DNA of 64,000 nt, taken from the NCBI GenBank assembly GCA_951812825.1, contig OX638324.1, positions 311,317 through 375,316 on the forward strand, given 5' to 3'. The notes beneath the pieces are model-generated. The model saw nothing but the letters and a program-made list of their open reading frames with translations, had not been told where the DNA came from and did no database searches. Shown here one piece after another: positions 1 to 64,000 of the stretch (the first letter of the stretch is position 1; each line of letters begins with the position of its first letter). The position numbers and the translations under genes were made by a program. The stretch is from an uncultured Dehalococcoidia bacterium. Lineage in GTDB: Bacteria > Chloroflexota > Dehalococcoidia > Lucifugimonadales > GCA-2712585.

Positions 1-1
1 T

Positions 2-94
2 GGACTGGTGACGCCGGGCGTGGGCATTCAGGGCGCGGACTGCGTGGTGAAAACGTGCCCTCAGTTCTTCGACCTGCTCCAACTATTGCATTAG
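2..94 (+). CDS. aroA: 3' end of probable EPSP synthase (partial, runs off the window)
   Basis: Frame 2 reads GLVTPGVGIQGADCVVKTCPQFFDLLQLLH*, matching the AroA C-terminal motif (I.d..cV.K(s/t).P.F...L). Confidence 0.6.
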   Translation, partial: GLVTPGVGIQGADCVVKTCPQFFDLLQLLH

Positions 95-139
95 ACGCAC
101 AAGCTGAACCAGGGTAAGCGTCGCAAAGGGCAAAAAAAG

Positions 140-212
140 TGGCAACGACTGGATTTGAACCAGTGACCTAGCGCTTATGAAGCGCCCGCTCTAACCCCTG
201 AGCTACGTTGCC
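140..212 (-). tRNA. tRNA with CAT anticodon, probably elongator tRNA-Met (Ile2 not excluded); CCA not encoded
   Basis: Reverse complement GGCAACG-TA-GCTC-AGGGGTTA-GAGC-G-GGCGC-TTCATAA-GCGCT-AGGTC-ACTGG-TTCAAAT-CCAGT-CGTTGCC-A folds as a cloverleaf. The G1:C72 pair argues against initiator tRNA. Confidence 0.93.
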
Positions 213-256
213 ACCCAGGGAGGGCCGGCCAGACGCCAGCCAAACTCCGCCTAGAT

Positions 257-286
257 AATATAGCCAACACCGCCGAGGGGTGTCAA
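257..286 (-). promoter_or_regulatory. sigma70-like promoter upstream of the tRNA
   Basis: TTGACA-18 nt-TATATT on the minus strand, about 45 nt upstream of the tRNA. Confidence 0.55.
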
Positions 287-302
287 CGAAGCTAATCCCG
301 GC

Positions 303-1235
303 TCACTCCTCCAGGACGATGTCGCCGCTCTGCCCGCCGGTCTTCTTCGCCAACCGCACGGACTCAATCCGCATGCCCCTATCCACCGCCTTGCACATGT
401 CGTAGACGGTGAGCGCCGCCACGGTTACCGCCGTCAACGCTTCCATCTCTACGCCTGTTTTGCCCTCAGTCCTCACCGATGCCTCGATGGATACGCCGCC
501 CTGGTCCGAGTTGGGGGTGAGTTCCACCGTCACCCGGCTGATCGGCAGCGGATGACACAGTGGTATCAGCTGAGGGGTCTGCTTGGCGGCCATAATCCCC
601 GCCAGCCGAGCCGTCGCAAAAACGTCGCCCTTCTCTACCTTGCCGCCGGTTATGAGGGTCAGGGTCTCCGGTTTCATCGCGACGAATCCCCTGGCCACCG
701 CCTCTCGCCTGGTAATCGCCTTGTCCCCCACGTCCACCATCTGGGCGCGGCCTTGGGCGTCAAGATGCGTCAGTTCCTTCCTGGAAGCAGCGTGGACGCT
801 GGATTTCGTACTCTTGGAAGCCTTAGATGCCGCGCTTGCCCTTCCACTAGAAACGCCCTCCGCTTCCCGATTGGCAATCCTGTCCGCCTCCTCATTTAGC
901 GGATGACCGGCGTGACCCTTGACCCACTTCCACCGTACTGAGCGACCTGCCACCAACGAGTCCAGCCTATCCCACAAGTCGGTGTTCGCCCTACGCTTCC
1001 AGTTTTGGGTCATGGTGTTAACCAAGTACCGACTGTCGCTGTGGATGGTTAGCGCTTTATCCTTCGGTATCACCTCCAGCCCCTCAATGGCCGCCGCGAG
1101 CTCCATCCGATTATTCGTCGTCCTGGACGCACTCCCCGACAAAATCCGCTTGTTGCCATCCGCGACGACGATAGCTGCCCAGCCTCCGGGACCGGGGTTG
1201 CCCAGGCACGAGCCGTCCGTATAGATGTCAATCAT
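303..1235 (-). CDS. moaC: Fusion of ribonuclease HI (N-terminal) and cyclic pyranopterin monophosphate synthase MoaC (C-terminal)
   Basis: RNase H motifs [38 protein letters not shown] Ser/Ala/Lys linker follows, then MoaC motifs [25 protein letters not shown]. Confidence 0.92.
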
Positions 1236-1250
1236 CGCTGCGTCTCCAAC

Positions 1251-2264
1251 CTATCCGCCAATCTGGTACATCTCAATCTTTCGTCGGGGCGAATCGGCCA
1301 GTTCGAACCGCTCCTCCGAATACCTGTCTCTGCGACGCGCCCAGATGTCGGAGATGATGTCCGTCAGCTCCCCGTCCGTGGCGCCGCTCCTCAGTGGCCC
1401 GCGCAGGTCGTGTCCGACGCTGGCAAACAGGCAAGTATAGACCTTGCCCTCTGTGGAGAGGCGGGCACGGGTGCAGTCGGCGCAGAAGGGCTGCGACACC
1501 GACGAAATGATGCCGATTTCGCCGTCACCGTCCAGGTAGCGATAGCGACGGGCAACCTCACCCCGATAGTTCGGTGAGGCCGGTTCGATGGGAAACTCTG
1601 CGTTGATGATGTTGACAATTTCGGAAGCTGCCACAACCTCCTCCGGCTTCCAGCCGTTAAGGTTGCCCACGTCCATATACTCGATGAAGCGGACCACGTG
1701 GCCCGTCCCCTTGAACCGGCGCGCCAGGTCCAGAATTGTATGGTCGTTGACGCGTCGCTGTACCACGGCATTAATCTTGATAGGATCCAGCCCCACCCGC
1801 GCCGCTTCTTCAATACCCTCCAGCACGGGAGCGACGCTCAACCCAAGGCCGTTCATCTGCTTGAACACCTCGTCGTCCAAGCTGTCCAGGCTGACGGTTA
1901 TGCGTTGCAACCCGGCTTCTTTCAGAGACGCTGCCTGCTTGGCGAGCAGATATCCGTTGGTGGTCAGCGTCAGGTCGTCGACACCGGGGATGCCCGACAG
2001 CATGGCTATAAGTTTCTCCAAGCCTTGGCGCACCAAAGGCTCGCCACCTGTGAGCCGGACTTTGTTTACTCCGAGGTCGACAAACAGACGGACGACTCGG
2101 GCTATCTCCTCGAAGGTGAGGATTTCCGACTTGGGCAGGAACTTGTACCGCTCCCCATATACCTGCAAGGGCATGCAGTAGGGACAGCGGAAGTTGCACC
2201 GGTCCGTTACAGAGACGCGCAGGTCGCCCATTGACCTTCCGAGTGTGTCTTTCAACGCTGGCAT
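1251..2264 (-). CDS. moaA: GTP 3',8-cyclase MoaA (radical SAM)
   Basis: LRVSVTDRCNFRCPYC, C-terminal FCxxC...C cluster and terminal IGG. Start placed at MPALKD. Confidence 0.95.
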   Translation of the reverse strand: MPALKDTLGRSMGDLRVSVTDRCNFRCPYCMPLQVYGERYKFLPKSEILTFEEIARVVRLFVDLGVNKVRLTGGEPLVRQGLEKLIAMLSGIPGVDDLTLTTNGYLLAKQAASLKEAGLQRITVSLDSLDDEVFKQMNGLGLSVAPVLEGIEEAARVGLDPIKINAVVQRRVNDHTILDLARRFKGTGHVVRFIEYMDVGNLNGWKPEEVVAASEIVNIINAEFPIEPASPNYRGEVARRYRYLDGDGEIGIISSVSQPFCADCTRARLSTEGKVYTCLFASVGHDLRGPLRSGATDGELTDIISDIWARRRDRYSEERFELADSPRRKIEMYQIGG

Positions 2265-2281
2265 TGCTGCGACGCTACCCT

Positions 2282-2896
2282 TCAACCGGCCGCAACGCCC
2301 AGTTCCATCAGGAGCCTTGCCGCCTTTCGGACGGCCTGTCCCCGATGGCTGATGCGGTTCTTGTCGGACGTTTCAAGCTGGGCCGTGGTGCAACCCCTTT
2401 CTGGCAGATGAAATATGGGATCGTAGCCGAAGCCGTTAGTCCCTTTCGGCTCATACTGGATTATCCCCTCAACCACCCCTTCCACCGTTTCGAGCCGGCC
2501 CTCAGGCCAGGCGAGAGCGATGACGCAGTGAAATCGGGCCATCCGCTTCTCCCACGGCACTTCCACCAACTCCTTAAGAAGAAGCTCCACCCGCTGGGGG
2601 TCCGTAAGTCCTTCACCACCGTAGCGCGCCGAACGGACTCCGGGCCGTCCGTCCAGAGCGTCCACCACCAGCCCGGAATCGTCAGCCAGGGTGAGTGCTC
2701 CGGCGCTTGCGCAGTAGGCTTTGGCCTTCAAGATGGCGTTCTCTGCGAAGGTCGCCCCCGTCTCCTCCACCTCCATTGAAATTCCAAGGTCCTGCAGGGA
2801 GAGAACTTCAAAGGGCATCCCCGTCAGCATCTGCGAGACCTCCCGCAGCTTGCCCGGGTTTCCCGTGGCCACCAGAAGCTTCTGCGTCTCAGCCAT
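2282..2896 (-). CDS. rdgB: dITP/XTP pyrophosphatase (HAM1 family)
   Basis: ATGNPGK..E, ADDSGL.VDAL.G.PG..SAR, GFGYDPIF, KN.ISHR. Confidence 0.95.
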   Translation of the reverse strand: MAETQKLLVATGNPGKLREVSQMLTGMPFEVLSLQDLGISMEVEETGATFAENAILKAKAYCASAGALTLADDSGLVVDALDGRPGVRSARYGGEGLTDPQRVELLLKELVEVPWEKRMARFHCVIALAWPEGRLETVEGVVEGIIQYEPKGTNGFGYDPIFHLPERGCTTAQLETSDKNRISHRGQAVRKAARLLMELGVAAG

Positions 2897-2905
2897 CGCC
2901 GACGC

Positions 2906-4546
2906 CTATATCCCCCACGTGGGGACGTACTCTCCAAAGCGATTTCGCAGCACGCCCATAATCTCGCCCAGGGTGGCGTAGGCTCTCACCGCATCCAGAA
3001 TGGGCGGCATCAGGTTCTCCGACCGGCCAGCGGCGGACTCCAACTGCTGGAGAGTCGAGGCGACCTGGCGGTCGTCCCTGCTCCGTCGCACTTCTGCCAG
3101 GCGACTCATCTGCCGCCGTTCCCCCTCCATGTCGACTTTAAGCAGGGGGATGCTCAACTCTCCTCCGTCCGTATAGGCGTTTATGCCCACCACCACCTGC
3201 TCTCCGTTGTCGAACTCCCGCTGCTGGGCGTAGGAAGCCTCGGCAATCTCCCGTTGGATGTAACCGGACTCGATGGCGGGGATCACCCCGCCCATGTCCT
3301 CGATGCGTTTGAAATAGTCGTAGGCCCCTTCTTCCACCTGCTCCGTCAGCGACTCCAGGTAGTAGCTGCCGCCGAGGGGATCTACCGTGTCGGCGGCCCC
3401 CGACTCCTCAGCGATTATCTGCTGGGTCCGCAGCGCCAGAAGCGCCGCCTGTTCCGAAGGAAGCGCCCACGCTTCGTCCATGGAGTTGGTGTGTAGCGAC
3501 TGGCAGCCGCCCAGCACCGCCGCGAGAGCCTGAAGGGAAACTCGGATGATGTTGTTCTCCGGTTGCTGGGCTGTGAGGGAACAGCCCGCCGTCTGCGCAT
3601 GAAATCTCATCCAGCTAGAGCGGGGATTCTCAGCGCCGTAGGTCTCCGACATCTCGCGCGCCCACACCTGACGGGCCGCGCGAAACTTTGCAATCTCTTC
3701 GAAGAAATTGTTGTGCACGTTGAAGAAGAAGCTCAAACGAGGCGCAAACTCGTCTATCTTCATCCCACGTCCCAGGCACCAGTCCACGTATTCGAACCCG
3801 TCGGCCAGGGTGAAGGCCATCTCCTGCACCGCCGTCGAGCCCGCCTCTCTGATGTGGTAACCGCTGATGCTAATGGGGTTCCACCTCGGCATCCGCTCCG
3901 TGGCGAACTCGATGGTGTCTGTCACTAGCCGCATTGAAGGCTCAGGGGGAAAGATATACTCGTTCTGCGCCGAATATTCCTTCAGGATGTCATTCTGAAG
4001 GGTACCTCCCAGGTTTCGGGGATCGACGCCCTGCTTCTCCGCCGCCACAATGTACATGGCCCAGATGATCGCCGCAGGCGCGTTGATGGTCATTGACGTG
4101 GTGATCTTGTCCAGCGGGATGCCGTCGAAGAGTAATTCCATGTCGGCAAGGGACGAAACGGCCACGCCGCATTTGCCGAACTCCCCCGCCGCCGCCGGGT
4201 CGTCCGTGTCGTAGCCGTAGAGGGTGGGCATGTCGAAGGCCACGCTCAGGCCCGTCTGGCCACCTTCGAGGAGATACTTGAACCGCTCGTTGGTCTCCTC
4301 CGCCGTGCCAAAGCCGGCGAACATGCGCATGGTCCAGAGTTTGCCCCGGTAACCCGTCGGGTGGACGCCCCGCAGATACGGGAACTCCCCCGGCAAGCCC
4401 AACTCCCCCGGATCCACGTTTTCGGGCGTGTATACCCGCTCCACCGGGATATTCGACGAGGTTTTGAAGGACTTCCGACGCTCTCGGAATTGGCGCTTCG
4501 ATGCGCGAGGGGCGCCCTCCTGAATTCTATCTCTGGTTGAAGTCAT
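2906..4546 (-). CDS. B12-dependent acyl-CoA mutase, substrate-binding large subunit (isobutyryl-CoA mutase-like)
   Basis: [56 protein letters not shown]. No B12-binding domain. Confidence 0.9.
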
Positions 4547-4614
4547 AACTATGATTTGAAAGAATGGTATAGATTGAGTCTACCAACGGGGTCGAAGGGC
4601 CGTCAATAAACCGG

Positions 4615-4821
4615 CTAGCGCGGCACTTCCGGACGCTGCCGGGCTTTCAACTCCCGGAGACTCGCCTCCAGCCGTGAGCGACGAAGCATGGTGCGTCTTC
4701 CACATCCCAAGCATACCAACCCTACGTCGGCCCCCAGGCGAGTCACCTCCCACTGGAAACTGCCGCAGGGGTGGGCCTTCTTCAGCCGCACTGTGTCACC
4801 CAGGTGCAGCTCTAACGCCAA
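4615..4821 (-). CDS. DUF951 family small Zn-ribbon-like protein
   Basis: GD.V.LKK.HPCGS..W...R.GAD....C.GCGR pattern. Confidence 0.8.
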   Translation of the reverse strand: MALELHLGDTVRLKKAHPCGSFQWEVTRLGADVGLVCLGCGRRTMLRRSRLEASLRELKARQRPEVPR

Positions 4822-5639
4822 CCCAGGCCTTCCGCTTCAAGAACGTCGTTTATCGCGTCCCGCAGCCTCGTTGCCTCCCTCCGCGCCGCCTCCGCGTAGT
4901 CTGGCCCTCGTGAAGCGTAGATGATACTGCGTGAGGCGTTGATTATGGCGCGGCGGCCCAAAGCGTCCGTGCCATTAACGACTGCCGCGTGAATGTCACC
5001 GCCCTGAGAACCCACGCCGGGAATCAGGATGGGCATCTGCGGGCAAGAGCCACGCACTGCTTTCATCTCCTCGGGTTGCGTAGCCCCTACCACCAACCCG
5101 ATATTGCCGTCGGCTCCCCAACCATTTACGGCAAGGGCGACTCGTTGGTATAGAGGTACTCCAGCCTCGTCTTGAATGTCCTGGAATTCGCCGCCTCCGA
5201 GGTTTGAGGTTCGGCACAGGACAAATGCCCCCTTCCCTCCATAGCCAAGGAATGGCTCGACAGATTCCCTTCCCATATAACTGTGTACGGTAACCGCGTC
5301 AAGGCCCCAATGGTCGAACATAGCTGTGGCGTAGGCAGCACTAACACGGCCCATATCGCCTCGCTTTGCGTCTCCAATAATGATCACATATGGACTGATA
5401 TCTCGGATATATTCGATGGTCTGCTTCAGGGCTTGCAGACCCTCCAGGCCCTGCGCTTCGAAGAAGGCGAGGTTGGGCTTGAACGCACAAACTAAGTCGT
5501 GGGTCGCGTCGATGATGGACCGGTTGAAATCGAAAATGTCCGGCACGGGCATCAACTGCGGGTCCGGGTCCAGCCCCACACACAGCAGGCTGCGTTTGGC
5601 TTCACAGGCGGCGTCCAACTTCTGCACAAACGATGTCAT
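4812..5639 (-). CDS. pyrF: Orotidine-5'-phosphate decarboxylase (type 2)
   Basis: LCVGLDPD, FKPNLAFFE, DAKRGD, GLVVGAT, LIPGVGSQGG, NASRSI. Start at MTSFVQ with GGAGG RBS. Confidence 0.95.
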   Translation of the reverse strand: MTSFVQKLDAACEAKRSLLCVGLDPDPQLMPVPDIFDFNRSIIDATHDLVCAFKPNLAFFEAQGLEGLQALKQTIEYIRDISPYVIIIGDAKRGDMGRVSAAYATAMFDHWGLDAVTVHSYMGRESVEPFLGYGGKGAFVLCRTSNLGGGEFQDIQDEAGVPLYQRVALAVNGWGADGNIGLVVGATQPEEMKAVRGSCPQMPILIPGVGSQGGDIHAAVVNGTDALGRRAIINASRSIIYASRGPDYAEAARREATRLRDAINDVLEAEGLGWR

Positions 5640-5709
5640 GGCCTCCGTAAGTATACCAGCCCCGCCCGCCGTTGTGACCGCCGACATCCGTTGATATCAT
5701 CTGACCCTG

Positions 5710-6402
5710 ATGCGCTTCGATTGCGAACTGATAGAGGCACGGTTCATCCGACGGCTGAACAGGTTCGCCGCCCTCGTGGATATGGACGGCGATGAAGTTA
5801 TGGTCCACGTGGCCAACACTGGCCGTATGAGGGAGCTATTAACGCCGGGGCGGACCGTGCTCCTACGACCGGCGGCGAAGCCGGAACGCAAGACGGCCTT
5901 CGACCTGATGCTGGTGGACTTGGGATTCGCGCTTTGCTCGACGGACTCCCGGTTGCCTCCCCGCCTGGTTGAGCAGGCCTTTCTGGACGGACGGGTGGAA
6001 CAGTTTGCAGGCTATCAGGAAGCGCGTCGTGAGGTGACGTTCGAGGAGAGCCGGTTCGACCTGATGCTCTCAAGCGACGAGGGTATCTGCTACGTGGAGA
6101 CGAAGTCGGTGAATCTCGTGGAAAACCGCGTCGCCCTCTTCCCCGACGCACCGACGGAGCGGGGGCGGAAGCATCTGGGAACGCTGGTCAAGGCCGTCGC
6201 CGCAGGACATCGGGCCGCGGCATTCTTTGTGATTCAGCGGCAAGACGCGGATTCCTTCCGTCCACACCCCACGGCGGACCCCGCCTTCGCCGAGGCACTT
6301 CGCGACGCCAGAGCTCACGGCGTTGAGGTATACGCCTACAACTGTCGTGTCACCCGCCGTGAAATTGCCATACAGCGCAGTATTCCGGTGATGCTGGAAT
6401 GA
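5710..6402 (+). CDS. sfsA: SfsA family DNA/RNA nuclease
   Basis: F..R.NRF, HVANTGRM.EL, SRFD..L, YVE.KSV.L, FPDAPT.RG.KHL. Confidence 0.92.
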   Translation: MRFDCELIEARFIRRLNRFAALVDMDGDEVMVHVANTGRMRELLTPGRTVLLRPAAKPERKTAFDLMLVDLGFALCSTDSRLPPRLVEQAFLDGRVEQFAGYQEARREVTFEESRFDLMLSSDEGICYVETKSVNLVENRVALFPDAPTERGRKHLGTLVKAVAAGHRAAAFFVIQRQDADSFRPHPTADPAFAEALRDARAHGVEVYAYNCRVTRREIAIQRSIPVMLE

Positions 6403-7064
6403 ACGCTGAGGATGCAAAGTCCCACCCTCTGGTGCAAGTCTACCGACGGCTCCTCCACACCTACGGCCCTCAGGGCTGGTGGCCCGGGGGTTCCCCCTTC
6501 GAAATCATCGTCGGCGCTATCCTCACCCAAGCAACGGCGTGGACCAACGTGGAGAAGGCAATCAACAATCTCAAGGCTGAGGAGATTCTCTCTCCCGAAA
6601 GTCTGCGGGACATCCCAACCGACGAGCTCGCCCAGCTGATCCGTCCCTCAGGCTACTTCAACGTCAAGGCTCACCGCCTCAAGGCCTTCATCCACCATCT
6701 CTGGGACGCCCACGACGGCGATCTCAAAAACATGCTGGAATCCGACGGCCCTTCCCTCCGCCGCGAACTGCTGTCAATAAACGGCATAGGCGAGGAGACG
6801 GCAGACGACATTCTACTCTACGCCGCGGGAAAGCCATTCTTTGTCATTGACGCCTACACCCATCGCATTCTCCAACGGCTAGGCAGTAGCGACGGAGCGA
6901 GCATCTACAGCGACTACCAGCATATCTTCCACCAGGCTCTTCCCGCCGACTACCGCCTATTCAACGAGTACCACGCCCTACTGGTGCGCCACGGCAAAGA
7001 CGTCTGCCGTCCTACACCCCAATGCGAGAAGTGCTGTCTGCGGGACATTTGCCGCTACCCCTAG
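6399..7064 (+). CDS. Endonuclease III-related HhH-GPD DNA glycosylase with 4Fe-4S motif
   Basis: GAILTQ.T.W.NV, LLSINGIGEETAD, VIDAY, C-terminal C-x6-C-x2-C-x5-C. Confidence 0.88.
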   Translation: MNAEDAKSHPLVQVYRRLLHTYGPQGWWPGGSPFEIIVGAILTQATAWTNVEKAINNLKAEEILSPESLRDIPTDELAQLIRPSGYFNVKAHRLKAFIHHLWDAHDGDLKNMLESDGPSLRRELLSINGIGEETADDILLYAAGKPFFVIDAYTHRILQRLGSSDGASIYSDYQHIFHQALPADYRLFNEYHALLVRHGKDVCRPTPQCEKCCLRDICRYP

Positions 7065-7065
7065 C

Positions 7066-9375
7066 CTAGTCTGACTGTTTCCAGATCTCTTCCAGCACCT
7101 TGCCGGGCGTCATGGGCAGGCTGGTCATACGGACGCCAACGGCGTCGTGGATGGCGTTGGCTATCGCCGCCATGGGTGGAACGATGGGCACCTCCCCCAC
7201 GCCACGTACACCAAAGGGGTGACCGGGATTCGGCACCTCCACAATCACCGTGTCAATCATCGGAAGATCAAGCGATGTAGGCATCCGGTAGTCCAGGAAC
7301 GTTGAGTTGGTCATGCGGCCGCCCTCGTCGAAGAAATACTCCTCGTTGAGCGCCCAGCCGATGCCCTGCACCACGCCTCCCTGAATCTGACCCTCAACGT
7401 AGCCGGGGTGGACCGCTTTGCCCACGTCCTGAACGGCGGTGTAGCGCAGAATCTCCACCTTGCCCGTCTCCGGGTCTACCTCCACGTCTACGATGTTCGC
7501 GGCGAAGGCCCCGCCCACGCCCCGAGGGTCTACCGAGGCGCGGCCTACAATCGGCCCGCCCGTCCCGTTCAGCATCCCCGCCAACTCCTTGAAGCTGATG
7601 CTCAGTTCAGGGTCCTTGGAATGAACGAATGAGCCACCCTTCAGCTCCACGTCGGCGGCGTTTACGTCCCAGATGGTCGCGGCCCGTTCGATCATCTGCT
7701 GCTTGATGTCCTGGGCGGCCTCGTAGCAGGCCCAGCCCGTCTTAAAGGCAACGCTGCTTCCGCCGGTGCTGGAGGTGTAGCCGATGCTGTCCGTGTCGGC
7801 GACCTGTGGATGCACGTCCTCGACGGGGATGGTCAGCACCTCAGCCATGTGCATGGCCGCTACAACGCGGGTGCCGCCGATGTCAGGCGAACCCTCAACC
7901 AGGTTCACCGTACCGTCGGAGTTGACGCTTGCGAATGCCGTCGATGGGCCGGTGTTGTTTCGCCAGAAGCCGGTGGCTACCCCACGGCCGCGGTTTGAGC
8001 CTGACAAGGGCGCCGAGTAGTGGGGATGCTCCTGCGCCGCCTTCAAGGTCTCCAGATAACCGATGCGCGGGAAGGCTATGCCGCTAATCTGCCTCGTACC
8101 TTCTTCAGCGGCGTTGCGGCGGCGGAACTCCAGTGGGTCCAAGCCCAGCTTTGTGCAGAGTTCGTCGATGACCGTTTCCGCAGCAAATGCTGCCGCGGGT
8201 GCGCCAGGCGCACGGTATGCGGCGGTCTTGGGTTTGTTGACCACAACGTCGTAGGCCTCAACCCGTGCGTTGGGAATGTTGTAGGCTCCAAAAATGCACT
8301 GGGAAGCGCCGCCGATGGGTGCGCCCGGATACGCGCCGCCCTCGTATACAAGAAGGGCTTCCGCCGCCGTTATTTTTCCTTCCGGATCAGAGGCCATCTT
8401 TACCTTGATATACCCACCGGAGGTAGGGCCGGTGCCTTCGAATACCTCGGCGCGATTCATCGTCATCTTTACGGGCTGACCGGACTTCTTCGACAGAACA
8501 GCGGCTACGGCTTCCAGGTAGGTGCTCAGCTTGCCGCCGAATCCGCCGCCTATCTCCAGTGGAATAACCTTGATCTGCGATACGGGGATGTCCAGAACCA
8601 GCGCTGTGTTGTCGCGAATTGCGAAGTGGCCCTGGGAGCTGCACCAGATGGTCAATTCCCCGTCCTTGTTCCACAGGGCCGTCGCGCTGTGAGGCTCAAT
8701 GTACCCCTGATGCACGGTGGCCGTCCGATACTCCCGCTCCACCGTCACGTGGCCATTGGCGAACCCCTCCGCGAGGTCGCCCTTCTCCAGCACGAAGTGG
8801 TTGGAAACGTTGGACCCCTTCTCATCGTCGTCTGCGGAGAGCAGCCCGCCAGGCTGAATGCCCGCCAACGAGAAGGTCTCCAGACGTTCGTGCAGCAGCG
8901 GCGAGTCTTCCTCCATAGCCTTCACAACGTCCGTCACCTCAGGCAGGACCTCGTATTCTACGCGAATCGCCGAAAGCGCTTCCTCCGCCAGGTGGGGACT
9001 GTCCGCTGCTACGGCGGCCACAGCGTGACCCTTGTACAGCGCCTTCTCCGCCGCCAGCACGTTATTGCTCAGGAACTTGGGGTTCGTCATGGCTCCCTCG
9101 CCCAGGTCCGCCGTTTCGCCGGAGGGCTGGGGCAGATCGGCGGCGGTAGCCACGGCCTTGACCCCCGGGATGGCCATTGCGGCTGACGTGTCGATGGACT
9201 TTATCCAGGCGTGGGCGTGAGGACTGCGCAGCACAGCCCCGTGCAGCAAGCCCGGCAGATGCACGTCCGCGCCATATTGCGCCCGCCCCGTTACCTTGTC
9301 CGTGCCGTCGTGCCGGATGGGCCGGGTGCCTACTACGTCGTATTTGCCCGTTGCCAGTACCACGTTGGATTCCAT
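7066..9375 (-). CDS. Xanthine dehydrogenase-family molybdopterin-binding large subunit
   Basis: KVTGRA.Y..D, RSPHAHA.I, HQGYIEPH, GGGFGGK, AYRAPG, EGQIQGG..QG.G.AL, GVGE. Confidence 0.92.
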   Translation of the reverse strand: MESNVVLATGKYDVVGTRPIRHDGTDKVTGRAQYGADVHLPGLLHGAVLRSPHAHAWIKSIDTSAAMAIPGVKAVATAADLPQPSGETADLGEGAMTNPKFLSNNVLAAEKALYKGHAVAAVAADSPHLAEEALSAIRVEYEVLPEVTDVVKAMEEDSPLLHERLETFSLAGIQPGGLLSADDDEKGSNVSNHFVLEKGDLAEGFANGHVTVEREYRTATVHQGYIEPHSATALWNKDGELTIWCSSQGHFAIRDNTALVLDIPVSQIKVIPLEIGGGFGGKLSTYLEAVAAVLSKKSGQPVKMTMNRAEVFEGTGPTSGGYIKVKMASDPEGKITAAEALLVYEGGAYPGAPIGGASQCIFGAYNIPNARVEAYDVVVNKPKTAAYRAPGAPAAAFAAETVIDELCTKLGLDPLEFRRRNAAEEGTRQISGIAFPRIGYLETLKAAQEHPHYSAPLSGSNRGRGVATGFWRNNTGPSTAFASVNSDGTVNLVEGSPDIGGTRVVAAMHMAEVLTIPVEDVHPQVADTDSIGYTSSTGGSSVAFKTGWACYEAAQDIKQQMIERAATIWDVNAADVELKGGSFVHSKDPELSISFKELAGMLNGTGGPIVGRASVDPRGVGGAFAANIVDVEVDPETGKVEILRYTAVQDVGKAVHPGYVEGQIQGGVVQGIGWALNEEYFFDEGGRMTNSTFLDYRMPTSLDLPMIDTVIVEVPNPGHPFGVRGVGEVPIVPPMAAIANAIHDAVGVRMTSLPMTPGKVLEEIWKQSD

Positions 9376-9451
9376 GACTCCACCTCCGCTATTGGTGTGC
9401 GCCGGTTTTGCAGTTGTTATTGGACTGATTCTATCACAGCGGAATTCCAGC

Positions 9452-9970
9452 CTACTTGTCGATGCCCCGACGAAGCCCGCGAATGTATCGAATATGCCCC
9501 AAGTGTTGACTCAACTCGCAAAGCAGATGACCAAACATCCGCCCGATGGTGTACTCTCCGCGCCACGGATGGGTCGCTTGGGGTCTCTCCGAAAGCTGTG
9601 AAGCCCTCAGCCCGGCCATGTATTCCAGCGTTCGTTCCCGCACCTCCCGTCCGAAAGCCAGCAGCTCGTCAACCGGCGGCGTCGTGAACGACGCCAATTC
9701 CTCCCTCCCGTAGCCCCAACCCGTCCCCGCGCCCACCATCTCCCACTTCCGGTCCCACCCGTTGCGCTGGAAGACCTCCGGGACTCCCATGGCGAAGTTG
9801 CTCAACCAGTGGTCTTCCACCCGGATGTTGTGCCAAAGGTTGAACCCGATGGAGTTCGCCTCCTCGCTTGGCCGCCAATCTATCTCCTCTGTGGACAGCC
9901 CATCCAACGCCGATTCCAGGTCCCGGTCGATCTCCTGCAGTGTTTCTGCCACCAACTGCATTACGTCCAT
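9452..9970 (-). CDS. DinB/mycothiol-transferase-like protein
   Basis: NSIG..LWH...ED.W and C-terminal H....SQHLGHI helical-bundle pattern. Confidence 0.75.
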   Translation of the reverse strand: MDVMQLVAETLQEIDRDLESALDGLSTEEIDWRPSEEANSIGFNLWHNIRVEDHWLSNFAMGVPEVFQRNGWDRKWEMVGAGTGWGYGREELASFTTPPVDELLAFGREVRERTLEYMAGLRASQLSERPQATHPWRGEYTIGRMFGHLLCELSQHLGHIRYIRGLRRGIDK

Positions 9971-10073
9971 TATCGTCCTTCCTCCTCACGAGATATCAGT
10001 TTGCAACTTTGCATCTTGTGCAAGTTTACCTTTGCACATAAGATTCTTCCAATACGGTACCCGGAGGCGCACC

Positions 10074-11477
10074 ATGAATTCACTCGACTTGACCGAAGCT
10101 ACCATTGCTGGTACAGCCAAACTGCTTCAAGACCAGAAACTCTCTCCGGTCGAGCTTACGGAAGCGACTCTTGAGCGAATCGAACGCCTTGACCACAAGA
10201 TTGGCGCGTTCACCACCGTCACCGCGGACGATGCTCTGGAAAAAGCCCGCCAGGCCGAAAGCGAAATAGCCGCCGGCGACTACAAGGGGCCCCTCCACGG
10301 CATCCCCTATACGCTCAAGGACCTGATCGACACCGATGGCATTAGGACCACCTACGGCTACAGCAGTCACCAGGACTACGTGCCACGGCGCAGCGCCACG
10401 GTGCACCGGCGGCTGGAGGAGGCCGGCGCCGTTCTGATGGGTAAGGTGGATTGCCACTTCCGACGCAACATTCCGGTGTCGTGCCGGAACCCGTGGGACC
10501 TGACTCGCTCCCCCGGTATCTCAAGCTCCGGTTCCGGCGCTTCTATTGCAGCGTCAATGTGTCTCGCTTCCATTGGCTCCGACACCGGCGGCTCCGTCCG
10601 GATTCCGGCGTCCTGGTCGGGCGTGGTGGGACTGCGCGGCACCCTCGGCCTCCTGAGCCGCCACAACGCCCTCGGCCCTTCCTGGTCCTTCGACCAGCTT
10701 GGCCCGCTGGCCAAGAGCGTAAAAGATACGGCCCTTATTTTCAGCGCTGTGGCAGGATTCGACCCCGATGATCCCATCAGCCTGCGCAGTCCCGTGCCCG
10801 ACTACGCCGATGGCTTGCACGAAAACATTGCGGGTTTGCGCATCGGCGTTCTGCAAGAGTTCGTCAGCTCCAATTGTACGGAGGAGGTGGAAGCGGCCAT
10901 CCGCAACGCCTTGTCGGTGCTGGAAGACTTGGGCGCGACAATTCAGGACGTGGATATCGCCCATTCGTCGGAGTCCACCCGTGTCCTGACGGTGGTGTCC
11001 GAAGCGGAATCCGCCGTCGACTACCGCCAGGTCTTCCCCAAGGAGCGGTTGGACAAAATTGACGACGACTTGAAAGAATACCTGGCCCGGGGCGACGCCT
11101 ATACCATGGAGGAGTACCTGGACGCGCAGCGAATGGCGGCTATCCTGCGCCAGGAAGTGGCCGACGCCTTCGAAAAGGTGGACGTAATTGTCGCGCCTAC
11201 CTGCCTGACCACCGCAGTCCCCATATCCCAGGAACGACAGCTAATCGAAGTTCGCGGAGTGCAGGTTAACTATCTGGAACTCCTGCTCAGGGTCACCTCC
11301 ATAGCCAGCGTCACGGGTCTTCCTGCCCTCTCCGTACCCTGCAGCTTTGACGGAAACGGTCTGCCCATCGGTATGCAGCTGATGGGACCGGCATTGTCGG
11401 AAGAACATCTGCTGGGGCTGGGCCACGCTTACGAACAGGCTACCGAATGGCACAAGGCGCGGCCTGCCTTGGACTAG
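10074..11477 (+). CDS. Amidase signature family protein
   Basis: GPLHGIP..LKD, RNPWD, SSSGSG, GSDTGGSVRIPAS, GLPIG.QL. Start at ATG 10074 after GGAGG; the ORF-track upstream extension overlaps the DinB gene. Confidence 0.9.
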   Translation: MNSLDLTEATIAGTAKLLQDQKLSPVELTEATLERIERLDHKIGAFTTVTADDALEKARQAESEIAAGDYKGPLHGIPYTLKDLIDTDGIRTTYGYSSHQDYVPRRSATVHRRLEEAGAVLMGKVDCHFRRNIPVSCRNPWDLTRSPGISSSGSGASIAASMCLASIGSDTGGSVRIPASWSGVVGLRGTLGLLSRHNALGPSWSFDQLGPLAKSVKDTALIFSAVAGFDPDDPISLRSPVPDYADGLHENIAGLRIGVLQEFVSSNCTEEVEAAIRNALSVLEDLGATIQDVDIAHSSESTRVLTVVSEAESAVDYRQVFPKERLDKIDDDLKEYLARGDAYTMEEYLDAQRMAAILRQEVADAFEKVDVIVAPTCLTTAVPISQERQLIEVRGVQVNYLELLLRVTSIASVTGLPALSVPCSFDGNGLPIGMQLMGPALSEEHLLGLGHAYEQATEWHKARPALD

Positions 11478-11599
11478 CGGCCCGACCACTCCTTCAATCT
11501 GGAGTTGCTCTCATTTCTGGAAAACGGTCATGCCTTGCGTTGTATGTGCTTTCAGAAGACCAAACGCTGACGCCTTCATCCTCTGAAATCGTACGCTGC

Positions 11600-11631
11600 T
11601 TGACTTGAAAAAACCGATAATATAGTATCGG
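11600..11631 (+). promoter_or_regulatory. Putative sigma70 promoter with overlapping palindromic operator
   Basis: TTGACT-17 nt-TAGTAT. CCGATA-N6-TATCGG (11614-11631) overlaps the -10 box. Confidence 0.5.
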
Positions 11632-11704
11632 CGTGAGTTTGGTATTGTGTATTGACCACGCCTAACTTATCCCCTACGAAATGTTATCGCAGAAGGTGAT
11701 TACG

Positions 11705-13582
11705 ATGTTGCAACACGTAAAGACCTCCAAGCTAGCTACCCTGGCAGCGGTGGCAGCCTTCTTGGCGCTAGCCTTGCTGATCATTAGCTGTGGCGACGAT
11801 GAATCTGAGGCAACGCCCCAGCCGGCGCCCACTGCGGCGCCTGCGGCAACCCCGGCGCCCACGCCCGCACCCACTGCAGCGCCTACGCCTACAATGGCTC
11901 CCACTGCAGCCCCGCAGCCTACGGCGACGCCCAGGGCAACGCCGCGACCCACTCCCACGCCCACCGCGACTCCCACACCGACGCCAACGGCAGTAATGAT
12001 GCCGGAGCCCGTGGAGTCCAGGCTGAAGGTTGCAATCAACGTGCCGCAGTACGGAGAGAACCTGGAAGCATCGATCCACAATTCCATCGGCGGATTCCTC
12101 CTTCCCAACGCAGAATCGTTGGTGGGCAGCGACCACATAGACGGTGAATTCTATCCCATGCTGTCGAGTGGCTGGGACCTGAGCAACAACGCCATGACAT
12201 GGACTATCAATCTTCGCCAGAACGTGCCCTGGCACGGAGGCAACGGCAACTTCTCATCGGCGGACGTCATCCACTCCCTAGAAAGGGCGGTTAATCCTGA
12301 AGTGTCGTCATTCTCCTACATCTCCCGCTTCCCGCAGCTGGACGGAACCCCCGGGAGTATTGTCCAGAATATAGAAGCGACTGATGATCACTCTGTGAAG
12401 TTCGAAATTGACTTCCCCTACGTGCGCCTTTTCAAAGCCCTGGCAGGAAGCGAGGGGCTGTTCATGACCAGCAAAACACACTTTGACAATGTCGGAGCCG
12501 ACGGCTACTCCACGGACCCCGTCGGTACAGGTCCTTACAAGTTTAGAGAATTCAGGTCAGCAGAATACAGCCTCTGGGAGGCAGTCGACTATGACCACTA
12601 TCGGGTCAATCCGGATTTCCCGGAACTGCAACTGATTTTTGCCGACGAAGAAGTCACCCGCTTCGCGATGCTTGAAGCGCGCGAAGCCCACACTACCGTT
12701 GTGGGCGAGGAATTGACTCGTCAGGCGGAACAGCAGGGCTTGCAGGTCATCCAAACCACCCTTCCTGCCTACCACCTGAACATTTTCTTCGGCGGCAACT
12801 ACATTCCAGGCACTGAGACTGTGGACGGCGATTCCGCCATCGACGAGTCCCTACCCTGGTATGGGACGAGCGAAAATGCCATCAAGGTCCGTACTGCCCT
12901 CTCTAAGGCCATTGACCGCGACGCTCTCAATGATGCCTTTTACGGTGGACGAGGCGAAAAGGTCATCACGTCCCTCTTCCACCCGAACCTCGGACCTTGG
13001 CGCGACGTATGGTTCAGCCGCTATGAGGACATACACGCCTACGACCCAGAAGGAGCAAAACAACTACTGGCCGAAGCAGGATTCCCGGAGGGATTCAGCG
13101 GCTACGAGTGGGCAGCATTCGAGATAGACGTTGCCCCTGAGACCAACCTGCTGCCAGAAGCAGTGCTAGCTGAATGGGCCAAGATTGGCGTCGACCTGAA
13201 AATCTTCCAATCCCAGCGCGGCGCCTGGGTAGGAAACCACCGTCAGAAGAACACCAAGGGCTACGTATACTCCTGGCATTCCACCTGGCAGCCTATCGAG
13301 TCCCGATTCGAGATTTACGCCTACAGCAAGGGATTCGCCGCCTGCTGCTCAACCACCGAGTTCGACAGCCTCTTCGAAGATCTCATTTCCGAACCGGATC
13401 TTCGGGTATACGACGAAAAGCTGAGGGTCATTGGTGACACCATCCTGGACACGGTCTTCTTCCTTCCCCTCTTCTGGGTCTACACGGACATCATCATCAA
13501 TCCTGACGTTATTGCCGAATACCAGACGGCGGGTATCTGGCAGGCCCACGACTGGGAGTACATGAAAGCGGTGAAGAAGTAA
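11705..13582 (+). CDS. ABC transporter family-5 (Opp/Dpp-like) substrate-binding lipoprotein with Pro/Thr/Ala tether
   Basis: Lipobox LIISC, PT-rich linker, LR..V.WH...G.FS..DV, P.GTGPY, VR.AL..AIDR, YDPE.AK.LLAEAG. Confidence 0.88.
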   Translation: MLQHVKTSKLATLAAVAAFLALALLIISCGDDESEATPQPAPTAAPAATPAPTPAPTAAPTPTMAPTAAPQPTATPRATPRPTPTPTATPTPTPTAVMMPEPVESRLKVAINVPQYGENLEASIHNSIGGFLLPNAESLVGSDHIDGEFYPMLSSGWDLSNNAMTWTINLRQNVPWHGGNGNFSSADVIHSLERAVNPEVSSFSYISRFPQLDGTPGSIVQNIEATDDHSVKFEIDFPYVRLFKALAGSEGLFMTSKTHFDNVGADGYSTDPVGTGPYKFREFRSAEYSLWEAVDYDHYRVNPDFPELQLIFADEEVTRFAMLEAREAHTTVVGEELTRQAEQQGLQVIQTTLPAYHLNIFFGGNYIPGTETVDGDSAIDESLPWYGTSENAIKVRTALSKAIDRDALNDAFYGGRGEKVITSLFHPNLGPWRDVWFSRYEDIHAYDPEGAKQLLAEAGFPEGFSGYEWAAFEIDVAPETNLLPEAVLAEWAKIGVDLKIFQSQRGAWVGNHRQKNTKGYVYSWHSTWQPIESRFEIYAYSKGFAACCSTTEFDSLFEDLISEPDLRVYDEKLRVIGDTILDTVFFLPLFWVYTDIIINPDVIAEYQTAGIWQAHDWEYMKAVKK

Positions 13583-13631
13583 GAAGCTTCTGGTATCCGA
13601 ACCCGGTCAGTTCAAGAATGAGGAGAATGAT

Positions 13632-15755
13632 ATGTTGGAATACGCAAGAGCCTCAAAGCTCACCACTCTGGCATCCATGGCAGCCCTCATGGCGCTAGCC
13701 TTGCTGATCATTAGCTGTGGCGACGATGATGCAGACGAACCGGCGGCGCCGCCAGCGACCGTCGACGTAGCGGCAATATCCGCCGGCGTATCTGCAAGCA
13801 TAACAGCCCAAATGGAACAGACCATCCGCAACGAAATGGCGAATATGCAACCCCCTCTGTCTGAGGATGAAATTCGCTCCCTAATTGAGAGCGCGATTAG
13901 CCAAAGCGCCCCGGAAGGCGTCTCCGCCGCCGATATTCAGGCAATGGTGGATAGCGCCGTGGCCGCGGCTGCGGCCGAGGGTGTTAACCAGGAAGACGTT
14001 ACCGCGGCCATCGGAGTTGCGCTGGCAGAAGCGGCCGCCTCTCAGACGGAACCCCTTACTGAAAGCGACGTAGCGCGGATTGTGCGGTCGGCCATGTCCA
14101 CGCCGGCTCCCACACCCGCCCCCGCACCCACGGCAATGCCCACGCCAGCGCCCACCCAGACACCGGTAGCAATGATGGAGCCAGTGGAGTCGCGGTTGAA
14201 GGTAGCCATGCCCAACCCGGCCTACGGCGAGCGCATGGAAGCTTCGGTGCATAACGTGGTGGGAGGTTTCCTGCTTCCAAATGCCGAATCCCTGGTTGGG
14301 GACCACCATATAACGGGCGAATACTACCCTATGCTCGCCACTGAATGGACCGTTGGAGAAGATGCCAGGTCGTGGACCTTCAAACTCAGAGAGGGAATCC
14401 CTTGGCACGGAATCGGCAGTAATTTCTCTGCCCAGGACGTGATCCACTCCTTCAACCGGACCCATGCCAAGGTTTCGGTTCACAGCTATCGCAGCCGCTG
14501 GCCCACTCCGGACGGTGCTGCCGGTCAGGTGGTGGGAAGTATCACTGCCGTCGGAGACAATGAAGTCAGATTCGATATGGTAGGCCCTTACACTCGCCTC
14601 CATAAGGCCGTTGCAGGTAGCGAAGGCCTCTTCATTACCAGCAAGGACTACTTCGATCTCGTTGGGGAAGACGGCTACCGAGACAATCCCGTCGGCACCG
14701 GCCCGTACCAGTTCGTCGAATTGCGCTCCTCGGAATTCAGCGTCTGGGAGGCTGTCCCTTACGACCACTATCGGGTGAACCCGCAGTTCCCCGAGTTGCA
14801 ACTGGTGTTTTCTGACGAGGAAGCTACCAGGATCGCAATGATGGTAAATCAGGAGACTCACACCACCGTTGTGTCGAAAACCCTCACCAAACAGGCCGAG
14901 GGCATACCTCATCTCAAGGTCGAGACCACTACGCTCCCGACACTGCACCTGAACATCTTCTTCGGCGGCAACTATCCTGCGCACTTCCTAACCGCGACGG
15001 GAGAGCCGGCGGTGGATGAAAACCTGCCCTGGTATGGACACAGTGAGAACGCCGTTAAGGTCAGGCGCGCCCTCTCCATGGCTGTCGATCGAGACGCCAT
15101 CAACAAGGCTTTCTACGACGGCGAAGGGGAACCCGTAAAAGTGTCCTTGTTCCATCCTGGACTCGGACCCTGGCGACCCGAGTGGGACGCGAGATACAAT
15201 GAGCTTCACGCCTACAATCCGGAGATGGCCCGTCAGCTCCTGGCCGAAGCCGGCTACCCCGACGGCATTACCGGCTACAAGTGGTCTCTCTACTTCATCG
15301 ACATCGCCCCGGAGGTTCTCGACATAGCCGAAGCCGTAGTTGCCATGTGGAAGGAAGTTGGCGTCGAGCTTGAGATAGAAACCACCGAGAGAAGTACATG
15401 GGGAGGCGCAGGTAGAGCCAAAGAAACCGCGGGGTACGTCTACATCTGGCACTCCACCTACGCGCCAATCGAGGCCAGGTTCGAGATATACAGTTGGAGC
15501 GGCAGGCCCGGGGCCGGATTCACGTCGGAGCGGTTTGACGAGCTTTATCTGGACCTGCAAAACACCACAAGCGTTGATGAGATGAATCAGAAGCTGCTGA
15601 ACCTGGGCGACGTGATACAGGAGACTATCCCATACGTTCCTCTCTTCTGGGTATTCACCGACTACATAGTCAATACGAGAGTTATAGAAGATTACACGAG
15701 CGCCGGCATCTGGCAGGTGCACGATTGGGAGTATGCGGTCCCGGTGAAGAATTAG
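13632..15755 (+). CDS. Second family-5 substrate-binding lipoprotein, paralog with an extra N-terminal helical region
   Basis: Same lipobox and SBP5 motifs as the upstream gene, plus an Ala-rich insert of about 120 aa before the PT linker. Confidence 0.88.
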   Translation: MLEYARASKLTTLASMAALMALALLIISCGDDDADEPAAPPATVDVAAISAGVSASITAQMEQTIRNEMANMQPPLSEDEIRSLIESAISQSAPEGVSAADIQAMVDSAVAAAAAEGVNQEDVTAAIGVALAEAAASQTEPLTESDVARIVRSAMSTPAPTPAPAPTAMPTPAPTQTPVAMMEPVESRLKVAMPNPAYGERMEASVHNVVGGFLLPNAESLVGDHHITGEYYPMLATEWTVGEDARSWTFKLREGIPWHGIGSNFSAQDVIHSFNRTHAKVSVHSYRSRWPTPDGAAGQVVGSITAVGDNEVRFDMVGPYTRLHKAVAGSEGLFITSKDYFDLVGEDGYRDNPVGTGPYQFVELRSSEFSVWEAVPYDHYRVNPQFPELQLVFSDEEATRIAMMVNQETHTTVVSKTLTKQAEGIPHLKVETTTLPTLHLNIFFGGNYPAHFLTATGEPAVDENLPWYGHSENAVKVRRALSMAVDRDAINKAFYDGEGEPVKVSLFHPGLGPWRPEWDARYNELHAYNPEMARQLLAEAGYPDGITGYKWSLYFIDIAPEVLDIAEAVVAMWKEVGVELEIETTERSTWGGAGRAKETAGYVYIWHSTYAPIEARFEIYSWSGRPGAGFTSERFDELYLDLQNTTSVDEMNQKLLNLGDVIQETIPYVPLFWVFTDYIVNTRVIEDYTSAGIWQVHDWEYAVPVKN

Positions 15756-15804
15756 GAGGCATGTGATATCCTGACCTTGGGAAGCCAAAGTTTTACGTGG
15801 GAGG

Positions 15805-16887
15805 TTGCAAATGAAGGTCCCCTTCGGAGCCGTTGACGCCGACGGTCACATCAACGAACCGGAAACCAAGCTCATGGAATACCTGGAAGGCCCGTACAAA
15901 GACATCAAGAGCTTCCATAGCTACATACCCAGCGGCGATGGTGTCGTTGGCGGCGGCGTAGTCGCCGGCAAGGACTACATGGACTCAAGCCTCGGCGGAC
16001 GCCTGGGCGCCCACGGCGGACCCGACTTTCCCAGTCCCCAGGAGTGGCTGGATAACGCCGACGCCGGTGGCTTGGAGACGATATTCGTCTTCCCCACCAC
16101 GCTGTTGGGCTACTCGCGCATCATTGACCCCGACTACCTGATCGCTCTGACCAGGTCCTACAACAACTACGTCTCCGAAGAGTGGCTCAAGTTCAACCCC
16201 CGTTTCAAGTCGGTGGCCCTCATGCCCCTCATGGACGTGGACGAGTCCATCAAGGAGATGCGACGCTGCGTCACGGAGCTCGGCTACAACGGTGTCTTCC
16301 TCGCCGCCGTCGGCTTCGGCCTCCTCGGCGAGAAGCGCCTCGACCCCTTCTACGAGGAAGCGGAAAGGCTCGGAACATTCATCGCCGTTCACGGCGGACA
16401 CGCCACCGCGGAGTCCCAGAAGTACACCAAGTTCATACAGCGGCACACCATCGGCTTCCCCGTGTCCGCCATGATGCAGATGATGCACATGACCTACGAG
16501 GGCGTCTACGAAAAATTCCCTAACCTGAAGGTCGGCTACCTCGAGGCAGGCTGCACCTGGGTCCCCTACCTACTGGACAGGATGGACGAGGAGTGGGAGA
16601 AGCGCGGCTGGTTCGAGACCCCAAACTGCAAGAAGAAGCCCAGCGACTACATCAAGGGCGGCAACGTGTATATCCACGCTGAGCCCGGTGAGGAGCTCAT
16701 CCCCGAAGTCATCCGGGTAATGGGCCAGAACCGCCTCTTCTACGCCTCCGACTGGCCCCACTGGGACAACGAATACCCCGAAAGCCTATACCACATCTGG
16801 GAGAGGAAGGACCTTACGGAGGAGCAGAAGCGGGGGATCCTCCGCGACAACGCCGCCGAAATGTACGGCCTGGACAACGGCAGCTAA
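15805..16887 (+). CDS. Amidohydrolase_2 family metal-dependent hydrolase/decarboxylase
   Basis: DADGH..E, YNN, P.LK...LEAG..W.P....RMD, SDWPH.D. Confidence 0.9.
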   Translation: MQMKVPFGAVDADGHINEPETKLMEYLEGPYKDIKSFHSYIPSGDGVVGGGVVAGKDYMDSSLGGRLGAHGGPDFPSPQEWLDNADAGGLETIFVFPTTLLGYSRIIDPDYLIALTRSYNNYVSEEWLKFNPRFKSVALMPLMDVDESIKEMRRCVTELGYNGVFLAAVGFGLLGEKRLDPFYEEAERLGTFIAVHGGHATAESQKYTKFIQRHTIGFPVSAMMQMMHMTYEGVYEKFPNLKVGYLEAGCTWVPYLLDRMDEEWEKRGWFETPNCKKKPSDYIKGGNVYIHAEPGEELIPEVIRVMGQNRLFYASDWPHWDNEYPESLYHIWERKDLTEEQKRGILRDNAAEMYGLDNGS

Positions 16888-16901
16888 CGTTTAGCCTAAC
16901 C
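16763..16901 (+). repeat. Left copy of a 139-bp direct repeat (3' end of the amidohydrolase gene plus 14 nt)
   Basis: Matches 21044-21182 with 5 mismatches. Confidence 0.97.
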
Positions 16902-16910
16902 GCAGGCTAA
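16891..16910. terminator. Short hairpin between convergent genes
   Basis: TTAGCCT-aaccgc-AGGCTAA perfect inverted repeat just after the amidohydrolase stop. Confidence 0.35.
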
Positions 16911-16942
16911 TCCCTGTAGGGGCAGCCCCCTTCTTCTATCTG

Positions 16943-19900
16943 CTACAATTCCGACTGCGCGAAATATTCTTCATACTCATTGCTCGCATTCCTGATGTGG
17001 CTATCCATCTGCCTCACCACATCCTTAACCCATCTGCGCACAGATGCCTTGGGATGCTCGGCAAGCTTGCCGAACGCATCCTTGTATATGGCGAAGTACG
17101 TAGTCTTTGATCCGGTCCAACTAAAGGTGAAGATGTTGCTTTCAACCGCACGTTGAACGTTTTTCATTTCACCAAACTCGTCAATAAGCTTAATCATAAT
17201 CGGATGAAACTCTCTCTCCGAGGCATCAGCACCCTGAGTTGTAAGGATCGGAACTACGCTTGCCGTGAATGCGGGAGCGGAATTGGGATGCGCATGGCAC
17301 CAGGCAAACAACGTGTGTTCCGGCAAGTTCAGCAGCAGTTTATTCGGTTGGTCCGAAAAGGAGAATGCATCACCCAGAGTAAACCGAAAGGTCTCTGCGA
17401 ACAGTTTGTCAGATATTATGGCTTCGCCGATGATGGGCCAGACAATCTCCGGAAAGTCCGAAAGCAGCCTTGGCATCACCGGCCTAATGAACACTCCAGA
17501 GCTGAAGAATGACTCTCTCTCACTGACCACCACAGCTTTTGCCAAAGATAGGGCTGTTGCGCAGGCACTTCTATCTCCTCTGCCTTTGCGTAACATCCAA
17601 TCAATGATAGAACCGAACTCCGATGAATCCCCACCCCACCATGTTGGTTGTTGCCAACAAGAGGCGTTCTCAGCGAGCTTGATGATTACCGGCTTAAGGC
17701 CTTCCAATTTTCTGGAAGTTCCAGTTGCATACCACCATATTAAATCTATTCCCTCCCTGTACCCCTCCGCGCTGTGGTCTAGCAAAACATTGAACAGTGG
17801 CGTAACATCAGCGCTCGAAAGCGTACTGCCTCCTAACCAATTTTGCCATTCCCGCAAGTCAATAGGATTCAGCAGTTCATCTTGGAGAGCTTGGATTGCC
17901 AGGTGAATATCAGAGGGAGTTATGCCAATGACTGCACATACCAGTGGATAAGAAGAAGCAAGCTCACGAGATTGCCCAACCCATTTCTTGAATGCGACTA
18001 CTTCGTCAGGGTGCAATTTATTTAGCCCTGCGACAAATCCCGCCATCAAATCGTAATTACGCTCATCCCGTGGTACCTTTATGACGGCTTCAACGACAGG
18101 CTTCAACCAGTCCAGCGGCGTTTCGGACACATCCGCAATCTCCCTCCCAAATACACGTGCCAAGCTCTGGCTTCCGATGCTCAACTGCGACAGATATCGC
18201 GAAAGTGTGTCAGGTTCCTTAATCATCTCGGCGGCCAAGTTGCGCGCCGTTTCGACACGGTCTTCGTAAAGCTTTTGATAGTCCTGCTCATTTTTCATGT
18301 GGAAGTCGATCAGGTAATCCGTAACGCCAGCCTGCAATCGGTCCTCTAAACTTCTTGGCTTCAACTTCTCGTATACGGCGCGCACCCGCTCGGTGGTTTC
18401 AGAATCCAGTTGCTCGGCATCACGAGCAAACGAAAGGCTCATGCTTGTAAGCGCCACCGGCCAATAGCCAACGGTGTCAGTTACAGTGCTCACCACCTGT
18501 TCCACCAGATCAATTAGACCCTCACGGCTGACGAGCGAACGCAGATTAAAACCAAGGTCTTTTCTCGCCAATGCGCCGGCCTCATCCTCCCGATTGGCAA
18601 TTTCTGAAAGCCGAATAACGCAACTAATGAGATATTCCCTAGCCTCTCCCACTGTAGGATGCCAAGGTTTCAAGGCTTCTCTCAAACCATGCGACTCCGG
18701 TCCCAAAACGCGCGTGAATCGATACGTGGCAGATGCGGCACCCAAAGCCATAGCCGCCATCCTTAGCTGGCCTGCGTCGCCGGTTTCAATCACCCCGTCC
18801 AGATAAAGCAGTCTAGTCTTTCCGTCTGCCGCCGTCCCGCCTGCAACCAAAGGAAACAGCCCCCCAAATTGTCCCGTTGCGTTGTTCGCATAACTCTCAT
18901 TTTCCGCCAAGGCGAGCCGCAGCAAGAGATCCGCTCCCTCTTCAAATGAATCTGGGACAAAAGCAATCTTCTCAGCTGCCCAAACCAGATGTCTACGCAG
19001 GTTGCCCTCTACTTTCGTCAAGTCGTCAATCTCGTCCAAACACCCTCCTATAGACTCCGCTACCATCATGGAATCCACCTCTGCTAGTGACGACAATACC
19101 TCTGCATGCCCCGCCTCATAAAGACCCTTTGGCCCGTTAAATGGTCCCTTGTGCCTACAAACGCGACTCACCACTTTCTTGGCTATATCTGTCGTGTTTA
19201 TCAAGGCCAACTGTTTCGCTGCCTGTATCTTCAGCGAAGTATCGACATCACCTGCTAGGACCCACTCCCACTTGTCAGTCGTCCACTCTTGCCATTGCAT
19301 CTCTGTCAACTTCATCGCAATAGGACGAGGTTGGATAATTACATGCCTCCCACGGCGTTGGACTATGCCGCGCTCAACGAGTCTGTGAATGGCCACATAC
19401 ATGTCTTTAGAATTAATATCCCGCCCCAACCTGGAAACTTCCTGAAACTGTCCCTCAACTTCGCCCTCAATTCCAACCATCCCAAATGTTGCAAGCAGTC
19501 TGGCAACCTTCAGCAATAGCTCCGGTTCTTCTGAATGTCGTCCCAAGACAAAAGTTTTTGTCATTCCCCAATCGGCGACACCTGCGATCGCCGCACCCCG
19601 TTTCCACGCCTCCCCTATACGTAATGCCATCAGGGGATGCCCCTTGCTGAATCTCTCCAGACGGCTTCGATTTTCTATTCCTAAGCCGGGCAATATTCGC
19701 TTGATGATTCCCGCCGTCACCGTCTCTGGAGCCTCATTGACCTCAACAGTGTCTGCACCGAGCGATCCCAAAGAAGTCTCGTTGTCTATGGTTATCAACG
19801 AAAGACGGCTACCTTGTCTAAGAACCATGCCCGCGAGAATCTGGTGAGTCTTCAACTCGCAATCATCAACGACCACCACCGCCCGCAATCCCGAATCAGC

Positions 19901-20977
19901 CAAATTCTGAACAACGCTATTGATGCGCTCCGCACTTGCCTCAGACATGGACGTGTACATCACAATATCGCTAACTCTGCTGCCTTCCCCATCTTCCTTA
20001 TCTCTCAACGCTTCAAGAACCAAGCGTGATTTGCCAATTCCCGACAGTCCTACAACTCGAAGCGTCTGTTGTGGCTGACCCGCGCATTTCTGCATACGAG
20101 CCCACAACTCCGGCAATCGTTCATCTTTCACCAAGGGCGAACCGGCGTGTTCTGCTCGATTTGCCCAGTGGAGCCAGGACCGAAAGGGACCTAGAAGTCC
20201 TGGCTGTGTGCGCTCCAACACCCAAACGGCTACAGCCGGATGCTGATTGACCCAAACGGCTATCTGATCGGCGTCTCTAACGTCCACCTGATTATCTCTA
20301 ATCGATGATCCCGCCCCCCGAAGAGCACTCCGAATTCGACTCTTTCTATCTTCAATTTGTTGAAACGAATACGAATGGGCGCAAAGCAGTACGTAATTCC
20401 CGCCGTCTCTTAGGACTCTATCAACCATTGGCTTGACCTTTTGGTCCCCGGATAATACTTCGGAAGCCGCTTTACTCGGCGAAATCTTTCCCGCCTTCAA
20501 CTGGAATTGATTAAGCCTCGACGGAAGGAAAGCTGTTTTGGGCGGGCCACCCTGCCATACTAATCTACCGTCTTCTCCGCCATCCGCAGCATGGATGTTG
20601 CCTGCCACGTGAATCCCACTTCTCTGCAATCCGTGGGCGATGGCCTCGGCATTAAGCAATCTCCGCAAGAGTTCTGGCATGGTTCGCTCGTCAATCGCCG
20701 CGACGTGATCGCCGACTACCTCAAATGGCGAAGGATGAGTAGGAACCCTCCCCCTCACCTTCTTAGCTCCCAGATGCTTCAATGCAGAAGGGTCAGTCTC
20801 AACTAGCCGTAATAGCTTCACCAAGGACGCGGCTGGCTTTACAGTCCCCGCCTCATACTTCGTAAATGCACGCCGACCGCCACCCAATAGTCTACCAGCT
20901 TCTACCTGTGAGAGTCCGAGATTCTCTCGAATGCTCCGAATCTCATCTGGCGTAATTCTGTTAGAGTCTGCATCCAT
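16943..20977 (-). CDS. 1344-aa protein: MqsA-type HTH + PD-(D/E)xK-like nuclease + STAND NTPase + long helical region (Avs/NLR-like defence candidate)
   Basis: N-terminus ITPDEIR.IR..LGLSQ.EA..LLGGG..AF.KYE.G.VKP is MqsA HTH-like. Then DGGEDG...FQLK, Walker A GLSGIGKS, Walker B VVVVDD and the STAND GxP motif (SKGHPL). Confidence 0.8.
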   Translation of the reverse strand: MDADSNRITPDEIRSIRENLGLSQVEAGRLLGGGRRAFTKYEAGTVKPAASLVKLLRLVETDPSALKHLGAKKVRGRVPTHPSPFEVVGDHVAAIDERTMPELLRRLLNAEAIAHGLQRSGIHVAGNIHAADGGEDGRLVWQGGPPKTAFLPSRLNQFQLKAGKISPSKAASEVLSGDQKVKPMVDRVLRDGGNYVLLCAHSYSFQQIEDRKSRIRSALRGAGSSIRDNQVDVRDADQIAVWVNQHPAVAVWVLERTQPGLLGPFRSWLHWANRAEHAGSPLVKDERLPELWARMQKCAGQPQQTLRVVGLSGIGKSRLVLEALRDKEDGEGSRVSDIVMYTSMSEASAERINSVVQNLADSGLRAVVVVDDCELKTHQILAGMVLRQGSRLSLITIDNETSLGSLGADTVEVNEAPETVTAGIIKRILPGLGIENRSRLERFSKGHPLMALRIGEAWKRGAAIAGVADWGMTKTFVLGRHSEEPELLLKVARLLATFGMVGIEGEVEGQFQEVSRLGRDINSKDMYVAIHRLVERGIVQRRGRHVIIQPRPIAMKLTEMQWQEWTTDKWEWVLAGDVDTSLKIQAAKQLALINTTDIAKKVVSRVCRHKGPFNGPKGLYEAGHAEVLSSLAEVDSMMVAESIGGCLDEIDDLTKVEGNLRRHLVWAAEKIAFVPDSFEEGADLLLRLALAENESYANNATGQFGGLFPLVAGGTAADGKTRLLYLDGVIETGDAGQLRMAAMALGAASATYRFTRVLGPESHGLREALKPWHPTVGEAREYLISCVIRLSEIANREDEAGALARKDLGFNLRSLVSREGLIDLVEQVVSTVTDTVGYWPVALTSMSLSFARDAEQLDSETTERVRAVYEKLKPRSLEDRLQAGVTDYLIDFHMKNEQDYQKLYEDRVETARNLAAEMIKEPDTLSRYLSQLSIGSQSLARVFGREIADVSETPLDWLKPVVEAVIKVPRDERNYDLMAGFVAGLNKLHPDEVVAFKKWVGQSRELASSYPLVCAVIGITPSDIHLAIQALQDELLNPIDLREWQNWLGGSTLSSADVTPLFNVLLDHSAEGYREGIDLIWWYATGTSRKLEGLKPVIIKLAENASCWQQPTWWGGDSSEFGSIIDWMLRKGRGDRSACATALSLAKAVVVSERESFFSSGVFIRPVMPRLLSDFPEIVWPIIGEAIISDKLFAETFRFTLGDAFSFSDQPNKLLLNLPEHTLFAWCHAHPNSAPAFTASVVPILTTQGADASEREFHPIMIKLIDEFGEMKNVQRAVESNIFTFSWTGSKTTYFAIYKDAFGKLAEHPKASVRRWVKDVVRQMDSHIRNASNEYEEYFAQSEL

Positions 20978-20983
20978 GACTGC

Positions 20984-21043
20984 ACCATTATGATGTACTT
21001 AACTGCTATGCATCATTATGGTTCATAGACATGGATTTGTCAA
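20984..21043 (-). promoter_or_regulatory. sigma70 promoter of the STAND gene with overlapping inverted repeat
   Basis: Minus strand TTGACA (21043-21038)-17 nt-CATAAT (21020-21015). ACCATTATGATG (20984-20995) and CATCATTATGGT (21011-21022) form an 11/12 inverted repeat. Confidence 0.7.
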
Positions 21044-21182
21044 GGGACAACGAATACCCCGAAAGTCTATACCACATCTGGGAGCGGAAGGACCTTACGG
21101 AGGAGCAGAAGCGGGGGATCCTCCGCGACAACGCCGCCGAAATGTACGGCTTGGACAACGGCAGCTAGCGTTTAGCCTGACC
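21044..21182 (+). repeat. Right copy of the 139-bp direct repeat (displaced 3' fragment of the amidohydrolase gene)
   Basis: Encodes the same peptide DNEYPESLYHIWERKDLTEEQKRGILRDNAAEMYGLDNGS* as 16765-16887. Confidence 0.97.
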
Positions 21183-22279
21183 TACCCCGTCAGCGTCCAC
21201 GCGACGCCGACATCGTCCGCTAGCTCTTTGAGTTCGTCGACAACCGCAGGGAGCAGGGGAATTCCCCTGCTCCTTCGCTCTTGTTCCTTGGCGTGCTCCG
21301 GGTCTCCTGCAACCATCACCCGGTCGAATCCCCGGGCCGGCTCCGTCTTGTGCACCCGGTCGAACATGTCGTCCATCTGCCCCTGAAACTCGTCCAGCGG
21401 ACGGAAGGCGTCCACGCGGATGGCGCAGAAGAAGTGGCCCACGCTTCCGTAGTTTTCGCCAGCGTCCATCTGTATCGAAGCGCCGTGCCCGGACAGAATC
21501 CCGCACAGCACATCCACCAGCATCCCCAGCCCGTAACCCTTGTGGCTGCCCAGCTCCGGCGTGCTCCCCAGGGGCAGCAGCTTCCGCGCCTCCACCGCCA
21601 CGCTGGGGTCCGAAGTGGGAACCCCCTCGTCGTCAGCCGCCACGCCCAGGGGTATCTCCGTCCCTAGGCGCGTCGTCAGAATAAGCTTCTGAAACACCAT
21701 CGCGCTCGTACCCACGTCCAGGCAGAAGTCCGGCTCGCCGCCGGAAGGCGCGCCAACGCTGATGGGGTTCGTCCCGTACACGGGCTCGCGGCCTCCCGTC
21801 GGCAGCACGATGGGGTTGCTGTTGGTGCTGGAGATGCCGATCATCCCGTGGGGTACGGCCATCATGGAGAAATACTGCGCTGCGCCGAAGTGATGGCTGT
21901 TCTTCACCGCCACCATACCAATAAACGAATCCCGAGCCTTTTCGATGGCCATATTCATGGCGCGTACGCCCGCGGAGAGGCCCAGGCCCAGGTTTGCGTC
22001 CAGAAGGGCCGTGACGGGCGTTTCCCGGACCACCGTCAGCGGCGCGGTGGGCTTTATCTTGCCGCTCTGAATGTCCCGGACGTAGATGCGGCCCAGGTTG
22101 TTGTTGGACATTCCGTGGGTCTCAACGCCCCGCAGGTCGGCGTACACCAGCACGTCCGCCGCCATCGTCGCGTCTTCCGGCGGCACTCCCAGCTTGGTCA
22201 GTACGTCAGCGGCAAAGGTGCGCAGACCGCCAGAGTCTACCCGAATTCTATCCTCGGAACCCTGTCCCTCGCTGGCCAT
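21182..22279 (-). CDS. Ldh_2 family oxidoreductase (malate/lactate/ureidoglycolate dehydrogenase type 2)
   Basis: ADLRG..THG, NSHHFGA, GTNPIS, LLPLG.....GSHKGYGL....D.L.G.LSG. Confidence 0.9.
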   Translation of the reverse strand: MASEGQGSEDRIRVDSGGLRTFAADVLTKLGVPPEDATMAADVLVYADLRGVETHGMSNNNLGRIYVRDIQSGKIKPTAPLTVVRETPVTALLDANLGLGLSAGVRAMNMAIEKARDSFIGMVAVKNSHHFGAAQYFSMMAVPHGMIGISSTNSNPIVLPTGGREPVYGTNPISVGAPSGGEPDFCLDVGTSAMVFQKLILTTRLGTEIPLGVAADDEGVPTSDPSVAVEARKLLPLGSTPELGSHKGYGLGMLVDVLCGILSGHGASIQMDAGENYGSVGHFFCAIRVDAFRPLDEFQGQMDDMFDRVHKTEPARGFDRVMVAGDPEHAKEQERRSRGIPLLPAVVDELKELADDVGVAWTLTG

Positions 22280-22398
22280 ACTTGCGCCGCCTTTACTCAA
22301 GATTTGCACACCCCACTCCCTCATACCCGAGAAGGCGGGAATTCATCTTCGCCCCACGAGTCACTCTGAGGTTCCCTGAAGACTCGCGCCCCCAAACC

Positions 22399-23403
22399 CT
22401 ACAGATTAAACTGCGGGTCCACCCAGTCCTGCTCCTTGCGGTACACCTGAATGCGCCACCTCTGGTCTTCCACAATGTAGATCGAACCGTCGTCGCCGAT
22501 CTCCACCGCCACCGGCGAGTAGAAGAGCTGCTCCTGCGCCAGGCTCGTCGCCCTCATTCGTGCTTTGCGATAGTCGGGGTTGTCGTCCAGGAACTGCTGC
22601 GCCCACTTGGAGGGCTTGTCGGCGTTGCCGATGAAAGTCGTCAGGTGCTCGCCGTCGCCGTCGAAGACCTCAACCTTGTTGTTCCACCAGTCCGTTATGT
22701 AAACATCGCCGTCGGAGTCCACCGCCACGTCGCTCGGCAGATTCAGTTCGCCGATACCCTTGCCGGGAGTGCCGAAGGTCATCATGTACTGGCCGTCCGA
22801 CGAGAATTTCTGCACGCGGTTGTTATGCCAGTCGGCGACGAATACGTTGTCGTATTTGTCCACCGCCAGCCCCCAGGGACGGATAAGCTGGTCGTCGCCG
22901 GTCCCCTCGGAGCCGAAGCTCCCCAGGTACTGTCCGTCTGGCGTAAATCTCTGCACCCGATGGTTCAGGTTCTCCGTGATTAGAAGCTCGCCCTTGCTGT
23001 TGAAGGCCAGACCCGCCGGTCCGTTCAGCTCACCCGGGCCGGAGCCGGGGACGCCCCACTTCGATAGAAAATTCCCTTCTTTGTCGAAAATAGAAATCCG
23101 GTGGAGCCACTCGTCGGCCAGGTACAGCCGACCCTCGTCGTCCAACGCTATCGAATTCCCCCACACCCACTCCCCGTCGCCTTCGCCCGGGCCGCCATAC
23201 TCCCTGACAAATTCCTCGTCGGTGGTCAGCACGGTAACGCGCTGGCACGGCTCCCCCTCGGAACCACGACTCAGGACGTAGATCAGGTCGTCCTTACCCA
23301 AGGCCAGGTCCAACGGATTGCGAAATCCCAAACCCCCGGGAGTGCCCATGCCTATGGCGTGGATGTAGTTGTAGGTGCGGCCCTTGACCATAACCGTCTG
23401 CAT
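22399..23403 (-). CDS. NHL-repeat 6-bladed beta-propeller (partner of DUF1800 copy 1)
   Basis: Repeated P.GLA.D..G..YV.D..NHR.Q.F...G.(F/Y)...G..G...G units. Start at MQTVMVKGR after AGGAG. Confidence 0.9.
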   Translation of the reverse strand: MQTVMVKGRTYNYIHAIGMGTPGGLGFRNPLDLALGKDDLIYVLSRGSEGEPCQRVTVLTTDEEFVREYGGPGEGDGEWVWGNSIALDDEGRLYLADEWLHRISIFDKEGNFLSKWGVPGSGPGELNGPAGLAFNSKGELLITENLNHRVQRFTPDGQYLGSFGSEGTGDDQLIRPWGLAVDKYDNVFVADWHNNRVQKFSSDGQYMMTFGTPGKGIGELNLPSDVAVDSDGDVYITDWWNNKVEVFDGDGEHLTTFIGNADKPSKWAQQFLDDNPDYRKARMRATSLAQEQLFYSPVAVEIGDDGSIYIVEDQRWRIQVYRKEQDWVDPQFNL

Positions 23404-23459
23404 TCTTTCTTGCCCTCTCCTAATCTGATTCTTGCGAAAGGCGAGTCGACAATCGGCGC

Positions 23460-24863
23460 TTAGCCGAACTGGTACTCCCTGGTCGAAGCGATTATCTGCA
23501 TTGCGCCAACTACCCGGTCTGAGAAGTTGGCCGAATCCCCGTTGCCGTTGCCCGGTTGGTTCTTGTTTACGTGGTCGATCAGTTCCTGCCGGGTCTCGTC
23601 TTCCACCTGCACCGGCCCCATCAGGTCCAGGCAGCCGTCCACAAGCCCTTCGGAATCCAGGGCCCCATGGGTCGACATCCTTTCGATGATGTTCTGGATG
23701 CCCGGAAGTTCCTGCTTCACCATCTGGTCGGCGGCAAAGTTGATGCGACGCAGCAGCGCGCCGCTGTCGATCCACTCTCCGCCTGTGTGCCATCCCTCCA
23801 CGCTGGGCGGATCCAACAGCGCCTGTCCTTGGAAGTTGCACTCCTCCACCAGGGTGGTAATGCCGGGCTTCGGGTACTGGAAGTCGCCTACGAGCCTCAT
23901 GGTGCCGGCAATAAGCTCTGCCGGACTCTTCACCTTGGCGTACCAGACGCTTTCGTCCTTGAAGAAGTCGGAAGTGAAAACCGTCCGAAGGGTCTCCCGC
24001 ATGTCGTAGCCGGAGCTAATAAATGTGTCCCCAATCAGGTTGATGGCCACCGGGTCTCGCGGCGCCACGTCCTGCCAGCTGGGCACCTGCACCTCGTCGG
24101 CCACGAAGAAGTTGTAGAGATGACGGGCGATGAACCGCGCAGTCGCGGGCTGTCGGATCACGATGTCGATAATGTCTTCACCATTGAACCGCCCTCGATG
24201 TCCCAGGAACATCTTCTCCGTGTCGTCGTGGTCGTCCGCACGATACTGAAACTCCCACAGGAAGCGGCCGTAGGGATTCCTCGGCAGTTTGTTTGAAATG
24301 GTCCAGCCGGTGAACGCTCGGGCGCACTCCTTCACGTCCTCCTCCGTGTAGTTCCCCTGGCCCATTGAGAAAAGCTCCAGCAGCTCCCGTCCCCAGTTTT
24401 CGTTCGGCGCGTGTTTGTGGTTCTCGTTGTTGTCCAGCCAGAAGATCATGGCCGGGTCCTTGGAAAGTTCAACCAGAATGTCCCGATAGTTGCCCATTCC
24501 GCATCGTCGGAAGGTCGCAATCTGGGACAGCATCTGGTTGCCGTTATCAACCTTGGAATAGCCGGTTGCGAAGACGTGATGCCAGAAGAGGACCATCTTC
24601 TCGACCAAGGGCCTGGGAGTGTTGATCATCCTGTACATCCAGTTGCCCTGCATGTGCAGGGGATTCCCCGGATTGCGGAACCCGTGAAGGTGGCGATACA
24701 GGATTCCCTCGTTGAAGGGCGGGATGCCGTGGGCCTCGGGGTCGAGAAGCTCCTCGACTGTTGCCTCGTATCCCTTGGCGGCTCTCGCTTCAAGCTCGTC
24801 TCTCGACGCTCCAAAGCCGGCTCGACGCATGAGGTGCGCCATCAGTGCGATGTCTCTTTCCAT
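23460..24863 (-). CDS. DUF1800 family protein (copy 1)
   Basis: AHLMRRAGFG, L.EKM.LFWH..FAT, DPAM..WLDN, NENWGRELLELFSMG, PPSVEGW, C-terminal EYQ. Confidence 0.85.
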   Translation of the reverse strand: MERDIALMAHLMRRAGFGASRDELEARAAKGYEATVEELLDPEAHGIPPFNEGILYRHLHGFRNPGNPLHMQGNWMYRMINTPRPLVEKMVLFWHHVFATGYSKVDNGNQMLSQIATFRRCGMGNYRDILVELSKDPAMIFWLDNNENHKHAPNENWGRELLELFSMGQGNYTEEDVKECARAFTGWTISNKLPRNPYGRFLWEFQYRADDHDDTEKMFLGHRGRFNGEDIIDIVIRQPATARFIARHLYNFFVADEVQVPSWQDVAPRDPVAINLIGDTFISSGYDMRETLRTVFTSDFFKDESVWYAKVKSPAELIAGTMRLVGDFQYPKPGITTLVEECNFQGQALLDPPSVEGWHTGGEWIDSGALLRRINFAADQMVKQELPGIQNIIERMSTHGALDSEGLVDGCLDLMGPVQVEDETRQELIDHVNKNQPGNGNGDSANFSDRVVGAMQIIASTREYQFG

Positions 24864-24880
24864 CTCCCATCTCCTTCTAT

Positions 24881-24906
24881 GTCATTCTTAACGAAGCGAA
24901 GAATCT
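24881..24906 (+). repeat. REP-like element, GTCATTCTGA...GAAGAATCT family
   Basis: gtcattcttaacgaagcgaagaatct. Related copies at about 34154, 38865, 45636, 54282 and 60226. Confidence 0.7.
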
Positions 24907-25064
24907 CATCCCCGCGCAACCTGCGATACTGCCTACATTGTATTCATAATTTCGTCTCATGGCTACCGGTGGGCTGAATGGTGCCTTCCCCTTTGAACAC
25001 GTCCCTACTATGATGGACTGAGCAGAGTTTGCGTCGTCGTAAGCGACGCGAGGAAGGAATAAGT

Positions 25065-25418
25065 ATGACACAGCTTGTACGAGAAAAGTGCGTGGCATGC
25101 CGCAGGGATGCACCCAGGGTTACCGACGCCGAGATTGAGCAGCTACACCCCATAGTTTCCGATTGGGATCTCATCGAAGTGGACGGCATCAACCGTCTTC
25201 AACGCAGTTTCCGCTTCCGAAATTTCCAGCAGGCCATGGACTTCACGACAACCATTGGTGCCATCGCCGAGGAAGAAGGACATCACCCAAAGCTGGTCAC
25301 CGAGTGGGGACGGGTCACCATCGACTGGTGGACCCACAAGATACGCGGCCTCCACCGTAACGACTTCATCATGGCCGCCAAAACCGACCGCACCTTCCAG
25401 GACTCGGCTCTCGACTAG
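25065..25418 (+). CDS. phhB: Pterin-4-alpha-carbinolamine dehydratase
   Basis: C.AC, F.F.NF..A, AEEEGHHP, WWTH.I.GLH.NDFIMAAK.D. Confidence 0.9.
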   Translation: MTQLVREKCVACRRDAPRVTDAEIEQLHPIVSDWDLIEVDGINRLQRSFRFRNFQQAMDFTTTIGAIAEEEGHHPKLVTEWGRVTIDWWTHKIRGLHRNDFIMAAKTDRTFQDSALD

Positions 25419-25514
25419 CGAATAGCTACAGTAAGGTCCGGCGGTCCCTCGCTGAGTTGGGTTGCCCCGGCCTTCTTCCCCACCCATAGCAGGCTTGGAA
25501 GAGGCGTGCGAGGG

Positions 25515-27170
25515 TCATCGCGTCTCCTTTCGCAGCGTAAAGAACATGGAGAAACGTATCTTCTCCGCGGTTATTGACCCGCCCGTCATCCAGGATTGTA
25601 GCTGACCTACGAACGGCTCCACGTCACGTCTATAGTCGGACAGCATATCGGCGTCAAGCGAGTTCTCCACCGCCTCCACTATGGCGGCGATATCTACATA
25701 GAGGAGATAGTGAAGAGGTTGAGGCGCCTGGGAGATTAGCTCAGCGAACGCCGGAACGGAGGACAACGACTCGCGCCGGCCCGTCGACGTTTCCTGAAAC
25801 GCTTCTATGCGGTCCACGTTGCTTCCCACGACGGCCCACCTGTCGGTGACCAGATACCCCGGCACGTAGCCCTCGCTCGTCAGTTCGTCAATGTGGAAAG
25901 TGGCCATCTCGTGGTCTTCCCATTCATCCCTTTGGACTTCTATCTCTTCTCCTGCCAAAAGTTCGGCGAGTTGCTCCAGCCCGTCAATGATTCCCACCGG
26001 GTCCTCTACGCCAACCAGCAGCAGCACCTCGATTACTGCGGAAGGAGTTTGGGGCAGGAACAGCCCAAGATCGCTGGGTAACAGCGCCAAGGCGATTTCG
26101 CCCGTAAGGGAGCCGATGATGTCCCTCTCCAAGTCTATGCCAGTCTCATCCTCGAAACCTGCCAGGAACTCGTCCACAGAGGACTCATCCACGCCCCTGG
26201 CCATGTCTAGAGCTTCTTCTAATAGCCGGTCTACGCCCGCCATGGCATATACTGCGACGGTGTCTGCGGGCAGAACATCCAGCGACATGAGTCGATCGTC
26301 TTCGCTCAGGGCGAAAGTCTCTGATGGGGTTTCGGCAATCATGTCCATACGGAGGCCATCAGCGATGAACGAGGCGGATCCCGCTACGTAGCCCGGCAGG
26401 TCTGTCGTTAACGGCTCCAGCCCAACTGTATCTGTGTACGGATCAGCAACTTCCTCCAGCGAGTCCACAAGCTCTCCCGTCCGCAGGAAAAGGAACATTA
26501 CGCGCTGGCTGGGCAGGGACTCTTGGGCCGCGACGAACTCCGGATTGTCTGCCAGCGACTTCTCAGGCGGGGAATTGATGTTTTCGAGCATCTCCATTAT
26601 CGATCCTTCCCTGTCCGCAACGAAAAGATACTCCTCGCTGAGGCCAAGGCCCAGTTCCTCTTCCTCAGTCAACCACAAGTCCATGCCTGCACGCTGTTCA
26701 TGGACAAATTCCGCGTCCATTTCGTCCTCAAATAGATTCGCCAGTCTTTCAGCGAAATTCTCGGCCGACACCCTATCGGAAACCTGCGCCATCAGCGCCC
26801 ACTTCACACTATCCGTGTCCGCGTGGAAAAGGACGAAGGTAACATCAGTCCCAAGCCAGGAAGTCACGTCATCCAGGAAGTGAAGGCCCGTTTCATCCTC
26901 TAATTCATCAAGCAGATCGTCCCGACGCTCCAGAAATTCCTCCGTCTGAAACCGATCCATTACGTCCTGCGCCAGACTCAACTGGTTCATTCCGGGACGA
27001 GTGTTAATCGTGACGTACCCTATGGCGCTCTCAGGCACAAATCGGGCTGTCGCTTCGCCTGGACGTCCTGTCCCCCGTAGCCAAAGCACACCCAAGACTA
27101 CGACAATAGCGACTACTACGAGCATTACGCCGCTTCCACCCCACAGCAGTATCTTCCTCCGCCCTGTCAC
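25515..27170 (-). CDS. Membrane-anchored acidic protein, DUF3352-like
   Basis: N-terminal TM helix, A..VP......Y..I, WLG.....V, L...P.F......LP, G.D...D....L.GE pattern. Confidence 0.6.
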   Translation of the reverse strand: MTGRRKILLWGGSGVMLVVVAIVVVLGVLWLRGTGRPGEATARFVPESAIGYVTINTRPGMNQLSLAQDVMDRFQTEEFLERRDDLLDELEDETGLHFLDDVTSWLGTDVTFVLFHADTDSVKWALMAQVSDRVSAENFAERLANLFEDEMDAEFVHEQRAGMDLWLTEEEELGLGLSEEYLFVADREGSIMEMLENINSPPEKSLADNPEFVAAQESLPSQRVMFLFLRTGELVDSLEEVADPYTDTVGLEPLTTDLPGYVAGSASFIADGLRMDMIAETPSETFALSEDDRLMSLDVLPADTVAVYAMAGVDRLLEEALDMARGVDESSVDEFLAGFEDETGIDLERDIIGSLTGEIALALLPSDLGLFLPQTPSAVIEVLLLVGVEDPVGIIDGLEQLAELLAGEEIEVQRDEWEDHEMATFHIDELTSEGYVPGYLVTDRWAVVGSNVDRIEAFQETSTGRRESLSSVPAFAELISQAPQPLHYLLYVDIAAIVEAVENSLDADMLSDYRRDVEPFVGQLQSWMTGGSITAEKIRFSMFFTLRKETR

Positions 27171-27405
27171 GATAGACTCACCTTACGCCTTGGAATCGCC
27201 CTCACGTCCGCCGGTGGAACCTGTTGAGCAGACCTGGGTCGCCTCAGTATACAATGTGCAAAGTGTTAGCGGGCAGGATGGAGAGACCGAAACCTTCAAT
27301 GTTCTCAGGTACTTGCAAAGATTCTCTTCTGATTCGCAGACGACTGCTATTCCGAATAGGACCCGCCATTAGCACCGTGCCGAAACCCAATGCCGGAGTG
27401 GCAGC

Positions 27406-27963
27406 TTGAACCTCCGCCGCGACGAAACCTTCTCCGTAAGAGTCATCCGCGTTAACGACGGCGACGGTTGCATTGCGACGCGCCTCGGCTGGTTTCGCCG
27501 CAACCGTGAGACCATCGAAATCCGGCTCCACGCAATCGACGCGCCGGAGTACGACCAGCCCTTTGGCCGTGAGGCAACCCATCGTCTGAAGCGTATCGCC
27601 GAGGGTAAACGGTTCAACTGCAAGGTTTGGGACCCAACAGACCAGTTTGGACGCGTCGTCGGCGTCCTCTACCAGCGCAGGCTTGGGCAGTCCGTCAACC
27701 GGCAAATGGTGGAATCCGGCATGGCCTACCGGTTCACCCGATTCGGTGAGATGAGCGGACTCGGCCTGACCAACGCCGAAAGAGACGCTCGCCGCCAGAA
27801 GCTGGGTGTCTGGAGCCTTCCCGACGGCGGCGTCAGACCCTGGCATCACCGGCGGCGGCAGCGCGCCCAAGCCCGGGGGCGTCGGAGCATCGAATACCAG
27901 GTTCTCAGGCTTGCCTTCAAGTCCTTGGCGTGGCTGCTGAGAAAGCTCCTCCGCCTCCGTTAG
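27406..27963 (+). CDS. Thermonuclease (SNase-like) family protein
   Basis: V.DGD, IRL..IDAPE..QPFG.EA, D.FGR..G, VN..MV..G.A, AR..K.G.W. Confidence 0.85.
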   Translation: MNLRRDETFSVRVIRVNDGDGCIATRLGWFRRNRETIEIRLHAIDAPEYDQPFGREATHRLKRIAEGKRFNCKVWDPTDQFGRVVGVLYQRRLGQSVNRQMVESGMAYRFTRFGEMSGLGLTNAERDARRQKLGVWSLPDGGVRPWHHRRRQRAQARGRRSIEYQVLRLAFKSLAWLLRKLLRLR

Positions 27964-28053
27964 GCGCGGCGCTCCAAATAGGGAACTTCTCGTAGGGAAT
28001 GGTTTCAAACCAACTCCTCCCACATCCGTATCTACCTTCGTCAGGCAAGACAG

Positions 28054-29076
28054 TTGACCACTCCCAACCCTGCGACTAGCATTACCCCCATGCTGTTCCT
28101 CAACAGAACAGAGGTCGAGCGGCTGCTGGATCTCGACGCCCTCATTGATGCTCTGGCGTCAACCATGGCCGAAGTCAGCGCCGGCGAGATATCCCAGCCG
28201 CCGCGCATCGGCGCACAGATCGCCGAGCGCGATGGAAACCTGCTCGTCATGCCCGCCTACCTGCCCGGCTCAGGGTCGCTGGCCGTCAAGCTGGTGAGTG
28301 TTTTCCCCCTAAATCACGCGCTGGGCGTACCCAGCCACCAGGCCCTCATTGCGGTCTTCGACGCCGAAACGGGCGCTCCCGCCGCAGTCATGGACGGCGA
28401 ACACATCACCGCCATGCGCACCGCCGCCGGCGCCGCCCTCGCCACCCGCCTGTTGGCCCGCCCCGATGCGAAAGTCTTGGCCATACTCGGCACAGGCGTC
28501 CAGGCCAGGGCCCACGCCATCGCCATCCCCCGCGTCAGGCCCATCTCCGAAATTCGCGTCGCAGGAAGGGACCCCAATAAGGCCAAAGTCGTTGCCAAGG
28601 AGGTTTCGGACGAACTTGGCGTGCCAACCCAAGGAACAGGCTCATTCGAAGATGCGGTGACAGACGCCGACGTTATCTGCGCCTGTACCCACGCCGATAC
28701 GCCGGTTCTACTCGGCGAGTGGCTCCCCCCCGGCACCCACGTCAATTCCGTAGGGTTGAACTTCCAGGGCCGGGAGCTAGACGAGGAAGTTGTTCGTCGT
28801 TCAAAGCTGTTTGTGGAATCTCGACAAGCCGCCCTTGCTCCCGCCCCCGCCGGCGCCAACGACCTGACCTGGCCCATACGCGACGGCATAATTAAAGAAT
28901 CCCACATCCTTGCGGAAATAGGCGAGCTCGTGACGGGCGCTCACCCCGGCCGTAACTCTGACGACCAGGTCACTCTCTACAAGTCCGTGGGCGTAGCGGC
29001 CCAGGACGCCGTCGCCGCCGGGCTGGTCCTCTCCGCCGCGATCGAAAAAGGCGTGGGCTTGAACATAGCAATGTAG
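28054..29076 (+). CDS. Ornithine cyclodeaminase / mu-crystallin family protein
   Basis: MPA, K.V..FP.N, IT.MRTAA, ILG.GVQA..H, LYKSVG.A.QD. Confidence 0.9.
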   Translation: MTTPNPATSITPMLFLNRTEVERLLDLDALIDALASTMAEVSAGEISQPPRIGAQIAERDGNLLVMPAYLPGSGSLAVKLVSVFPLNHALGVPSHQALIAVFDAETGAPAAVMDGEHITAMRTAAGAALATRLLARPDAKVLAILGTGVQARAHAIAIPRVRPISEIRVAGRDPNKAKVVAKEVSDELGVPTQGTGSFEDAVTDADVICACTHADTPVLLGEWLPPGTHVNSVGLNFQGRELDEEVVRRSKLFVESRQAALAPAPAGANDLTWPIRDGIIKESHILAEIGELVTGAHPGRNSDDQVTLYKSVGVAAQDAVAAGLVLSAAIEKGVGLNIAM

Positions 29077-29100
29077 GGGCAGGTTTGACCCTGCCCCTAC
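29073..29100. repeat. GTAG-tagged palindrome (REP-like)
   Basis: GTAGGGGCAGG-tttgac-CCTGCCCCTAC. Related single-arm copies at about 16916, 27992, 45737, 48975, 54309, 55498, 55541 and 63308. Confidence 0.75.
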
Positions 29101-29139
29101 AGCAATTAATCTAGCGTAATTCAGACCATCTTAATTCTG

Positions 29140-30264
29140 TCAGTTCTTGCCCAGCACCCGCGGCCCGTACAGCCTGACTGAGTTGTCCCACAAAATGTTC
29201 CGCTTCGTCTCCTCCTCGATGTTGTGACCGAGGAAGCTGTCCACCGCGCCCGGAATCGGCGCGTCCGGATGGGGCCAGTCCGTGTTGAAGATCAGGTTGT
29301 CCTTCAGCTGGGAAGCGGCGAACTCCAACTGCCCCTCGTCGGCGTCGCAAGCAACGAAGCACTGACGAGCGAAATACTCGCTGGGCGACAGTCTTACCTC
29401 TTCACCGTACTGGAAGCGGCCCTGACGCCCAACGGCGTGGTCGTCCATCCGGCTCAGCCACCACGGCACCCAGCCGGCGTTGGCCTCCAGGAACGACACC
29501 CGCAGGTTCGGGAACCTGTCCAACACTTCGCCGAATATGAGCGTACCCATGGCCAACATGGCGTCCAACGGGAAAGAAAGGGCGTGGCTCACGGAAGCCA
29601 GCGTCGGAGTGGTCGTGTAGTCCTTGAACACCCGCTGCTGCGAACCGCCTCCGTGGAAGGACGCCGCCAGACTCAGTTCGTCCAGCGTCTCCCACAATGG
29701 GTCGAACTCCTCGTCGGACCACTTCCGGGAGCCGCCCGGGTCGGGAAGGTTTATCGCCGTCGCCTGGGCGTTGGGTCCCATCCGGCACGCCTCTTCGATG
29801 GCCTCGTTCACGTCAAGCAGCGTAACCTGCGCGATGAATTGCACCCGGCCGTCCGAGTCCTTGCAGTAGTCCGTCGCCCAATTGTTGTAGGCGCGCACCA
29901 GCGCAGCCTGCAGCTTGGGGTCGGTGATGCTGCTGGAGGTGGCGCTGTTGCCGTTGGTGGGGAAGCCCACCTGGATGTCCAGCCCCTCCTTGTCGATCTC
30001 CGTCAGACGGTCGGGGAGCGCCCACCAGTTGCGCCAGGCGTCACCGTACCGCTCCTCGCAGTCGGCAAATACGCTCTCCGGTCGAACGGAGCCGCGGCCC
30101 TCCGGAAAGGCTTCGCACGGGTGATAGTTGAAGAGATACCGGCCCACGTGACCGCTCACCAGCGGGCGACGATGATGGTAGGGCTGCTCAACGTAGTTGT
30201 CCCAAATGTCCAGGGGCTCTTGCATGTGCCCGTCCCCGTCGATGATTCTAAAACCGTTTCTCAT
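29140..30264 (-). CDS. Amidohydrolase_2 family protein
   Basis: IIDGDGH..EP, RAYNNW, RFP.LR..FLEA.AGW.P....RMD, TDWPH.D. Confidence 0.9.
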   Translation of the reverse strand: MRNGFRIIDGDGHMQEPLDIWDNYVEQPYHHRRPLVSGHVGRYLFNYHPCEAFPEGRGSVRPESVFADCEERYGDAWRNWWALPDRLTEIDKEGLDIQVGFPTNGNSATSSSITDPKLQAALVRAYNNWATDYCKDSDGRVQFIAQVTLLDVNEAIEEACRMGPNAQATAINLPDPGGSRKWSDEEFDPLWETLDELSLAASFHGGGSQQRVFKDYTTTPTLASVSHALSFPLDAMLAMGTLIFGEVLDRFPNLRVSFLEANAGWVPWWLSRMDDHAVGRQGRFQYGEEVRLSPSEYFARQCFVACDADEGQLEFAASQLKDNLIFNTDWPHPDAPIPGAVDSFLGHNIEEETKRNILWDNSVRLYGPRVLGKN

Positions 30265-30373
30265 TCCTGCCTCCTTAATTCAAACTTGGCGGACGTTACG
30301 TCACGTTTAACCCGCAGAATACTCCCTGAGTAAAAAATTGTCCAGATGGCGAACATGGGTCAATACCAAGAAA

Positions 30374-32572
30374 TCAAGACTTGGAGAGTCCCTTTAGCTG
30401 GTTTAGATATAAGCGAGCCAACCGCAGTTCTTCGTAGTCGAATCCATCACCGAGACGCTCCTTCACCGGCCCCAGAAGGCCATTGCCATTCTCCTCGAAG
30501 GCTGTCTCAATCTTCCCAAGCCTGTCTCCGGTGGGAGCCAAACACCCCAGATCCACAATTTCCCCGCTGCTAACTAAGCGTTCGATGTGTCCAACGATGG
30601 TGGTCTGGGCCAGCCCTCTCTCCGCAGCAATCTCATCCAGGCTGTGTCCCCCCTCCAGCAACTGCTTGGTAACTCTATGGGTAGGTCCCAGGGAACTGCT
30701 GCGTGGCGATCTGTCAGCGCTTCTGCCCCTCCTCATTCCAACCCCGACCCTGTATGTGGTTATGTTGTTGGCTTCAACATACTCCCGAATCAACTTGATA
30801 AACTCAGGCCCGTACTCCCTGAGCTTCAGACTTCCCACGCCGTGAATGCTGCCGAATTCGGACTCATCTTGGGGGTAAATCGCCGCCATTTGCCTGAGTG
30901 ATACGTCCCCGAATATCACGTAGGGCGGGACGCCTCGATCCACGGCAAATTGCCTTCGCAATGCCCGTAGCTGGGAGAATAGCTCCTGGTCGAACTGCAC
31001 AGGGTCAGCGGCCCCGCCGTCCCGTTCCCGCTTGAGGTCCTCCGCCGGCCTGATTAACGATATCGACTCGCGATTCCTTAAGAATTCCCAGCCGGCTTCT
31101 GACAATGACAGCGTGGGATAGTCTCCATTGCTGCGAACAAGCAACCCCTTCGACTCCAGCTGTCCAAACAGCTCCTTCAGCTGCTTCCTGCTGAATTCCT
31201 TGGCGATTCCGTAGACGCTTAATTCATCGTGGCCCGCGGCGGCAATCTTCTTGTTCTTGCTGCCCGCTAATACGTCCACCACGTAATTCGTCCCGAATTT
31301 CTCTCCCGTCCTCACTACTGCGGATAGAATCTTCTGGGCCACCTCAGTTGCGTCGAACGTTGTGCTCGTGTCGAGGCATATGTCGCACGCCCCACAACTG
31401 TCCTCTCCATATTCCTCGCCGAAGTATCCCAGCAGAAATCGGCGTCGACACGAAGGACTCTGCGCATACTGCACTATCTTGTCCAGCTTCTCTCGCGCGT
31501 TGCGCTGCTCCGCGTCGTCTTCTATCTCTCTGATGAAATATTCCTGCTTGACCCTGTCTCCAGGACTGAGAAAGGCCACGCACTCGCTTGGTATCCCATC
31601 TCTGCCCGCCCGTCCAGTCTCCTGATAGTAGGCTTCGATTGACTTGGGCAGGCTATAGTGCACCACCAGCCTCACGTCCGGCTTGTCGATGCCCATCCCG
31701 AAGGCAATCGTCGCCACAATCGCAGGTATTCTGTCCTGGATGAACTTATCCTGAGTCTCCCTGCGCGTCTCTGCGTTCAGCCCCGCATGGTAAGGCAGAG
31801 CCGAAATCCCCCGTTCCCGCAGCTGATGGGCCAGGTCGTCGGTGTCCTTTCTGGAGAAGCAGTAGATGATGGTTGCCTCCCCCCTGTGCGACCCAAGAAG
31901 CCCAACCAGTTCTTCAAACGCTCCACCGTCTCGAGGTCGTACCCTATAGCTCAAGTTAGACCGGTTAAAGCTGGAGACATACATCCGGTCCGACCCTATC
32001 TCCAACTGGTCGGCGATGTCCTCGCGTACCTTCTCTGTAGCGGTCGCCGTCAGGGCTATGACGGGCGTCGACGGAAAGCTCCGCCGCAGTTCCAACAGGT
32101 TGCGATAGTCCGGACGAAACTCGTGCCCCCACTCGGAAATGCAGTGAGCCTCGTCGATGGCTATCAGGTTGAGATTGGCGTCCTGCAGAAAACGGCGAAA
32201 ACCGGGAACGGGAAGTCGCTCAGGCGCCACATACAGGAGCTTAACGGTTCCATCCCTAACTTCTTTCTGTACCTGCCAACTCTCCCTGTAGGAGAGGCTG
32301 GAATTGATGAATCGAGAGGGAATGCCGTTTGCGTTCAGGGCGTCCACCTGGTCCTTCATCAAGGCAATCAGGGGTGAGACCACCAAAGTAACGCCATTAA
32401 AGGCCAGGGCCGGGAGTTGATAGCAGAGAGACTTGCCGCCCCCTGTCGGCATGACGGCCAGCACGTCCCGCTTGGCCAGTACGTCCTCGATAATCTGCTT
32501 CTGCGGGTGCCAGAAGCGATCATACCCAAATCTGGCCTTGAGGATTGACAGAATATCAACCGAGTTGGTCAT
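30374..32572 (-). CDS. recQ: ATP-dependent DNA helicase RecQ (with RQC, HRDC and C-terminal HTH)
   Basis: MPTGGGKSLCYQLP, DEAHCISEWGH.FRP, LTATAT, YYQE.GRAGRDG, Zn-binding CRR...C..CD.C, HRDC VPPYVIF.D. Confidence 0.96.
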   Translation of the reverse strand: MTNSVDILSILKARFGYDRFWHPQKQIIEDVLAKRDVLAVMPTGGGKSLCYQLPALAFNGVTLVVSPLIALMKDQVDALNANGIPSRFINSSLSYRESWQVQKEVRDGTVKLLYVAPERLPVPGFRRFLQDANLNLIAIDEAHCISEWGHEFRPDYRNLLELRRSFPSTPVIALTATATEKVREDIADQLEIGSDRMYVSSFNRSNLSYRVRPRDGGAFEELVGLLGSHRGEATIIYCFSRKDTDDLAHQLRERGISALPYHAGLNAETRRETQDKFIQDRIPAIVATIAFGMGIDKPDVRLVVHYSLPKSIEAYYQETGRAGRDGIPSECVAFLSPGDRVKQEYFIREIEDDAEQRNAREKLDKIVQYAQSPSCRRRFLLGYFGEEYGEDSCGACDICLDTSTTFDATEVAQKILSAVVRTGEKFGTNYVVDVLAGSKNKKIAAAGHDELSVYGIAKEFSRKQLKELFGQLESKGLLVRSNGDYPTLSLSEAGWEFLRNRESISLIRPAEDLKRERDGGAADPVQFDQELFSQLRALRRQFAVDRGVPPYVIFGDVSLRQMAAIYPQDESEFGSIHGVGSLKLREYGPEFIKLIREYVEANNITTYRVGVGMRRGRSADRSPRSSSLGPTHRVTKQLLEGGHSLDEIAAERGLAQTTIVGHIERLVSSGEIVDLGCLAPTGDRLGKIETAFEENGNGLLGPVKERLGDGFDYEELRLARLYLNQLKGLSKS

Positions 32573-32639
32573 GTTGCGAAGTAACGTCGCCTACGGCCAA
32601 TCAATAAAGAAGCGGGATTCCTCCTATGGAAAGAAACCC

Positions 32640-33908
32640 CTAGTCCACCACCCGCTGAAACGCCCGCCTCAGCCGCGGCCCGATCTCTCGCAAATGCTCC
32701 AGGGAAGCGTTGCTGAACGCCAGCCGCACGTGATTGTCCGGCTCATGCGCCTTGTCCAGGTAGAACGCCGTCCCCGGCGGGAACAGCAGCCCCTCGTACG
32801 CAGCCGCCTCCGACACCTCTTTCGACGTTGCCCCGAGGCACTCGAACCAGAAGAAGAACCCCCCGCCCGGCGCGTTGAACCGCACGTAAGGCTCGCAATG
32901 TTCCCGCAGCGACTCGGCCAGCGTCGCGCACTTCTCCGCGTACACGGGCCGCATCTTCAATATGTGGGGATCCAGCCTGCCTGACGATATGAACTCCGCC
33001 AGCATATGCAACAGCAACGGACTGGTGCCCATGTCGAACCGCACCCGGCCCAGCGCGTCGATGTGCTCTTTTGAAGCCTGAATCCAGCCGGCCCGCAGTC
33101 CCGTAGCGATTACCTTGCTGAAGGTGCCTATCTTCAACACCCCCGCCCCGTTGGCCATGGAATATATCGACTGGGGCGGCGCTTCATCAAAAAACAACTC
33201 GCTATAGGTGGCGTCCTCCACGATGAACACCTGCTCACGGGCGCACAGGTCGATAAGCTCTGCCCGTCGCGACTCGGTAAGCGTCGTCCCCGTTGGATTC
33301 TGGTAGTCGGGATTCAGGTAGACGAGCTTGACCCGCTTCCCTTCCGACTTCGCCCGCTGAATCGCCTCGGCCACCCCATCCACGGAGATACCGTCGTCCT
33401 CCACCTCCACCTCAATCAGCTCCGCCATGTGCCCACGAATGGCCCGCGTGGTGCCGGAATAGGACGGCCCTTCTACGACGACCACGTCGCCGGGGTCAAT
33501 GAACGCCTGGCACAAATTGTCCAGACACCCCGAACCGCCGTTGTGGACAATGAAATTGTCCGGCTCGAAGCTCATCCCATCCAGAACGGTTTGCCGCTCC
33601 GCCATAACCTCCCGGAGCCCTTCGAAGCCCAGAACGCCGCCATATCTGAGCACTTCCTTGGCCTTACTGTTCAGGATACGCGCCAGGGCCGCCTCCAACT
33701 CCCCCGACGGCAAGCTCGCCGCATCCGGGATGCCGCCGGCGGCGATGATGGGGTCCGGATGGGGAACGGGCAACTGCCACCCTGCGCCGGCGTCGGTGGG
33801 CGTGCCCGCCCCCACGGTCAGGGCGGAGTTCGACAGATAGTCACGGATGTCCGCCTTGGACCACACTTCCGCCGCCTCGGTCGCGGCGCTTCCTGGTTTT
33901 GTAGTCAT
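32640..33908 (-). CDS. PLP-dependent class I/II aminotransferase (ARO8/LysN-like)
   Basis: GG.PD, PGD.V.VE.PSY, PD.QNPTG, EDA.Y, GTFSK....GLR.GW, P.GGFF.W. Confidence 0.9.
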   Translation of the reverse strand: MTTKPGSAATEAAEVWSKADIRDYLSNSALTVGAGTPTDAGAGWQLPVPHPDPIIAAGGIPDAASLPSGELEAALARILNSKAKEVLRYGGVLGFEGLREVMAERQTVLDGMSFEPDNFIVHNGGSGCLDNLCQAFIDPGDVVVVEGPSYSGTTRAIRGHMAELIEVEVEDDGISVDGVAEAIQRAKSEGKRVKLVYLNPDYQNPTGTTLTESRRAELIDLCAREQVFIVEDATYSELFFDEAPPQSIYSMANGAGVLKIGTFSKVIATGLRAGWIQASKEHIDALGRVRFDMGTSPLLLHMLAEFISSGRLDPHILKMRPVYAEKCATLAESLREHCEPYVRFNAPGGGFFFWFECLGATSKEVSEAAAYEGLLFPPGTAFYLDKAHEPDNHVRLAFSNASLEHLREIGPRLRRAFQRVVD

Positions 33909-34153
33909 ATCTCTCTCCTATTGCTCCTTACGCTTGCGGGAAGGCCAAACACATCCGCTAAACGCTGTTGAAAGTCTACCACACAAAGCGAATCTGTGAC
34001 GCAATCTCAACACCCGCCTCCCTCCTTCCCGTTCCCTCGCGAACGCGTGGTCCCACTCTTCCACCTCAACCAATGCGCCTCACCAATCTCAGCCCACACC
34101 CAATCCGTCATTTAGGTGAACACCGGAATCCAGAATTCTCCGTCCCCCGCTTT

Positions 34154-34200
34154 TTTCTGAGGAGGCCCGCGACGAAGAATCTGGCGGCGGGGGCCCTCTC
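34154..34200 (+). repeat. REP-like element nearly identical to 38865-38912
   Basis: ttctgaggaggcccgcgacgaagaatctggcggcggggg versus ttctgaggaggccccgcgacgaagaatctggcggtgggg. Confidence 0.8.
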
Positions 34201-34290
34201 CCCCCGGACCCCCAAGCGTGCGTCCTCCAACCCGTTGGTGATAATATGCCCTTTAGACCAAAGCCACGCTCACGAAAGGGAGAAAAAACC

Positions 34291-35967
34291 ATGCCCAGAA
34301 TGACCGGTAATCGCTACATCGCCAAAATGCTTGAGGCCTACGGCATCACCAGCATCTTCCAGGTGCCCACCGCCTTCTTCGGCGTCATGGCCGAGATGGA
34401 GAACATGGACATCCGCCGCGTCGTCACCCACGGCGAAAAGGCCGCTGCCTACATGGCCGACGGTTACGCCCGCGCGACAAAGGGCCCCGGCATCTGCATG
34501 GCCCAGAGCATCGGCGCGGCGAACCTGGCCGCCGGGCTCGCCGACGCCTTCATGGCCCAATCCCCCGTCATCGCCATGACGAACGCCATCCCCGCCGAGC
34601 ACCGCTATCGCCACGTCTACCAGGAGTACGACCACGCCGCACCATTCCACTCCGTCACCAAGGCCAGTTACGAAATCGACAAGGTCTCCCGCATTCCCGA
34701 CTCTCTCCGACAGACCTTCCGCGAGGCCACTACCGGCTCCCCCGGGCCCGTCCACCTCCATGTCCGAGACGAGGCCCTCTACGCCGACGCCGATCTGGAC
34801 CTCGTCATCGAAAAGCGCCACAAGCACTACCCAGCCTTCCGTCCCGAACCCAGCGTGGACCACGTGAAGGAAGCCGCCCGACTGATATCCGAAGCTCGCC
34901 GACCCGTCATCATCTCCGGCGCCGGCGTCATGGCCTCCGAAGCCTGGGACGAGGTGGCACAGCTCGCCGAAATGCTCACCATCCCCGTCGCGACCACCCT
35001 AAACGGCAAGCTGACCCTCGCAGCCGACCATCCCCTGAACGTCGGCGTCGTCGGACGCTACTCCCACTGGAGCGCCAACCGGATAGTGTCGTCGGCGGAC
35101 TTGGTAATCGGCATCGGCACCCGCCTCGGCGGCATGGCCACCTGGGAATGGCGCGTCCCCCCGGCCAACACTCCCACCGTCCAGATTGGCATCGATCCCT
35201 CCGAACTGGGCCGAAACTACCCCGCCACGGCCGCCGTTCAGGGCGACGCCAAGGTCTCCCTTCAACGCCTCATCAGCGTCCTCGAACCCCTTAACCCCCG
35301 TAAGGACGTGCTCGACGAAGTGGCGACCATCGTCGGCGAATGGCGCGAGGAGTTCCGCCCCATGATCGAGTCCGACGCCTCACCCATGAGGCCCGAGCGA
35401 ATGGTCAGGGAGATCGCCGAGAATCTCCCCGACGGTGCAATGGTCGTCTCCGACACAGGCCATTCCGGCATCTGGACGGGCGTGATGATGGAGTTGAAAA
35501 ACCCGGGGCACAACTTCATGCGATGTGTCGGCTCCCTTGGCTGGGGCCTCCCCGGCGCCATCGGCGCAAAGCTCGGCCTACCCAACCGTCCCGTCCTGTG
35601 CTTCACCGGCGACGGCGGATTCTGGTATCACATCGGCGAGCTCGAAACCGCCCTACGACACAACGTGAACCTGGTTATTGTCGTCAACGACAACCGCTCC
35701 CTGAACCAGGAAAAAGGCCCCATCGACCGCGCCTACGACGGGAACGCCACCCAGCGCGCCTACGACGACCTGATGATGTTCTCCGACGTCAATCTCTCCC
35801 AGGTCGCCTCAGCGATGGGCTGCTACGCCGAGCGCGTCGAACGCCCCGCAGACATCCCCGACGCCCTGACCCGCGCCTTCGCCGCCAACAAACCCGCCGT
35901 CCTCGACATGGTCTCCGACATCACCGCCATGGCCCCCCAAGCCCGCGAGCAGGATGTGGTGGGATAG
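34291..35967 (+). CDS. Thiamine diphosphate-dependent enzyme (acetolactate synthase large subunit-like)
   Basis: E.AAAYMADGYARA, A..G.PGPVHL, G.LGWGLP.AIGA, GDGGF...N...N. Confidence 0.9.
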   Translation: MPRMTGNRYIAKMLEAYGITSIFQVPTAFFGVMAEMENMDIRRVVTHGEKAAAYMADGYARATKGPGICMAQSIGAANLAAGLADAFMAQSPVIAMTNAIPAEHRYRHVYQEYDHAAPFHSVTKASYEIDKVSRIPDSLRQTFREATTGSPGPVHLHVRDEALYADADLDLVIEKRHKHYPAFRPEPSVDHVKEAARLISEARRPVIISGAGVMASEAWDEVAQLAEMLTIPVATTLNGKLTLAADHPLNVGVVGRYSHWSANRIVSSADLVIGIGTRLGGMATWEWRVPPANTPTVQIGIDPSELGRNYPATAAVQGDAKVSLQRLISVLEPLNPRKDVLDEVATIVGEWREEFRPMIESDASPMRPERMVREIAENLPDGAMVVSDTGHSGIWTGVMMELKNPGHNFMRCVGSLGWGLPGAIGAKLGLPNRPVLCFTGDGGFWYHIGELETALRHNVNLVIVVNDNRSLNQEKGPIDRAYDGNATQRAYDDLMMFSDVNLSQVASAMGCYAERVERPADIPDALTRAFAANKPAVLDMVSDITAMAPQAREQDVVG

Positions 35968-35970
35968 GCT

Positions 35971-36444
35971 CTATTCCCCCTCCACCCGATAAACCGCCGC
36001 CACTTCCCGCATCCTCGTCAAACTCGCATGCGCGTACTCCGTCGCCTCATAGCGCTGAATCTGCTGCTCTTTCAGACTAAGCCTCTCCGCCAGCTCCCGC
36101 TGGCTCAGCCCCATCGCAATGCGGGCCTGTATCAGCAGCCTGGGGATGTCTGCTAACGCCTTGAGAGAATCCAAATCAAACCCGCCGGCCTTCAGGGCTT
36201 CGTACTCCTTCAACTCCCCCTCCAAGTCCGCCAGCTGGCTGTTCATGGCGTCTTCCTGCGCCTTCGCAATAAGAGGATGAATCCCCCCGTATCTAACCCT
36301 GCTCTCCATGACCACCCCTGCTGTTGCCGCATCTGCAGTCTCACTACCCGCCCCCATTCCGGGCATCCCCGAAGCCTCCAAGGCTTTTCTCAACCGGCCG
36401 GCCTGCGCCCTTGTAATCCTGTACTGCCTTTCGTTTTTGATCAT
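35971..36444 (-). CDS. XRE-family HTH protein (antitoxin-like)
   Basis: MIKNERQY..T N-terminus and LI.ARIA.GLSQ.ELA.RL..KEQQIQRYEA HTH. Overlaps the upstream gene by 4 nt. Confidence 0.85.
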   Translation of the reverse strand: MIKNERQYRITRAQAGRLRKALEASGMPGMGAGSETADAATAGVVMESRVRYGGIHPLIAKAQEDAMNSQLADLEGELKEYEALKAGGFDLDSLKALADIPRLLIQARIAMGLSQRELAERLSLKEQQIQRYEATEYAHASLTRMREVAAVYRVEGE

Positions 36445-36881
36445 TTCAATTCCCCCAAATCAATAGCTATTATACCCTTCCGCCTTCCAGTGTCCCTGTC
36501 CGTTTGGAAGAATTCTAGGAAGGAGAACCCGTCTCCAACCGCATCGAATGATGCCGGAAACAGCTCTCCCAAATATTTTGCTTTCTGTTCAGCCCTCCCA
36601 TGTTCAAATGTGAGCAGCACGGGGTCAAGGATTATGGGATCAACCCCATCCACTTCCCAACAAGCGTCAAAGTCTCCCGGTATCTCCTTGTCCGTCACAA
36701 AGCTCCCATCCACATACATTATTTTGCATCCCGCGTCTCTCAAGCTGGTCATCGCCGCCCTCAACCCGTTTAAGAGTAGCTTCCTCCACTCGGTCCCACC
36801 GAATCTATCCGCAAGCTCGCCCCAGGAAGCTCTATGAACCCCAGCGGGCAGTAGCCCTTTCTCATCAAACTGAGGTATCAC
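36441..36881 (-). CDS. DUF6932-like minimal nucleotidyltransferase-fold protein
   Basis: IP.F...G.LP.G.H, Y.DGSFVT.K..PGDFD (GS-x9-DxD Pol-beta-like motif), FFQ.DR....KGII. Confidence 0.7.
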   Translation of the reverse strand: MIPQFDEKGLLPAGVHRASWGELADRFGGTEWRKLLLNGLRAAMTSLRDAGCKIMYVDGSFVTDKEIPGDFDACWEVDGVDPIILDPVLLTFEHGRAEQKAKYLGELFPASFDAVGDGFSFLEFFQTDRDTGRRKGIIAIDLGELK

Positions 36882-36887
36882 AACACA

Positions 36888-36916
36888 ACGTTATCATTGT
36901 CTTAGTCCCGTGTCAA
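36888..36916 (-). promoter_or_regulatory. sigma70 promoter, probably giving a leaderless mRNA
   Basis: TTGACA-17 nt-TAACGT with TGn extension. The GTG start is 6 nt downstream and there is no SD. Confidence 0.6.
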
Positions 36917-36957
36917 GCCCACCAACTTTTTGCTTGCACAAGGCGATGCCATCCTCA

Positions 36958-37419
36958 TTATCCTCTCTTCCCCACCAGAAACCGCCGCCGAAAGGTGAGC
37001 ACCCGCGCCCCTCGCTGGTTGAAGCCCCGACTCTCCACGTACACTATCCCTCTATCGCCCCGGCTGGTCTCCCGCGTCTCCAGCACCTCGGTCTCGCCGT
37101 ATATGGTATCTCCTATGAACACCGGCTCGTCGTGGACCACCTTCTCGTACTCCAGGTTCGCCACCGCCTGACCGCTGGTGTCGCGAACGCTCATCCCGAC
37201 GACCAGGCTGAAGACCAGCGTCCCGTTGACGAGAATCCGCCCGTGCTGGTGCGTCGCCATGTGGTGAGCGTCGGAGTGCAGGGGATTGTCGTTGCGGGTC
37301 AGCAGCGAGAACAGATTGTTGTCGGACTCGGTGATAGTCTTGCCCGGCCAGTGCTTGAATATCTGCCCCGGCCGAAAGTCCTCGAATAGCCCTCCGTAGT
37401 CCGACCGCTGTTCCGCCAT
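36958..37419 (-). CDS. MaoC-family dehydratase
   Basis: FEDF..G....H..GKTITESDN..F...T....PLH.D, ANL....V.H..PVF.GDT. Confidence 0.9.
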   Translation of the reverse strand: MAEQRSDYGGLFEDFRPGQIFKHWPGKTITESDNNLFSLLTRNDNPLHSDAHHMATHQHGRILVNGTLVFSLVVGMSVRDTSGQAVANLEYEKVVHDEPVFIGDTIYGETEVLETRETSRGDRGIVYVESRGFNQRGARVLTFRRRFLVGKRG

Positions 37420-37446
37420 GTCTCGTTACCCTCCCGAAAATGCGCT

Positions 37447-38601
37447 CTAGACTGCGTACCGACGCAGCAGGCTCCGCGCGATTATAAGCTTCTGAATTTC
37501 GTTGGTTCCCTCTCCGATAATCATGAGCGGCGCGTCCCGGTAGTACCGCTCCAGGGGCAGGTCTTTGATGTAACCGTAGCCGCCGTGAATTCGCATGGCG
37601 TCCAGCGTAACCTGGCCGCAAACCTCGCTGGCGAACAGCTTGGCCATCCCTGCCTCTTCGTCGCACCGCTCACCCCGGTCTTTCTTGGCGGCGGCGTCGT
37701 AGGTCAGCAGGCGGGCGGCGTGAATCTTCGTGGCCATGTCCGCCAGCATCGTCTGTATCGCCTGGTGTTGGGCGATGGGCTTGCCAAAGGTGCGTCGACG
37801 CTGGGCGTACCTGATAGCCTCTTCGAAGGCCGCCGTCGCGACGCCTACGGCACGGGCGGCGATGTTGATGCGACCGGCTTCCAACCCCGCCATGACCTGC
37901 CGAAATCCCTGCCCCTCCTTCATCCCTACCAGATTCCTCGCCGGTACGCGGCAGTTGTCGAAGAGGAGCTCGCAGGTGTCGACGCCACGATACCCCAGTT
38001 TCTCCATATCTGGCCCTACGGTGAACCCGGGGCCCTTTTCGACAACAAGAGCGCTTATGCCCCGATGGGCAGGCAGGGCGTCCGGGTCCGTCTTCACCAT
38101 CACCAGTGCGGCATGACAATTCCGCCCGTTGGTGATGAAGAGTTTTCGCCCGTTGACCACGTACTCATCCCCATCACGAACAGCGACGGTCTGGATTGCG
38201 GCCACGTCGCTGCCGGCGTTGGGTTCCGTCAAAGCCAGCGCACCCCGCATCTCGCCAGTTGCCATCCTTGGAAGCCACTGACGTTTCTGCTCCTCAGTGC
38301 CGAAGTGCGACAGAACGTACGCCATGACGGAGTGGGTGCCCAGGATGCCGGTGATGCTCATCCACCCCTTCGAGAGCTCCTCGAAGATCATGGCGAAGGT
38401 GGTGTGGTCGAGGCCCAAGCCCCCGTATGCCTCCGGTACGGCAATTCCGAAAAGGCTCAACTCCTGCATCTGCCCGACGAGCTTATGGGGGTAAGTGTCG
38501 TCCCTGTCGTGGATGGCGGCCTGTGGCGCCACCTCCCGACGGACGAACTCTCGCACAAGGGACAGAATCTGATTGGTCGGATTCTGTGGGCGCTCTTCCA
38601 T
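37447..38601 (-). CDS. Acyl-CoA dehydrogenase
   Basis: ALTEP.AGSD, NG.K.FITNG, KLGY.G..T.EL.F, IHGGYGY......ERYYRDA....IGEGTNEIQ. Confidence 0.94.
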   Translation of the reverse strand: MEERPQNPTNQILSLVREFVRREVAPQAAIHDRDDTYPHKLVGQMQELSLFGIAVPEAYGGLGLDHTTFAMIFEELSKGWMSITGILGTHSVMAYVLSHFGTEEQKRQWLPRMATGEMRGALALTEPNAGSDVAAIQTVAVRDGDEYVVNGRKLFITNGRNCHAALVMVKTDPDALPAHRGISALVVEKGPGFTVGPDMEKLGYRGVDTCELLFDNCRVPARNLVGMKEGQGFRQVMAGLEAGRINIAARAVGVATAAFEEAIRYAQRRRTFGKPIAQHQAIQTMLADMATKIHAARLLTYDAAAKKDRGERCDEEAGMAKLFASEVCGQVTLDAMRIHGGYGYIKDLPLERYYRDAPLMIIGEGTNEIQKLIIARSLLRRYAV

Positions 38602-38696
38602 CCCGGCATTCCCCCTGATTGCAGGTTACACCGACGCTAGTCGGCGGCCCGCCCACTATATCACAGGGGCGCCAAGTACTTTAGACCATTGAACAG

Positions 38697-38990
38697 CCGT
38701 AATTCCGGCCTCCGAGCCGGAATCCAGCCCGGGTCCCTTCCCCATTAATTGGAGACAATTGCACAACCCTCACAGGGGTGCTTAGAAGCCTCTTCCCCCA
38801 TCATGGTGGAAGATTGAAGCCTGCCCTGAGCCTGTCGAAGGAATGGGGATCAATCCCACTCTTTTTTCTGAGGAGGCCCCGCGACGAAGAATCTGGCGGT
38901 GGGGACCTCTTCCCTCTTTCACATTGACGGTGGAAGATTGAGCATTCCCTGAACCTGTCGAAGGGATGTGAGTGTCTCCCCTACAATCCC
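38697..38990 (+). repeat. Composite cluster of several REP-like palindromes
   Basis: gtaattccggc-ctccga-gccggaatccag, two copies of ggtggaagattga...ccctga(g/a)cctgtcgaagg, and one ctgaggagg...gaagaatct unit. Confidence 0.7.
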
Positions 38991-39063
38991 CAAAGCCCAC
39001 CCTTGGTGAGCTACGCAAAGGAATCCTTGATTCGGAGACTCGACAGCCAAAAGGTGCTGTCCA

Positions 39064-39375
39064 TCAGCAGCGCAAAACAACCTGATGCCGGCTGATCCTC
39101 ATCACCTTACCCTCCCCAATCTCCCTGGTAGACCCCTCAGCCTCATCAACCGACGCCACTACCTCAACACCGTTCTCCCGAAACACCCGCTCCATCTCCC
39201 CCGCTTCCTCCAACGCCCTCAACTGCACCAAAATTACCTCGTCCAGATTCCGAAACGCTTCCTCAACAGAATCCCCCGACGCAACCGTCCCCAACTCGAG
39301 ACAAGCCGCCACAAACCCATCCCCATCCCTCTCCCCCACACTCGTCAGGGTGAAATATCCTACACGTTCCTTCAT
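39064..39375 (-). CDS. HicB-like protein (orphan)
   Basis: E.DGDGFVA.C.EL..VA.GD..EEA..NL.E.I pattern. Confidence 0.65.
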   Translation of the reverse strand: MKERVGYFTLTSVGERDGDGFVAACLELGTVASGDSVEEAFRNLDEVILVQLRALEEAGEMERVFRENGVEVVASVDEAEGSTREIGEGKVMRISRHQVVLRC

Positions 39376-39394
39376 TCTTGGAGGACTCAGTCTG

Positions 39395-39667
39395 TTTACC
39401 GATTCACCTAGTCGTTTTGTCTCTAGATAACCCTTAGCTTGCCGTCTGCAGATAGCAAAGCATAGTCAATTCTTCCGCAGCCAACATTTTTTCCACAGTT
39501 ACGAGCGACGGATCAGCCGTGTCCCAACCAAGAACACTCAAGAGCGGGTCGATTAGTGAATTCCTTGTCCGGATCTTATTGGCCAAAAGCGTTGCTCTAT
39601 GCTCTCGTATTTGAGCCTTCAACCTCTCAATGACGGAAACCAATTCTACCAGCACTACTGCCAGCAC
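39395..39667 (-). pseudogene. Frameshifted remnant of an HsdR_N-like restriction endonuclease domain gene
   Basis: TR..LIDPLL..LGWD..DP..V.VE in one frame, GRIDYALL..DGK in a second, LETKRLGE in a third. Confidence 0.7.
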
Positions 39668-39670
39668 CCT

Positions 39671-40711
39671 TTAATGTGCACTATCTGGCCACGCAAACAC
39701 CTGCACCCGCGCCCGCGCTGTGTCCACCACAAACACCCGACCTTCCGCGTCAATCTTCACCGTCGTCGGACCCCAGAACAGCTTCTCCACCATCGCCGAC
39801 TCCTGCCGCAGCTCGTCTCCCGGCGGGTACACTAGCTCCGGCTCCAGGTTGGCCCTCTCCCGTTCCTCCAACTCGTCCATGTTCGTCGTGAAATACTCGT
39901 GGGCCCACTTGGAAAGCCCCGACTCTCCCCGCAGGTTTGCCAGGCACTCGCCGTCCTGGGTCAGCGCCTGCACCCGCTCGTTCCCCCAATCCGCCACGTA
40001 CAGAACTCCTTCGTCGTCCACTGCCAGCCCCGCCGGACGGTTGAACTTCCCGTCGTCGGCGTCCGAGCCTCCCCACACCCTCACAAACTTCCCGTCAGCC
40101 GTGAACTTCTGAATCCTGTCATTGCGCCAGTCCACCACGTACACGTTTCCGGCTGCATCGGCAGCCACGCCCCACGGCATGTTGAACTCTCCCTCGCCGT
40201 CGCCCGCACTCCCCCACTGCGAAATGAACTCTCCCGTGGGCGTATATTGCTGGATGCGATGGTTCAGGCTGTCCGCAATCAGCAGGTTGCCATCGCCGTC
40301 GACAATCATCCCGGCCGGACGGTCGAACTCCCCCTCGCCGTTCCCCTGCCGGCCCCACCGGTAGAGGAAGTTCCCTTCCTTATCGAAGACGGAAACCCGA
40401 TGCAACGCCTCGTCGCCGATGTACACCCGGTCTTCCCCGTCAATCGCGATGGAGGAAGGCCACATTATCTGTCCGTCGTTTTGACCGCCCGAGCTGAACT
40501 CTCCTAAGAATTGCTCGCCGACGGTGCACTTAGTCACCCTCTTGGAAGGATTCATCTCCTCGGCGTCGGAACCCCCGCGGCTGACCACGTACATGACCCC
40601 GTCGCTGTCGAAAGCCAGGTCCACCGGATTGCCGAAGCCTCGCCCTCCCTGGAGCGACATGAACCCCACCGTATGGCTGTACCGCAATTTAGCTGCTGTT
40701 TTCGTAATCAT
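39671..40711 (-). CDS. NHL-repeat beta-propeller (partner of DUF1800 copy 2)
   Basis: NHL repeats (F..P.G.A.D..G..YV.DW.N.R.Q.F). Start MITKTAAK is 7 nt after the DUF1800 stop. Confidence 0.9.
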   Translation of the reverse strand: MITKTAAKLRYSHTVGFMSLQGGRGFGNPVDLAFDSDGVMYVVSRGGSDAEEMNPSKRVTKCTVGEQFLGEFSSGGQNDGQIMWPSSIAIDGEDRVYIGDEALHRVSVFDKEGNFLYRWGRQGNGEGEFDRPAGMIVDGDGNLLIADSLNHRIQQYTPTGEFISQWGSAGDGEGEFNMPWGVAADAAGNVYVVDWRNDRIQKFTADGKFVRVWGGSDADDGKFNRPAGLAVDDEGVLYVADWGNERVQALTQDGECLANLRGESGLSKWAHEYFTTNMDELEERERANLEPELVYPPGDELRQESAMVEKLFWGPTTVKIDAEGRVFVVDTARARVQVFAWPDSAH

Positions 40712-40718
40712 CTTCGCC

Positions 40719-42155
40719 TCACGCCAACTGATATTCTGTGGTGGCCGAAATAACCTGCAGAAGCTGGGCGATGCTCTCCGATGAGGCCCGCGCATCCTCC
40801 GCCGTGTCGAAGCTCAACTCTCCGGCGGCCCTCGCGTGCGCCACCAGGTCGGCGTGGGTGTCCTCCGACACCCTCATGTGGCCCAGCAGCCCCAGGCACT
40901 CTTCTACGAGCGACTCCGCCGATGCGTAAGCCCCCTGCTCCTGCACCCGCCGGATGATCGACTGCACGCCCGGACGCGCAGGATCGGCAAACTCTTCAGC
41001 GGCAAAGTTCACCCTGCTGACCAGGCTCCCCGTTGTCACCCACTCCACCCCCGTGTGCCAGCCCTCCACGCTGGGGGGGTCCAGCAACTGCTGGCCCATG
41101 TTCCCCGTCTCTGCTGCCAACCGCAGGTCCTGGGGGCTGGGGAAGGAATAGCCGCCGGTAAGACGTGCAGTGCCCACTACAAATTCCGTAGGACTCTTTA
41201 TCTTGGCGAACGCCGCCTCTTTGAAAAAGTCCGAATTCAGCAGAGTCCGCATCACCTCACGCATGTTGTAACCGCTTTCGTCAAACACCCTCGCCAGCGT
41301 CTCCACCGCCTCCGGGTCCCTGGGCGGAGTATCTTTCCACGCCGGAACCTGGGGCTCGTCGGCCACAAAGAAGTTGTACAGGTGACGCCCAACGAACCTC
41401 CCCGTCGCCGGGTGTCGACAGATTATGTCAATCACGTCCTCCCCGTTGAAGGGCCCCCGCTGCCCGAGGAAGTCCTTGTCGTTCTCGTCGTGGTCCCCAG
41501 GTAGATATTCGAAGTGCCAGTCCAGCCGGCCGTAGGGCCAGATGGAGTCCCGGTCCGTCCGGGACTGATGCAACGATGCGTCGGCGATGGTCCAGCCGGT
41601 AAAGGCGTGGGAAGCCTGACGCACGTCGTCTTCCGTGTAATTGCCCTGCCCCATCGAAAAAAGCTCCAGCAGCTCCCTGCCGAAGTTCTCGTTGACGGCG
41701 TCCTTATGGTTGTCCTTGTTGTCAAGCCAGAAGATCATCGCCGGGTCCTTGGAAAGCTCTAGCAGAATCCGATGGAAGCTGCCCATCCCGAGCCTGCGAA
41801 ACATCTCCACCTGGTTCAAAATCGCCCTGGGATGATTGAGCTTGGTATAGCCCGTGGCGAAGATGCAGTGATAGAACAGCGCCATCTTCTCCTCCAGCGG
41901 ACGGCGGGTGTTGATCATCCGGTACAGCCAGTAGGTCTGACAGCTCTCCAACATGAGCAGATTGTTCCCGTCCACGTGGTAGCGCTTCAGCAGGTCCTCG
42001 TCGTCCAGGGCTGGCGGCTGGAGCTCCGGGTGCAGCAATTCTTCCACCGTTGCCTCGTACCCCTTCGCTGCACACCGTTCGACCTCCTCGCGGGTGGCGC
42101 CGAAACCGGCCCTCCGCATCAGATGGGCCATGAGAGCTAGATCTTTTTCAGACAT
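40719..42155 (-). CDS. DUF1800 family protein (copy 2)
   Basis: AHLMRRAGFG, NENFGRELLELFSMG, PPSVEGW, EYQLA. Confidence 0.85.
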   Translation of the reverse strand: MSEKDLALMAHLMRRAGFGATREEVERCAAKGYEATVEELLHPELQPPALDDEDLLKRYHVDGNNLLMLESCQTYWLYRMINTRRPLEEKMALFYHCIFATGYTKLNHPRAILNQVEMFRRLGMGSFHRILLELSKDPAMIFWLDNKDNHKDAVNENFGRELLELFSMGQGNYTEDDVRQASHAFTGWTIADASLHQSRTDRDSIWPYGRLDWHFEYLPGDHDENDKDFLGQRGPFNGEDVIDIICRHPATGRFVGRHLYNFFVADEPQVPAWKDTPPRDPEAVETLARVFDESGYNMREVMRTLLNSDFFKEAAFAKIKSPTEFVVGTARLTGGYSFPSPQDLRLAAETGNMGQQLLDPPSVEGWHTGVEWVTTGSLVSRVNFAAEEFADPARPGVQSIIRRVQEQGAYASAESLVEECLGLLGHMRVSEDTHADLVAHARAAGELSFDTAEDARASSESIAQLLQVISATTEYQLA

Positions 42156-42203
42156 TTTATCCCTCCGCCAACTATTGATTTACGAATGTAAACGTCACAA
42201 CAG

Positions 42204-42232
42204 AATCTATCACCACACCATTTTAGCGTCAA
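42204..42232 (-). promoter_or_regulatory. sigma70 promoter for the DUF1800-NHL operon 2
   Basis: TTGACG-17 nt-TAGATT with TGn extension. Confidence 0.5.
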
Positions 42233-42290
42233 TGGCAAAGCCCCCGCAGAACGAACCGCAATCCGCACCAGCGAGAACCCTTCAACAACA

Positions 42291-42317
42291 GTCATTCCGG
42301 TGAAAACCGGAATCCAG
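42291..42317 (+). repeat. REP-like palindrome, GTCATTCCGG-N-CCGGAATCCAG family
   Basis: gtcattccggtgaaaaccggaatccag. Related copies at about 22320, 34107, 38699, 43836, 50463, 51796, 55425, 63240 and 63385. Confidence 0.8.
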
Positions 42318-42390
42318 GATCCCGCACCGACCGCTTCGTTCTAGCTTAGAATCGTCCTGCCAATTCGCCACGGTTCACGCATGCTTTTGC

Positions 42391-42419
42391 TTGACGTTAC
42401 TAATGCTCTGCGTTATTAT
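42391..42419 (+). promoter_or_regulatory. sigma70 promoter of higBA, near-leaderless
   Basis: TTGACG-17 nt-TATTAT with a GTG start 8 nt downstream. Confidence 0.6.
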
Positions 42420-42427
42420 TGCTCGCA

Positions 42428-42706
42428 GTGAAGCGATTCAGAAATGCCGACTCTCGGAAGCTCTTTTATGGTCAGCGGCCTCGTCGATTACCACAGGACA
42501 TTCAGCGACGTGCTCGGCTTAGACTTCAGCGTGTGGTGGCTGCTTCGGCCCTGACGGACCTCCAAGTGCCTCCCTCTCACCGCTTGGAGGCGCTTCGGGG
42601 AGCACGAAGAGGCCAATACAGCATCCGCGTGAACGAACAGTGGCGTGTGTGCTTCATCTGGACGCAACAAGGTGCGATGGAAATCGAAGTTGTCGATTAT
42701 CACTAA
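42428..42706 (+). CDS. higB: HigB-family (RelE/ParE) toxin
   Basis: DL..PP..RLE.L.G.R.GQYSIRVN.QWR.CF.W......E.VDYH. Confidence 0.93.
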   Translation: MKRFRNADSRKLFYGQRPRRLPQDIQRRARLRLQRVVAASALTDLQVPPSHRLEALRGARRGQYSIRVNEQWRVCFIWTQQGAMEIEVVDYH

Positions 42707-42716
42707 GGAGAATGTC

Positions 42717-43025
42717 ATGGGACTCAACGAGCCGATTCACCCCGGAGAGCATTTGGCGGAATTTCTTGAGGAGTTGGGAATAACCCAGTATAGATTGGCA
42801 AAGGCCATTGGGGTGCCACAGGTTCGAATTAGCGAAATTGTGCACTGCCGCAGATCTATTACTGCGGATTCCGCATTGCGAATTGGTCGAGCCCTGGGTA
42901 CGACTCCCGACTTCTGGCTGAACCTTCAGCGCATGTACGATCTCGACGTTGCCCGCACTAAGACCGACGTCAGCGGCATAAGACCACTGGTCGCTGGGAC
43001 CCCAAGCATTGGAAGCGAGAAATAG
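42717..43025 (+). CDS. higA: HigA-family antitoxin
   Basis: PIHPGE.L.E.L...GITQY.LA..IGV...RISEI....R.IT.D.ALR......T..FWLNLQ..YDL. Confidence 0.93.
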   Translation: MGLNEPIHPGEHLAEFLEELGITQYRLAKAIGVPQVRISEIVHCRRSITADSALRIGRALGTTPDFWLNLQRMYDLDVARTKTDVSGIRPLVAGTPSIGSEK

Positions 43026-43151
43026 TGTCTCGCGTCATGTCTCGATACGGCACCGTTTCCCTTGATAGATGCTCCCTCTCTGCCGGATGATGCAGCCCCT
43101 CCGGCCCGCATCATCCACCCTACCGCTGCGCCAACCAGTCAAGGAATTACC

Positions 43152-43805
43152 ATGCGGCAAAAGACCCCATTAGTCGCCTTCATCTCCAACTACACCAACA
43201 ACCCCGGCTGTGGTCGCGATCTACGACCAGTATTCCAACAGCTCAGCCGCAGGTTCCAAATTCAGCGCGCTCTCTACCCGGGTAGCTGGCTGGATGTCAC
43301 ACCCTCCCTGTTCTTCCCCGAAGTTTGCTACGTCGACTCCCTGTCAGGAATTGTCGACTCATTCGCAGACCCGGACCTCCGCCGGCACCTCAACGACAAC
43401 AAGCATTACCCGGACGCTCCCACGATACACTGTTATCAGCACGACTATCGCACCTTCAACGCCGAGCCGGAAGCATCCTTCGACCTTCTCATCTCCCTCA
43501 ACGCTGGTTTCATCTCCCAGGCATGCGAGCGATTTCTCCCTCCGGAAGGGCTCCTGCTGGTCAACGACGAACACTACGACGCCCGCCGAGCCTTCGTCGA
43601 TCCCGACTACATCATCATCGCGGCATTCACGGGAGAAAACCTCCGCATGGAGACCTCCCAAGCCGAATTAACTTCCTTCTTCCATACGACCAAAGGAACA
43701 CCCCTGACCCTGGAGATGGTTGACTCCGATGCCCCCAGATCGCCAAGTCGCGCAAGGTTCAAACCGGCGAAAACCGCACCTGTCTATCTATTCAGGAAAC
43801 AATAA
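43152..43805 (+). CDS. Hypothetical protein, possible class I SAM-dependent methyltransferase-like fold
   Basis: LYPGS, YVD, FDLLIS, L.P.GLLL pattern. ATG preceded by AAGGA. Confidence 0.5.
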   Translation: MRQKTPLVAFISNYTNNPGCGRDLRPVFQQLSRRFQIQRALYPGSWLDVTPSLFFPEVCYVDSLSGIVDSFADPDLRRHLNDNKHYPDAPTIHCYQHDYRTFNAEPEASFDLLISLNAGFISQACERFLPPEGLLLVNDEHYDARRAFVDPDYIIIAAFTGENLRMETSQAELTSFFHTTKGTPLTLEMVDSDAPRSPSRARFKPAKTAPVYLFRKQ

Positions 43806-43835
43806 TCGACGCTTGGAAGAGTCTGAATAAGGTCA

Positions 43836-43862
43836 GTCATACCGGCGAAGGCCGGTATCCAG
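43836..43862 (+). repeat. REP-like palindrome (GTCAT(A/T)CCGG family)
   Basis: gtcataccggcgaaggccggtatccag, with compensatory stem changes relative to the 42291 copy. Confidence 0.8.
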
Positions 43863-44128
43863 AAAGCCCATAAAGCAAACGTTAGCTTGAATTGAGGCCA
43901 TTCGCCTTCATCCTAATCTTCCTCTATTGAGGCGAAAGGGGTTATTCAGAGGTTTCCTATCGACTAACGTTGGCGTGCAAATACGACGAAGGCATTCGAA
44001 ATATATCCCAGACTCGAACAAATCTCCGCCTCCAGCACTTGGCGAAAACCCTCACTTGGCGTAACATTCAACAACTCCGGCCCGGGCCATGTGCCCAATA
44101 GCCGCACATTCTCGTCAAGGGAGATAAT

Positions 44129-45550
44129 ATGGACGCCAACTTGCTGATGGACCTCTCCGGCGCTCAGATGGCCAGGCTGATCGCTTCGAAAGAGCTTTCC
44201 CCCGTCGAACTCGTCGACGCCTACGTTGACCGCATCGACCGCATTAACCCAAAGGTGAACGCCTACGTCACCGTCTGCCAGGAAGAAGCCCTCGCCGATG
44301 CTCGCCTCGCCGAGGATGCCGTAATGCGCGGCGATAACCTGCAACCCCTGCACGGCCTCCCCTTCGCCGCAAAGGACCAGCTCGACACCAAGGGCGTTGT
44401 CACCACCTCCGGCTCCCGCAGCCTGTCGGCCAACATCCCGCCGGAAGACGCCACCGTCATCGCCCGTATGAAAGACGCCGGCGCCGTCCTCATCGGCAAG
44501 ACCAGCATGACCCAATTCGCCTCCGGTCTCGGTGACCCGTGGCAATTCGGCGAGCCGCCTCGCAACCCCTGGGACCTGGAGCGCGACACCATCGGCTCCA
44601 GCAACGGCTCCGCCATCGCCATCGCCGCCTCCATGTGCGCCCTCTCCCTCGGCGAAGATACCGGCGGCTCCATTCGCTGCCCCGCCTCCGCCACCGGCGC
44701 CGTCGGCTTCCGACCCACCTGGGGCCGTCTGAGCCGCTACCGGATGCACGCCCTCTCCTGGTCCATGGACTCCGCCGGCCCCATCACCCACACCGTCGAA
44801 GACGCCGCCCTGATGCTGAACGCCGTCGCCGGCTACGACCCCAAGGACACACTAACCTCCAAACGCCCCGTGCCCGATTTCACCCAGGGCCTCGGCGAAG
44901 ACATGAAGGGCAAGCGCATCGGCCTTATCCAAGAGTTTATGGATCCCGAATTCTGCGATGCCGAAGTCGTCGACGCCGTCACCGCCGCCGCTAAGCACCT
45001 TGAAAACCTCGGCGCAACGGTGGAAGAGGTGTCGCTGCCCATGCTCCGAGACATCCGCCTCATCGCCAGCCCCGTCACGGGCAGCGACGCCGGCCACGTC
45101 CACGCCGAGAACCTGAAGGCGCATCCCGAGCACTACGGGCGAAACCTGCGCCTGCGCCTCATCGTCGACCTGTTGATCCCCGGGCACATCCTCCAGACCG
45201 CCACCCGCGCCCGCGCCATCATGCGCCGCGAGTGGCTCAAGCTCCTCGCCCCCTACGACGTTCTGATCGCCCCCACCCTTATGTTCAAACTGAAGAAGAT
45301 TCACTATGCCAATCCCGTCACCGAGCGGGACCAGGCCCGTGGACGTTTCGGCACCGGTACCGGCGACGTTACAATCGTCGCCGCCTTCCTCGGCACTCCA
45401 GCCATGACCGTCCGCTGTGGTTTCGACTCCAACGGCGTGCCCATCGGCCTCATGTTCATGGCCGCCCCCTACCAGGAAGCAAGCATCCTCAACGCTGGCC
45501 ACGCCTACGAACAGACCACCGACTGGCACAAACGCCGCCCAAACCTGTAG
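44129..45550 (+). CDS. Amidase signature family protein
   Basis: PLHGLP...KD, GKT, RNPWD, GSSNGS, GEDTGGSIR.PAS. Confidence 0.92.
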   Translation: MDANLLMDLSGAQMARLIASKELSPVELVDAYVDRIDRINPKVNAYVTVCQEEALADARLAEDAVMRGDNLQPLHGLPFAAKDQLDTKGVVTTSGSRSLSANIPPEDATVIARMKDAGAVLIGKTSMTQFASGLGDPWQFGEPPRNPWDLERDTIGSSNGSAIAIAASMCALSLGEDTGGSIRCPASATGAVGFRPTWGRLSRYRMHALSWSMDSAGPITHTVEDAALMLNAVAGYDPKDTLTSKRPVPDFTQGLGEDMKGKRIGLIQEFMDPEFCDAEVVDAVTAAAKHLENLGATVEEVSLPMLRDIRLIASPVTGSDAGHVHAENLKAHPEHYGRNLRLRLIVDLLIPGHILQTATRARAIMRREWLKLLAPYDVLIAPTLMFKLKKIHYANPVTERDQARGRFGTGTGDVTIVAAFLGTPAMTVRCGFDSNGVPIGLMFMAAPYQEASILNAGHAYEQTTDWHKRRPNL

Positions 45551-45635
45551 CCTAATCTCATCCCGGAGTCATCTGCACAGTCACCATTCCTGTAAGAGTC
45601 AATATCCATATTGTCTCTTCCCTCTTTACCCACTT

Positions 45636-45762
45636 GTCATTCTGAGGAGGCCCCGCGACGAAGAATCTCGCCACCGGGACGCCCCCCGCTCACTCCGCAG
45701 CCCGAACCGGAACCCCGCTCCCATTCATCCCGCAACGTAGGGGCTGGTTTCAAACTAACCCC
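45636..45762 (+). repeat. REP-like cluster (GTCATTCTGAGG...GAAGAATCT plus GTAGGGGC unit)
   Basis: gtcattctgaggaggccccgcgacgaagaatct (45636-45668) and gtaggggctggtttcaaactaacccc (45737-45762). Confidence 0.75.
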
Positions 45763-45785
45763 TGCTGGCCGAGGAATTAGAATCT

Positions 45786-46763
45786 GTGGAACCTACAGAT
45801 ATATCACCACCGGATCAAGGCATTCGATCCCACTGGCGCGATATACCTCTGCGAGTCCGCAGTGAGGTTGAAGAATGGCTGGGTGGGAAGGTAGTAAGCG
45901 CCGAAACTCAGCCCACCGGGTTCTCCCCAGGGGTCGCGGCAGCGCTGACCCTGGCCGATGGTCAGCGAGTCTTCATCAAGGCAGTTGCGTCTGAGCCCAA
46001 TCCCATAACGCCCACTATGCATCGGCAGGAGATTAAGGTTGTGTCCGCCATGCCAAAAGACTCGCCGGTTCCACGGCTCCTCTGGTCTTACGATGAGGGC
46101 ACGGATGGTTGGGTCGTGCTGCTCTTTGAGCACGTAGAAGGTCGCCATCCGGCAAAGCCCTGGCTGGCCACTGAGCTCGACCGTGTAGTCGCCGCATTAG
46201 AGGACCTGAACGCACGACTTACACCGTCCCCGCTTCCGAATTCAATTGTCGGAACCGCATCCGAAATGTTCGATTCAGAAATCTGCGGCTGGCGCAAGCT
46301 GCTGGATGATCGACCGTCGCGCCTTGACTGCGTGGATGAATGGTCGCGTCGTCATTTGGAGACGTTGGCGGACATCGAAGAGACTATCGTCGACGCCCTG
46401 GTAGGCGATACGCTACTTCACATGGATACCCGGGCGGATAATATATTGCTTTCGCATGAGCGAATCTGGTTCCTGGACTGGCCTCATGCTTGCATCGGCC
46501 CTGCTTGGTTGGACGTCGTCGCATTTGCGTCTAGTGTGAGGATGCAGGGCGGACCGCCTCCTGAAGTAGTCATCTCGAAACATGCCGCCTGCCTCGTCGC
46601 TGAGAGCGACACAATTACCGCGGCGGTGGTGTCTATAGCAGGGTATTTCACTCGCCAGGCCCTGCTTCCCCCACCTCCAGGGTTGCCAACGGTACGCGCA
46701 TTTCAGGCAGCACAGGGATTGGTCGCCAGGCAGTGGGCCGCGCAGCGCACGGGACTCGCATAG
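45786..46763 (+). CDS. Aminoglycoside phosphotransferase-like (APH/choline kinase fold) protein
   Basis: GFSPG, FIKA, LLH.D.RADN.LL, DW. Confidence 0.8.
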   Translation: MEPTDISPPDQGIRSHWRDIPLRVRSEVEEWLGGKVVSAETQPTGFSPGVAAALTLADGQRVFIKAVASEPNPITPTMHRQEIKVVSAMPKDSPVPRLLWSYDEGTDGWVVLLFEHVEGRHPAKPWLATELDRVVAALEDLNARLTPSPLPNSIVGTASEMFDSEICGWRKLLDDRPSRLDCVDEWSRRHLETLADIEETIVDALVGDTLLHMDTRADNILLSHERIWFLDWPHACIGPAWLDVVAFASSVRMQGGPPPEVVISKHAACLVAESDTITAAVVSIAGYFTRQALLPPPPGLPTVRAFQAAQGLVARQWAAQRTGLA

Positions 46764-46960
46764 TTGAATCGGTGAGAAATGCTGAACGGCTTAGGCATTT
46801 TAGTGAAGATGCCGAAGAGGTTGCCCGTGATTCATCATCGAAAGGCAGTCGGACTAGAGAGCTTCTTGGCGTTGACTCATTTTTCCATCCCCATTAAACT
46901 GCCTTTGGCAGACGGATGCCCCCCGTCGCGCCCGAATTAACCCGACAAGGAGACAAAGGT

Positions 46961-47884
46961 ATGCTCGAACCCGGCCTTTCGCCATACGCCCCCATCGTCG
47001 ACCGCCCCGTGGTCCGCTGGCCCAACAACGCCCGCGTGGCCCTCTGGGTCGCCCCCAACGTGGAATACATGGACTTCATCCCCGCACCCAACGACGGCAA
47101 GGGCGGATTCTTCCGAAACGTCTACAGCCGCACGCCCCCGCCCGACGTGGCATCTTTCGCCAATCAGGACTACGGCAACCGGGTGTGCCTCTGGCGCATG
47201 CTGGAGGTCTTCGACCATCACAAGATCCGTTGCACCGTCTCCCTAAACGAGGCCATCCTGGAGCATTTCCCCGAGACCAAGCAAGCCCTGATTGATCGCG
47301 ACTACGATTACATGTCCCACGGCATCTACAACAACCGCTTCCTCAATCTCCTCTCCGAGGATGAGGAGCGCGCCTTCTTCAAGGACTGCGTCGACACCCT
47401 CTATGAGCACACCGGCAAAAAGCTCAAGGGGATGCTCACCCCCGCCGTCTCCCCCTCCGCCCGCACCCACGACCTGATGGCCGAAGCGGGTCTCATCTAC
47501 AACGCCGACTGGGGCCACGACGACCAGCCCTTCCCCATGAAAGTCAGGAAAGGCCGCCTCCTCTCCATGCCCTACAACCTGGACCTGAACGACGGCACCT
47601 ACAGCCGCTTCGGCTGCACCCCCGAATACTGGGCCCAGTGCGTCAAGGACCAGTTCGACGTCATGTACGAGGAGGGAGCGGAAAACGCCCGCCAGGTCTG
47701 CGTCTCCCTGCACCCCTCCGTCATGGGACACCCCAGCCGCATCAAGTACCTCGACGAAGTCCTCGGCTACATGATGGGCCACGAAGGCGTCTGGCAGACC
47801 ACCGCCGACGACATGGCCCAGTATTACATGGACAACTACTACGACATCATGGTCGCCCACCTGGAAAAGCACGAATACAACTAA
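46961..47884 (+). CDS. Polysaccharide deacetylase / PuuE-like hydrolase
   Basis: WPN.ARVALW...N.E, DYGNRV..WR, HG, DD.PF, PY....ND, DQFD..Y.EG, LHP...G.P.RI. Confidence 0.88.
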   Translation: MLEPGLSPYAPIVDRPVVRWPNNARVALWVAPNVEYMDFIPAPNDGKGGFFRNVYSRTPPPDVASFANQDYGNRVCLWRMLEVFDHHKIRCTVSLNEAILEHFPETKQALIDRDYDYMSHGIYNNRFLNLLSEDEERAFFKDCVDTLYEHTGKKLKGMLTPAVSPSARTHDLMAEAGLIYNADWGHDDQPFPMKVRKGRLLSMPYNLDLNDGTYSRFGCTPEYWAQCVKDQFDVMYEEGAENARQVCVSLHPSVMGHPSRIKYLDEVLGYMMGHEGVWQTTADDMAQYYMDNYYDIMVAHLEKHEYN

Positions 47885-47977
47885 CCCCCTACCTAAATCC
47901 CTTCCCCCCGGATGGGGGTGTTCCACGTGCCACCAAACCAAAATCCGACAACCCAACCATAACTGGAGGACGAAAAA

Positions 47978-48943
47978 ATGCCCGCAGAGCGTAAGCCCGG
48001 ATACGACATGCCCTACTACGACTGGTCGCCCCTGCCGGAACGTCCCCCGCTGAAGTGGCCGAACGACGCCAGGGTGGCCCTCTGCGTCATCCTCAGTATG
48101 GACCACTACCAGTGGAAGCCCACCAACGATTTTGTTAACGGCGGTATGCCCGGCTCCCAGCCGGACTGGGCCTACAAGGCTCCCGAGTCCCCCGGCGGTG
48201 TCAGCGGCGGCGGCCGCCCCTTCCCCGACGTCATCGGCTTCTCCATCCGCGAGTACGGCCCCCGCGTCGGCATCTTCCGCGTCCTCAAAATCCTCGATAA
48301 GTACGGCATCACCCCCACCATCGCCATCGACGCCCTGACCGCCGAGAATTACCCATACGTGGTCCGCACTCTCAAGGAGCGGGGCTGCGAATTCATGGCC
48401 CACGGCGTCGCCGTCAACCAGCTGCTCACCAGCAAGATGACCCCCGACCAGGAACGCGACTACATCCGCCGTTCCATCGACGCCGTCACCCAGGCCACCG
48501 GCCAGGCCCCCAAGGGCTGGATGGGCGCAGAGTTCGGCGAGTCCGCTGAGACCGCCGCCATCCTCGCCGACGAAGGCGTCAGCTACGTCTGCGACTGGCC
48601 CAACGACGACCACCCCTACCCCATGAACACCCCCACCGGCGACCTCTACTCCCTCCCCGTCAATCTCACTCTCGTGGACCTGCGCAGCCACTGGTACGGC
48701 CGCATCCACGTCGACACCTACGCCAAGATGATCATGGACTCCTTCGACGTTGTCTACCGCGAAGGCGCGGACACGGGCCGGATGCTGGTCCTCAACTTCC
48801 AGCCCTGGCTCATGGGCACCGGATTCCGCAGCAAGTATCTGGACCAGGCCCTCGGCCACATCTGCAGGCACGGAGGAATCTGGAAGGCCTCCGCCGGCGA
48901 AATCGTCGACTACCACCGCAGCCTCTCCGCAACCAACGCGTAG
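47978..48943 (+). CDS. Polysaccharide deacetylase / PuuE-like hydrolase (divergent paralog)
   Basis: WPN.ARVA, EYG.RVG.FR, HG, DW.NDD.PY, FD..Y.EG. Confidence 0.85.
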   Translation: MPAERKPGYDMPYYDWSPLPERPPLKWPNDARVALCVILSMDHYQWKPTNDFVNGGMPGSQPDWAYKAPESPGGVSGGGRPFPDVIGFSIREYGPRVGIFRVLKILDKYGITPTIAIDALTAENYPYVVRTLKERGCEFMAHGVAVNQLLTSKMTPDQERDYIRRSIDAVTQATGQAPKGWMGAEFGESAETAAILADEGVSYVCDWPNDDHPYPMNTPTGDLYSLPVNLTLVDLRSHWYGRIHVDTYAKMIMDSFDVVYREGADTGRMLVLNFQPWLMGTGFRSKYLDQALGHICRHGGIWKASAGEIVDYHRSLSATNA

Positions 48944-49038
48944 GCACTGTTCGCCAGACTCCATTCCCAGTATCCGTACGGGCGTCCCTTGTGGGGGCGC
49001 TCTCTCCCAACGCCAATCTCACAATAAAGGGAAAAGAA

Positions 49039-50367
49039 ATGGACGACTACCCCCCCGGCATAGCAGTTCCTCCCCAGAGCTTCTACAAAGGCCTCGAAAG
49101 ACTTGAGCCCGGCGGCTCCGTGCCCTACGACGAAGACCGCATCAACGTCATCGAAGCCAAGGCCCTCATCGATGGCACCGGCGCCCGCGCCGTCGACCAC
49201 CCCGTCGTCGTCACCAAGGGCCGCCATATCTCTATCATCGACCGCCAGGGACAGATTGCCCTTCCCGAAGGCCCCAATGTCCACCACTACAGCTTCCCGG
49301 ACGGCTACCTCCTCCCCGGCCTCATCGACTCCCACACCCACCTCATGTTCGGCGTCGCCGGTGCCAGCTACGAGGACGTTATCGAAAACGACTCCGACGA
49401 AGTCATGCTCCTCCGCGCCGCCCAGAACGCCATGATCCACCTGAAGGCCGGCGTCACCACCCTCCGCGAGAACGGCGCCCGCAACAAGGTCACCTTCAAC
49501 CTCAGGGAAGGCGCCCGCCGCGGCTACGTCACCGCCCCCCGCATGCTCCTCTGCGGCCGCCCCGTCACCGTCACCGGCGGCCACTTCTACTGGTGCAACC
49601 AGCAGGCCGACGGCGTGGAAGGCGTCCGCGCCGCCGTGCGAGAGCTCGTCAAGGATGGCGCTGACCATATCAAAATCATGGCCTCCGGCGGCGGCACCGC
49701 CATCACAGACCTCCGCCGCCCCTCGTACACCGTCGAGGAACTCCGCGCCATCGTCGATGAGGCCCACAACATGGGTAAGCCTACCACCGCCCACTGCCTC
49801 GCCACCGGCAGCATCGTCAACGCCCTCGACGCCGGCGTCGACATGATCGAACACGCGGGATTCATCGAGCCCGACGGCTCCTACAAGTTCGACCCCTACG
49901 TGGCGGAACGAATCGCCAAGCAGGGCACCTACGTCAGCCCCACCGTCCAGACCGGCTATCGCGGTATGGAAGCCCTGCTGAACAAGCAGGAACGCGAGGG
50001 CCTCTCCCCCATCGAAGAACAACGGCTGGAATGGACCAAGGCCAAGTGCGATAGCCAGATGGAATTCCTCGGACGTCTCTATAAGGACTGGCAGGTCCCC
50101 ATCGTCTCCGGCACCGACGCCATCTCCGCATTCGGCGACTACTGCATCGGCCTCGAAATCATGGCCGAAGCGGGCATGAGCAACATGGAAGTCATCCGCT
50201 CCTCCACCAACCTCAACGCCCACGCCCTCGGCGCCGGAGAAATCGTCGGCTCCATCCAAGTCGGCAAGGACGCCGACCTCATCGTCGTCGACAAGAACCC
50301 CCTCGAAGACATCAAAGCCCTCCGCACCATGACCATGGTCATGCGCATGGGCAAGCGCATCCTTTAG
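49039..50367 (+). CDS. Amidohydrolase_1 family (prolidase/imidazolonepropionase-like)
   Basis: PGLIDSHTHL, GVTT.R, GADHIK.MA.GG, AH, IEH, GTD, G.I..GK.ADL.V. Confidence 0.9.
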   Translation: MDDYPPGIAVPPQSFYKGLERLEPGGSVPYDEDRINVIEAKALIDGTGARAVDHPVVVTKGRHISIIDRQGQIALPEGPNVHHYSFPDGYLLPGLIDSHTHLMFGVAGASYEDVIENDSDEVMLLRAAQNAMIHLKAGVTTLRENGARNKVTFNLREGARRGYVTAPRMLLCGRPVTVTGGHFYWCNQQADGVEGVRAAVRELVKDGADHIKIMASGGGTAITDLRRPSYTVEELRAIVDEAHNMGKPTTAHCLATGSIVNALDAGVDMIEHAGFIEPDGSYKFDPYVAERIAKQGTYVSPTVQTGYRGMEALLNKQEREGLSPIEEQRLEWTKAKCDSQMEFLGRLYKDWQVPIVSGTDAISAFGDYCIGLEIMAEAGMSNMEVIRSSTNLNAHALGAGEIVGSIQVGKDADLIVVDKNPLEDIKALRTMTMVMRMGKRIL

Positions 50368-50462
50368 GACAGTGCCACAACCTCGGTTCCATGCTGAAGT
50401 GCCCACATAGAGATTCGACATCCTGGCTTGCGAAGGTTCTGGCATCAGGGCGACGCAAAGCC

Positions 50463-50532
50463 GTCATTCCGGCAGAAGCCGGAATCCATCTTGTCCCTTC
50501 CCCCTCGATGGGGGAAGGTTGGGATGGGGGTG
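50463..50532 (+). repeat. REP-like doublet (GTCATTCCGGC...GCCGGAATCC plus CCCTTCCCCC...GGGGGAAGG)
   Basis: Two adjacent hairpin-forming units in the intergenic region. Confidence 0.75.
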
Positions 50533-50594
50533 AAAGAGGTAAAGTGTCTTCCGAAATTGCTAAGAATGCCTGATGAACTAACAAGGAACCAGCT

Positions 50595-50849
50595 ATGATT
50601 AGCTACCCCGCCCTCCTTGACGGAAAAAGGGGCTCCTATGGCGTTGTTTTCCCCGACATCCCCGGAGTCGGCGCAATGGGACACACAATCGCCAAGGCAA
50701 TCGCTAATGCAGAGAGCGTCCTGCGAGACTACGTCATCGAAACGAAATGGAATGGAACCGAACTAGCGACGCCAACTCAGCTTTGCTCTATCCAAATTCT
50801 CGAAGGAAATCACTTGGTTAAAATTACCCTAATCCCCCCAAGAGGCTGA
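50595..50849 (+). CDS. HicB-like protein (orphan, possibly degenerate)
   Basis: YPA.......SYGV.FPD.PG..A.G.T...A...A...L. Confidence 0.7.
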   Translation: MISYPALLDGKRGSYGVVFPDIPGVGAMGHTIAKAIANAESVLRDYVIETKWNGTELATPTQLCSIQILEGNHLVKITLIPPRG

Positions 50850-50851
50850 CC

Positions 50852-51775
50852 ATGCTTGAACCCAACCTCTCTCCCTACGCCCCTATCATCGACCGCCCCG
50901 TCCTCCGCTGGCCCAACAACGCCCGTATCGCCGTTTGGGTAGCCCCCAACATCGAGTTCAAGGACTACGTCCCTTCACCTAACGACGGCAAGGGCGGTTT
51001 CTACCGCACCTCCTACGACCGGACCCCAATCCCCGACGTCATGACCTACGGCAACCACGACTACGGCAACCGCGTCTGCGTCTGGCGAATGCTGGAGGTC
51101 TTCGACAGCCTCAACATCAAGTGCACCGTCTCCCTCAACGAAGGCGTCCTCGACCTCTTCCCCGAAATCCGCGACGCCTTGGTCAAGCGCGACTACGACT
51201 ACATGTCCCACGGCATCTTCAACAACCGCTACCTTAACCACCTCTCCATCGACGAGGAGCGCGCCTTCTTCAAGGACTGCGTCGATTCCCTCTACCGCCA
51301 CACCGGCAAGAAGCTCAAGGGTATGCTGACCCCCGGCGTCTCTCCCACCGCCAACACGCCAGACCTCATGGCCGAGGCTGGGCTCATCTACAACGCCGAT
51401 TGGGGCCACGACGACCAGCCCTTCCCCATGAACGCCAAATCCGGCCGTCTCATCTCCATGCCCTACAACCTCGACCTGAACGACGGCACCTTCAACCGCT
51501 TCGGCTGCCCAGCGGATTACTGGGCCCAGTGCCTCAAGGACCAGTTCGACGTGATGTACGCCGAGGGCGAGCACAACGCCACCCAGATCTGCGTCTCCCT
51601 GCACCCCGCCCTTGCCGGCCACCCCAGCCGCATCGACCACCTGAACGACGCCCTCTCATACATGCTTTCCCACGAAGGCGTCTGGCAGGCCACCGCCGAC
51701 GAAATGGCCCAGCACTACCTCGACAACTACTACGACGAAATGGTCGCCCACCTAAACCAACGAGACTACCGATAA
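50852..51775 (+). CDS. Polysaccharide deacetylase / PuuE-like hydrolase, close paralog of 46961-47884
   Basis: Colinear, with long identical stretches (e.g. DLMAEAGLIYNADWGHDDQPFPM). Confidence 0.88.
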   Translation: MLEPNLSPYAPIIDRPVLRWPNNARIAVWVAPNIEFKDYVPSPNDGKGGFYRTSYDRTPIPDVMTYGNHDYGNRVCVWRMLEVFDSLNIKCTVSLNEGVLDLFPEIRDALVKRDYDYMSHGIFNNRYLNHLSIDEERAFFKDCVDSLYRHTGKKLKGMLTPGVSPTANTPDLMAEAGLIYNADWGHDDQPFPMNAKSGRLISMPYNLDLNDGTFNRFGCPADYWAQCLKDQFDVMYAEGEHNATQICVSLHPALAGHPSRIDHLNDALSYMLSHEGVWQATADEMAQHYLDNYYDEMVAHLNQRDYR

Positions 51776-51834
51776 GATGCGCGGCCCTACCAGCCGTCAT
51801 TCCAGCGAAAGCCGGAATTCAGCCGTTCCTCAAA

Positions 51835-52431
51835 TTATAGCCCGAGCAGTTGCCTCTTCTTCGTGTCGAACTCTTCCTGTGTAAGGATGCCGCGTTCTAA
51901 AAGACTTGCGAACTTTTCGATTTCTTCAGCCGCTGAAAGCACTGACTCGGCCTTTCGATTCGTCTGCTGAGCCATCTCAGCATGTAGATCTTCCACATAA
52001 TGCCTGACACTATCGGCGAATAGCTTTGCTGAATCCTTGGGCATGATGTCTTCAATTCGCCAGCCAGCTCGTCCTAGTCCAGTTATTTGTACACCCCCAG
52101 AAAGCATCCCGGTACTATGCGTTATTCCTTCAATGCTTCTGTAAGGCATCTCTGATACTTCTTTGCTGCCTAGTATCCCCTTGTCCAGAAAGATTACTCT
52201 CTTACTAGTCGCCACTGCCACGCCACTGTGTTTGTGAAGACGATTTGTATCCTGCTCAGCCCTGTAAGTGCCGCCAACCAAAGCAGTTATATCCTCGCCT
52301 TGATCAAGGATGTCATAGAGCATCTTTCGCTCACCACCGTGCATTCGCTTGTCACCGCGAAATGTTCCCCATCCTTTTGGCATAACCGAGTACCACTGTT
52401 CATCAATGCGCTTTTCTTCAACTGAAGTCAT
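51835..52431 (-). CDS. Bacterial PH-domain protein with C-terminal SHOCT domain
   Basis: G..VAT.KR..FLDKG.......E.PY..I..I. C-terminus EI.K...L.ERG.LT.EEF..KK..LLG. Confidence 0.8.
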   Translation of the reverse strand: MTSVEEKRIDEQWYSVMPKGWGTFRGDKRMHGGERKMLYDILDQGEDITALVGGTYRAEQDTNRLHKHSGVAVATSKRVIFLDKGILGSKEVSEMPYRSIEGITHSTGMLSGGVQITGLGRAGWRIEDIMPKDSAKLFADSVRHYVEDLHAEMAQQTNRKAESVLSAAEEIEKFASLLERGILTQEEFDTKKRQLLGL

Positions 52432-52856
52432 CTCGCCTCCAATTCACTTAACCGATTGCATCGTAATCCGGACTCTCAAAGTTTTCTGTGCCTTCTATCA
52501 GCTTCCCTGATTCACAATGATATCAATTGGGGAAAATCTTGCAAGTGTTCAATGTTTGACGATTCTCTAGAGAAATGAGTAATGTGCCCCTCACAGTTTC
52601 TTGGCAAAATGCTTGAATCTACATGAGAAGCAACGTCACCGATTCACACACTCCCACAGTGCTAATCCCTACGAGTGATTGGCCGTTCATTTCACGGAAA
52701 TGAGATACAGGAATAGTCTCAACCGTTCCTACAATGCCAAGTCCTAGAGCGCATTAGTGTAGTTCCACAGCCCACCCTCCCAAACACCCCCATTCTTGAC
52801 TACCCCCCAAAACCACGGATATCATTACCAAAACTCTCAATCAAAAGGACGAAAAC

Positions 52857-54272
52857 ATGGCTAACAAGGACATCGCTCTCATGGCCCACCTCATGCGACG
52901 GGCCGGCTTCGGCGCCGACAGGGACGAACTCGAACGCCGCGTCGCCAAGGGCTACGAGGCCACCGTCGAAGAACTTCTCGACCCCGAAGCCCACGGCATC
53001 CCCGAACTCGACACCGACGAACTCTTCCGCATGACTCCCGGCTTCAAAGTGCCCGCCAACCCGGAGAATATGTCCGGCTACTGGATGTACCGCTTCATTA
53101 ACACACCGCGCCCCTTGGAGGAAAAGATTGCCCTCCTCTGGCACCACATCTTTGCCACCGGCAACGCCAAGGTCGCCAGCCCCCTGGAGATGACCCTCCA
53201 GATTGACCTCTTCCGCGACATCGGCATGGGCGACTATCGCACCATGCTGCTGGAGCTGTCCAGGAATCCCGCCATGATCTTCTGGCTCGACAACAACGAG
53301 AACCACAAGGACGCCCCCAACGAGAACTGGGGCCGCGAGCTCCTGGAGCTCTTCTCAATGGGTCAGGGCCACTATACCGAGGAGGACGTCAAGGAGTGCG
53401 CCCGCGCCTTCACCGGCTGGACCATCGGCCCCACCCTCCCTGGCGTCCTCTACAACCGCTTTCCCTGGGAGTTCAAGTACGACCCCGACGACCATGATGA
53501 CACCGAAAAAACCTTCCTCGGCGAGACGGGCCGATTCAACGGCGAGGACATCATCGACATTATCCTCAAGCATCCCGCCACTCCCCGGTTCGTCGCCCGC
53601 CACCTCTACAACTTCTTCGTTGCCGACGAAGTTCAGGTGCCCAGCTGGCTCGACGAGCCGCCCCGCGACCCGGAGGCCATCGACACCCTCGCCGAAACTC
53701 TGGTCTCCTCTGGCTACAACATCCGCGAGACTCTCCGCGTCCTGTTCAACTCCGACTTCTTCAAGGACGAAAGCGTCTGGTTCGAAAAGGTTAAGAGTCC
53801 CACCGAGCTCGTTGTCAGCACCATGCGGCTTACCCAGGACTTCAAGGACTATCGCCCCGGCTTCTTTGAAATCGCCATGGAACCCTCCATCCAGGGCCAG
53901 GCCATCCTCAATCCGCCCAGCGTGGAGGGCTGGCACACCGGCCACGAGTGGATCGACAGCGGCGCCCTCCTCCAGCGCATCAACTTCGCCGCCGATAGAA
54001 TCGGCGACCCCAACCTCCCCGGCGTACAGAACATCGTCGAAAGACTTTCCCGCCAGGGCACCCTATCCCCCACGGAACTCGTCGACGGCTGCCTGGACCT
54101 CCTCGGCCCCATAACCGTCGCCGAAGGCACCCGCAGCCAGCTTGTTGCCCATGCCGAAACGGAGGGTGACCTCCACCGCGGCGAAACCGAGGAGGAGCAC
54201 GTGGCATTCGCCAACCGCGTAGCCACCATGCTCAAACTCATCACCTCCTGCCGCGAATTCCAGATGGCCTGA
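52857..54272 (+). CDS. DUF1800 family protein (copy 3)
   Basis: AHLMRRAGFG, NENWGRELLELFSMG, PPSVEGW, EFQMA. Confidence 0.85.
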   Translation: MANKDIALMAHLMRRAGFGADRDELERRVAKGYEATVEELLDPEAHGIPELDTDELFRMTPGFKVPANPENMSGYWMYRFINTPRPLEEKIALLWHHIFATGNAKVASPLEMTLQIDLFRDIGMGDYRTMLLELSRNPAMIFWLDNNENHKDAPNENWGRELLELFSMGQGHYTEEDVKECARAFTGWTIGPTLPGVLYNRFPWEFKYDPDDHDDTEKTFLGETGRFNGEDIIDIILKHPATPRFVARHLYNFFVADEVQVPSWLDEPPRDPEAIDTLAETLVSSGYNIRETLRVLFNSDFFKDESVWFEKVKSPTELVVSTMRLTQDFKDYRPGFFEIAMEPSIQGQAILNPPSVEGWHTGHEWIDSGALLQRINFAADRIGDPNLPGVQNIVERLSRQGTLSPTELVDGCLDLLGPITVAEGTRSQLVAHAETEGDLHRGETEEEHVAFANRVATMLKLITSCREFQMA

Positions 54273-54281
54273 CCTTTACAT

Positions 54282-54332
54282 GTCATTCTGAACGCAGCAG
54301 AAGGCCTGGTAGGGGCGGGTTTCAAACCCGCC
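54282..54332 (+). repeat. REP-like doublet between DUF1800 and NHL genes
   Basis: gtcattctgaacgcagcagaagg followed by gtaggggcgggtttcaaacccgcc. Confidence 0.7.
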
Positions 54333-54410
54333 TGCTCCTCCTAGGAAATACCCGCCATTCCCGCCTCCCCTCTTAAGCCTCTCATCCCGAAAACAAACAG
54401 GAGAAAAATC

Positions 54411-55409
54411 TTGGAAGCAACAACCGCCCGCGGCCGTAAGTTCAGCTACAGCCACACCCTCGGAAACCTCACCATCTTCCGCTATCCCGTCGACGTGGGC
54501 CTAGACGCAGACAACAACGTCTACGTGGTCAATCGCGGCCACGACGGCGACTGGGTCTTCGGCGTCAACAAGATTACCATCGACGAAGACGAAATCGGTC
54601 GTTTCGGCGGTGAGGGCGATACCGACGGCCGCTTCCGCTGGCCCACTTCCATCGTCATCGACAGCCAGCGACTCGCCTACGTGGCCGACGAATGGCACAA
54701 CCGCATCTCCATCTTCGACACTACCGTGGACTTCAACGGCGGCGATGTCGAAGAAGGTAATTTCCTGCGAAAGTGGGGCGTCCCCGGCCCCGAACCCGGA
54801 CAGCTTGGCGCTCCCGCCGGCATGGTCCTCGACGACAACGAAGACCTCTACATCACCGAACAGGGCAACAACCGCGTCTCCAAGTTCACCCGCGAGGGCG
54901 AATTCCTCATGACCTTCGGCGGCCCCGGCGCCGGCCCAGGCCAGTTCAATAGGCCCTGGGGTATAGCCATCGACGGCGAAGGCAACCTCTATGTCGCCGA
55001 CTGGAACAACCACCGCATCCAGAAGTTCACCTCCGCAGGCGAATTCCTGCAGGTTATCGGCGAACCTGGCCAAGGTCCCGGCCAACTCCGTCGACCCAGC
55101 GACGTCGCCGTAGACGCAGATGGTGACATCTATGTCACCGACTGGGGTCAGAGTAAGGTCGAGGTCTACGACGCCGACGGTGCACACCTCACCACCCTCT
55201 ACGGCGACCACAACAAGCTCTCCCCCCGCAGCCAGAAGTACCTGGAGTTGAACACCGTCGACAGCGAAAAGCGCGCCCTGGTCACCGACTTTGACCCCGA
55301 GCGCTACTTCAACACCCCAACCGCCGTCGAGGTAGACCGGGATGGCCGCATCATCATCGTCGACAACATCCGCCTCCGCCTCCAGGTCTACCGCAAAGAG
55401 ATGGCCTAG
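54411..55409 (+). CDS. NHL-repeat beta-propeller (partner of DUF1800 copy 3)
   Basis: NHL repeats. TTG start after AGGAGA. Confidence 0.9.
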   Translation: MEATTARGRKFSYSHTLGNLTIFRYPVDVGLDADNNVYVVNRGHDGDWVFGVNKITIDEDEIGRFGGEGDTDGRFRWPTSIVIDSQRLAYVADEWHNRISIFDTTVDFNGGDVEEGNFLRKWGVPGPEPGQLGAPAGMVLDDNEDLYITEQGNNRVSKFTREGEFLMTFGGPGAGPGQFNRPWGIAIDGEGNLYVADWNNHRIQKFTSAGEFLQVIGEPGQGPGQLRRPSDVAVDADGDIYVTDWGQSKVEVYDADGAHLTTLYGDHNKLSPRSQKYLELNTVDSEKRALVTDFDPERYFNTPTAVEVDRDGRIIIVDNIRLRLQVYRKEMA

Positions 55410-55588
55410 CCCATACACACTCCCATCATTCCCACGCAAAGTCTGCCCTCGCGAAGGCGGGGGCCGGAATCCATCCGCTCTATCCGACAACCCACCCGTA
55501 GGGACGTGCCTTGTGGGGGCCCGTCCCGCTACCCGCATCCGTAGCAGCGGGTCCAAACCCGCCCGCCAACCCAAATAGGAGAACCACC

Positions 55589-56587
55589 CTGGAAGCAATA
55601 GCCGTTCGCGGCAGAGAATTCACCTACAGCCACACCATCGGCAACGCCGCTGTCTTCAATTACCCCGTCCATCTCTGCCTGGACTCCGACAACATCCTCT
55701 ACGTCGTTAACCGTGGCCACGACGGTGAGTGGATCTTCGGCATCAACAAGATCGCCGTCGACGAGACGGAAATCGGCAAGTTCGGCGGCTACGGCGAGTC
55801 CGAGGGACGCTTCATCTGGCCCACTGCCATTGCCGTCGACAGTCACGGCCTCGCCTACGTGGCCGACGAATGGCTCAACCGCATCTCCATTTTCGACACC
55901 ACCGTTGAATTCAACGGCGCAGACATCGAAGAGAAAAACTTCCTCCGCAAGTGGGGCGTTGGCGGCTCAGAACCAGGACAACTTGGCGCTCCCGCCAGCC
56001 TCGTTCTCGACTCCAACGAAGACCTCTACATCACGGAACAGGGCAACAACCGCGTCTCCAAATTCACCCGCAACGGCGACTTCCTCCTGACCTTCGGCGG
56101 CCCCGGCTCCAGCCCAGGCCGGTTCGACAAACCCTGGGGCATAACCGTCGACAGGTACGACAACGTCTACGTAGCCGATTGGGGCAACAACCGTGTCCAG
56201 AAGTTCACCCCGGAAGGCGAGTTCCTACAGACCATCGGCGAATCTGGCAGAGGCCCCGGCAAACTCCACCGCCCCAGCGACGTTGCCGTCGACTCCGACG
56301 GCGACGTCTACATCTGCGACTGGGGTCAGGACAAAGTCGAGGTCTATGACGCCGACGGTTCGCATCTAACCACCCTTTACGGCGATTCCAAAGAACTTTC
56401 CCCCCGCGGCGTCAAGTACCTTGAACTGAACATCGCCGACCTCGAAAAACGCCGCATGGTGACCAACTTCGAACCTGAATATCGCTTCACTCTGCCCACC
56501 GGCGTCGAGGTCGACCCCCAAGGCCGAATCTACGTCGTCGACAACATCCGCTTCCGCGTCCAGGTCTACCGCAAGGAGAAGACCTAA
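55589..56587 (+). CDS. NHL-repeat beta-propeller, tandem paralog; probable CTG start
   Basis: Colinear with the upstream paralog and the same length (999 nt) if started at CTG 55589, 6 nt after AGGAGA. Confidence 0.85.
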   Translation: MEAIAVRGREFTYSHTIGNAAVFNYPVHLCLDSDNILYVVNRGHDGEWIFGINKIAVDETEIGKFGGYGESEGRFIWPTAIAVDSHGLAYVADEWLNRISIFDTTVEFNGADIEEKNFLRKWGVGGSEPGQLGAPASLVLDSNEDLYITEQGNNRVSKFTRNGDFLLTFGGPGSSPGRFDKPWGITVDRYDNVYVADWGNNRVQKFTPEGEFLQTIGESGRGPGKLHRPSDVAVDSDGDVYICDWGQDKVEVYDADGSHLTTLYGDSKELSPRGVKYLELNIADLEKRRMVTNFEPEYRFTLPTGVEVDPQGRIYVVDNIRFRVQVYRKEKT

Positions 56588-56660
56588 CCAATCCCTTCCC
56601 CCTCCCTTTACAATTGATACTGGTCAAAGAAAAGAATCTCATCAATACAGGACTAAACCC

Positions 56661-57437
56661 ATGAACATCGAATACACTGGCAAAACTGCCATCGTCACCG
56701 GCGCCGCCCACGGCATCGGACGCGCCATCGTCCACGGTCTCGCGGCCAACGGCGCCCACGTCTGGGCCTGCGACATCCTCGACGATGTCCTGCAGGAAAC
56801 CGTCGACACCGCCCAACCCCAAAACGGCGGCTCCGTCCACGCCTCCGTTACCGACGTTTCCGACGCCACGGCCGTCGCGTCCCTGGTAGAAAAAGCCTCC
56901 GCCCGCAACGGCCGGGTCGACATCCTGGTCCACAGCGCGGGAGGCACCGTCGGCCAGGCTGGCCAGCCCCTCGAGTCCGTCACCCCCGAAAATTGGCAGG
57001 CAATCTTCGACGTTAACCTCAAGGGGGCCTTCATCTGCTCCCAGGCCGTCGCGCCGGGCATGAAACAAGCTGGGTTGGGCAGAATCCTGATAATCTCCAG
57101 CGGCGCCGGACTGGGCGTCAGCCTCACCGGCATCCAGGCCTACGCCTCCGCCAAGGCAGGACAGATCGGCCTCGTCCGCCAGCTCGCCCACGAGCTCGGC
57201 CCCTTCGGCATCACAGTGAACAGCGTAGCCCCCGGCTTCATCCGCTCCAACCCCACCACCGAACGCCAGTGGGAGGCGATGGGTGCCGAAGGCCAGCAAA
57301 GGCTGATGCAAAGCATCCCGGTCAAACGCCCCGGCAGGGCGGAAGACATCGCCCACGCGGTCATGTTCCTCGTCTCCGATTACGCCGGCTACATCAGCGG
57401 ACAGACCCTCTCCGTCAACGGCGGCCCCCGCCGCTAA
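56661..57437 (+). CDS. Short-chain dehydrogenase/reductase
   Basis: VTGAA.GIG, YASAK (YxxxK), VN..APG, SGQ...V.GG. Confidence 0.93.
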   Translation: MNIEYTGKTAIVTGAAHGIGRAIVHGLAANGAHVWACDILDDVLQETVDTAQPQNGGSVHASVTDVSDATAVASLVEKASARNGRVDILVHSAGGTVGQAGQPLESVTPENWQAIFDVNLKGAFICSQAVAPGMKQAGLGRILIISSGAGLGVSLTGIQAYASAKAGQIGLVRQLAHELGPFGITVNSVAPGFIRSNPTTERQWEAMGAEGQQRLMQSIPVKRPGRAEDIAHAVMFLVSDYAGYISGQTLSVNGGPRR

Positions 57438-57452
57438 CAGATACGCCCGACG

Positions 57453-58601
57453 CTACCCGTCAAACAGCGCCGCAATCCGCTCCCCCACAACCTTCTCTTC
57501 TCCGTCCCGCAGCCCGAACATGTGGATGGCAATGAAGTCCTCGCCTTCCTTCACCCGCGTCCACACCGGCGGGTCCCCCTCCTTCAGCCTCGTCACAACG
57601 TCGTCGTTCGTCATTCCAGTCACTGCAGGGTCTACGTTCAGCCGCACGCCAAAGGGCTGATGGCCGATAACATTTTCCATAATCGCCGCGTCCAACCCCG
57701 AAATTCCCAGCAGACACGTAAGCACCGTCCGACTCATCCGCTCCGCCTTCGCCAGCCTGTCCTCGTGGTTCATCGTCATCCAGTGACGCACCGCCGCCAC
57801 CGCCCCCACTATCTCCTGCCTGTCCACCTTCTGCGGACGACCCACCCCCCGGATCCGACGTCCCTCGTACCCCACGAACGACTGCAGAGACAGCTTCCGC
57901 ATAAAATCTTCGCTCCCCAGCGCCAGCCCGACGGACTGCGAAGCGCCAAGGTACTTGGCCGCGATGCACTGGAACGAAGCCCCCATCCGCACGTACTTCC
58001 CGAAGTTCTCCAGCGGATAGATCTGTCCCGCGGCGTCCACCAGCACCGGCAGCCCATGCTCATTCGCCACCTCCACCGTCTCCTCCAGCGAAAGTTCATG
58101 CGGGTCAGGCGTCTGCTCCATCGCCACGTAGTGGACCGCCGCCGTATTCTCTCCGATGGCCTGCTCGAGGTCTTCCCGGGTCGTGCCTTCGTCAGACCCG
58201 AAGTCGACCAGCTTCGCCCCCGCAAGCTCCAGACACCGGTCGTACCAGTACCGATGCCGACGCTGAATCAGAATCTCGTCCTTCATCCCCTCCGTGTTGG
58301 GTAGCATCTGTATCTTCTCGTCGTCGTCCCCCGCCATCACCGCTGCGGTTGCCAGCGTCAGGGCCGAACCTGCCCCCGAAGTGACATACGCCGCCGGAAC
58401 GTTCGCCATCTTCGCGATAGCCTCACCCGCCTTCTCCTCCAGCTCCATTAACGGAATATACGCGTCGTCCGCCCGCTCCATCGCCTCCTTCACCTCCGGA
58501 ATCGGCGTCGAACCACCCAGGAGCGTCACGCTCCCAATCGCGTTGATGACGGGCCTCGCCCCAAGCTCCTTGTAGATGCTGCCCCAGTCCTGCTCTGTCA
58601 T
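57453..58601 (-). CDS. SelA-like PLP-dependent enzyme (DgaE-related)
   Basis: RP.INA.G..T.LGGS, VDAA, K.LG, G.GR..KV..E. Confidence 0.75.
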   Translation of the reverse strand: MTEQDWGSIYKELGARPVINAIGSVTLLGGSTPIPEVKEAMERADDAYIPLMELEEKAGEAIAKMANVPAAYVTSGAGSALTLATAAVMAGDDDEKIQMLPNTEGMKDEILIQRRHRYWYDRCLELAGAKLVDFGSDEGTTREDLEQAIGENTAAVHYVAMEQTPDPHELSLEETVEVANEHGLPVLVDAAGQIYPLENFGKYVRMGASFQCIAAKYLGASQSVGLALGSEDFMRKLSLQSFVGYEGRRIRGVGRPQKVDRQEIVGAVAAVRHWMTMNHEDRLAKAERMSRTVLTCLLGISGLDAAIMENVIGHQPFGVRLNVDPAVTGMTNDDVVTRLKEGDPPVWTRVKEGEDFIAIHMFGLRDGEEKVVGERIAALFDG

Positions 58602-58781
58602 TCTTCACTCCTTAACCTGCGTTTCGATTCGAATAATATATGCTGCCTGTCGATTGAACAAGACGGCACAACCAGATATGACCGCCGACCGGAAATGTCA
58701 AACTGATTTGACCAGGAGTCCTGGGTTCTCTGTCATAGAACAGATCCTTGCGCTATAATATCAGCCAGAGGTTAACCCCAA

Positions 58782-59162
58782 ATGGTCACATCCGACGTCA
58801 CATATCGAGAAGCTTCCCGCCACCTGCTGGCTCAGGCCCACGCCGAGTTGGCGTCCGGCGATCTGCGCCAGGCGTCGGAGAAAGCGTGGGGCGCCGCCGC
58901 CCAGGTCGTAAAAGCCGCTGCCCATCTTCGCGGCTGGGACCACTACTCTCACCGTAGCCTCTTCGTCACCGTCGATAAACTGGTAGACGAAGTTGGAGAC
59001 CCGGATATCCACAATCTGTTCATGTTCGCCAACGGTCTCCACACCAACTTCTACGAAAACGCCTTCAGCGCCGATAGGGTGGCTCGCAACCTGGTTCAAA
59101 CCGAAGCATTCATCGCCAAAATGGAAGCCACCCTCGACGCCTCCCCATCAAACGGCCAATAG
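58782..59162 (+). CDS. PaREP1-family (HEPN-like) protein
   Basis: L..GDL.QASEK.WGAAA..VKA.A...G..H.SH, A..LH.NFYE. Confidence 0.8.
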   Translation: MVTSDVTYREASRHLLAQAHAELASGDLRQASEKAWGAAAQVVKAAAHLRGWDHYSHRSLFVTVDKLVDEVGDPDIHNLFMFANGLHTNFYENAFSADRVARNLVQTEAFIAKMEATLDASPSNGQ

Positions 59163-59166
59163 CGCT

Positions 59167-60099
59167 TTGAACCCCGCACTCACCGAGCCACGTGATGGGC
59201 GGCTGAAGCAGCCGGGCGAAAGCCCCAGCCGACGCTTCAGTACCGCTTTCAGGGACTACGTAACCCTCACCAAGCCCCGCATAGTCCTGCTTCTCCTGTT
59301 CACAGCCCTGGTGGGAATGTTCCTGGCCGCCGCCGGCCCGCCCGACTTCAAGCTGGCAGCCATCGTCATGGTTGCCGGAGCGCTGGCATCCGGCGGCGCC
59401 AACGCCCTCAACCACTTCCTCGACAGGGATATCGACGCCCGCATGCGCAGGACCAGCCGCCGCCCCGTGGCCGCCCAGCGCGTCAGCCCACCTCAGGCGC
59501 TCATTTTCGGCTTTACCGTCAACGTAATCGCCTTCATACTCTTCGCCACGCTGGTCAACCTTCTCAGCGCCGTCCTCGCCCTCTCCTCCACCCTCTTCTA
59601 CGTCTTCGTCTACACCATGAGCCTCAAGCGGACTACACCCCAGAACATCGTCATCGGTGGTGCTGCCGGAGCCCTCCCTCCCGTCATAGGCTGGACCGCC
59701 GTAACCGGCAGCCTCGCCCTCCCCGCCTTCTACCTCTTCGCCATCGTCTTTTTCTGGACCCCGCCCCACTTCTGGGCATTGTCCCTTCTGCTCAAGGACG
59801 ACTACGAAAGCGTTGGCGTACCCATGCTCCCCGTAGTCATGGGCGTCACCAAAACTAAGAAGGCCATCCTTCTCTACAGCATCCTGTTGCTGGCCCTCAC
59901 GTCCATGTTCTTCGTCACCGGCGCCGTAGGCTGGCTGTATCTGGGCACGTCTCTTTTCCTGGGCCTGGTATTCGTGTATCAAGCCGCCAGACTGCTCAGA
60001 AGTCCCGGCATCCAGGGCGCCCTCTCCACCTACCTCTACTCCCTCGCCTACCTGTTCCTACTCTTCGCCGCCATCGCCGTAGACGCTTCCATTTCCTGA
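59167..60099 (+). CDS. cyoE: Protoheme IX farnesyltransferase (heme o synthase); start uncertain
   Basis: LTKPR, N...DRDID..M.RT..RP, YT..LKR.T.QNIVIGG.AGA.PP, FFWTPPHFWAL, DY..VGVPMLP. Confidence 0.93.
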   Translation: MNPALTEPRDGRLKQPGESPSRRFSTAFRDYVTLTKPRIVLLLLFTALVGMFLAAAGPPDFKLAAIVMVAGALASGGANALNHFLDRDIDARMRRTSRRPVAAQRVSPPQALIFGFTVNVIAFILFATLVNLLSAVLALSSTLFYVFVYTMSLKRTTPQNIVIGGAAGALPPVIGWTAVTGSLALPAFYLFAIVFFWTPPHFWALSLLLKDDYESVGVPMLPVVMGVTKTKKAILLYSILLLALTSMFFVTGAVGWLYLGTSLFLGLVFVYQAARLLRSPGIQGALSTYLYSLAYLFLLFAAIAVDASIS

Positions 60100-60113
60100 C
60101 AACACGTCCCGCC

Positions 60114-60258
60114 TGTCATTCGCAATTCTGAGCATGGTAAAGAATCTAGCAAACGACTAACGCGTCCGACTAACCTCTTGCCCCTTCACCCACATGTCAT
60201 TCCGAACGCAGCACGCCCCCCTCATGTCATCCTGAGGAGGCTCCGCGACGAAGGATCT
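60114..60258 (+). repeat. Cluster of GTCAT-tagged REP-like elements
   Basis: gtcatcctgaggaggctccgcgacgaaggatct (60226-60258) plus degenerate units at about 60116 and 60196. Confidence 0.65.
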
Positions 60259-60412
60259 CGATCCCGTCCACACACTCGCAAGGGTGTTACCCAGGTGCCC
60301 GGTTTAAGTGCTATCTATGTGCCCAGTTGCACAATGGGGCTGATCCGGCTGAGACGCACAACTGAATTGGCCGCTACCCAAGCCCCCACCAGCCGAAATA
60401 CCCGCTCCCTAC

Positions 60413-61297
60413 CTAGCCCTGTCGGACGAACTTCTGGACCCGCTGCTCCCAGCATACCGCCATGTAAATATCCCCGTGCGTGTCAACCCAGATCTGGTGG
60501 CCGTAGACCGTGTCGAACCGCGCCTGCACGTCCCCTGACTTGTCCAGAACCGTGATGCGCGGCGACTCGTCGTCCGCGCCGCCTTCGTGCACAAACACGT
60601 TCTCGTCGCCGTCCATGCAGATGTCCACGGGGCTGGTGAGATCCGCCCACTGGTTGACGAACTCCCCCGCGGGTGAGAATATCTGCACCCGGTTGTTCTT
60701 CCTGTCGCACACGTACACCAACCCCTCCGAGTCCACCCAAAGGCTGTGGGGCAGGTGAAACTCTCCCGGCGCGTTCTTTCCCGGCGCGCCCCACGACGAA
60801 ATTAGCTCGCCGCCGCCGGAGAAGCGGTGCACCCGCGCATTCCGGTACCCGTCGGAAACGTAGATGTCGCCTGAAGGGGCGCTGAACATCCGGGTAGGCA
60901 TGTTGAACGGCTCGGCGGCCCGCTGCGGCTCGCCCCCAATCTCCGTCAGCCCCGTATGGGAAGGATAACCCTTCCTCCCCAACTCCATCAGCCGCTCCCC
61001 GTCCAACCTTAGATGCAATGCCTGATGCGCGCCCCGGTCCACCAGGTACATCGAGTCGTCCCCAGAGATGGTCATGATATGACCCTCGTTGATCTCACCC
61101 TCGCCCCAGGAGCACAGGTAGTTTCCCTCTCTGTCGAAGACGATGATCGGCGGTTCCTGACGCTGGTGACACACGTACACCCGGTCCTGCGAGTCAACCG
61201 CCACGCCGACAAGTATGCCGAATTGCCAGCCTTCAGGCAGCTTCGCCCAATTCTCGATAATCCGATACTGGTATCGGCCGCTACCTACCGTATTCAT
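60413..61297 (-). CDS. NHL-repeat protein, peptidylglycine alpha-amidating lyase-like subtype
   Basis: WAKLP.G, VAVDS.DRVYV, FN.PT, YVSDGY.NARVH.F, F.LPH, CDR.N.R.Q.F. Confidence 0.85.
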   Translation of the reverse strand: MNTVGSGRYQYRIIENWAKLPEGWQFGILVGVAVDSQDRVYVCHQRQEPPIIVFDREGNYLCSWGEGEINEGHIMTISGDDSMYLVDRGAHQALHLRLDGERLMELGRKGYPSHTGLTEIGGEPQRAAEPFNMPTRMFSAPSGDIYVSDGYRNARVHRFSGGGELISSWGAPGKNAPGEFHLPHSLWVDSEGLVYVCDRKNNRVQIFSPAGEFVNQWADLTSPVDICMDGDENVFVHEGGADDESPRITVLDKSGDVQARFDTVYGHQIWVDTHGDIYMAVCWEQRVQKFVRQG

Positions 61298-61330
61298 ATA
61301 CCTTGCTCCTGGTGAAATGCTGACAAGCTG

Positions 61331-61852
61331 CTATCTGGCCAGATAGGGATACCCGAACCGGCCCATGTGAGCAATAGCAGACATGGGCTTTCGCTTTCTG
61401 TTGCGACCCCTCACGGAATCCAGCCGGTAGCCGAAGGGCAGAACGGTAATGAGATCAAAGTCCATCGGAACTCCCAACATCTGCTTCACCTGCAGTTCCG
61501 CTTTCGGGTCGCTGAAACCAACGAAGCAGGTGCCAAGCCCCAGCGACCAAGCCATGATCTCCATCTGCTGAATTGCCCTGCCCGCATCCAGATCGAGCCG
61601 TTCGGCGTCCCGCATAAAAACAGCAATGGCCATCGGAGCACCAGCAATGAAGGGACCGCTTTCGGCGATGGCTCCAATCTCCTTCAACATGTCAGAGTCC
61701 GTAATCACCACGAAGTGCCACGGCTGACGATTTCGAGAGCTTGGCGCACCCCGGCCCGCCTGCAATATCTTGGTGGTCACGTCGATGGGCACCCGGTCCG
61801 GCTTGAACTCCCTGATGGTCAGTCGGGTGTTGAGGCATTCATAAACGTCCAT
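61331..61852 (-). CDS. Nitroreductase family protein
   Basis: R.TIR.F, APS..N.QPWHF.V, D.G.A...M...A..LGLG.C. Confidence 0.9.
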   Translation of the reverse strand: MDVYECLNTRLTIREFKPDRVPIDVTTKILQAGRGAPSSRNRQPWHFVVITDSDMLKEIGAIAESGPFIAGAPMAIAVFMRDAERLDLDAGRAIQQMEIMAWSLGLGTCFVGFSDPKAELQVKQMLGVPMDFDLITVLPFGYRLDSVRGRNRKRKPMSAIAHMGRFGYPYLAR

Positions 61853-62055
61853 GGCTCCCTCCTCTGGTCAACCCTTAGTTTCACCTTAATTAGGTCAATG
61901 TTAGTTACGTTAACTCTAAAGGCTGGTGAACGCTCCAGGCAAGTCTAACTGCCACCGCGCTTTCCCAGATTTTACGTTATACGCTTTTCTCCTCGGCCAT
62001 AGCGATTACAACCCGTAGTGTGGTAGAGTGTCTCTAAGCAAAAAGGGAGGGCGTT

Positions 62056-63228
62056 ATGGAATACAATCTTGTTTCTGGAGATTCCCACGTAGACCTCAGT
62101 TGGCTTCCGGGAGACCTTTTTGTCGAAGGAGCTCCCGAAGCGTTGAAGGACAAGGTCCCGCGAATCGAAGAGACCGACGAAGGCCCGCGTTGGATCGCCG
62201 AAGGAGGAGTCCTCGGCGTGGCCAACGCCGCCGGTCACGGCTTCAGCCCTCCCGTCCGCGGCATGCGCAAGCGCATCGACCGCATGTGGGACGCCGGTTT
62301 CTACGAAGGCGGCCCCCATCCCACCACTCCCGAGCTGCGCCTCCAGGACATGGTTATGGACGGCATCGACGCCGAGGTCCTCTATGGCATCACCGGTACC
62401 GGTATGCGCCTCAAGGACCACGACACCATCGCCGCCACCTACCGCACCTATAACGATTGGGTGGCCGAATTCTGCGACAGCAACCCTGGTCGCTGGTACG
62501 CCCTCGCCTGCATCCCCATCCACGATCCCAACTTGGCGGCGGCGGAGCTTCAGCGCGCCGCCGACAAGGGCCCCATCCGCGGCGCAGACCTGATCGCCAG
62601 CGAGGTCACCTGGCCCATCTACACCCGGGACGGTCACTGGGACCCGCTATGGGACGTGGTCGCCAAAAACAACATGTCCATCTCCTTCCACGTCGGTGGC
62701 GGACGCATCCCCGTGCCCCCGCCGCCCAACGGCGACGCCTCCTCAAACGGCGATTCCTCCCAGAACGAGCTCGCCCATCAGGGCGTCACCCAGTCCCTAG
62801 GCCAGCTCTCCGGCGTCCAGTGGCTCATCGGCATCATCCTCAGCGGCACCTGCGAAAAGTTCCCCGGCTTCAAATTCGTCATGGGGGAATGCGGAGCAGG
62901 CTGGGTCCCCTTCGTTCTCGGTCGAATGGACCACATCTACCTCGACAGCGCCCTCGACAAGAAGTTCGACCCGCCCCTCAGCATGCTCCCCAGCGAGTAC
63001 TGGTTCCGGCAGGGCAGCACCACCTTCCAGGAGGAGTCCGACGTGGCCCAGATGGCCCACCTCATCGGCGAAAACAACATGATGTGGGGCTCCGACTATC
63101 CCCATCCCGACGGTGTCTGGCCCGACTCCAAGGCCATAATCCAGGAGACCATGGGCGATCTCGACCCCGGCGTCCTCACCAAAATCACCCGAGACAACGC
63201 CGTCAAACAATACCGCATGGGCCAATAA
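62056..63228 (+). CDS. Amidohydrolase_2 family protein
   Basis: SGDSHV, D...DG.DAEV.Y, YNDW..EFC, E.G.GW.P....RMD, WGSDYPH.D..WP. Confidence 0.9.
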   Translation: MEYNLVSGDSHVDLSWLPGDLFVEGAPEALKDKVPRIEETDEGPRWIAEGGVLGVANAAGHGFSPPVRGMRKRIDRMWDAGFYEGGPHPTTPELRLQDMVMDGIDAEVLYGITGTGMRLKDHDTIAATYRTYNDWVAEFCDSNPGRWYALACIPIHDPNLAAAELQRAADKGPIRGADLIASEVTWPIYTRDGHWDPLWDVVAKNNMSISFHVGGGRIPVPPPPNGDASSNGDSSQNELAHQGVTQSLGQLSGVQWLIGIILSGTCEKFPGFKFVMGECGAGWVPFVLGRMDHIYLDSALDKKFDPPLSMLPSEYWFRQGSTTFQEESDVAQMAHLIGENNMMWGSDYPHPDGVWPDSKAIIQETMGDLDPGVLTKITRDNAVKQYRMGQ

Positions 63229-63239
63229 CCCTCCCCCTT

Positions 63240-63411
63240 CACCATTCCTGCGAAAGAGGGCGCTCTTTGGGAGCGCCCTCTTTCGTTCCCCCTCCACCCC
63301 AACTTCCGTAGGGGCGGCTCGCGATCCGCCCACCTCTCTAACCAATTCCAACTCCAACGCTCACGTGGGTTCCCCACACCACTCTTGTTCCTGCGAAGGC
63401 AGGAACCAATT
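63240..63411 (+). repeat. Intergenic palindrome cluster (hairpin plus REP-like units)
   Basis: aaagagggcgctc-tttgg-gagcgccctcttt, gtaggggcggctcgcgatccgccc, ttcctgcgaaggcaggaa. Confidence 0.6.
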
Positions 63412-63575
63412 CCACCCTCCACGCGGGCGGAAACTCCCAACCACGCGCCTCGACGCAAACCCAACACCACCCTCAACAAAAACAGACGGGGCATTTGCAG
63501 CCCCGTCATGTTTTCAAACTATTCAATTGTCGCCGGTCGTAACGGCGGGGGGACGGCGGCTGGGCCGCCAAATCC

Positions 63576-63839
63576 CTAATACATTCGGCGGCGGTCTTCC
63601 CTCGGTCGAGCCTGGTTCGCGTTAATCGGCCTCCCCTTGATGGGCTTCCCGTTCAACTCTGCGATGGCGGCCTCCGCCTCCGTGTCGTTCTCCATCTCCA
63701 CAAACCCGAATCCCCGGGACCTGTCCGTATACCGGTCCCGAATTACCCTTGCCGACGTCACAGTTCCGAAGGCGCTGAAGGCTTCGCCCAGCTCCTCGTC
63801 CGAAACGTCATAAGAGAGATTACCTACGTAGATGTTCAT
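63576..63839 (-). CDS. RRM-domain RNA-binding protein
   Basis: RNP2 IYVGNL and RNP1 RGFGFVEM. Confidence 0.95.
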   Translation of the reverse strand: MNIYVGNLSYDVSDEELGEAFSAFGTVTSARVIRDRYTDRSRGFGFVEMENDTEAEAAIAELNGKPIKGRPINANQARPREDRRRMY

Positions 63840-64000
63840 TAACGGCGCTCCTTAAAGCTAACAATTTCTCCTCTCACCTGGGAAACGCCGCACAGAGCAT
63901 CAACTTACCCAAACTCAACAAGCGGATCGTCACAATAACCTGGTCTAGGAGTCTCCCCTATTCTACCACGCCTTTGGGATTCTTTCTCAAGCCCCGAAAT

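Follow-up and report, generated by a model that had tools for sequence, protein, structure and literature searches.

Leaderless DUF1800-NHL propeller modules, many of them without DUF1501, in a Dehalococcoidia genome

In the genome of an uncultured Dehalococcoidia bacterium, every DUF1800 gene is followed by a gene for an NHL-type beta-propeller. The genes probably form self-contained copies of a leaderless operon, which has DUF1800 and a dedicated NHL propeller as its core, is derived from the DUF1800-DUF1501 operon, and has a catabolic role as its likeliest function. DUF1800 and DUF1501 are large, widespread families without known function, and relatives of the source genome are labelled Dehalococcoidia or SAR202, an ocean group of global abundance.

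Three modules within the window

The window, which is the whole stretch of 64,000 nucleotides analysed here, corresponds to genome positions 311317-375316. A sequence-only reading of this DNA had described three loci at which an NHL gene is co-directional with DUF1800 and next after it, and Pfam confirms both families (PF08811 and PF01436) at all three. In module 1, the DUF1800 gene (23460..24863, minus strand) encodes a leaderless protein of 467 aa (PF08811 E 5.1e-100, profile positions 1-418 of 419), and its partner (22399..23403, minus strand) encodes a six-blade propeller of 334 aa (PF01436 E 4.3e-33), whose frame is open to 23841 and whose start at 23403 was set by paralogue alignment. 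Module 2 consists of a deep-branching DUF1800 paralogue (40719..42155, minus strand; 478 aa, leaderless, E 3.5e-101) and an NHL partner of 346 aa (39671..40711, minus strand; E 8.4e-36) within an open reading frame at 39671-40795. Module 3 is encoded on the plus strand and carries two NHL genes after a leaderless DUF1800 protein of 471 aa (52857..54272; E 3.6e-98): gene a (54411..55409; 332 aa, E 1.7e-38) and gene b (55589..56587; E 4.1e-34), the latter in an open reading frame from 55511 with an uncertain, alignment-placed start at about 55589. The three DUF1800 genes score 330-340 bits over profile positions 1-418/419 (PF08811 gathering score 26.1 bits), and the four NHL genes reach 112-129 bits, each with 3-4 repeats that are significant on their own (PF01436 gathering score 20 bits).

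After start trimming, DUF1800 and NHL are separated by 56 nt at locus 1 and by 7 nt at locus 2, where the short gap noted earlier holds; the gaps at locus 3 are 138 and 179 nt. The motifs AHLMRRAGFG, NENxGRELLELFSMG and PPSVEGW, said to be kept in the three window proteins, are indeed present there and also in all 11 paralogues of the genome. No DUF1501 gene was found within the window. Promoter-like sites, all of them consensus matches only, lie upstream of module 1 (24937..24965, minus strand; 9/12 match), upstream of module 2 (42204..42232, minus strand; 9/12 match plus a TG extension) and 32 nt before the DUF1800 start of module 3 (52796..52825, plus strand; 10/12 match). A terminator-like hairpin, likewise a consensus match only, follows the NHL stop of module 2 (39666-39647, minus strand), and no same-strand promoter-like or terminator-like site was found between DUF1800 and NHL in module 1.

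Conservation of the pair across the genome and its relatives

The three window loci understate the extent of the pairing: the genome encodes 11 DUF1800 genes, and each of them has an NHL gene after it on the same strand, at gaps of 7-138 nt. A leaderless DUF1501 gene lies between the two at three of these loci and is missing at the other eight; these are the only DUF1501 genes of the genome (1118-1119 kb, 1221-1222 kb and 1477-1478 kb), all outside the window. Eleven copies is the highest DUF1800 count among 81 sampled genomes of the class, and five close relatives carry 9, 11, 9, 11 and 8 DUF1800 genes with 3, 3, 3, 3 and 6 DUF1501 genes, respectively. Twenty-two NHL-type genes of the genome score at least 62 bits on the partner profile; 13 of them form a partner-type subfamily at 400-549 bits, and the remaining nine score 62-240 bits. 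Twelve of the 13 adjoin DUF1800, the exception being a lone gene at genome positions 2464271-2465587.

We scanned related genomes in both directions, each time taking the best 80 of more than 600 matches, a sample of the closer members. The DUF1800 scan returned 83 DUF1800 genes at 80 loci; 77 genes had room downstream and every one of them was followed by an NHL gene, 25 directly and 52 with DUF1501 in between. All 13 alphaproteobacterial loci in this sample have the three-gene form. When the NHL profile was used as the starting point instead, again limited to the best 80 of more than 600, DUF1800 was found upstream at 78 of 79 loci (67 with DUF1501 and 11 without), and the remaining one is cut by a contig end. 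The two samples together cover 116 distinct isolates from two phyla. For seven of the genome's own paralogues, an orthologous pair is present elsewhere, with 91-98% identity for DUF1800 and 83-97% for NHL. The nearest orthologue of module 1 (L009) is 91% identical in DUF1800 and 88% in the NHL partner, and the module 3 DUF1800 protein is 98% identical to an orthologue (L023) that itself precedes two NHL genes. The pairing is conserved in other genomes, and adjacency at 11/11 genomic and 77/77 related loci (the latter among the best 80 of more than 600) cannot be chance.

Co-diversification of the partners and loss of DUF1501

Distances among the 11 DUF1800 paralogues and among their NHL partners are strongly correlated (Mantel r 0.81, 0/2000 permutations as high), and the correlation extends to all 87 pairs (Mantel r 0.90, 0/500 permutations as high). 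Congruence of the two trees, proposed as a check on the link, is not rejected by AU tests (p 0.36 and 0.086). Module 2, for instance, is sister to the paralogue at genome 1220 kb in the DUF1800 tree (support 84), and its partner is sister to the corresponding partner in the NHL tree (support 83). Judged from these trees and distances, DUF1800 and its NHL partner are co-diversified, and the earlier description of diverged paralogous pairs fits well: the paralogues are old and have diverged as units. NHL genes a and b of module 3 form a 100/100 clade, which makes them a tandem duplicate pair.

Mapped on the DUF1800 tree of the 87 pairs, the presence of DUF1501 needs nine changes, at least six of which are forced by well-supported branches. 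Absence of DUF1501 is, on this reconstruction, the derived state, and the gene was lost repeatedly. Because three of the 11 genomic modules, 52 of 77 related modules and, in the reverse scan, 67 of 78 (each scan limited to the best 80 of more than 600) carry DUF1501 in the middle, the two-gene form is a branch in which the three-gene module has been reduced. The idea of a separate two-protein system thus does not stand, and the absence of DUF1501 holds for the window but not beyond it. The refuting condition set in the sequence-only reading, that NHL genes merely follow DUF1800-DUF1501 operons elsewhere, is half correct: such operons do precede them, but only leaderless ones do so, and the link is specific and co-diverging.

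Domain analysis of the encoded proteins

DUF1800 is a helical protein whose predicted structure is confident (pLDDT 94), yet it matched no solved fold, and no active site could be named in a model without a solved relative. The family is very large, with 13,452 clusters at 50% identity (E up to 0.001). Mean column identity among the paralogues is 71% for DUF1800 and 53% for the propeller. The latter is a stand-alone protein of about 335 aa. A helical insert precedes its last blade, and its C-terminus is a conserved tail, which in most members ends in ..DPQFNL and could be a docking peptide. In profile comparisons the propeller matches TRIM-type NHL domains at E 8e-97 to 1e-43 and PAL at only 2e-20; the closest in sequence are the NHL domains of TRIM71, Thin and TRIM2 (E of about 1e-97 to 1e-72), which are not enzymes. 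Neither an invariant or nearly invariant His nor another obvious metal site was found in 12 and 74 partner sequences, and no catalytic-type residue of the propeller is invariant.

The seven invariant residues of DUF1501 across 47 sequences (D17, S83, H84, D245, H247, D301 and H302) comprise Asp, Ser-His and Asp-His sets that would fit a metal site and a Ser nucleophile, although the model is weak around the putative nucleophile (pLDDT below 50 at residues 83-101). Searches with this model retrieve sulfatases, PafA and LtaS at E of 3e-5 to 7e-4, with a TM score of only about 0.4 and identity of about 10%.

DUF1800 and the propeller could instead act at successive steps of one pathway without forming a complex, either as two distinct enzymes or as an enzyme with a binding protein, and still be co-transcribed. 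A shared pathway explains operon structure and co-duplication equally well, and stand-alone enzymes do exist among NHL-type propellers; Vgb lyase, SGL lactonase and PAL are weaker hits of the propeller in the profile searches. We nevertheless consider this arrangement unlikely, if the most serious of the alternatives, since the link is near-obligate both ways (77/77 and 78/79, each from the best 80 of more than 600 matches) despite repeated loss of the middle gene, the tail offers a possible docking peptide, and the propeller has no invariant catalytic-type residues. A complex of DUF1800 with its propeller remains our preferred reading.

Genomic context and possible regulation

Genes for amidases, amidohydrolases, Ldh_2, SDR, acyl-CoA dehydrogenase and solute-binding proteins surround the modules in the window, in agreement with the earlier placement among catabolic genes. 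An SDR gene lies directly after module 3 and, in one related locus (L143), within the operon. Flanking genes vary between loci, so the catabolic role is based on general context.

A different function is conceivable, namely a response to metal or redox stress (binding, trafficking or detoxification) that a Fur-family regulator would control, each copy being adapted to its own ion or condition. At nine loci in two phyla, five alphaproteobacterial (L035, L046, L064, L071, L073) and four in Dehalococcoidia (L138, L143, L144, L179), a Fur-family gene (PF01475, E 1e-20 to 1e-25) directly adjoins the module on the same strand, which points towards metal or redox control and away from carbon catabolism. 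Rubrerythrin follows the module in L046. DUF1501 is itself a predicted member of a metalloenzyme superfamily, and the part of a study of Entotheonella mineralising vesicles that lists 15 proteins includes two DUF1800 proteins (PMC12981691). Against this, the only two Fur genes of the genome, at 1454 kb and 2431 kb, are not near any of its own 11 modules. The alphaproteobacterial cases are one clade of five and three of the Dehalococcoidia cases share an unusual DUF1800-DUF1501 spacing, which points to few independent events of linkage. Eleven paralogues also exceed the usual needs of metal homeostasis. We therefore regard a stress function as improbable, somewhat more so than separate pathway enzymes, and retain the catabolic reading.

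Absence of leaders and cellular location

The absence of leaders was judged by inspection, alignment and a crude hydrophobicity index. All 11 DUF1800 proteins begin at Pfam profile position 1 (M..KDIALMAHLMRRAGFG), and the NHL proteins begin with a conserved M..GR.YNYSH. Maximum 12-residue hydrophobicity within the first 45 residues of DUF1800 is 0.4-0.8, versus 1.56-2.09 in 14 Tat-leader DUF1501 controls. In the three DUF1501 proteins of the genome, only 5-12 residues precede the first conserved strand, and no RR motif was found. At related loci, Alphaproteobacteria included, often no more than 15-35 aa separate the upstream stop codon from that strand, too few to hold a Tat leader. A class-wide sample of 21 DUF1800 genes comprises 19 DUF1800-DUF1501 pairs without NHL and two three-gene modules; among 16 DUF1501 proteins inspected there, 14 have an RR-x-F/L leader, and the two without one are exactly those linked to NHL. 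The sequence-only reading had seen no signal peptide on either partner and had placed the pair in the cytoplasm. The aligned N-termini and the low values of the crude index agree with the first statement, and the pairs, being leaderless, are most likely cytoplasmic.

Leaderless partners would still be compatible with export, either through a signal that escapes recognition or as passengers of another Tat substrate, in the way that ordinary DUF1800 proteins may be carried by their Tat-leader DUF1501 partners. Several ordinary DUF1800 proteins beside a Tat-leader DUF1501 themselves lack a leader (L089, L091, L095, L096, L098, L101), so its absence from DUF1800 alone does not prove a cytoplasmic location. 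Export nonetheless appears very improbable here, as no member of the NHL-linked branch carries a leader, DUF1501 often has no room for one, and eight of the 11 own modules lack DUF1501 altogether. That the adjacency is functionally meaningless because NHL genes are merely frequent (22 in this genome) can be dismissed almost with certainty, since only the 400-549-bit subfamily adjoins DUF1800 (12/13) and the link recurs in 116 isolates of two phyla (best 80 of more than 600 per scan) with mirrored trees.

A proposed scenario and its implications

Our preferred scenario, a leaderless operon with DUF1800 and the propeller at its core, would start from an ordinary DUF1800-DUF1501 pair with a Tat-exported DUF1501. 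One branch would have lost the Tat leader and gained an NHL gene, giving rise to DUF1800-DUF1501-NHL; in the lineage of the source genome the module would then have multiplied to 9-11 copies and DUF1501 would have been deleted from most of them, with the NHL gene retained at every locus that has enough downstream DNA. We infer that DUF1800 and the propeller form a complex in which the highly conserved DUF1800 (71%) supplies a common chemistry or binding function and the more variable propeller (53%) a paralogue-specific specificity. Where present, DUF1501 may add an ester-hydrolysis step as a protein of the alkaline-phosphatase superfamily; in two-gene copies this step might be dispensable, or the three DUF1501 genes that remain might provide it in trans. 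Most likely, the module would serve to process imported organic compounds inside the cell, in a bacterium with many families of catabolic paralogues.

A bolder possibility, which we advance tentatively and think unlikely on present grounds, is that DUF1800 and the propeller are the core of an undescribed cytoplasmic enzyme class with a fold that has no solved relative, multiplied in SAR202-type bacteria to attack various classes of imported hard-to-degrade organics, with DUF1501 as an optional accessory hydrolase. If true, it would give the very large DUF1800 family its first link to a function. The module is most reduced and most multiplied in the source lineage, with eight of 11 copies lacking DUF1501, and it offers a natural experiment on the indispensable partner: the propeller is kept at every locus with enough downstream DNA to check, and DUF1501 was lost at least six times. 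A leaderless two-protein module should be easily expressed, and would be a simple entry to first biochemistry on the DUF1800 family; genetics could start from the Fur-linked and alphaproteobacterial forms.

Comparison with known systems

The strong profile matches of the propeller include six-blade propellers of two kinds, the TRIM-type NHL domains (TRIM71, Thin, TRIM2, Brat) and the PAL domain of peptidylglycine amidating monooxygenase. PAL binds zinc by His, whereas no conserved His was found in the 12 and 74 partner sequences, which do not classify as PAL-type catalytic propellers. DUF1501 resembles the alkaline-phosphatase/sulfatase superfamily in fold (E 3e-5 to 7e-4), but at a TM score of about 0.4 and about 10% identity.

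In Planctomycetes and Verrucomicrobia, DUF1501 occurs with PSCyt/PSD1 proteins (Kamneva et al. 2012, PMC3542564). As far as that account goes, those systems are alike in combining DUF1501 with a large partner of unassigned function in many copies per genome, and two window DUF1800 proteins show a sub-threshold PSD1 match (E 0.002-0.003). The PSCyt/PSD1 partners described there differ in having cytochrome-c-type motifs and signal peptides, and their DUF1501 is often twin-arginine; no haem motif, leader or PSCyt domain was found in the window module proteins.

In SAR202, COG5267, COG4102 and COG3391 rank within the 50 most abundant COGs, are mutually correlated and are called "uncharacterised conserved proteins" (Saw et al. 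2020, mBio, PMC6946804). They represent the same families as here (DUF1800, DUF1501 and beta-propeller), but the section concerned treats abundance correlation only and does not discuss how the genes are arranged in operons, the absence of leaders, the loss of DUF1501 or co-diversification. No name for a leaderless DUF1800-(DUF1501)-NHL module was found in the portions of the literature that deal with these COGs, PSCyt/PSD1 and the canonical operon.

The canonical DUF1800-DUF1501 operon is described, in the part of the source that concerns it, as adjoining bacterial chitin synthase genes (PMC5122149). It is alike in having a homologous DUF1800 gene first, then DUF1501 where this is present. 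The canonical DUF1501 carries a Tat leader, whereas here none of the proteins has a leader, an NHL gene is always added, and DUF1501 itself is gone from the three window loci and from eight of the 11 genomic ones.

DUF1800 genes are paired with NHL propeller genes throughout the genome

The sequence-only reading had described a DUF1800 gene followed by a co-directional NHL gene at three loci of the window, and Pfam assignments confirm this arrangement; the association is stronger than stated, because all 11 DUF1800 genes of the genome, which is represented by a single 2.47-Mb contig that includes the window, have an NHL gene downstream on the same strand. The DUF1800 genes of the window lie at 23460-24863 (-) in module 1, 40719-42155 (-) in module 2 and 52857-54272 (+) in module 3, and each product matches the full PF08811 profile at 330-340 bits. 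Their NHL-repeat propeller partners are encoded on the same strand at 22399-23403 (-) in module 1 and 39671-40711 (-) in module 2, and module 3 carries two of them, at 54411-55409 (+) and about 55589-56587 (+). With NHL gene starts placed by alignment before measurement, the intergenic gaps are 56 nt (module 1), 7 nt (module 2) and 138 and 179 nt (module 3). The motifs AHLMRRAGFG, NENxGRELLELFSMG and PPSVEGW, quoted earlier for the three window proteins, are indeed present in each of them and also in 11/11 paralogues of the genome.

Consensus matching placed a promoter-like site just 5' of each window DUF1800 gene and found none on the coding strand between DUF1800 and its NHL partners at the three loci. 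Two contigs assembled from separate runs filed as RNA match module 1 almost exactly, one of 239 nt at 23695-23933 (1 mismatch) and one of 229 nt at 22801-23029 (2 mismatches). Such libraries may contain DNA, the contigs show neither strand nor level, and uncovered parts are uninformative, so that these matches hint at transcription weakly at best.

When scored with a profile built on the partner propellers, the NHL genes of the genome split into 13 at 400-549 bits and nine others at 62-240 bits, and 12 of the 13 high-scoring genes adjoin DUF1800. The lone exception (genome 2464271-2465587, + strand, L109:8272-9588; 457 bits) has no adjacent DUF1800; its product is extended by about 100 residues at the N-terminus, and a DUF4349/PKD protein is encoded beside it on the opposite strand. 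The window also contains an NHL propeller gene of another subfamily at 60413-61297 (-), which scores 189 bits on the partner profile versus 400-549 for the partners, and no DUF1800 is found near it.

DUF1501 genes lie between DUF1800 and NHL at three loci, at 1119, 1220 and 1475 kb of the genome, and these are its only DUF1501 genes.

Conservation of the module in other genomes

We used the DUF1800 alignment to scan other genomes, a single one for each species. More than 600 loci matched, of which we analyzed the best 80: 66 belong to records with Dehalococcoidia, SAR202 or Chloroflexota in the title, and the other 14 are alphaproteobacterial (Acetobacteraceae, Rhodopila, Hyphomicrobiaceae, Stellaceae and others). 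These best 80 loci contain 83 DUF1800 genes, six of them cut by a contig end, and a partner-type NHL gene lies downstream of every uncut one (77/77), directly in 25 cases and behind DUF1501 in 52. The 13 complete alphaproteobacterial loci all have the three-gene form, one with a split DUF1501. A reverse scan with the propeller alignment yielded 79 loci, and DUF1800 is encoded upstream on the same strand in 78 of them (67 with and 11 without DUF1501), the remaining one being cut by a contig end; together the two scans cover 116 distinct isolates. The pairing is thus conserved across relatives in both directions.

As a contrast set we used 81 genomes sampled evenly from the class. DUF1800 is present in 23 of them, with one to five copies in each except the genome studied here, which has the most (11). 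In 20 loci taken from this sample there are 21 DUF1800 genes: 19 of these genes form ordinary DUF1800-DUF1501 pairs, lacking any NHL gene within 5 kb, and the other two belong to the three-gene form. Five close relatives carry DUF1800 and DUF1501 genes in numbers of 9/3, 11/3, 9/3, 11/3 and 8/6, and none of the six genomes checked (these five and our own) has DUF1800-NHL modules while lacking DUF1501 altogether.

Leaders and predicted cellular location

The proposal that the proteins carry no signal peptide was supported by leader calls made from alignment, a hydrophobicity index and positive controls, which makes a cytoplasmic location most likely. The N-termini of all 11 DUF1800 proteins of the genome coincide with Pfam profile position 1, the partner propellers start at a conserved M..GR.YNYSH, and the three DUF1501 proteins start 5-12 residues before the first conserved strand (..DPVLVV.QL.GGND); inspection of the N-termini of these three found no twin-arginine motif. 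All three proteins of the alphaproteobacterial loci are leaderless as well, and in related loci the stretch between an upstream stop codon and the first conserved DUF1501 strand is often no longer than 15-35 codons.

In the contrast sample, 14 of the 16 DUF1501 proteins inspected have a leader in which an RR-x-F/L motif stands ahead of a hydrophobic stretch, and 47-59 residues precede their first strand. The only two without this leader are those whose loci include an NHL gene. Loss of the Tat leader therefore coincides with gain of the propeller.

At six ordinary pairs of other Dehalococcoidia (L089, L091, L095, L096, L098 and L101) DUF1501 has a clear RR leader and the adjacent DUF1800 is leaderless. 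In these pairs DUF1800 may cross the membrane while bound to DUF1501, which would imply a pre-formed complex.

Probable loss of DUF1501, possible transfer and co-diversification

A tree of 87 DUF1800 proteins requires at least nine changes of DUF1501 presence, at least six of them forced by well-supported branches. One clade of 30 proteins consists mostly of members from loci without DUF1501 (26) and contains 8 of our 11 paralogues, seven of them without DUF1501 and the eighth being the three-gene locus at 1475 kb. Three-gene members are nested inside this clade, and two-gene members also occur in other clades. Since DUF1501 is found in the ordinary pairs and throughout most of the branch, repeated loss of this gene is the simplest reading, and in an unrooted tree a gain is possible at any single change. 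The 13 alphaproteobacterial triads (L035-L079) form one clade nested among Dehalococcoidia sequences, at 55-61% identity to the window protein, and this nesting suggests that the whole three-gene module was transferred between phyla.

The sequence-only reading had also treated the loci as diverged paralogous pairs, and comparison of the two partners supports this. For the 11 paralogues of the genome, named here by position in kb, the DUF1800 and NHL trees agree on the supported groups (352k with 1220k; 148k with 960k; 23k, 217k, 335k and 948k; 1119k deep). The sole conflict concerns the propeller of the 1475k module, and an AU test gave it no significance (p 0.36). Patristic distances of the two partners are correlated both among these paralogues (r 0.81; none of 2000 permutations as high) and among 87 pairs (r 0.90; none of 500 permutations as high). 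As no effect of species history is possible within one genome, the within-genome correlation shows that the pairs were duplicated and retained as units, a distance correlation alone being no proof of binding. Seven of the paralogues have orthologous pairs elsewhere with 91-98% (DUF1800) and 83-97% (NHL) identity, whereas paralogues within the genome share only 47-78% and 35-66%, respectively. Orthologous pairs are far more alike than paralogues, therefore the expansion is old and every copy has been under selection.

The earlier interpretation is right only in part: the pairs are most likely cytoplasmic, old and co-diverging, but they are not a system without DUF1501; they represent a reduced form of a three-gene module that retains DUF1501 at three loci of this very genome.

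Predicted structures and conserved residues

The DUF1800 model (467 aa; pLDDT 94, pTM 0.93) is all-helical with four short strands. Sequence search found no relative in PDB (best E 0.18), Foldseek comparison of the model with PDB gave nothing significant (best E 1.2), an ESM Atlas feature search excluding PF08811 returned no usable match, and NCBIfam has no family for DUF1800. A wide VIA-align search reached a best Z of 6.3, for EF-hand-like helices in the last 85 residues only, which is under the level meaningful for helical proteins; the first 380 residues were hardly sampled as a separate domain. Across 68 diverse sequences many polar residues are invariant or nearly so (H10, R13, R14, E88, H95, D144, N154-E155-N156, E160, E163, D176, D211-H212-D213, W358 and E363), a pattern as would be expected for a binding or active site.

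Sequence comparison identifies the partner propeller as a canonical NHL domain of six blades; its matches reach E 8e-97 for Thin and TRIM71 and 2e-20 for the PAL domain. A helical insert precedes the last blade, and alignment comparison found no invariant His. NCBIfam ScyF/ScyE matches are sub-threshold (159-217 bits vs a cut-off of 350), and assignment as ScyF was rejected. In most partner propellers the C-terminus carries a conserved tail, ..(D/N)(W/Y).(D/E)PQFNL (for example at window 22399-22425), which reads ..DFQANL in 13/13 alphaproteobacterial copies and is absent from the partners of modules 2, 3 and 1119k; this tail may be a docking peptide.

The DUF1501 model (pLDDT 80) gives structural matches to sulfatases, PafA and LtaS (E 3e-5, TM about 0.4), and PDB sequence search returned nothing. 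Seven residues (D17, S83, H84, D245, H247, D301 and H302) show no variation among 47 sequences. The protein would fit a metal-dependent hydrolase with a Ser nucleophile.

Genomic neighborhoods

A survey of 142 flanking genes at related loci and 96 ORFs at our own loci found no neighbor kept across clades; GMC oxidoreductase, isochorismatase, Ldh_2 and peptidase S9 genes recur within orthologous loci only. Since neighbors differ between loci, the module is self-contained. The window surroundings are catabolic, as proposed earlier, with amidases, Amidohydro_1/2, Ldh_2, ornithine cyclodeaminase, acyl-CoA dehydrogenase, short-chain dehydrogenase (SDR), polysaccharide deacetylases and family-5 solute-binding proteins. 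An SDR gene is inserted between DUF1800 and DUF1501 in one related locus (L143:2449-3204, +), and another follows module 3 in the window; L155 and L179 have the same additional DUF1800-DUF1501 spacing of about 0.8 kb as L143.

In nine loci of two phyla the module has a Fur-family gene as its immediate neighbor in the same orientation, namely L035, L046, L064, L071 and L073 in Alphaproteobacteria and L138, L143, L144 and L179 in Dehalococcoidia; L071 and L073 have such a gene on both sides of the module. The alphaproteobacterial Fur-family proteins contain a DHHHFFC stretch. No Fur gene was found near any of our 11 modules.

Two other ORFs of the window were noted. The 310-aa ORF at 303-1235 (-), directly 3' of a co-directional MoaA-like radical-SAM gene, combines an RNase H domain (residues 4-125) with a MoaC domain (residues 166-301), an unusual fusion. 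The 1344-aa ORF at 16943-20977 (-), two genes downstream of module 1, has a sole Pfam match, MqsA-antitoxin-like, at residues 4-68.

Proposed function and relation to known systems

A PADLOC search assigned none of the three proteins to an anti-phage defense family. We favor, with moderate confidence, a reading in which DUF1800 and the propeller would form a cytoplasmic complex whose substrates would be organic compounds taken up by the cell. The common function would come from DUF1800, specificity from the propeller and an optional step of hydrolysis from DUF1501. The gene-level claims of this reading are nearly certain, the complex and its chemistry much less so.

A full-text literature search on either name returned no function for DUF1800 or DUF1501. 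In excerpts of published work, a DUF1800-DUF1501 operon is described with a Tat motif on DUF1501 (PMC5122149), DUF1501 of the PVC group is associated with PSCyt/PSD1 proteins, function unknown (PMC3542564), and a vesicle proteome includes two DUF1800 proteins (PMC12981691); excerpts of PMC6653060 and PMC5615132 hold nothing relevant. A literature search pairing SAR202 with NHL repeat gave no match. Co-abundance of the three families in SAR202 is already published: Saw et al. 2020 place COG3391, COG4102 and COG5267 within the 50 most abundant SAR202 COGs, mutually correlated, and label them uncharacterised conserved proteins (PMC6946804). Section 8 of that paper does not contain the operon structure, the missing leaders, the repeated loss of DUF1501 or the co-diversification. 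Of the cases examined here, the one added by the window is both the most expanded and the most reduced, and its evidence points to the propeller, not DUF1501, as the indispensable partner of DUF1800.
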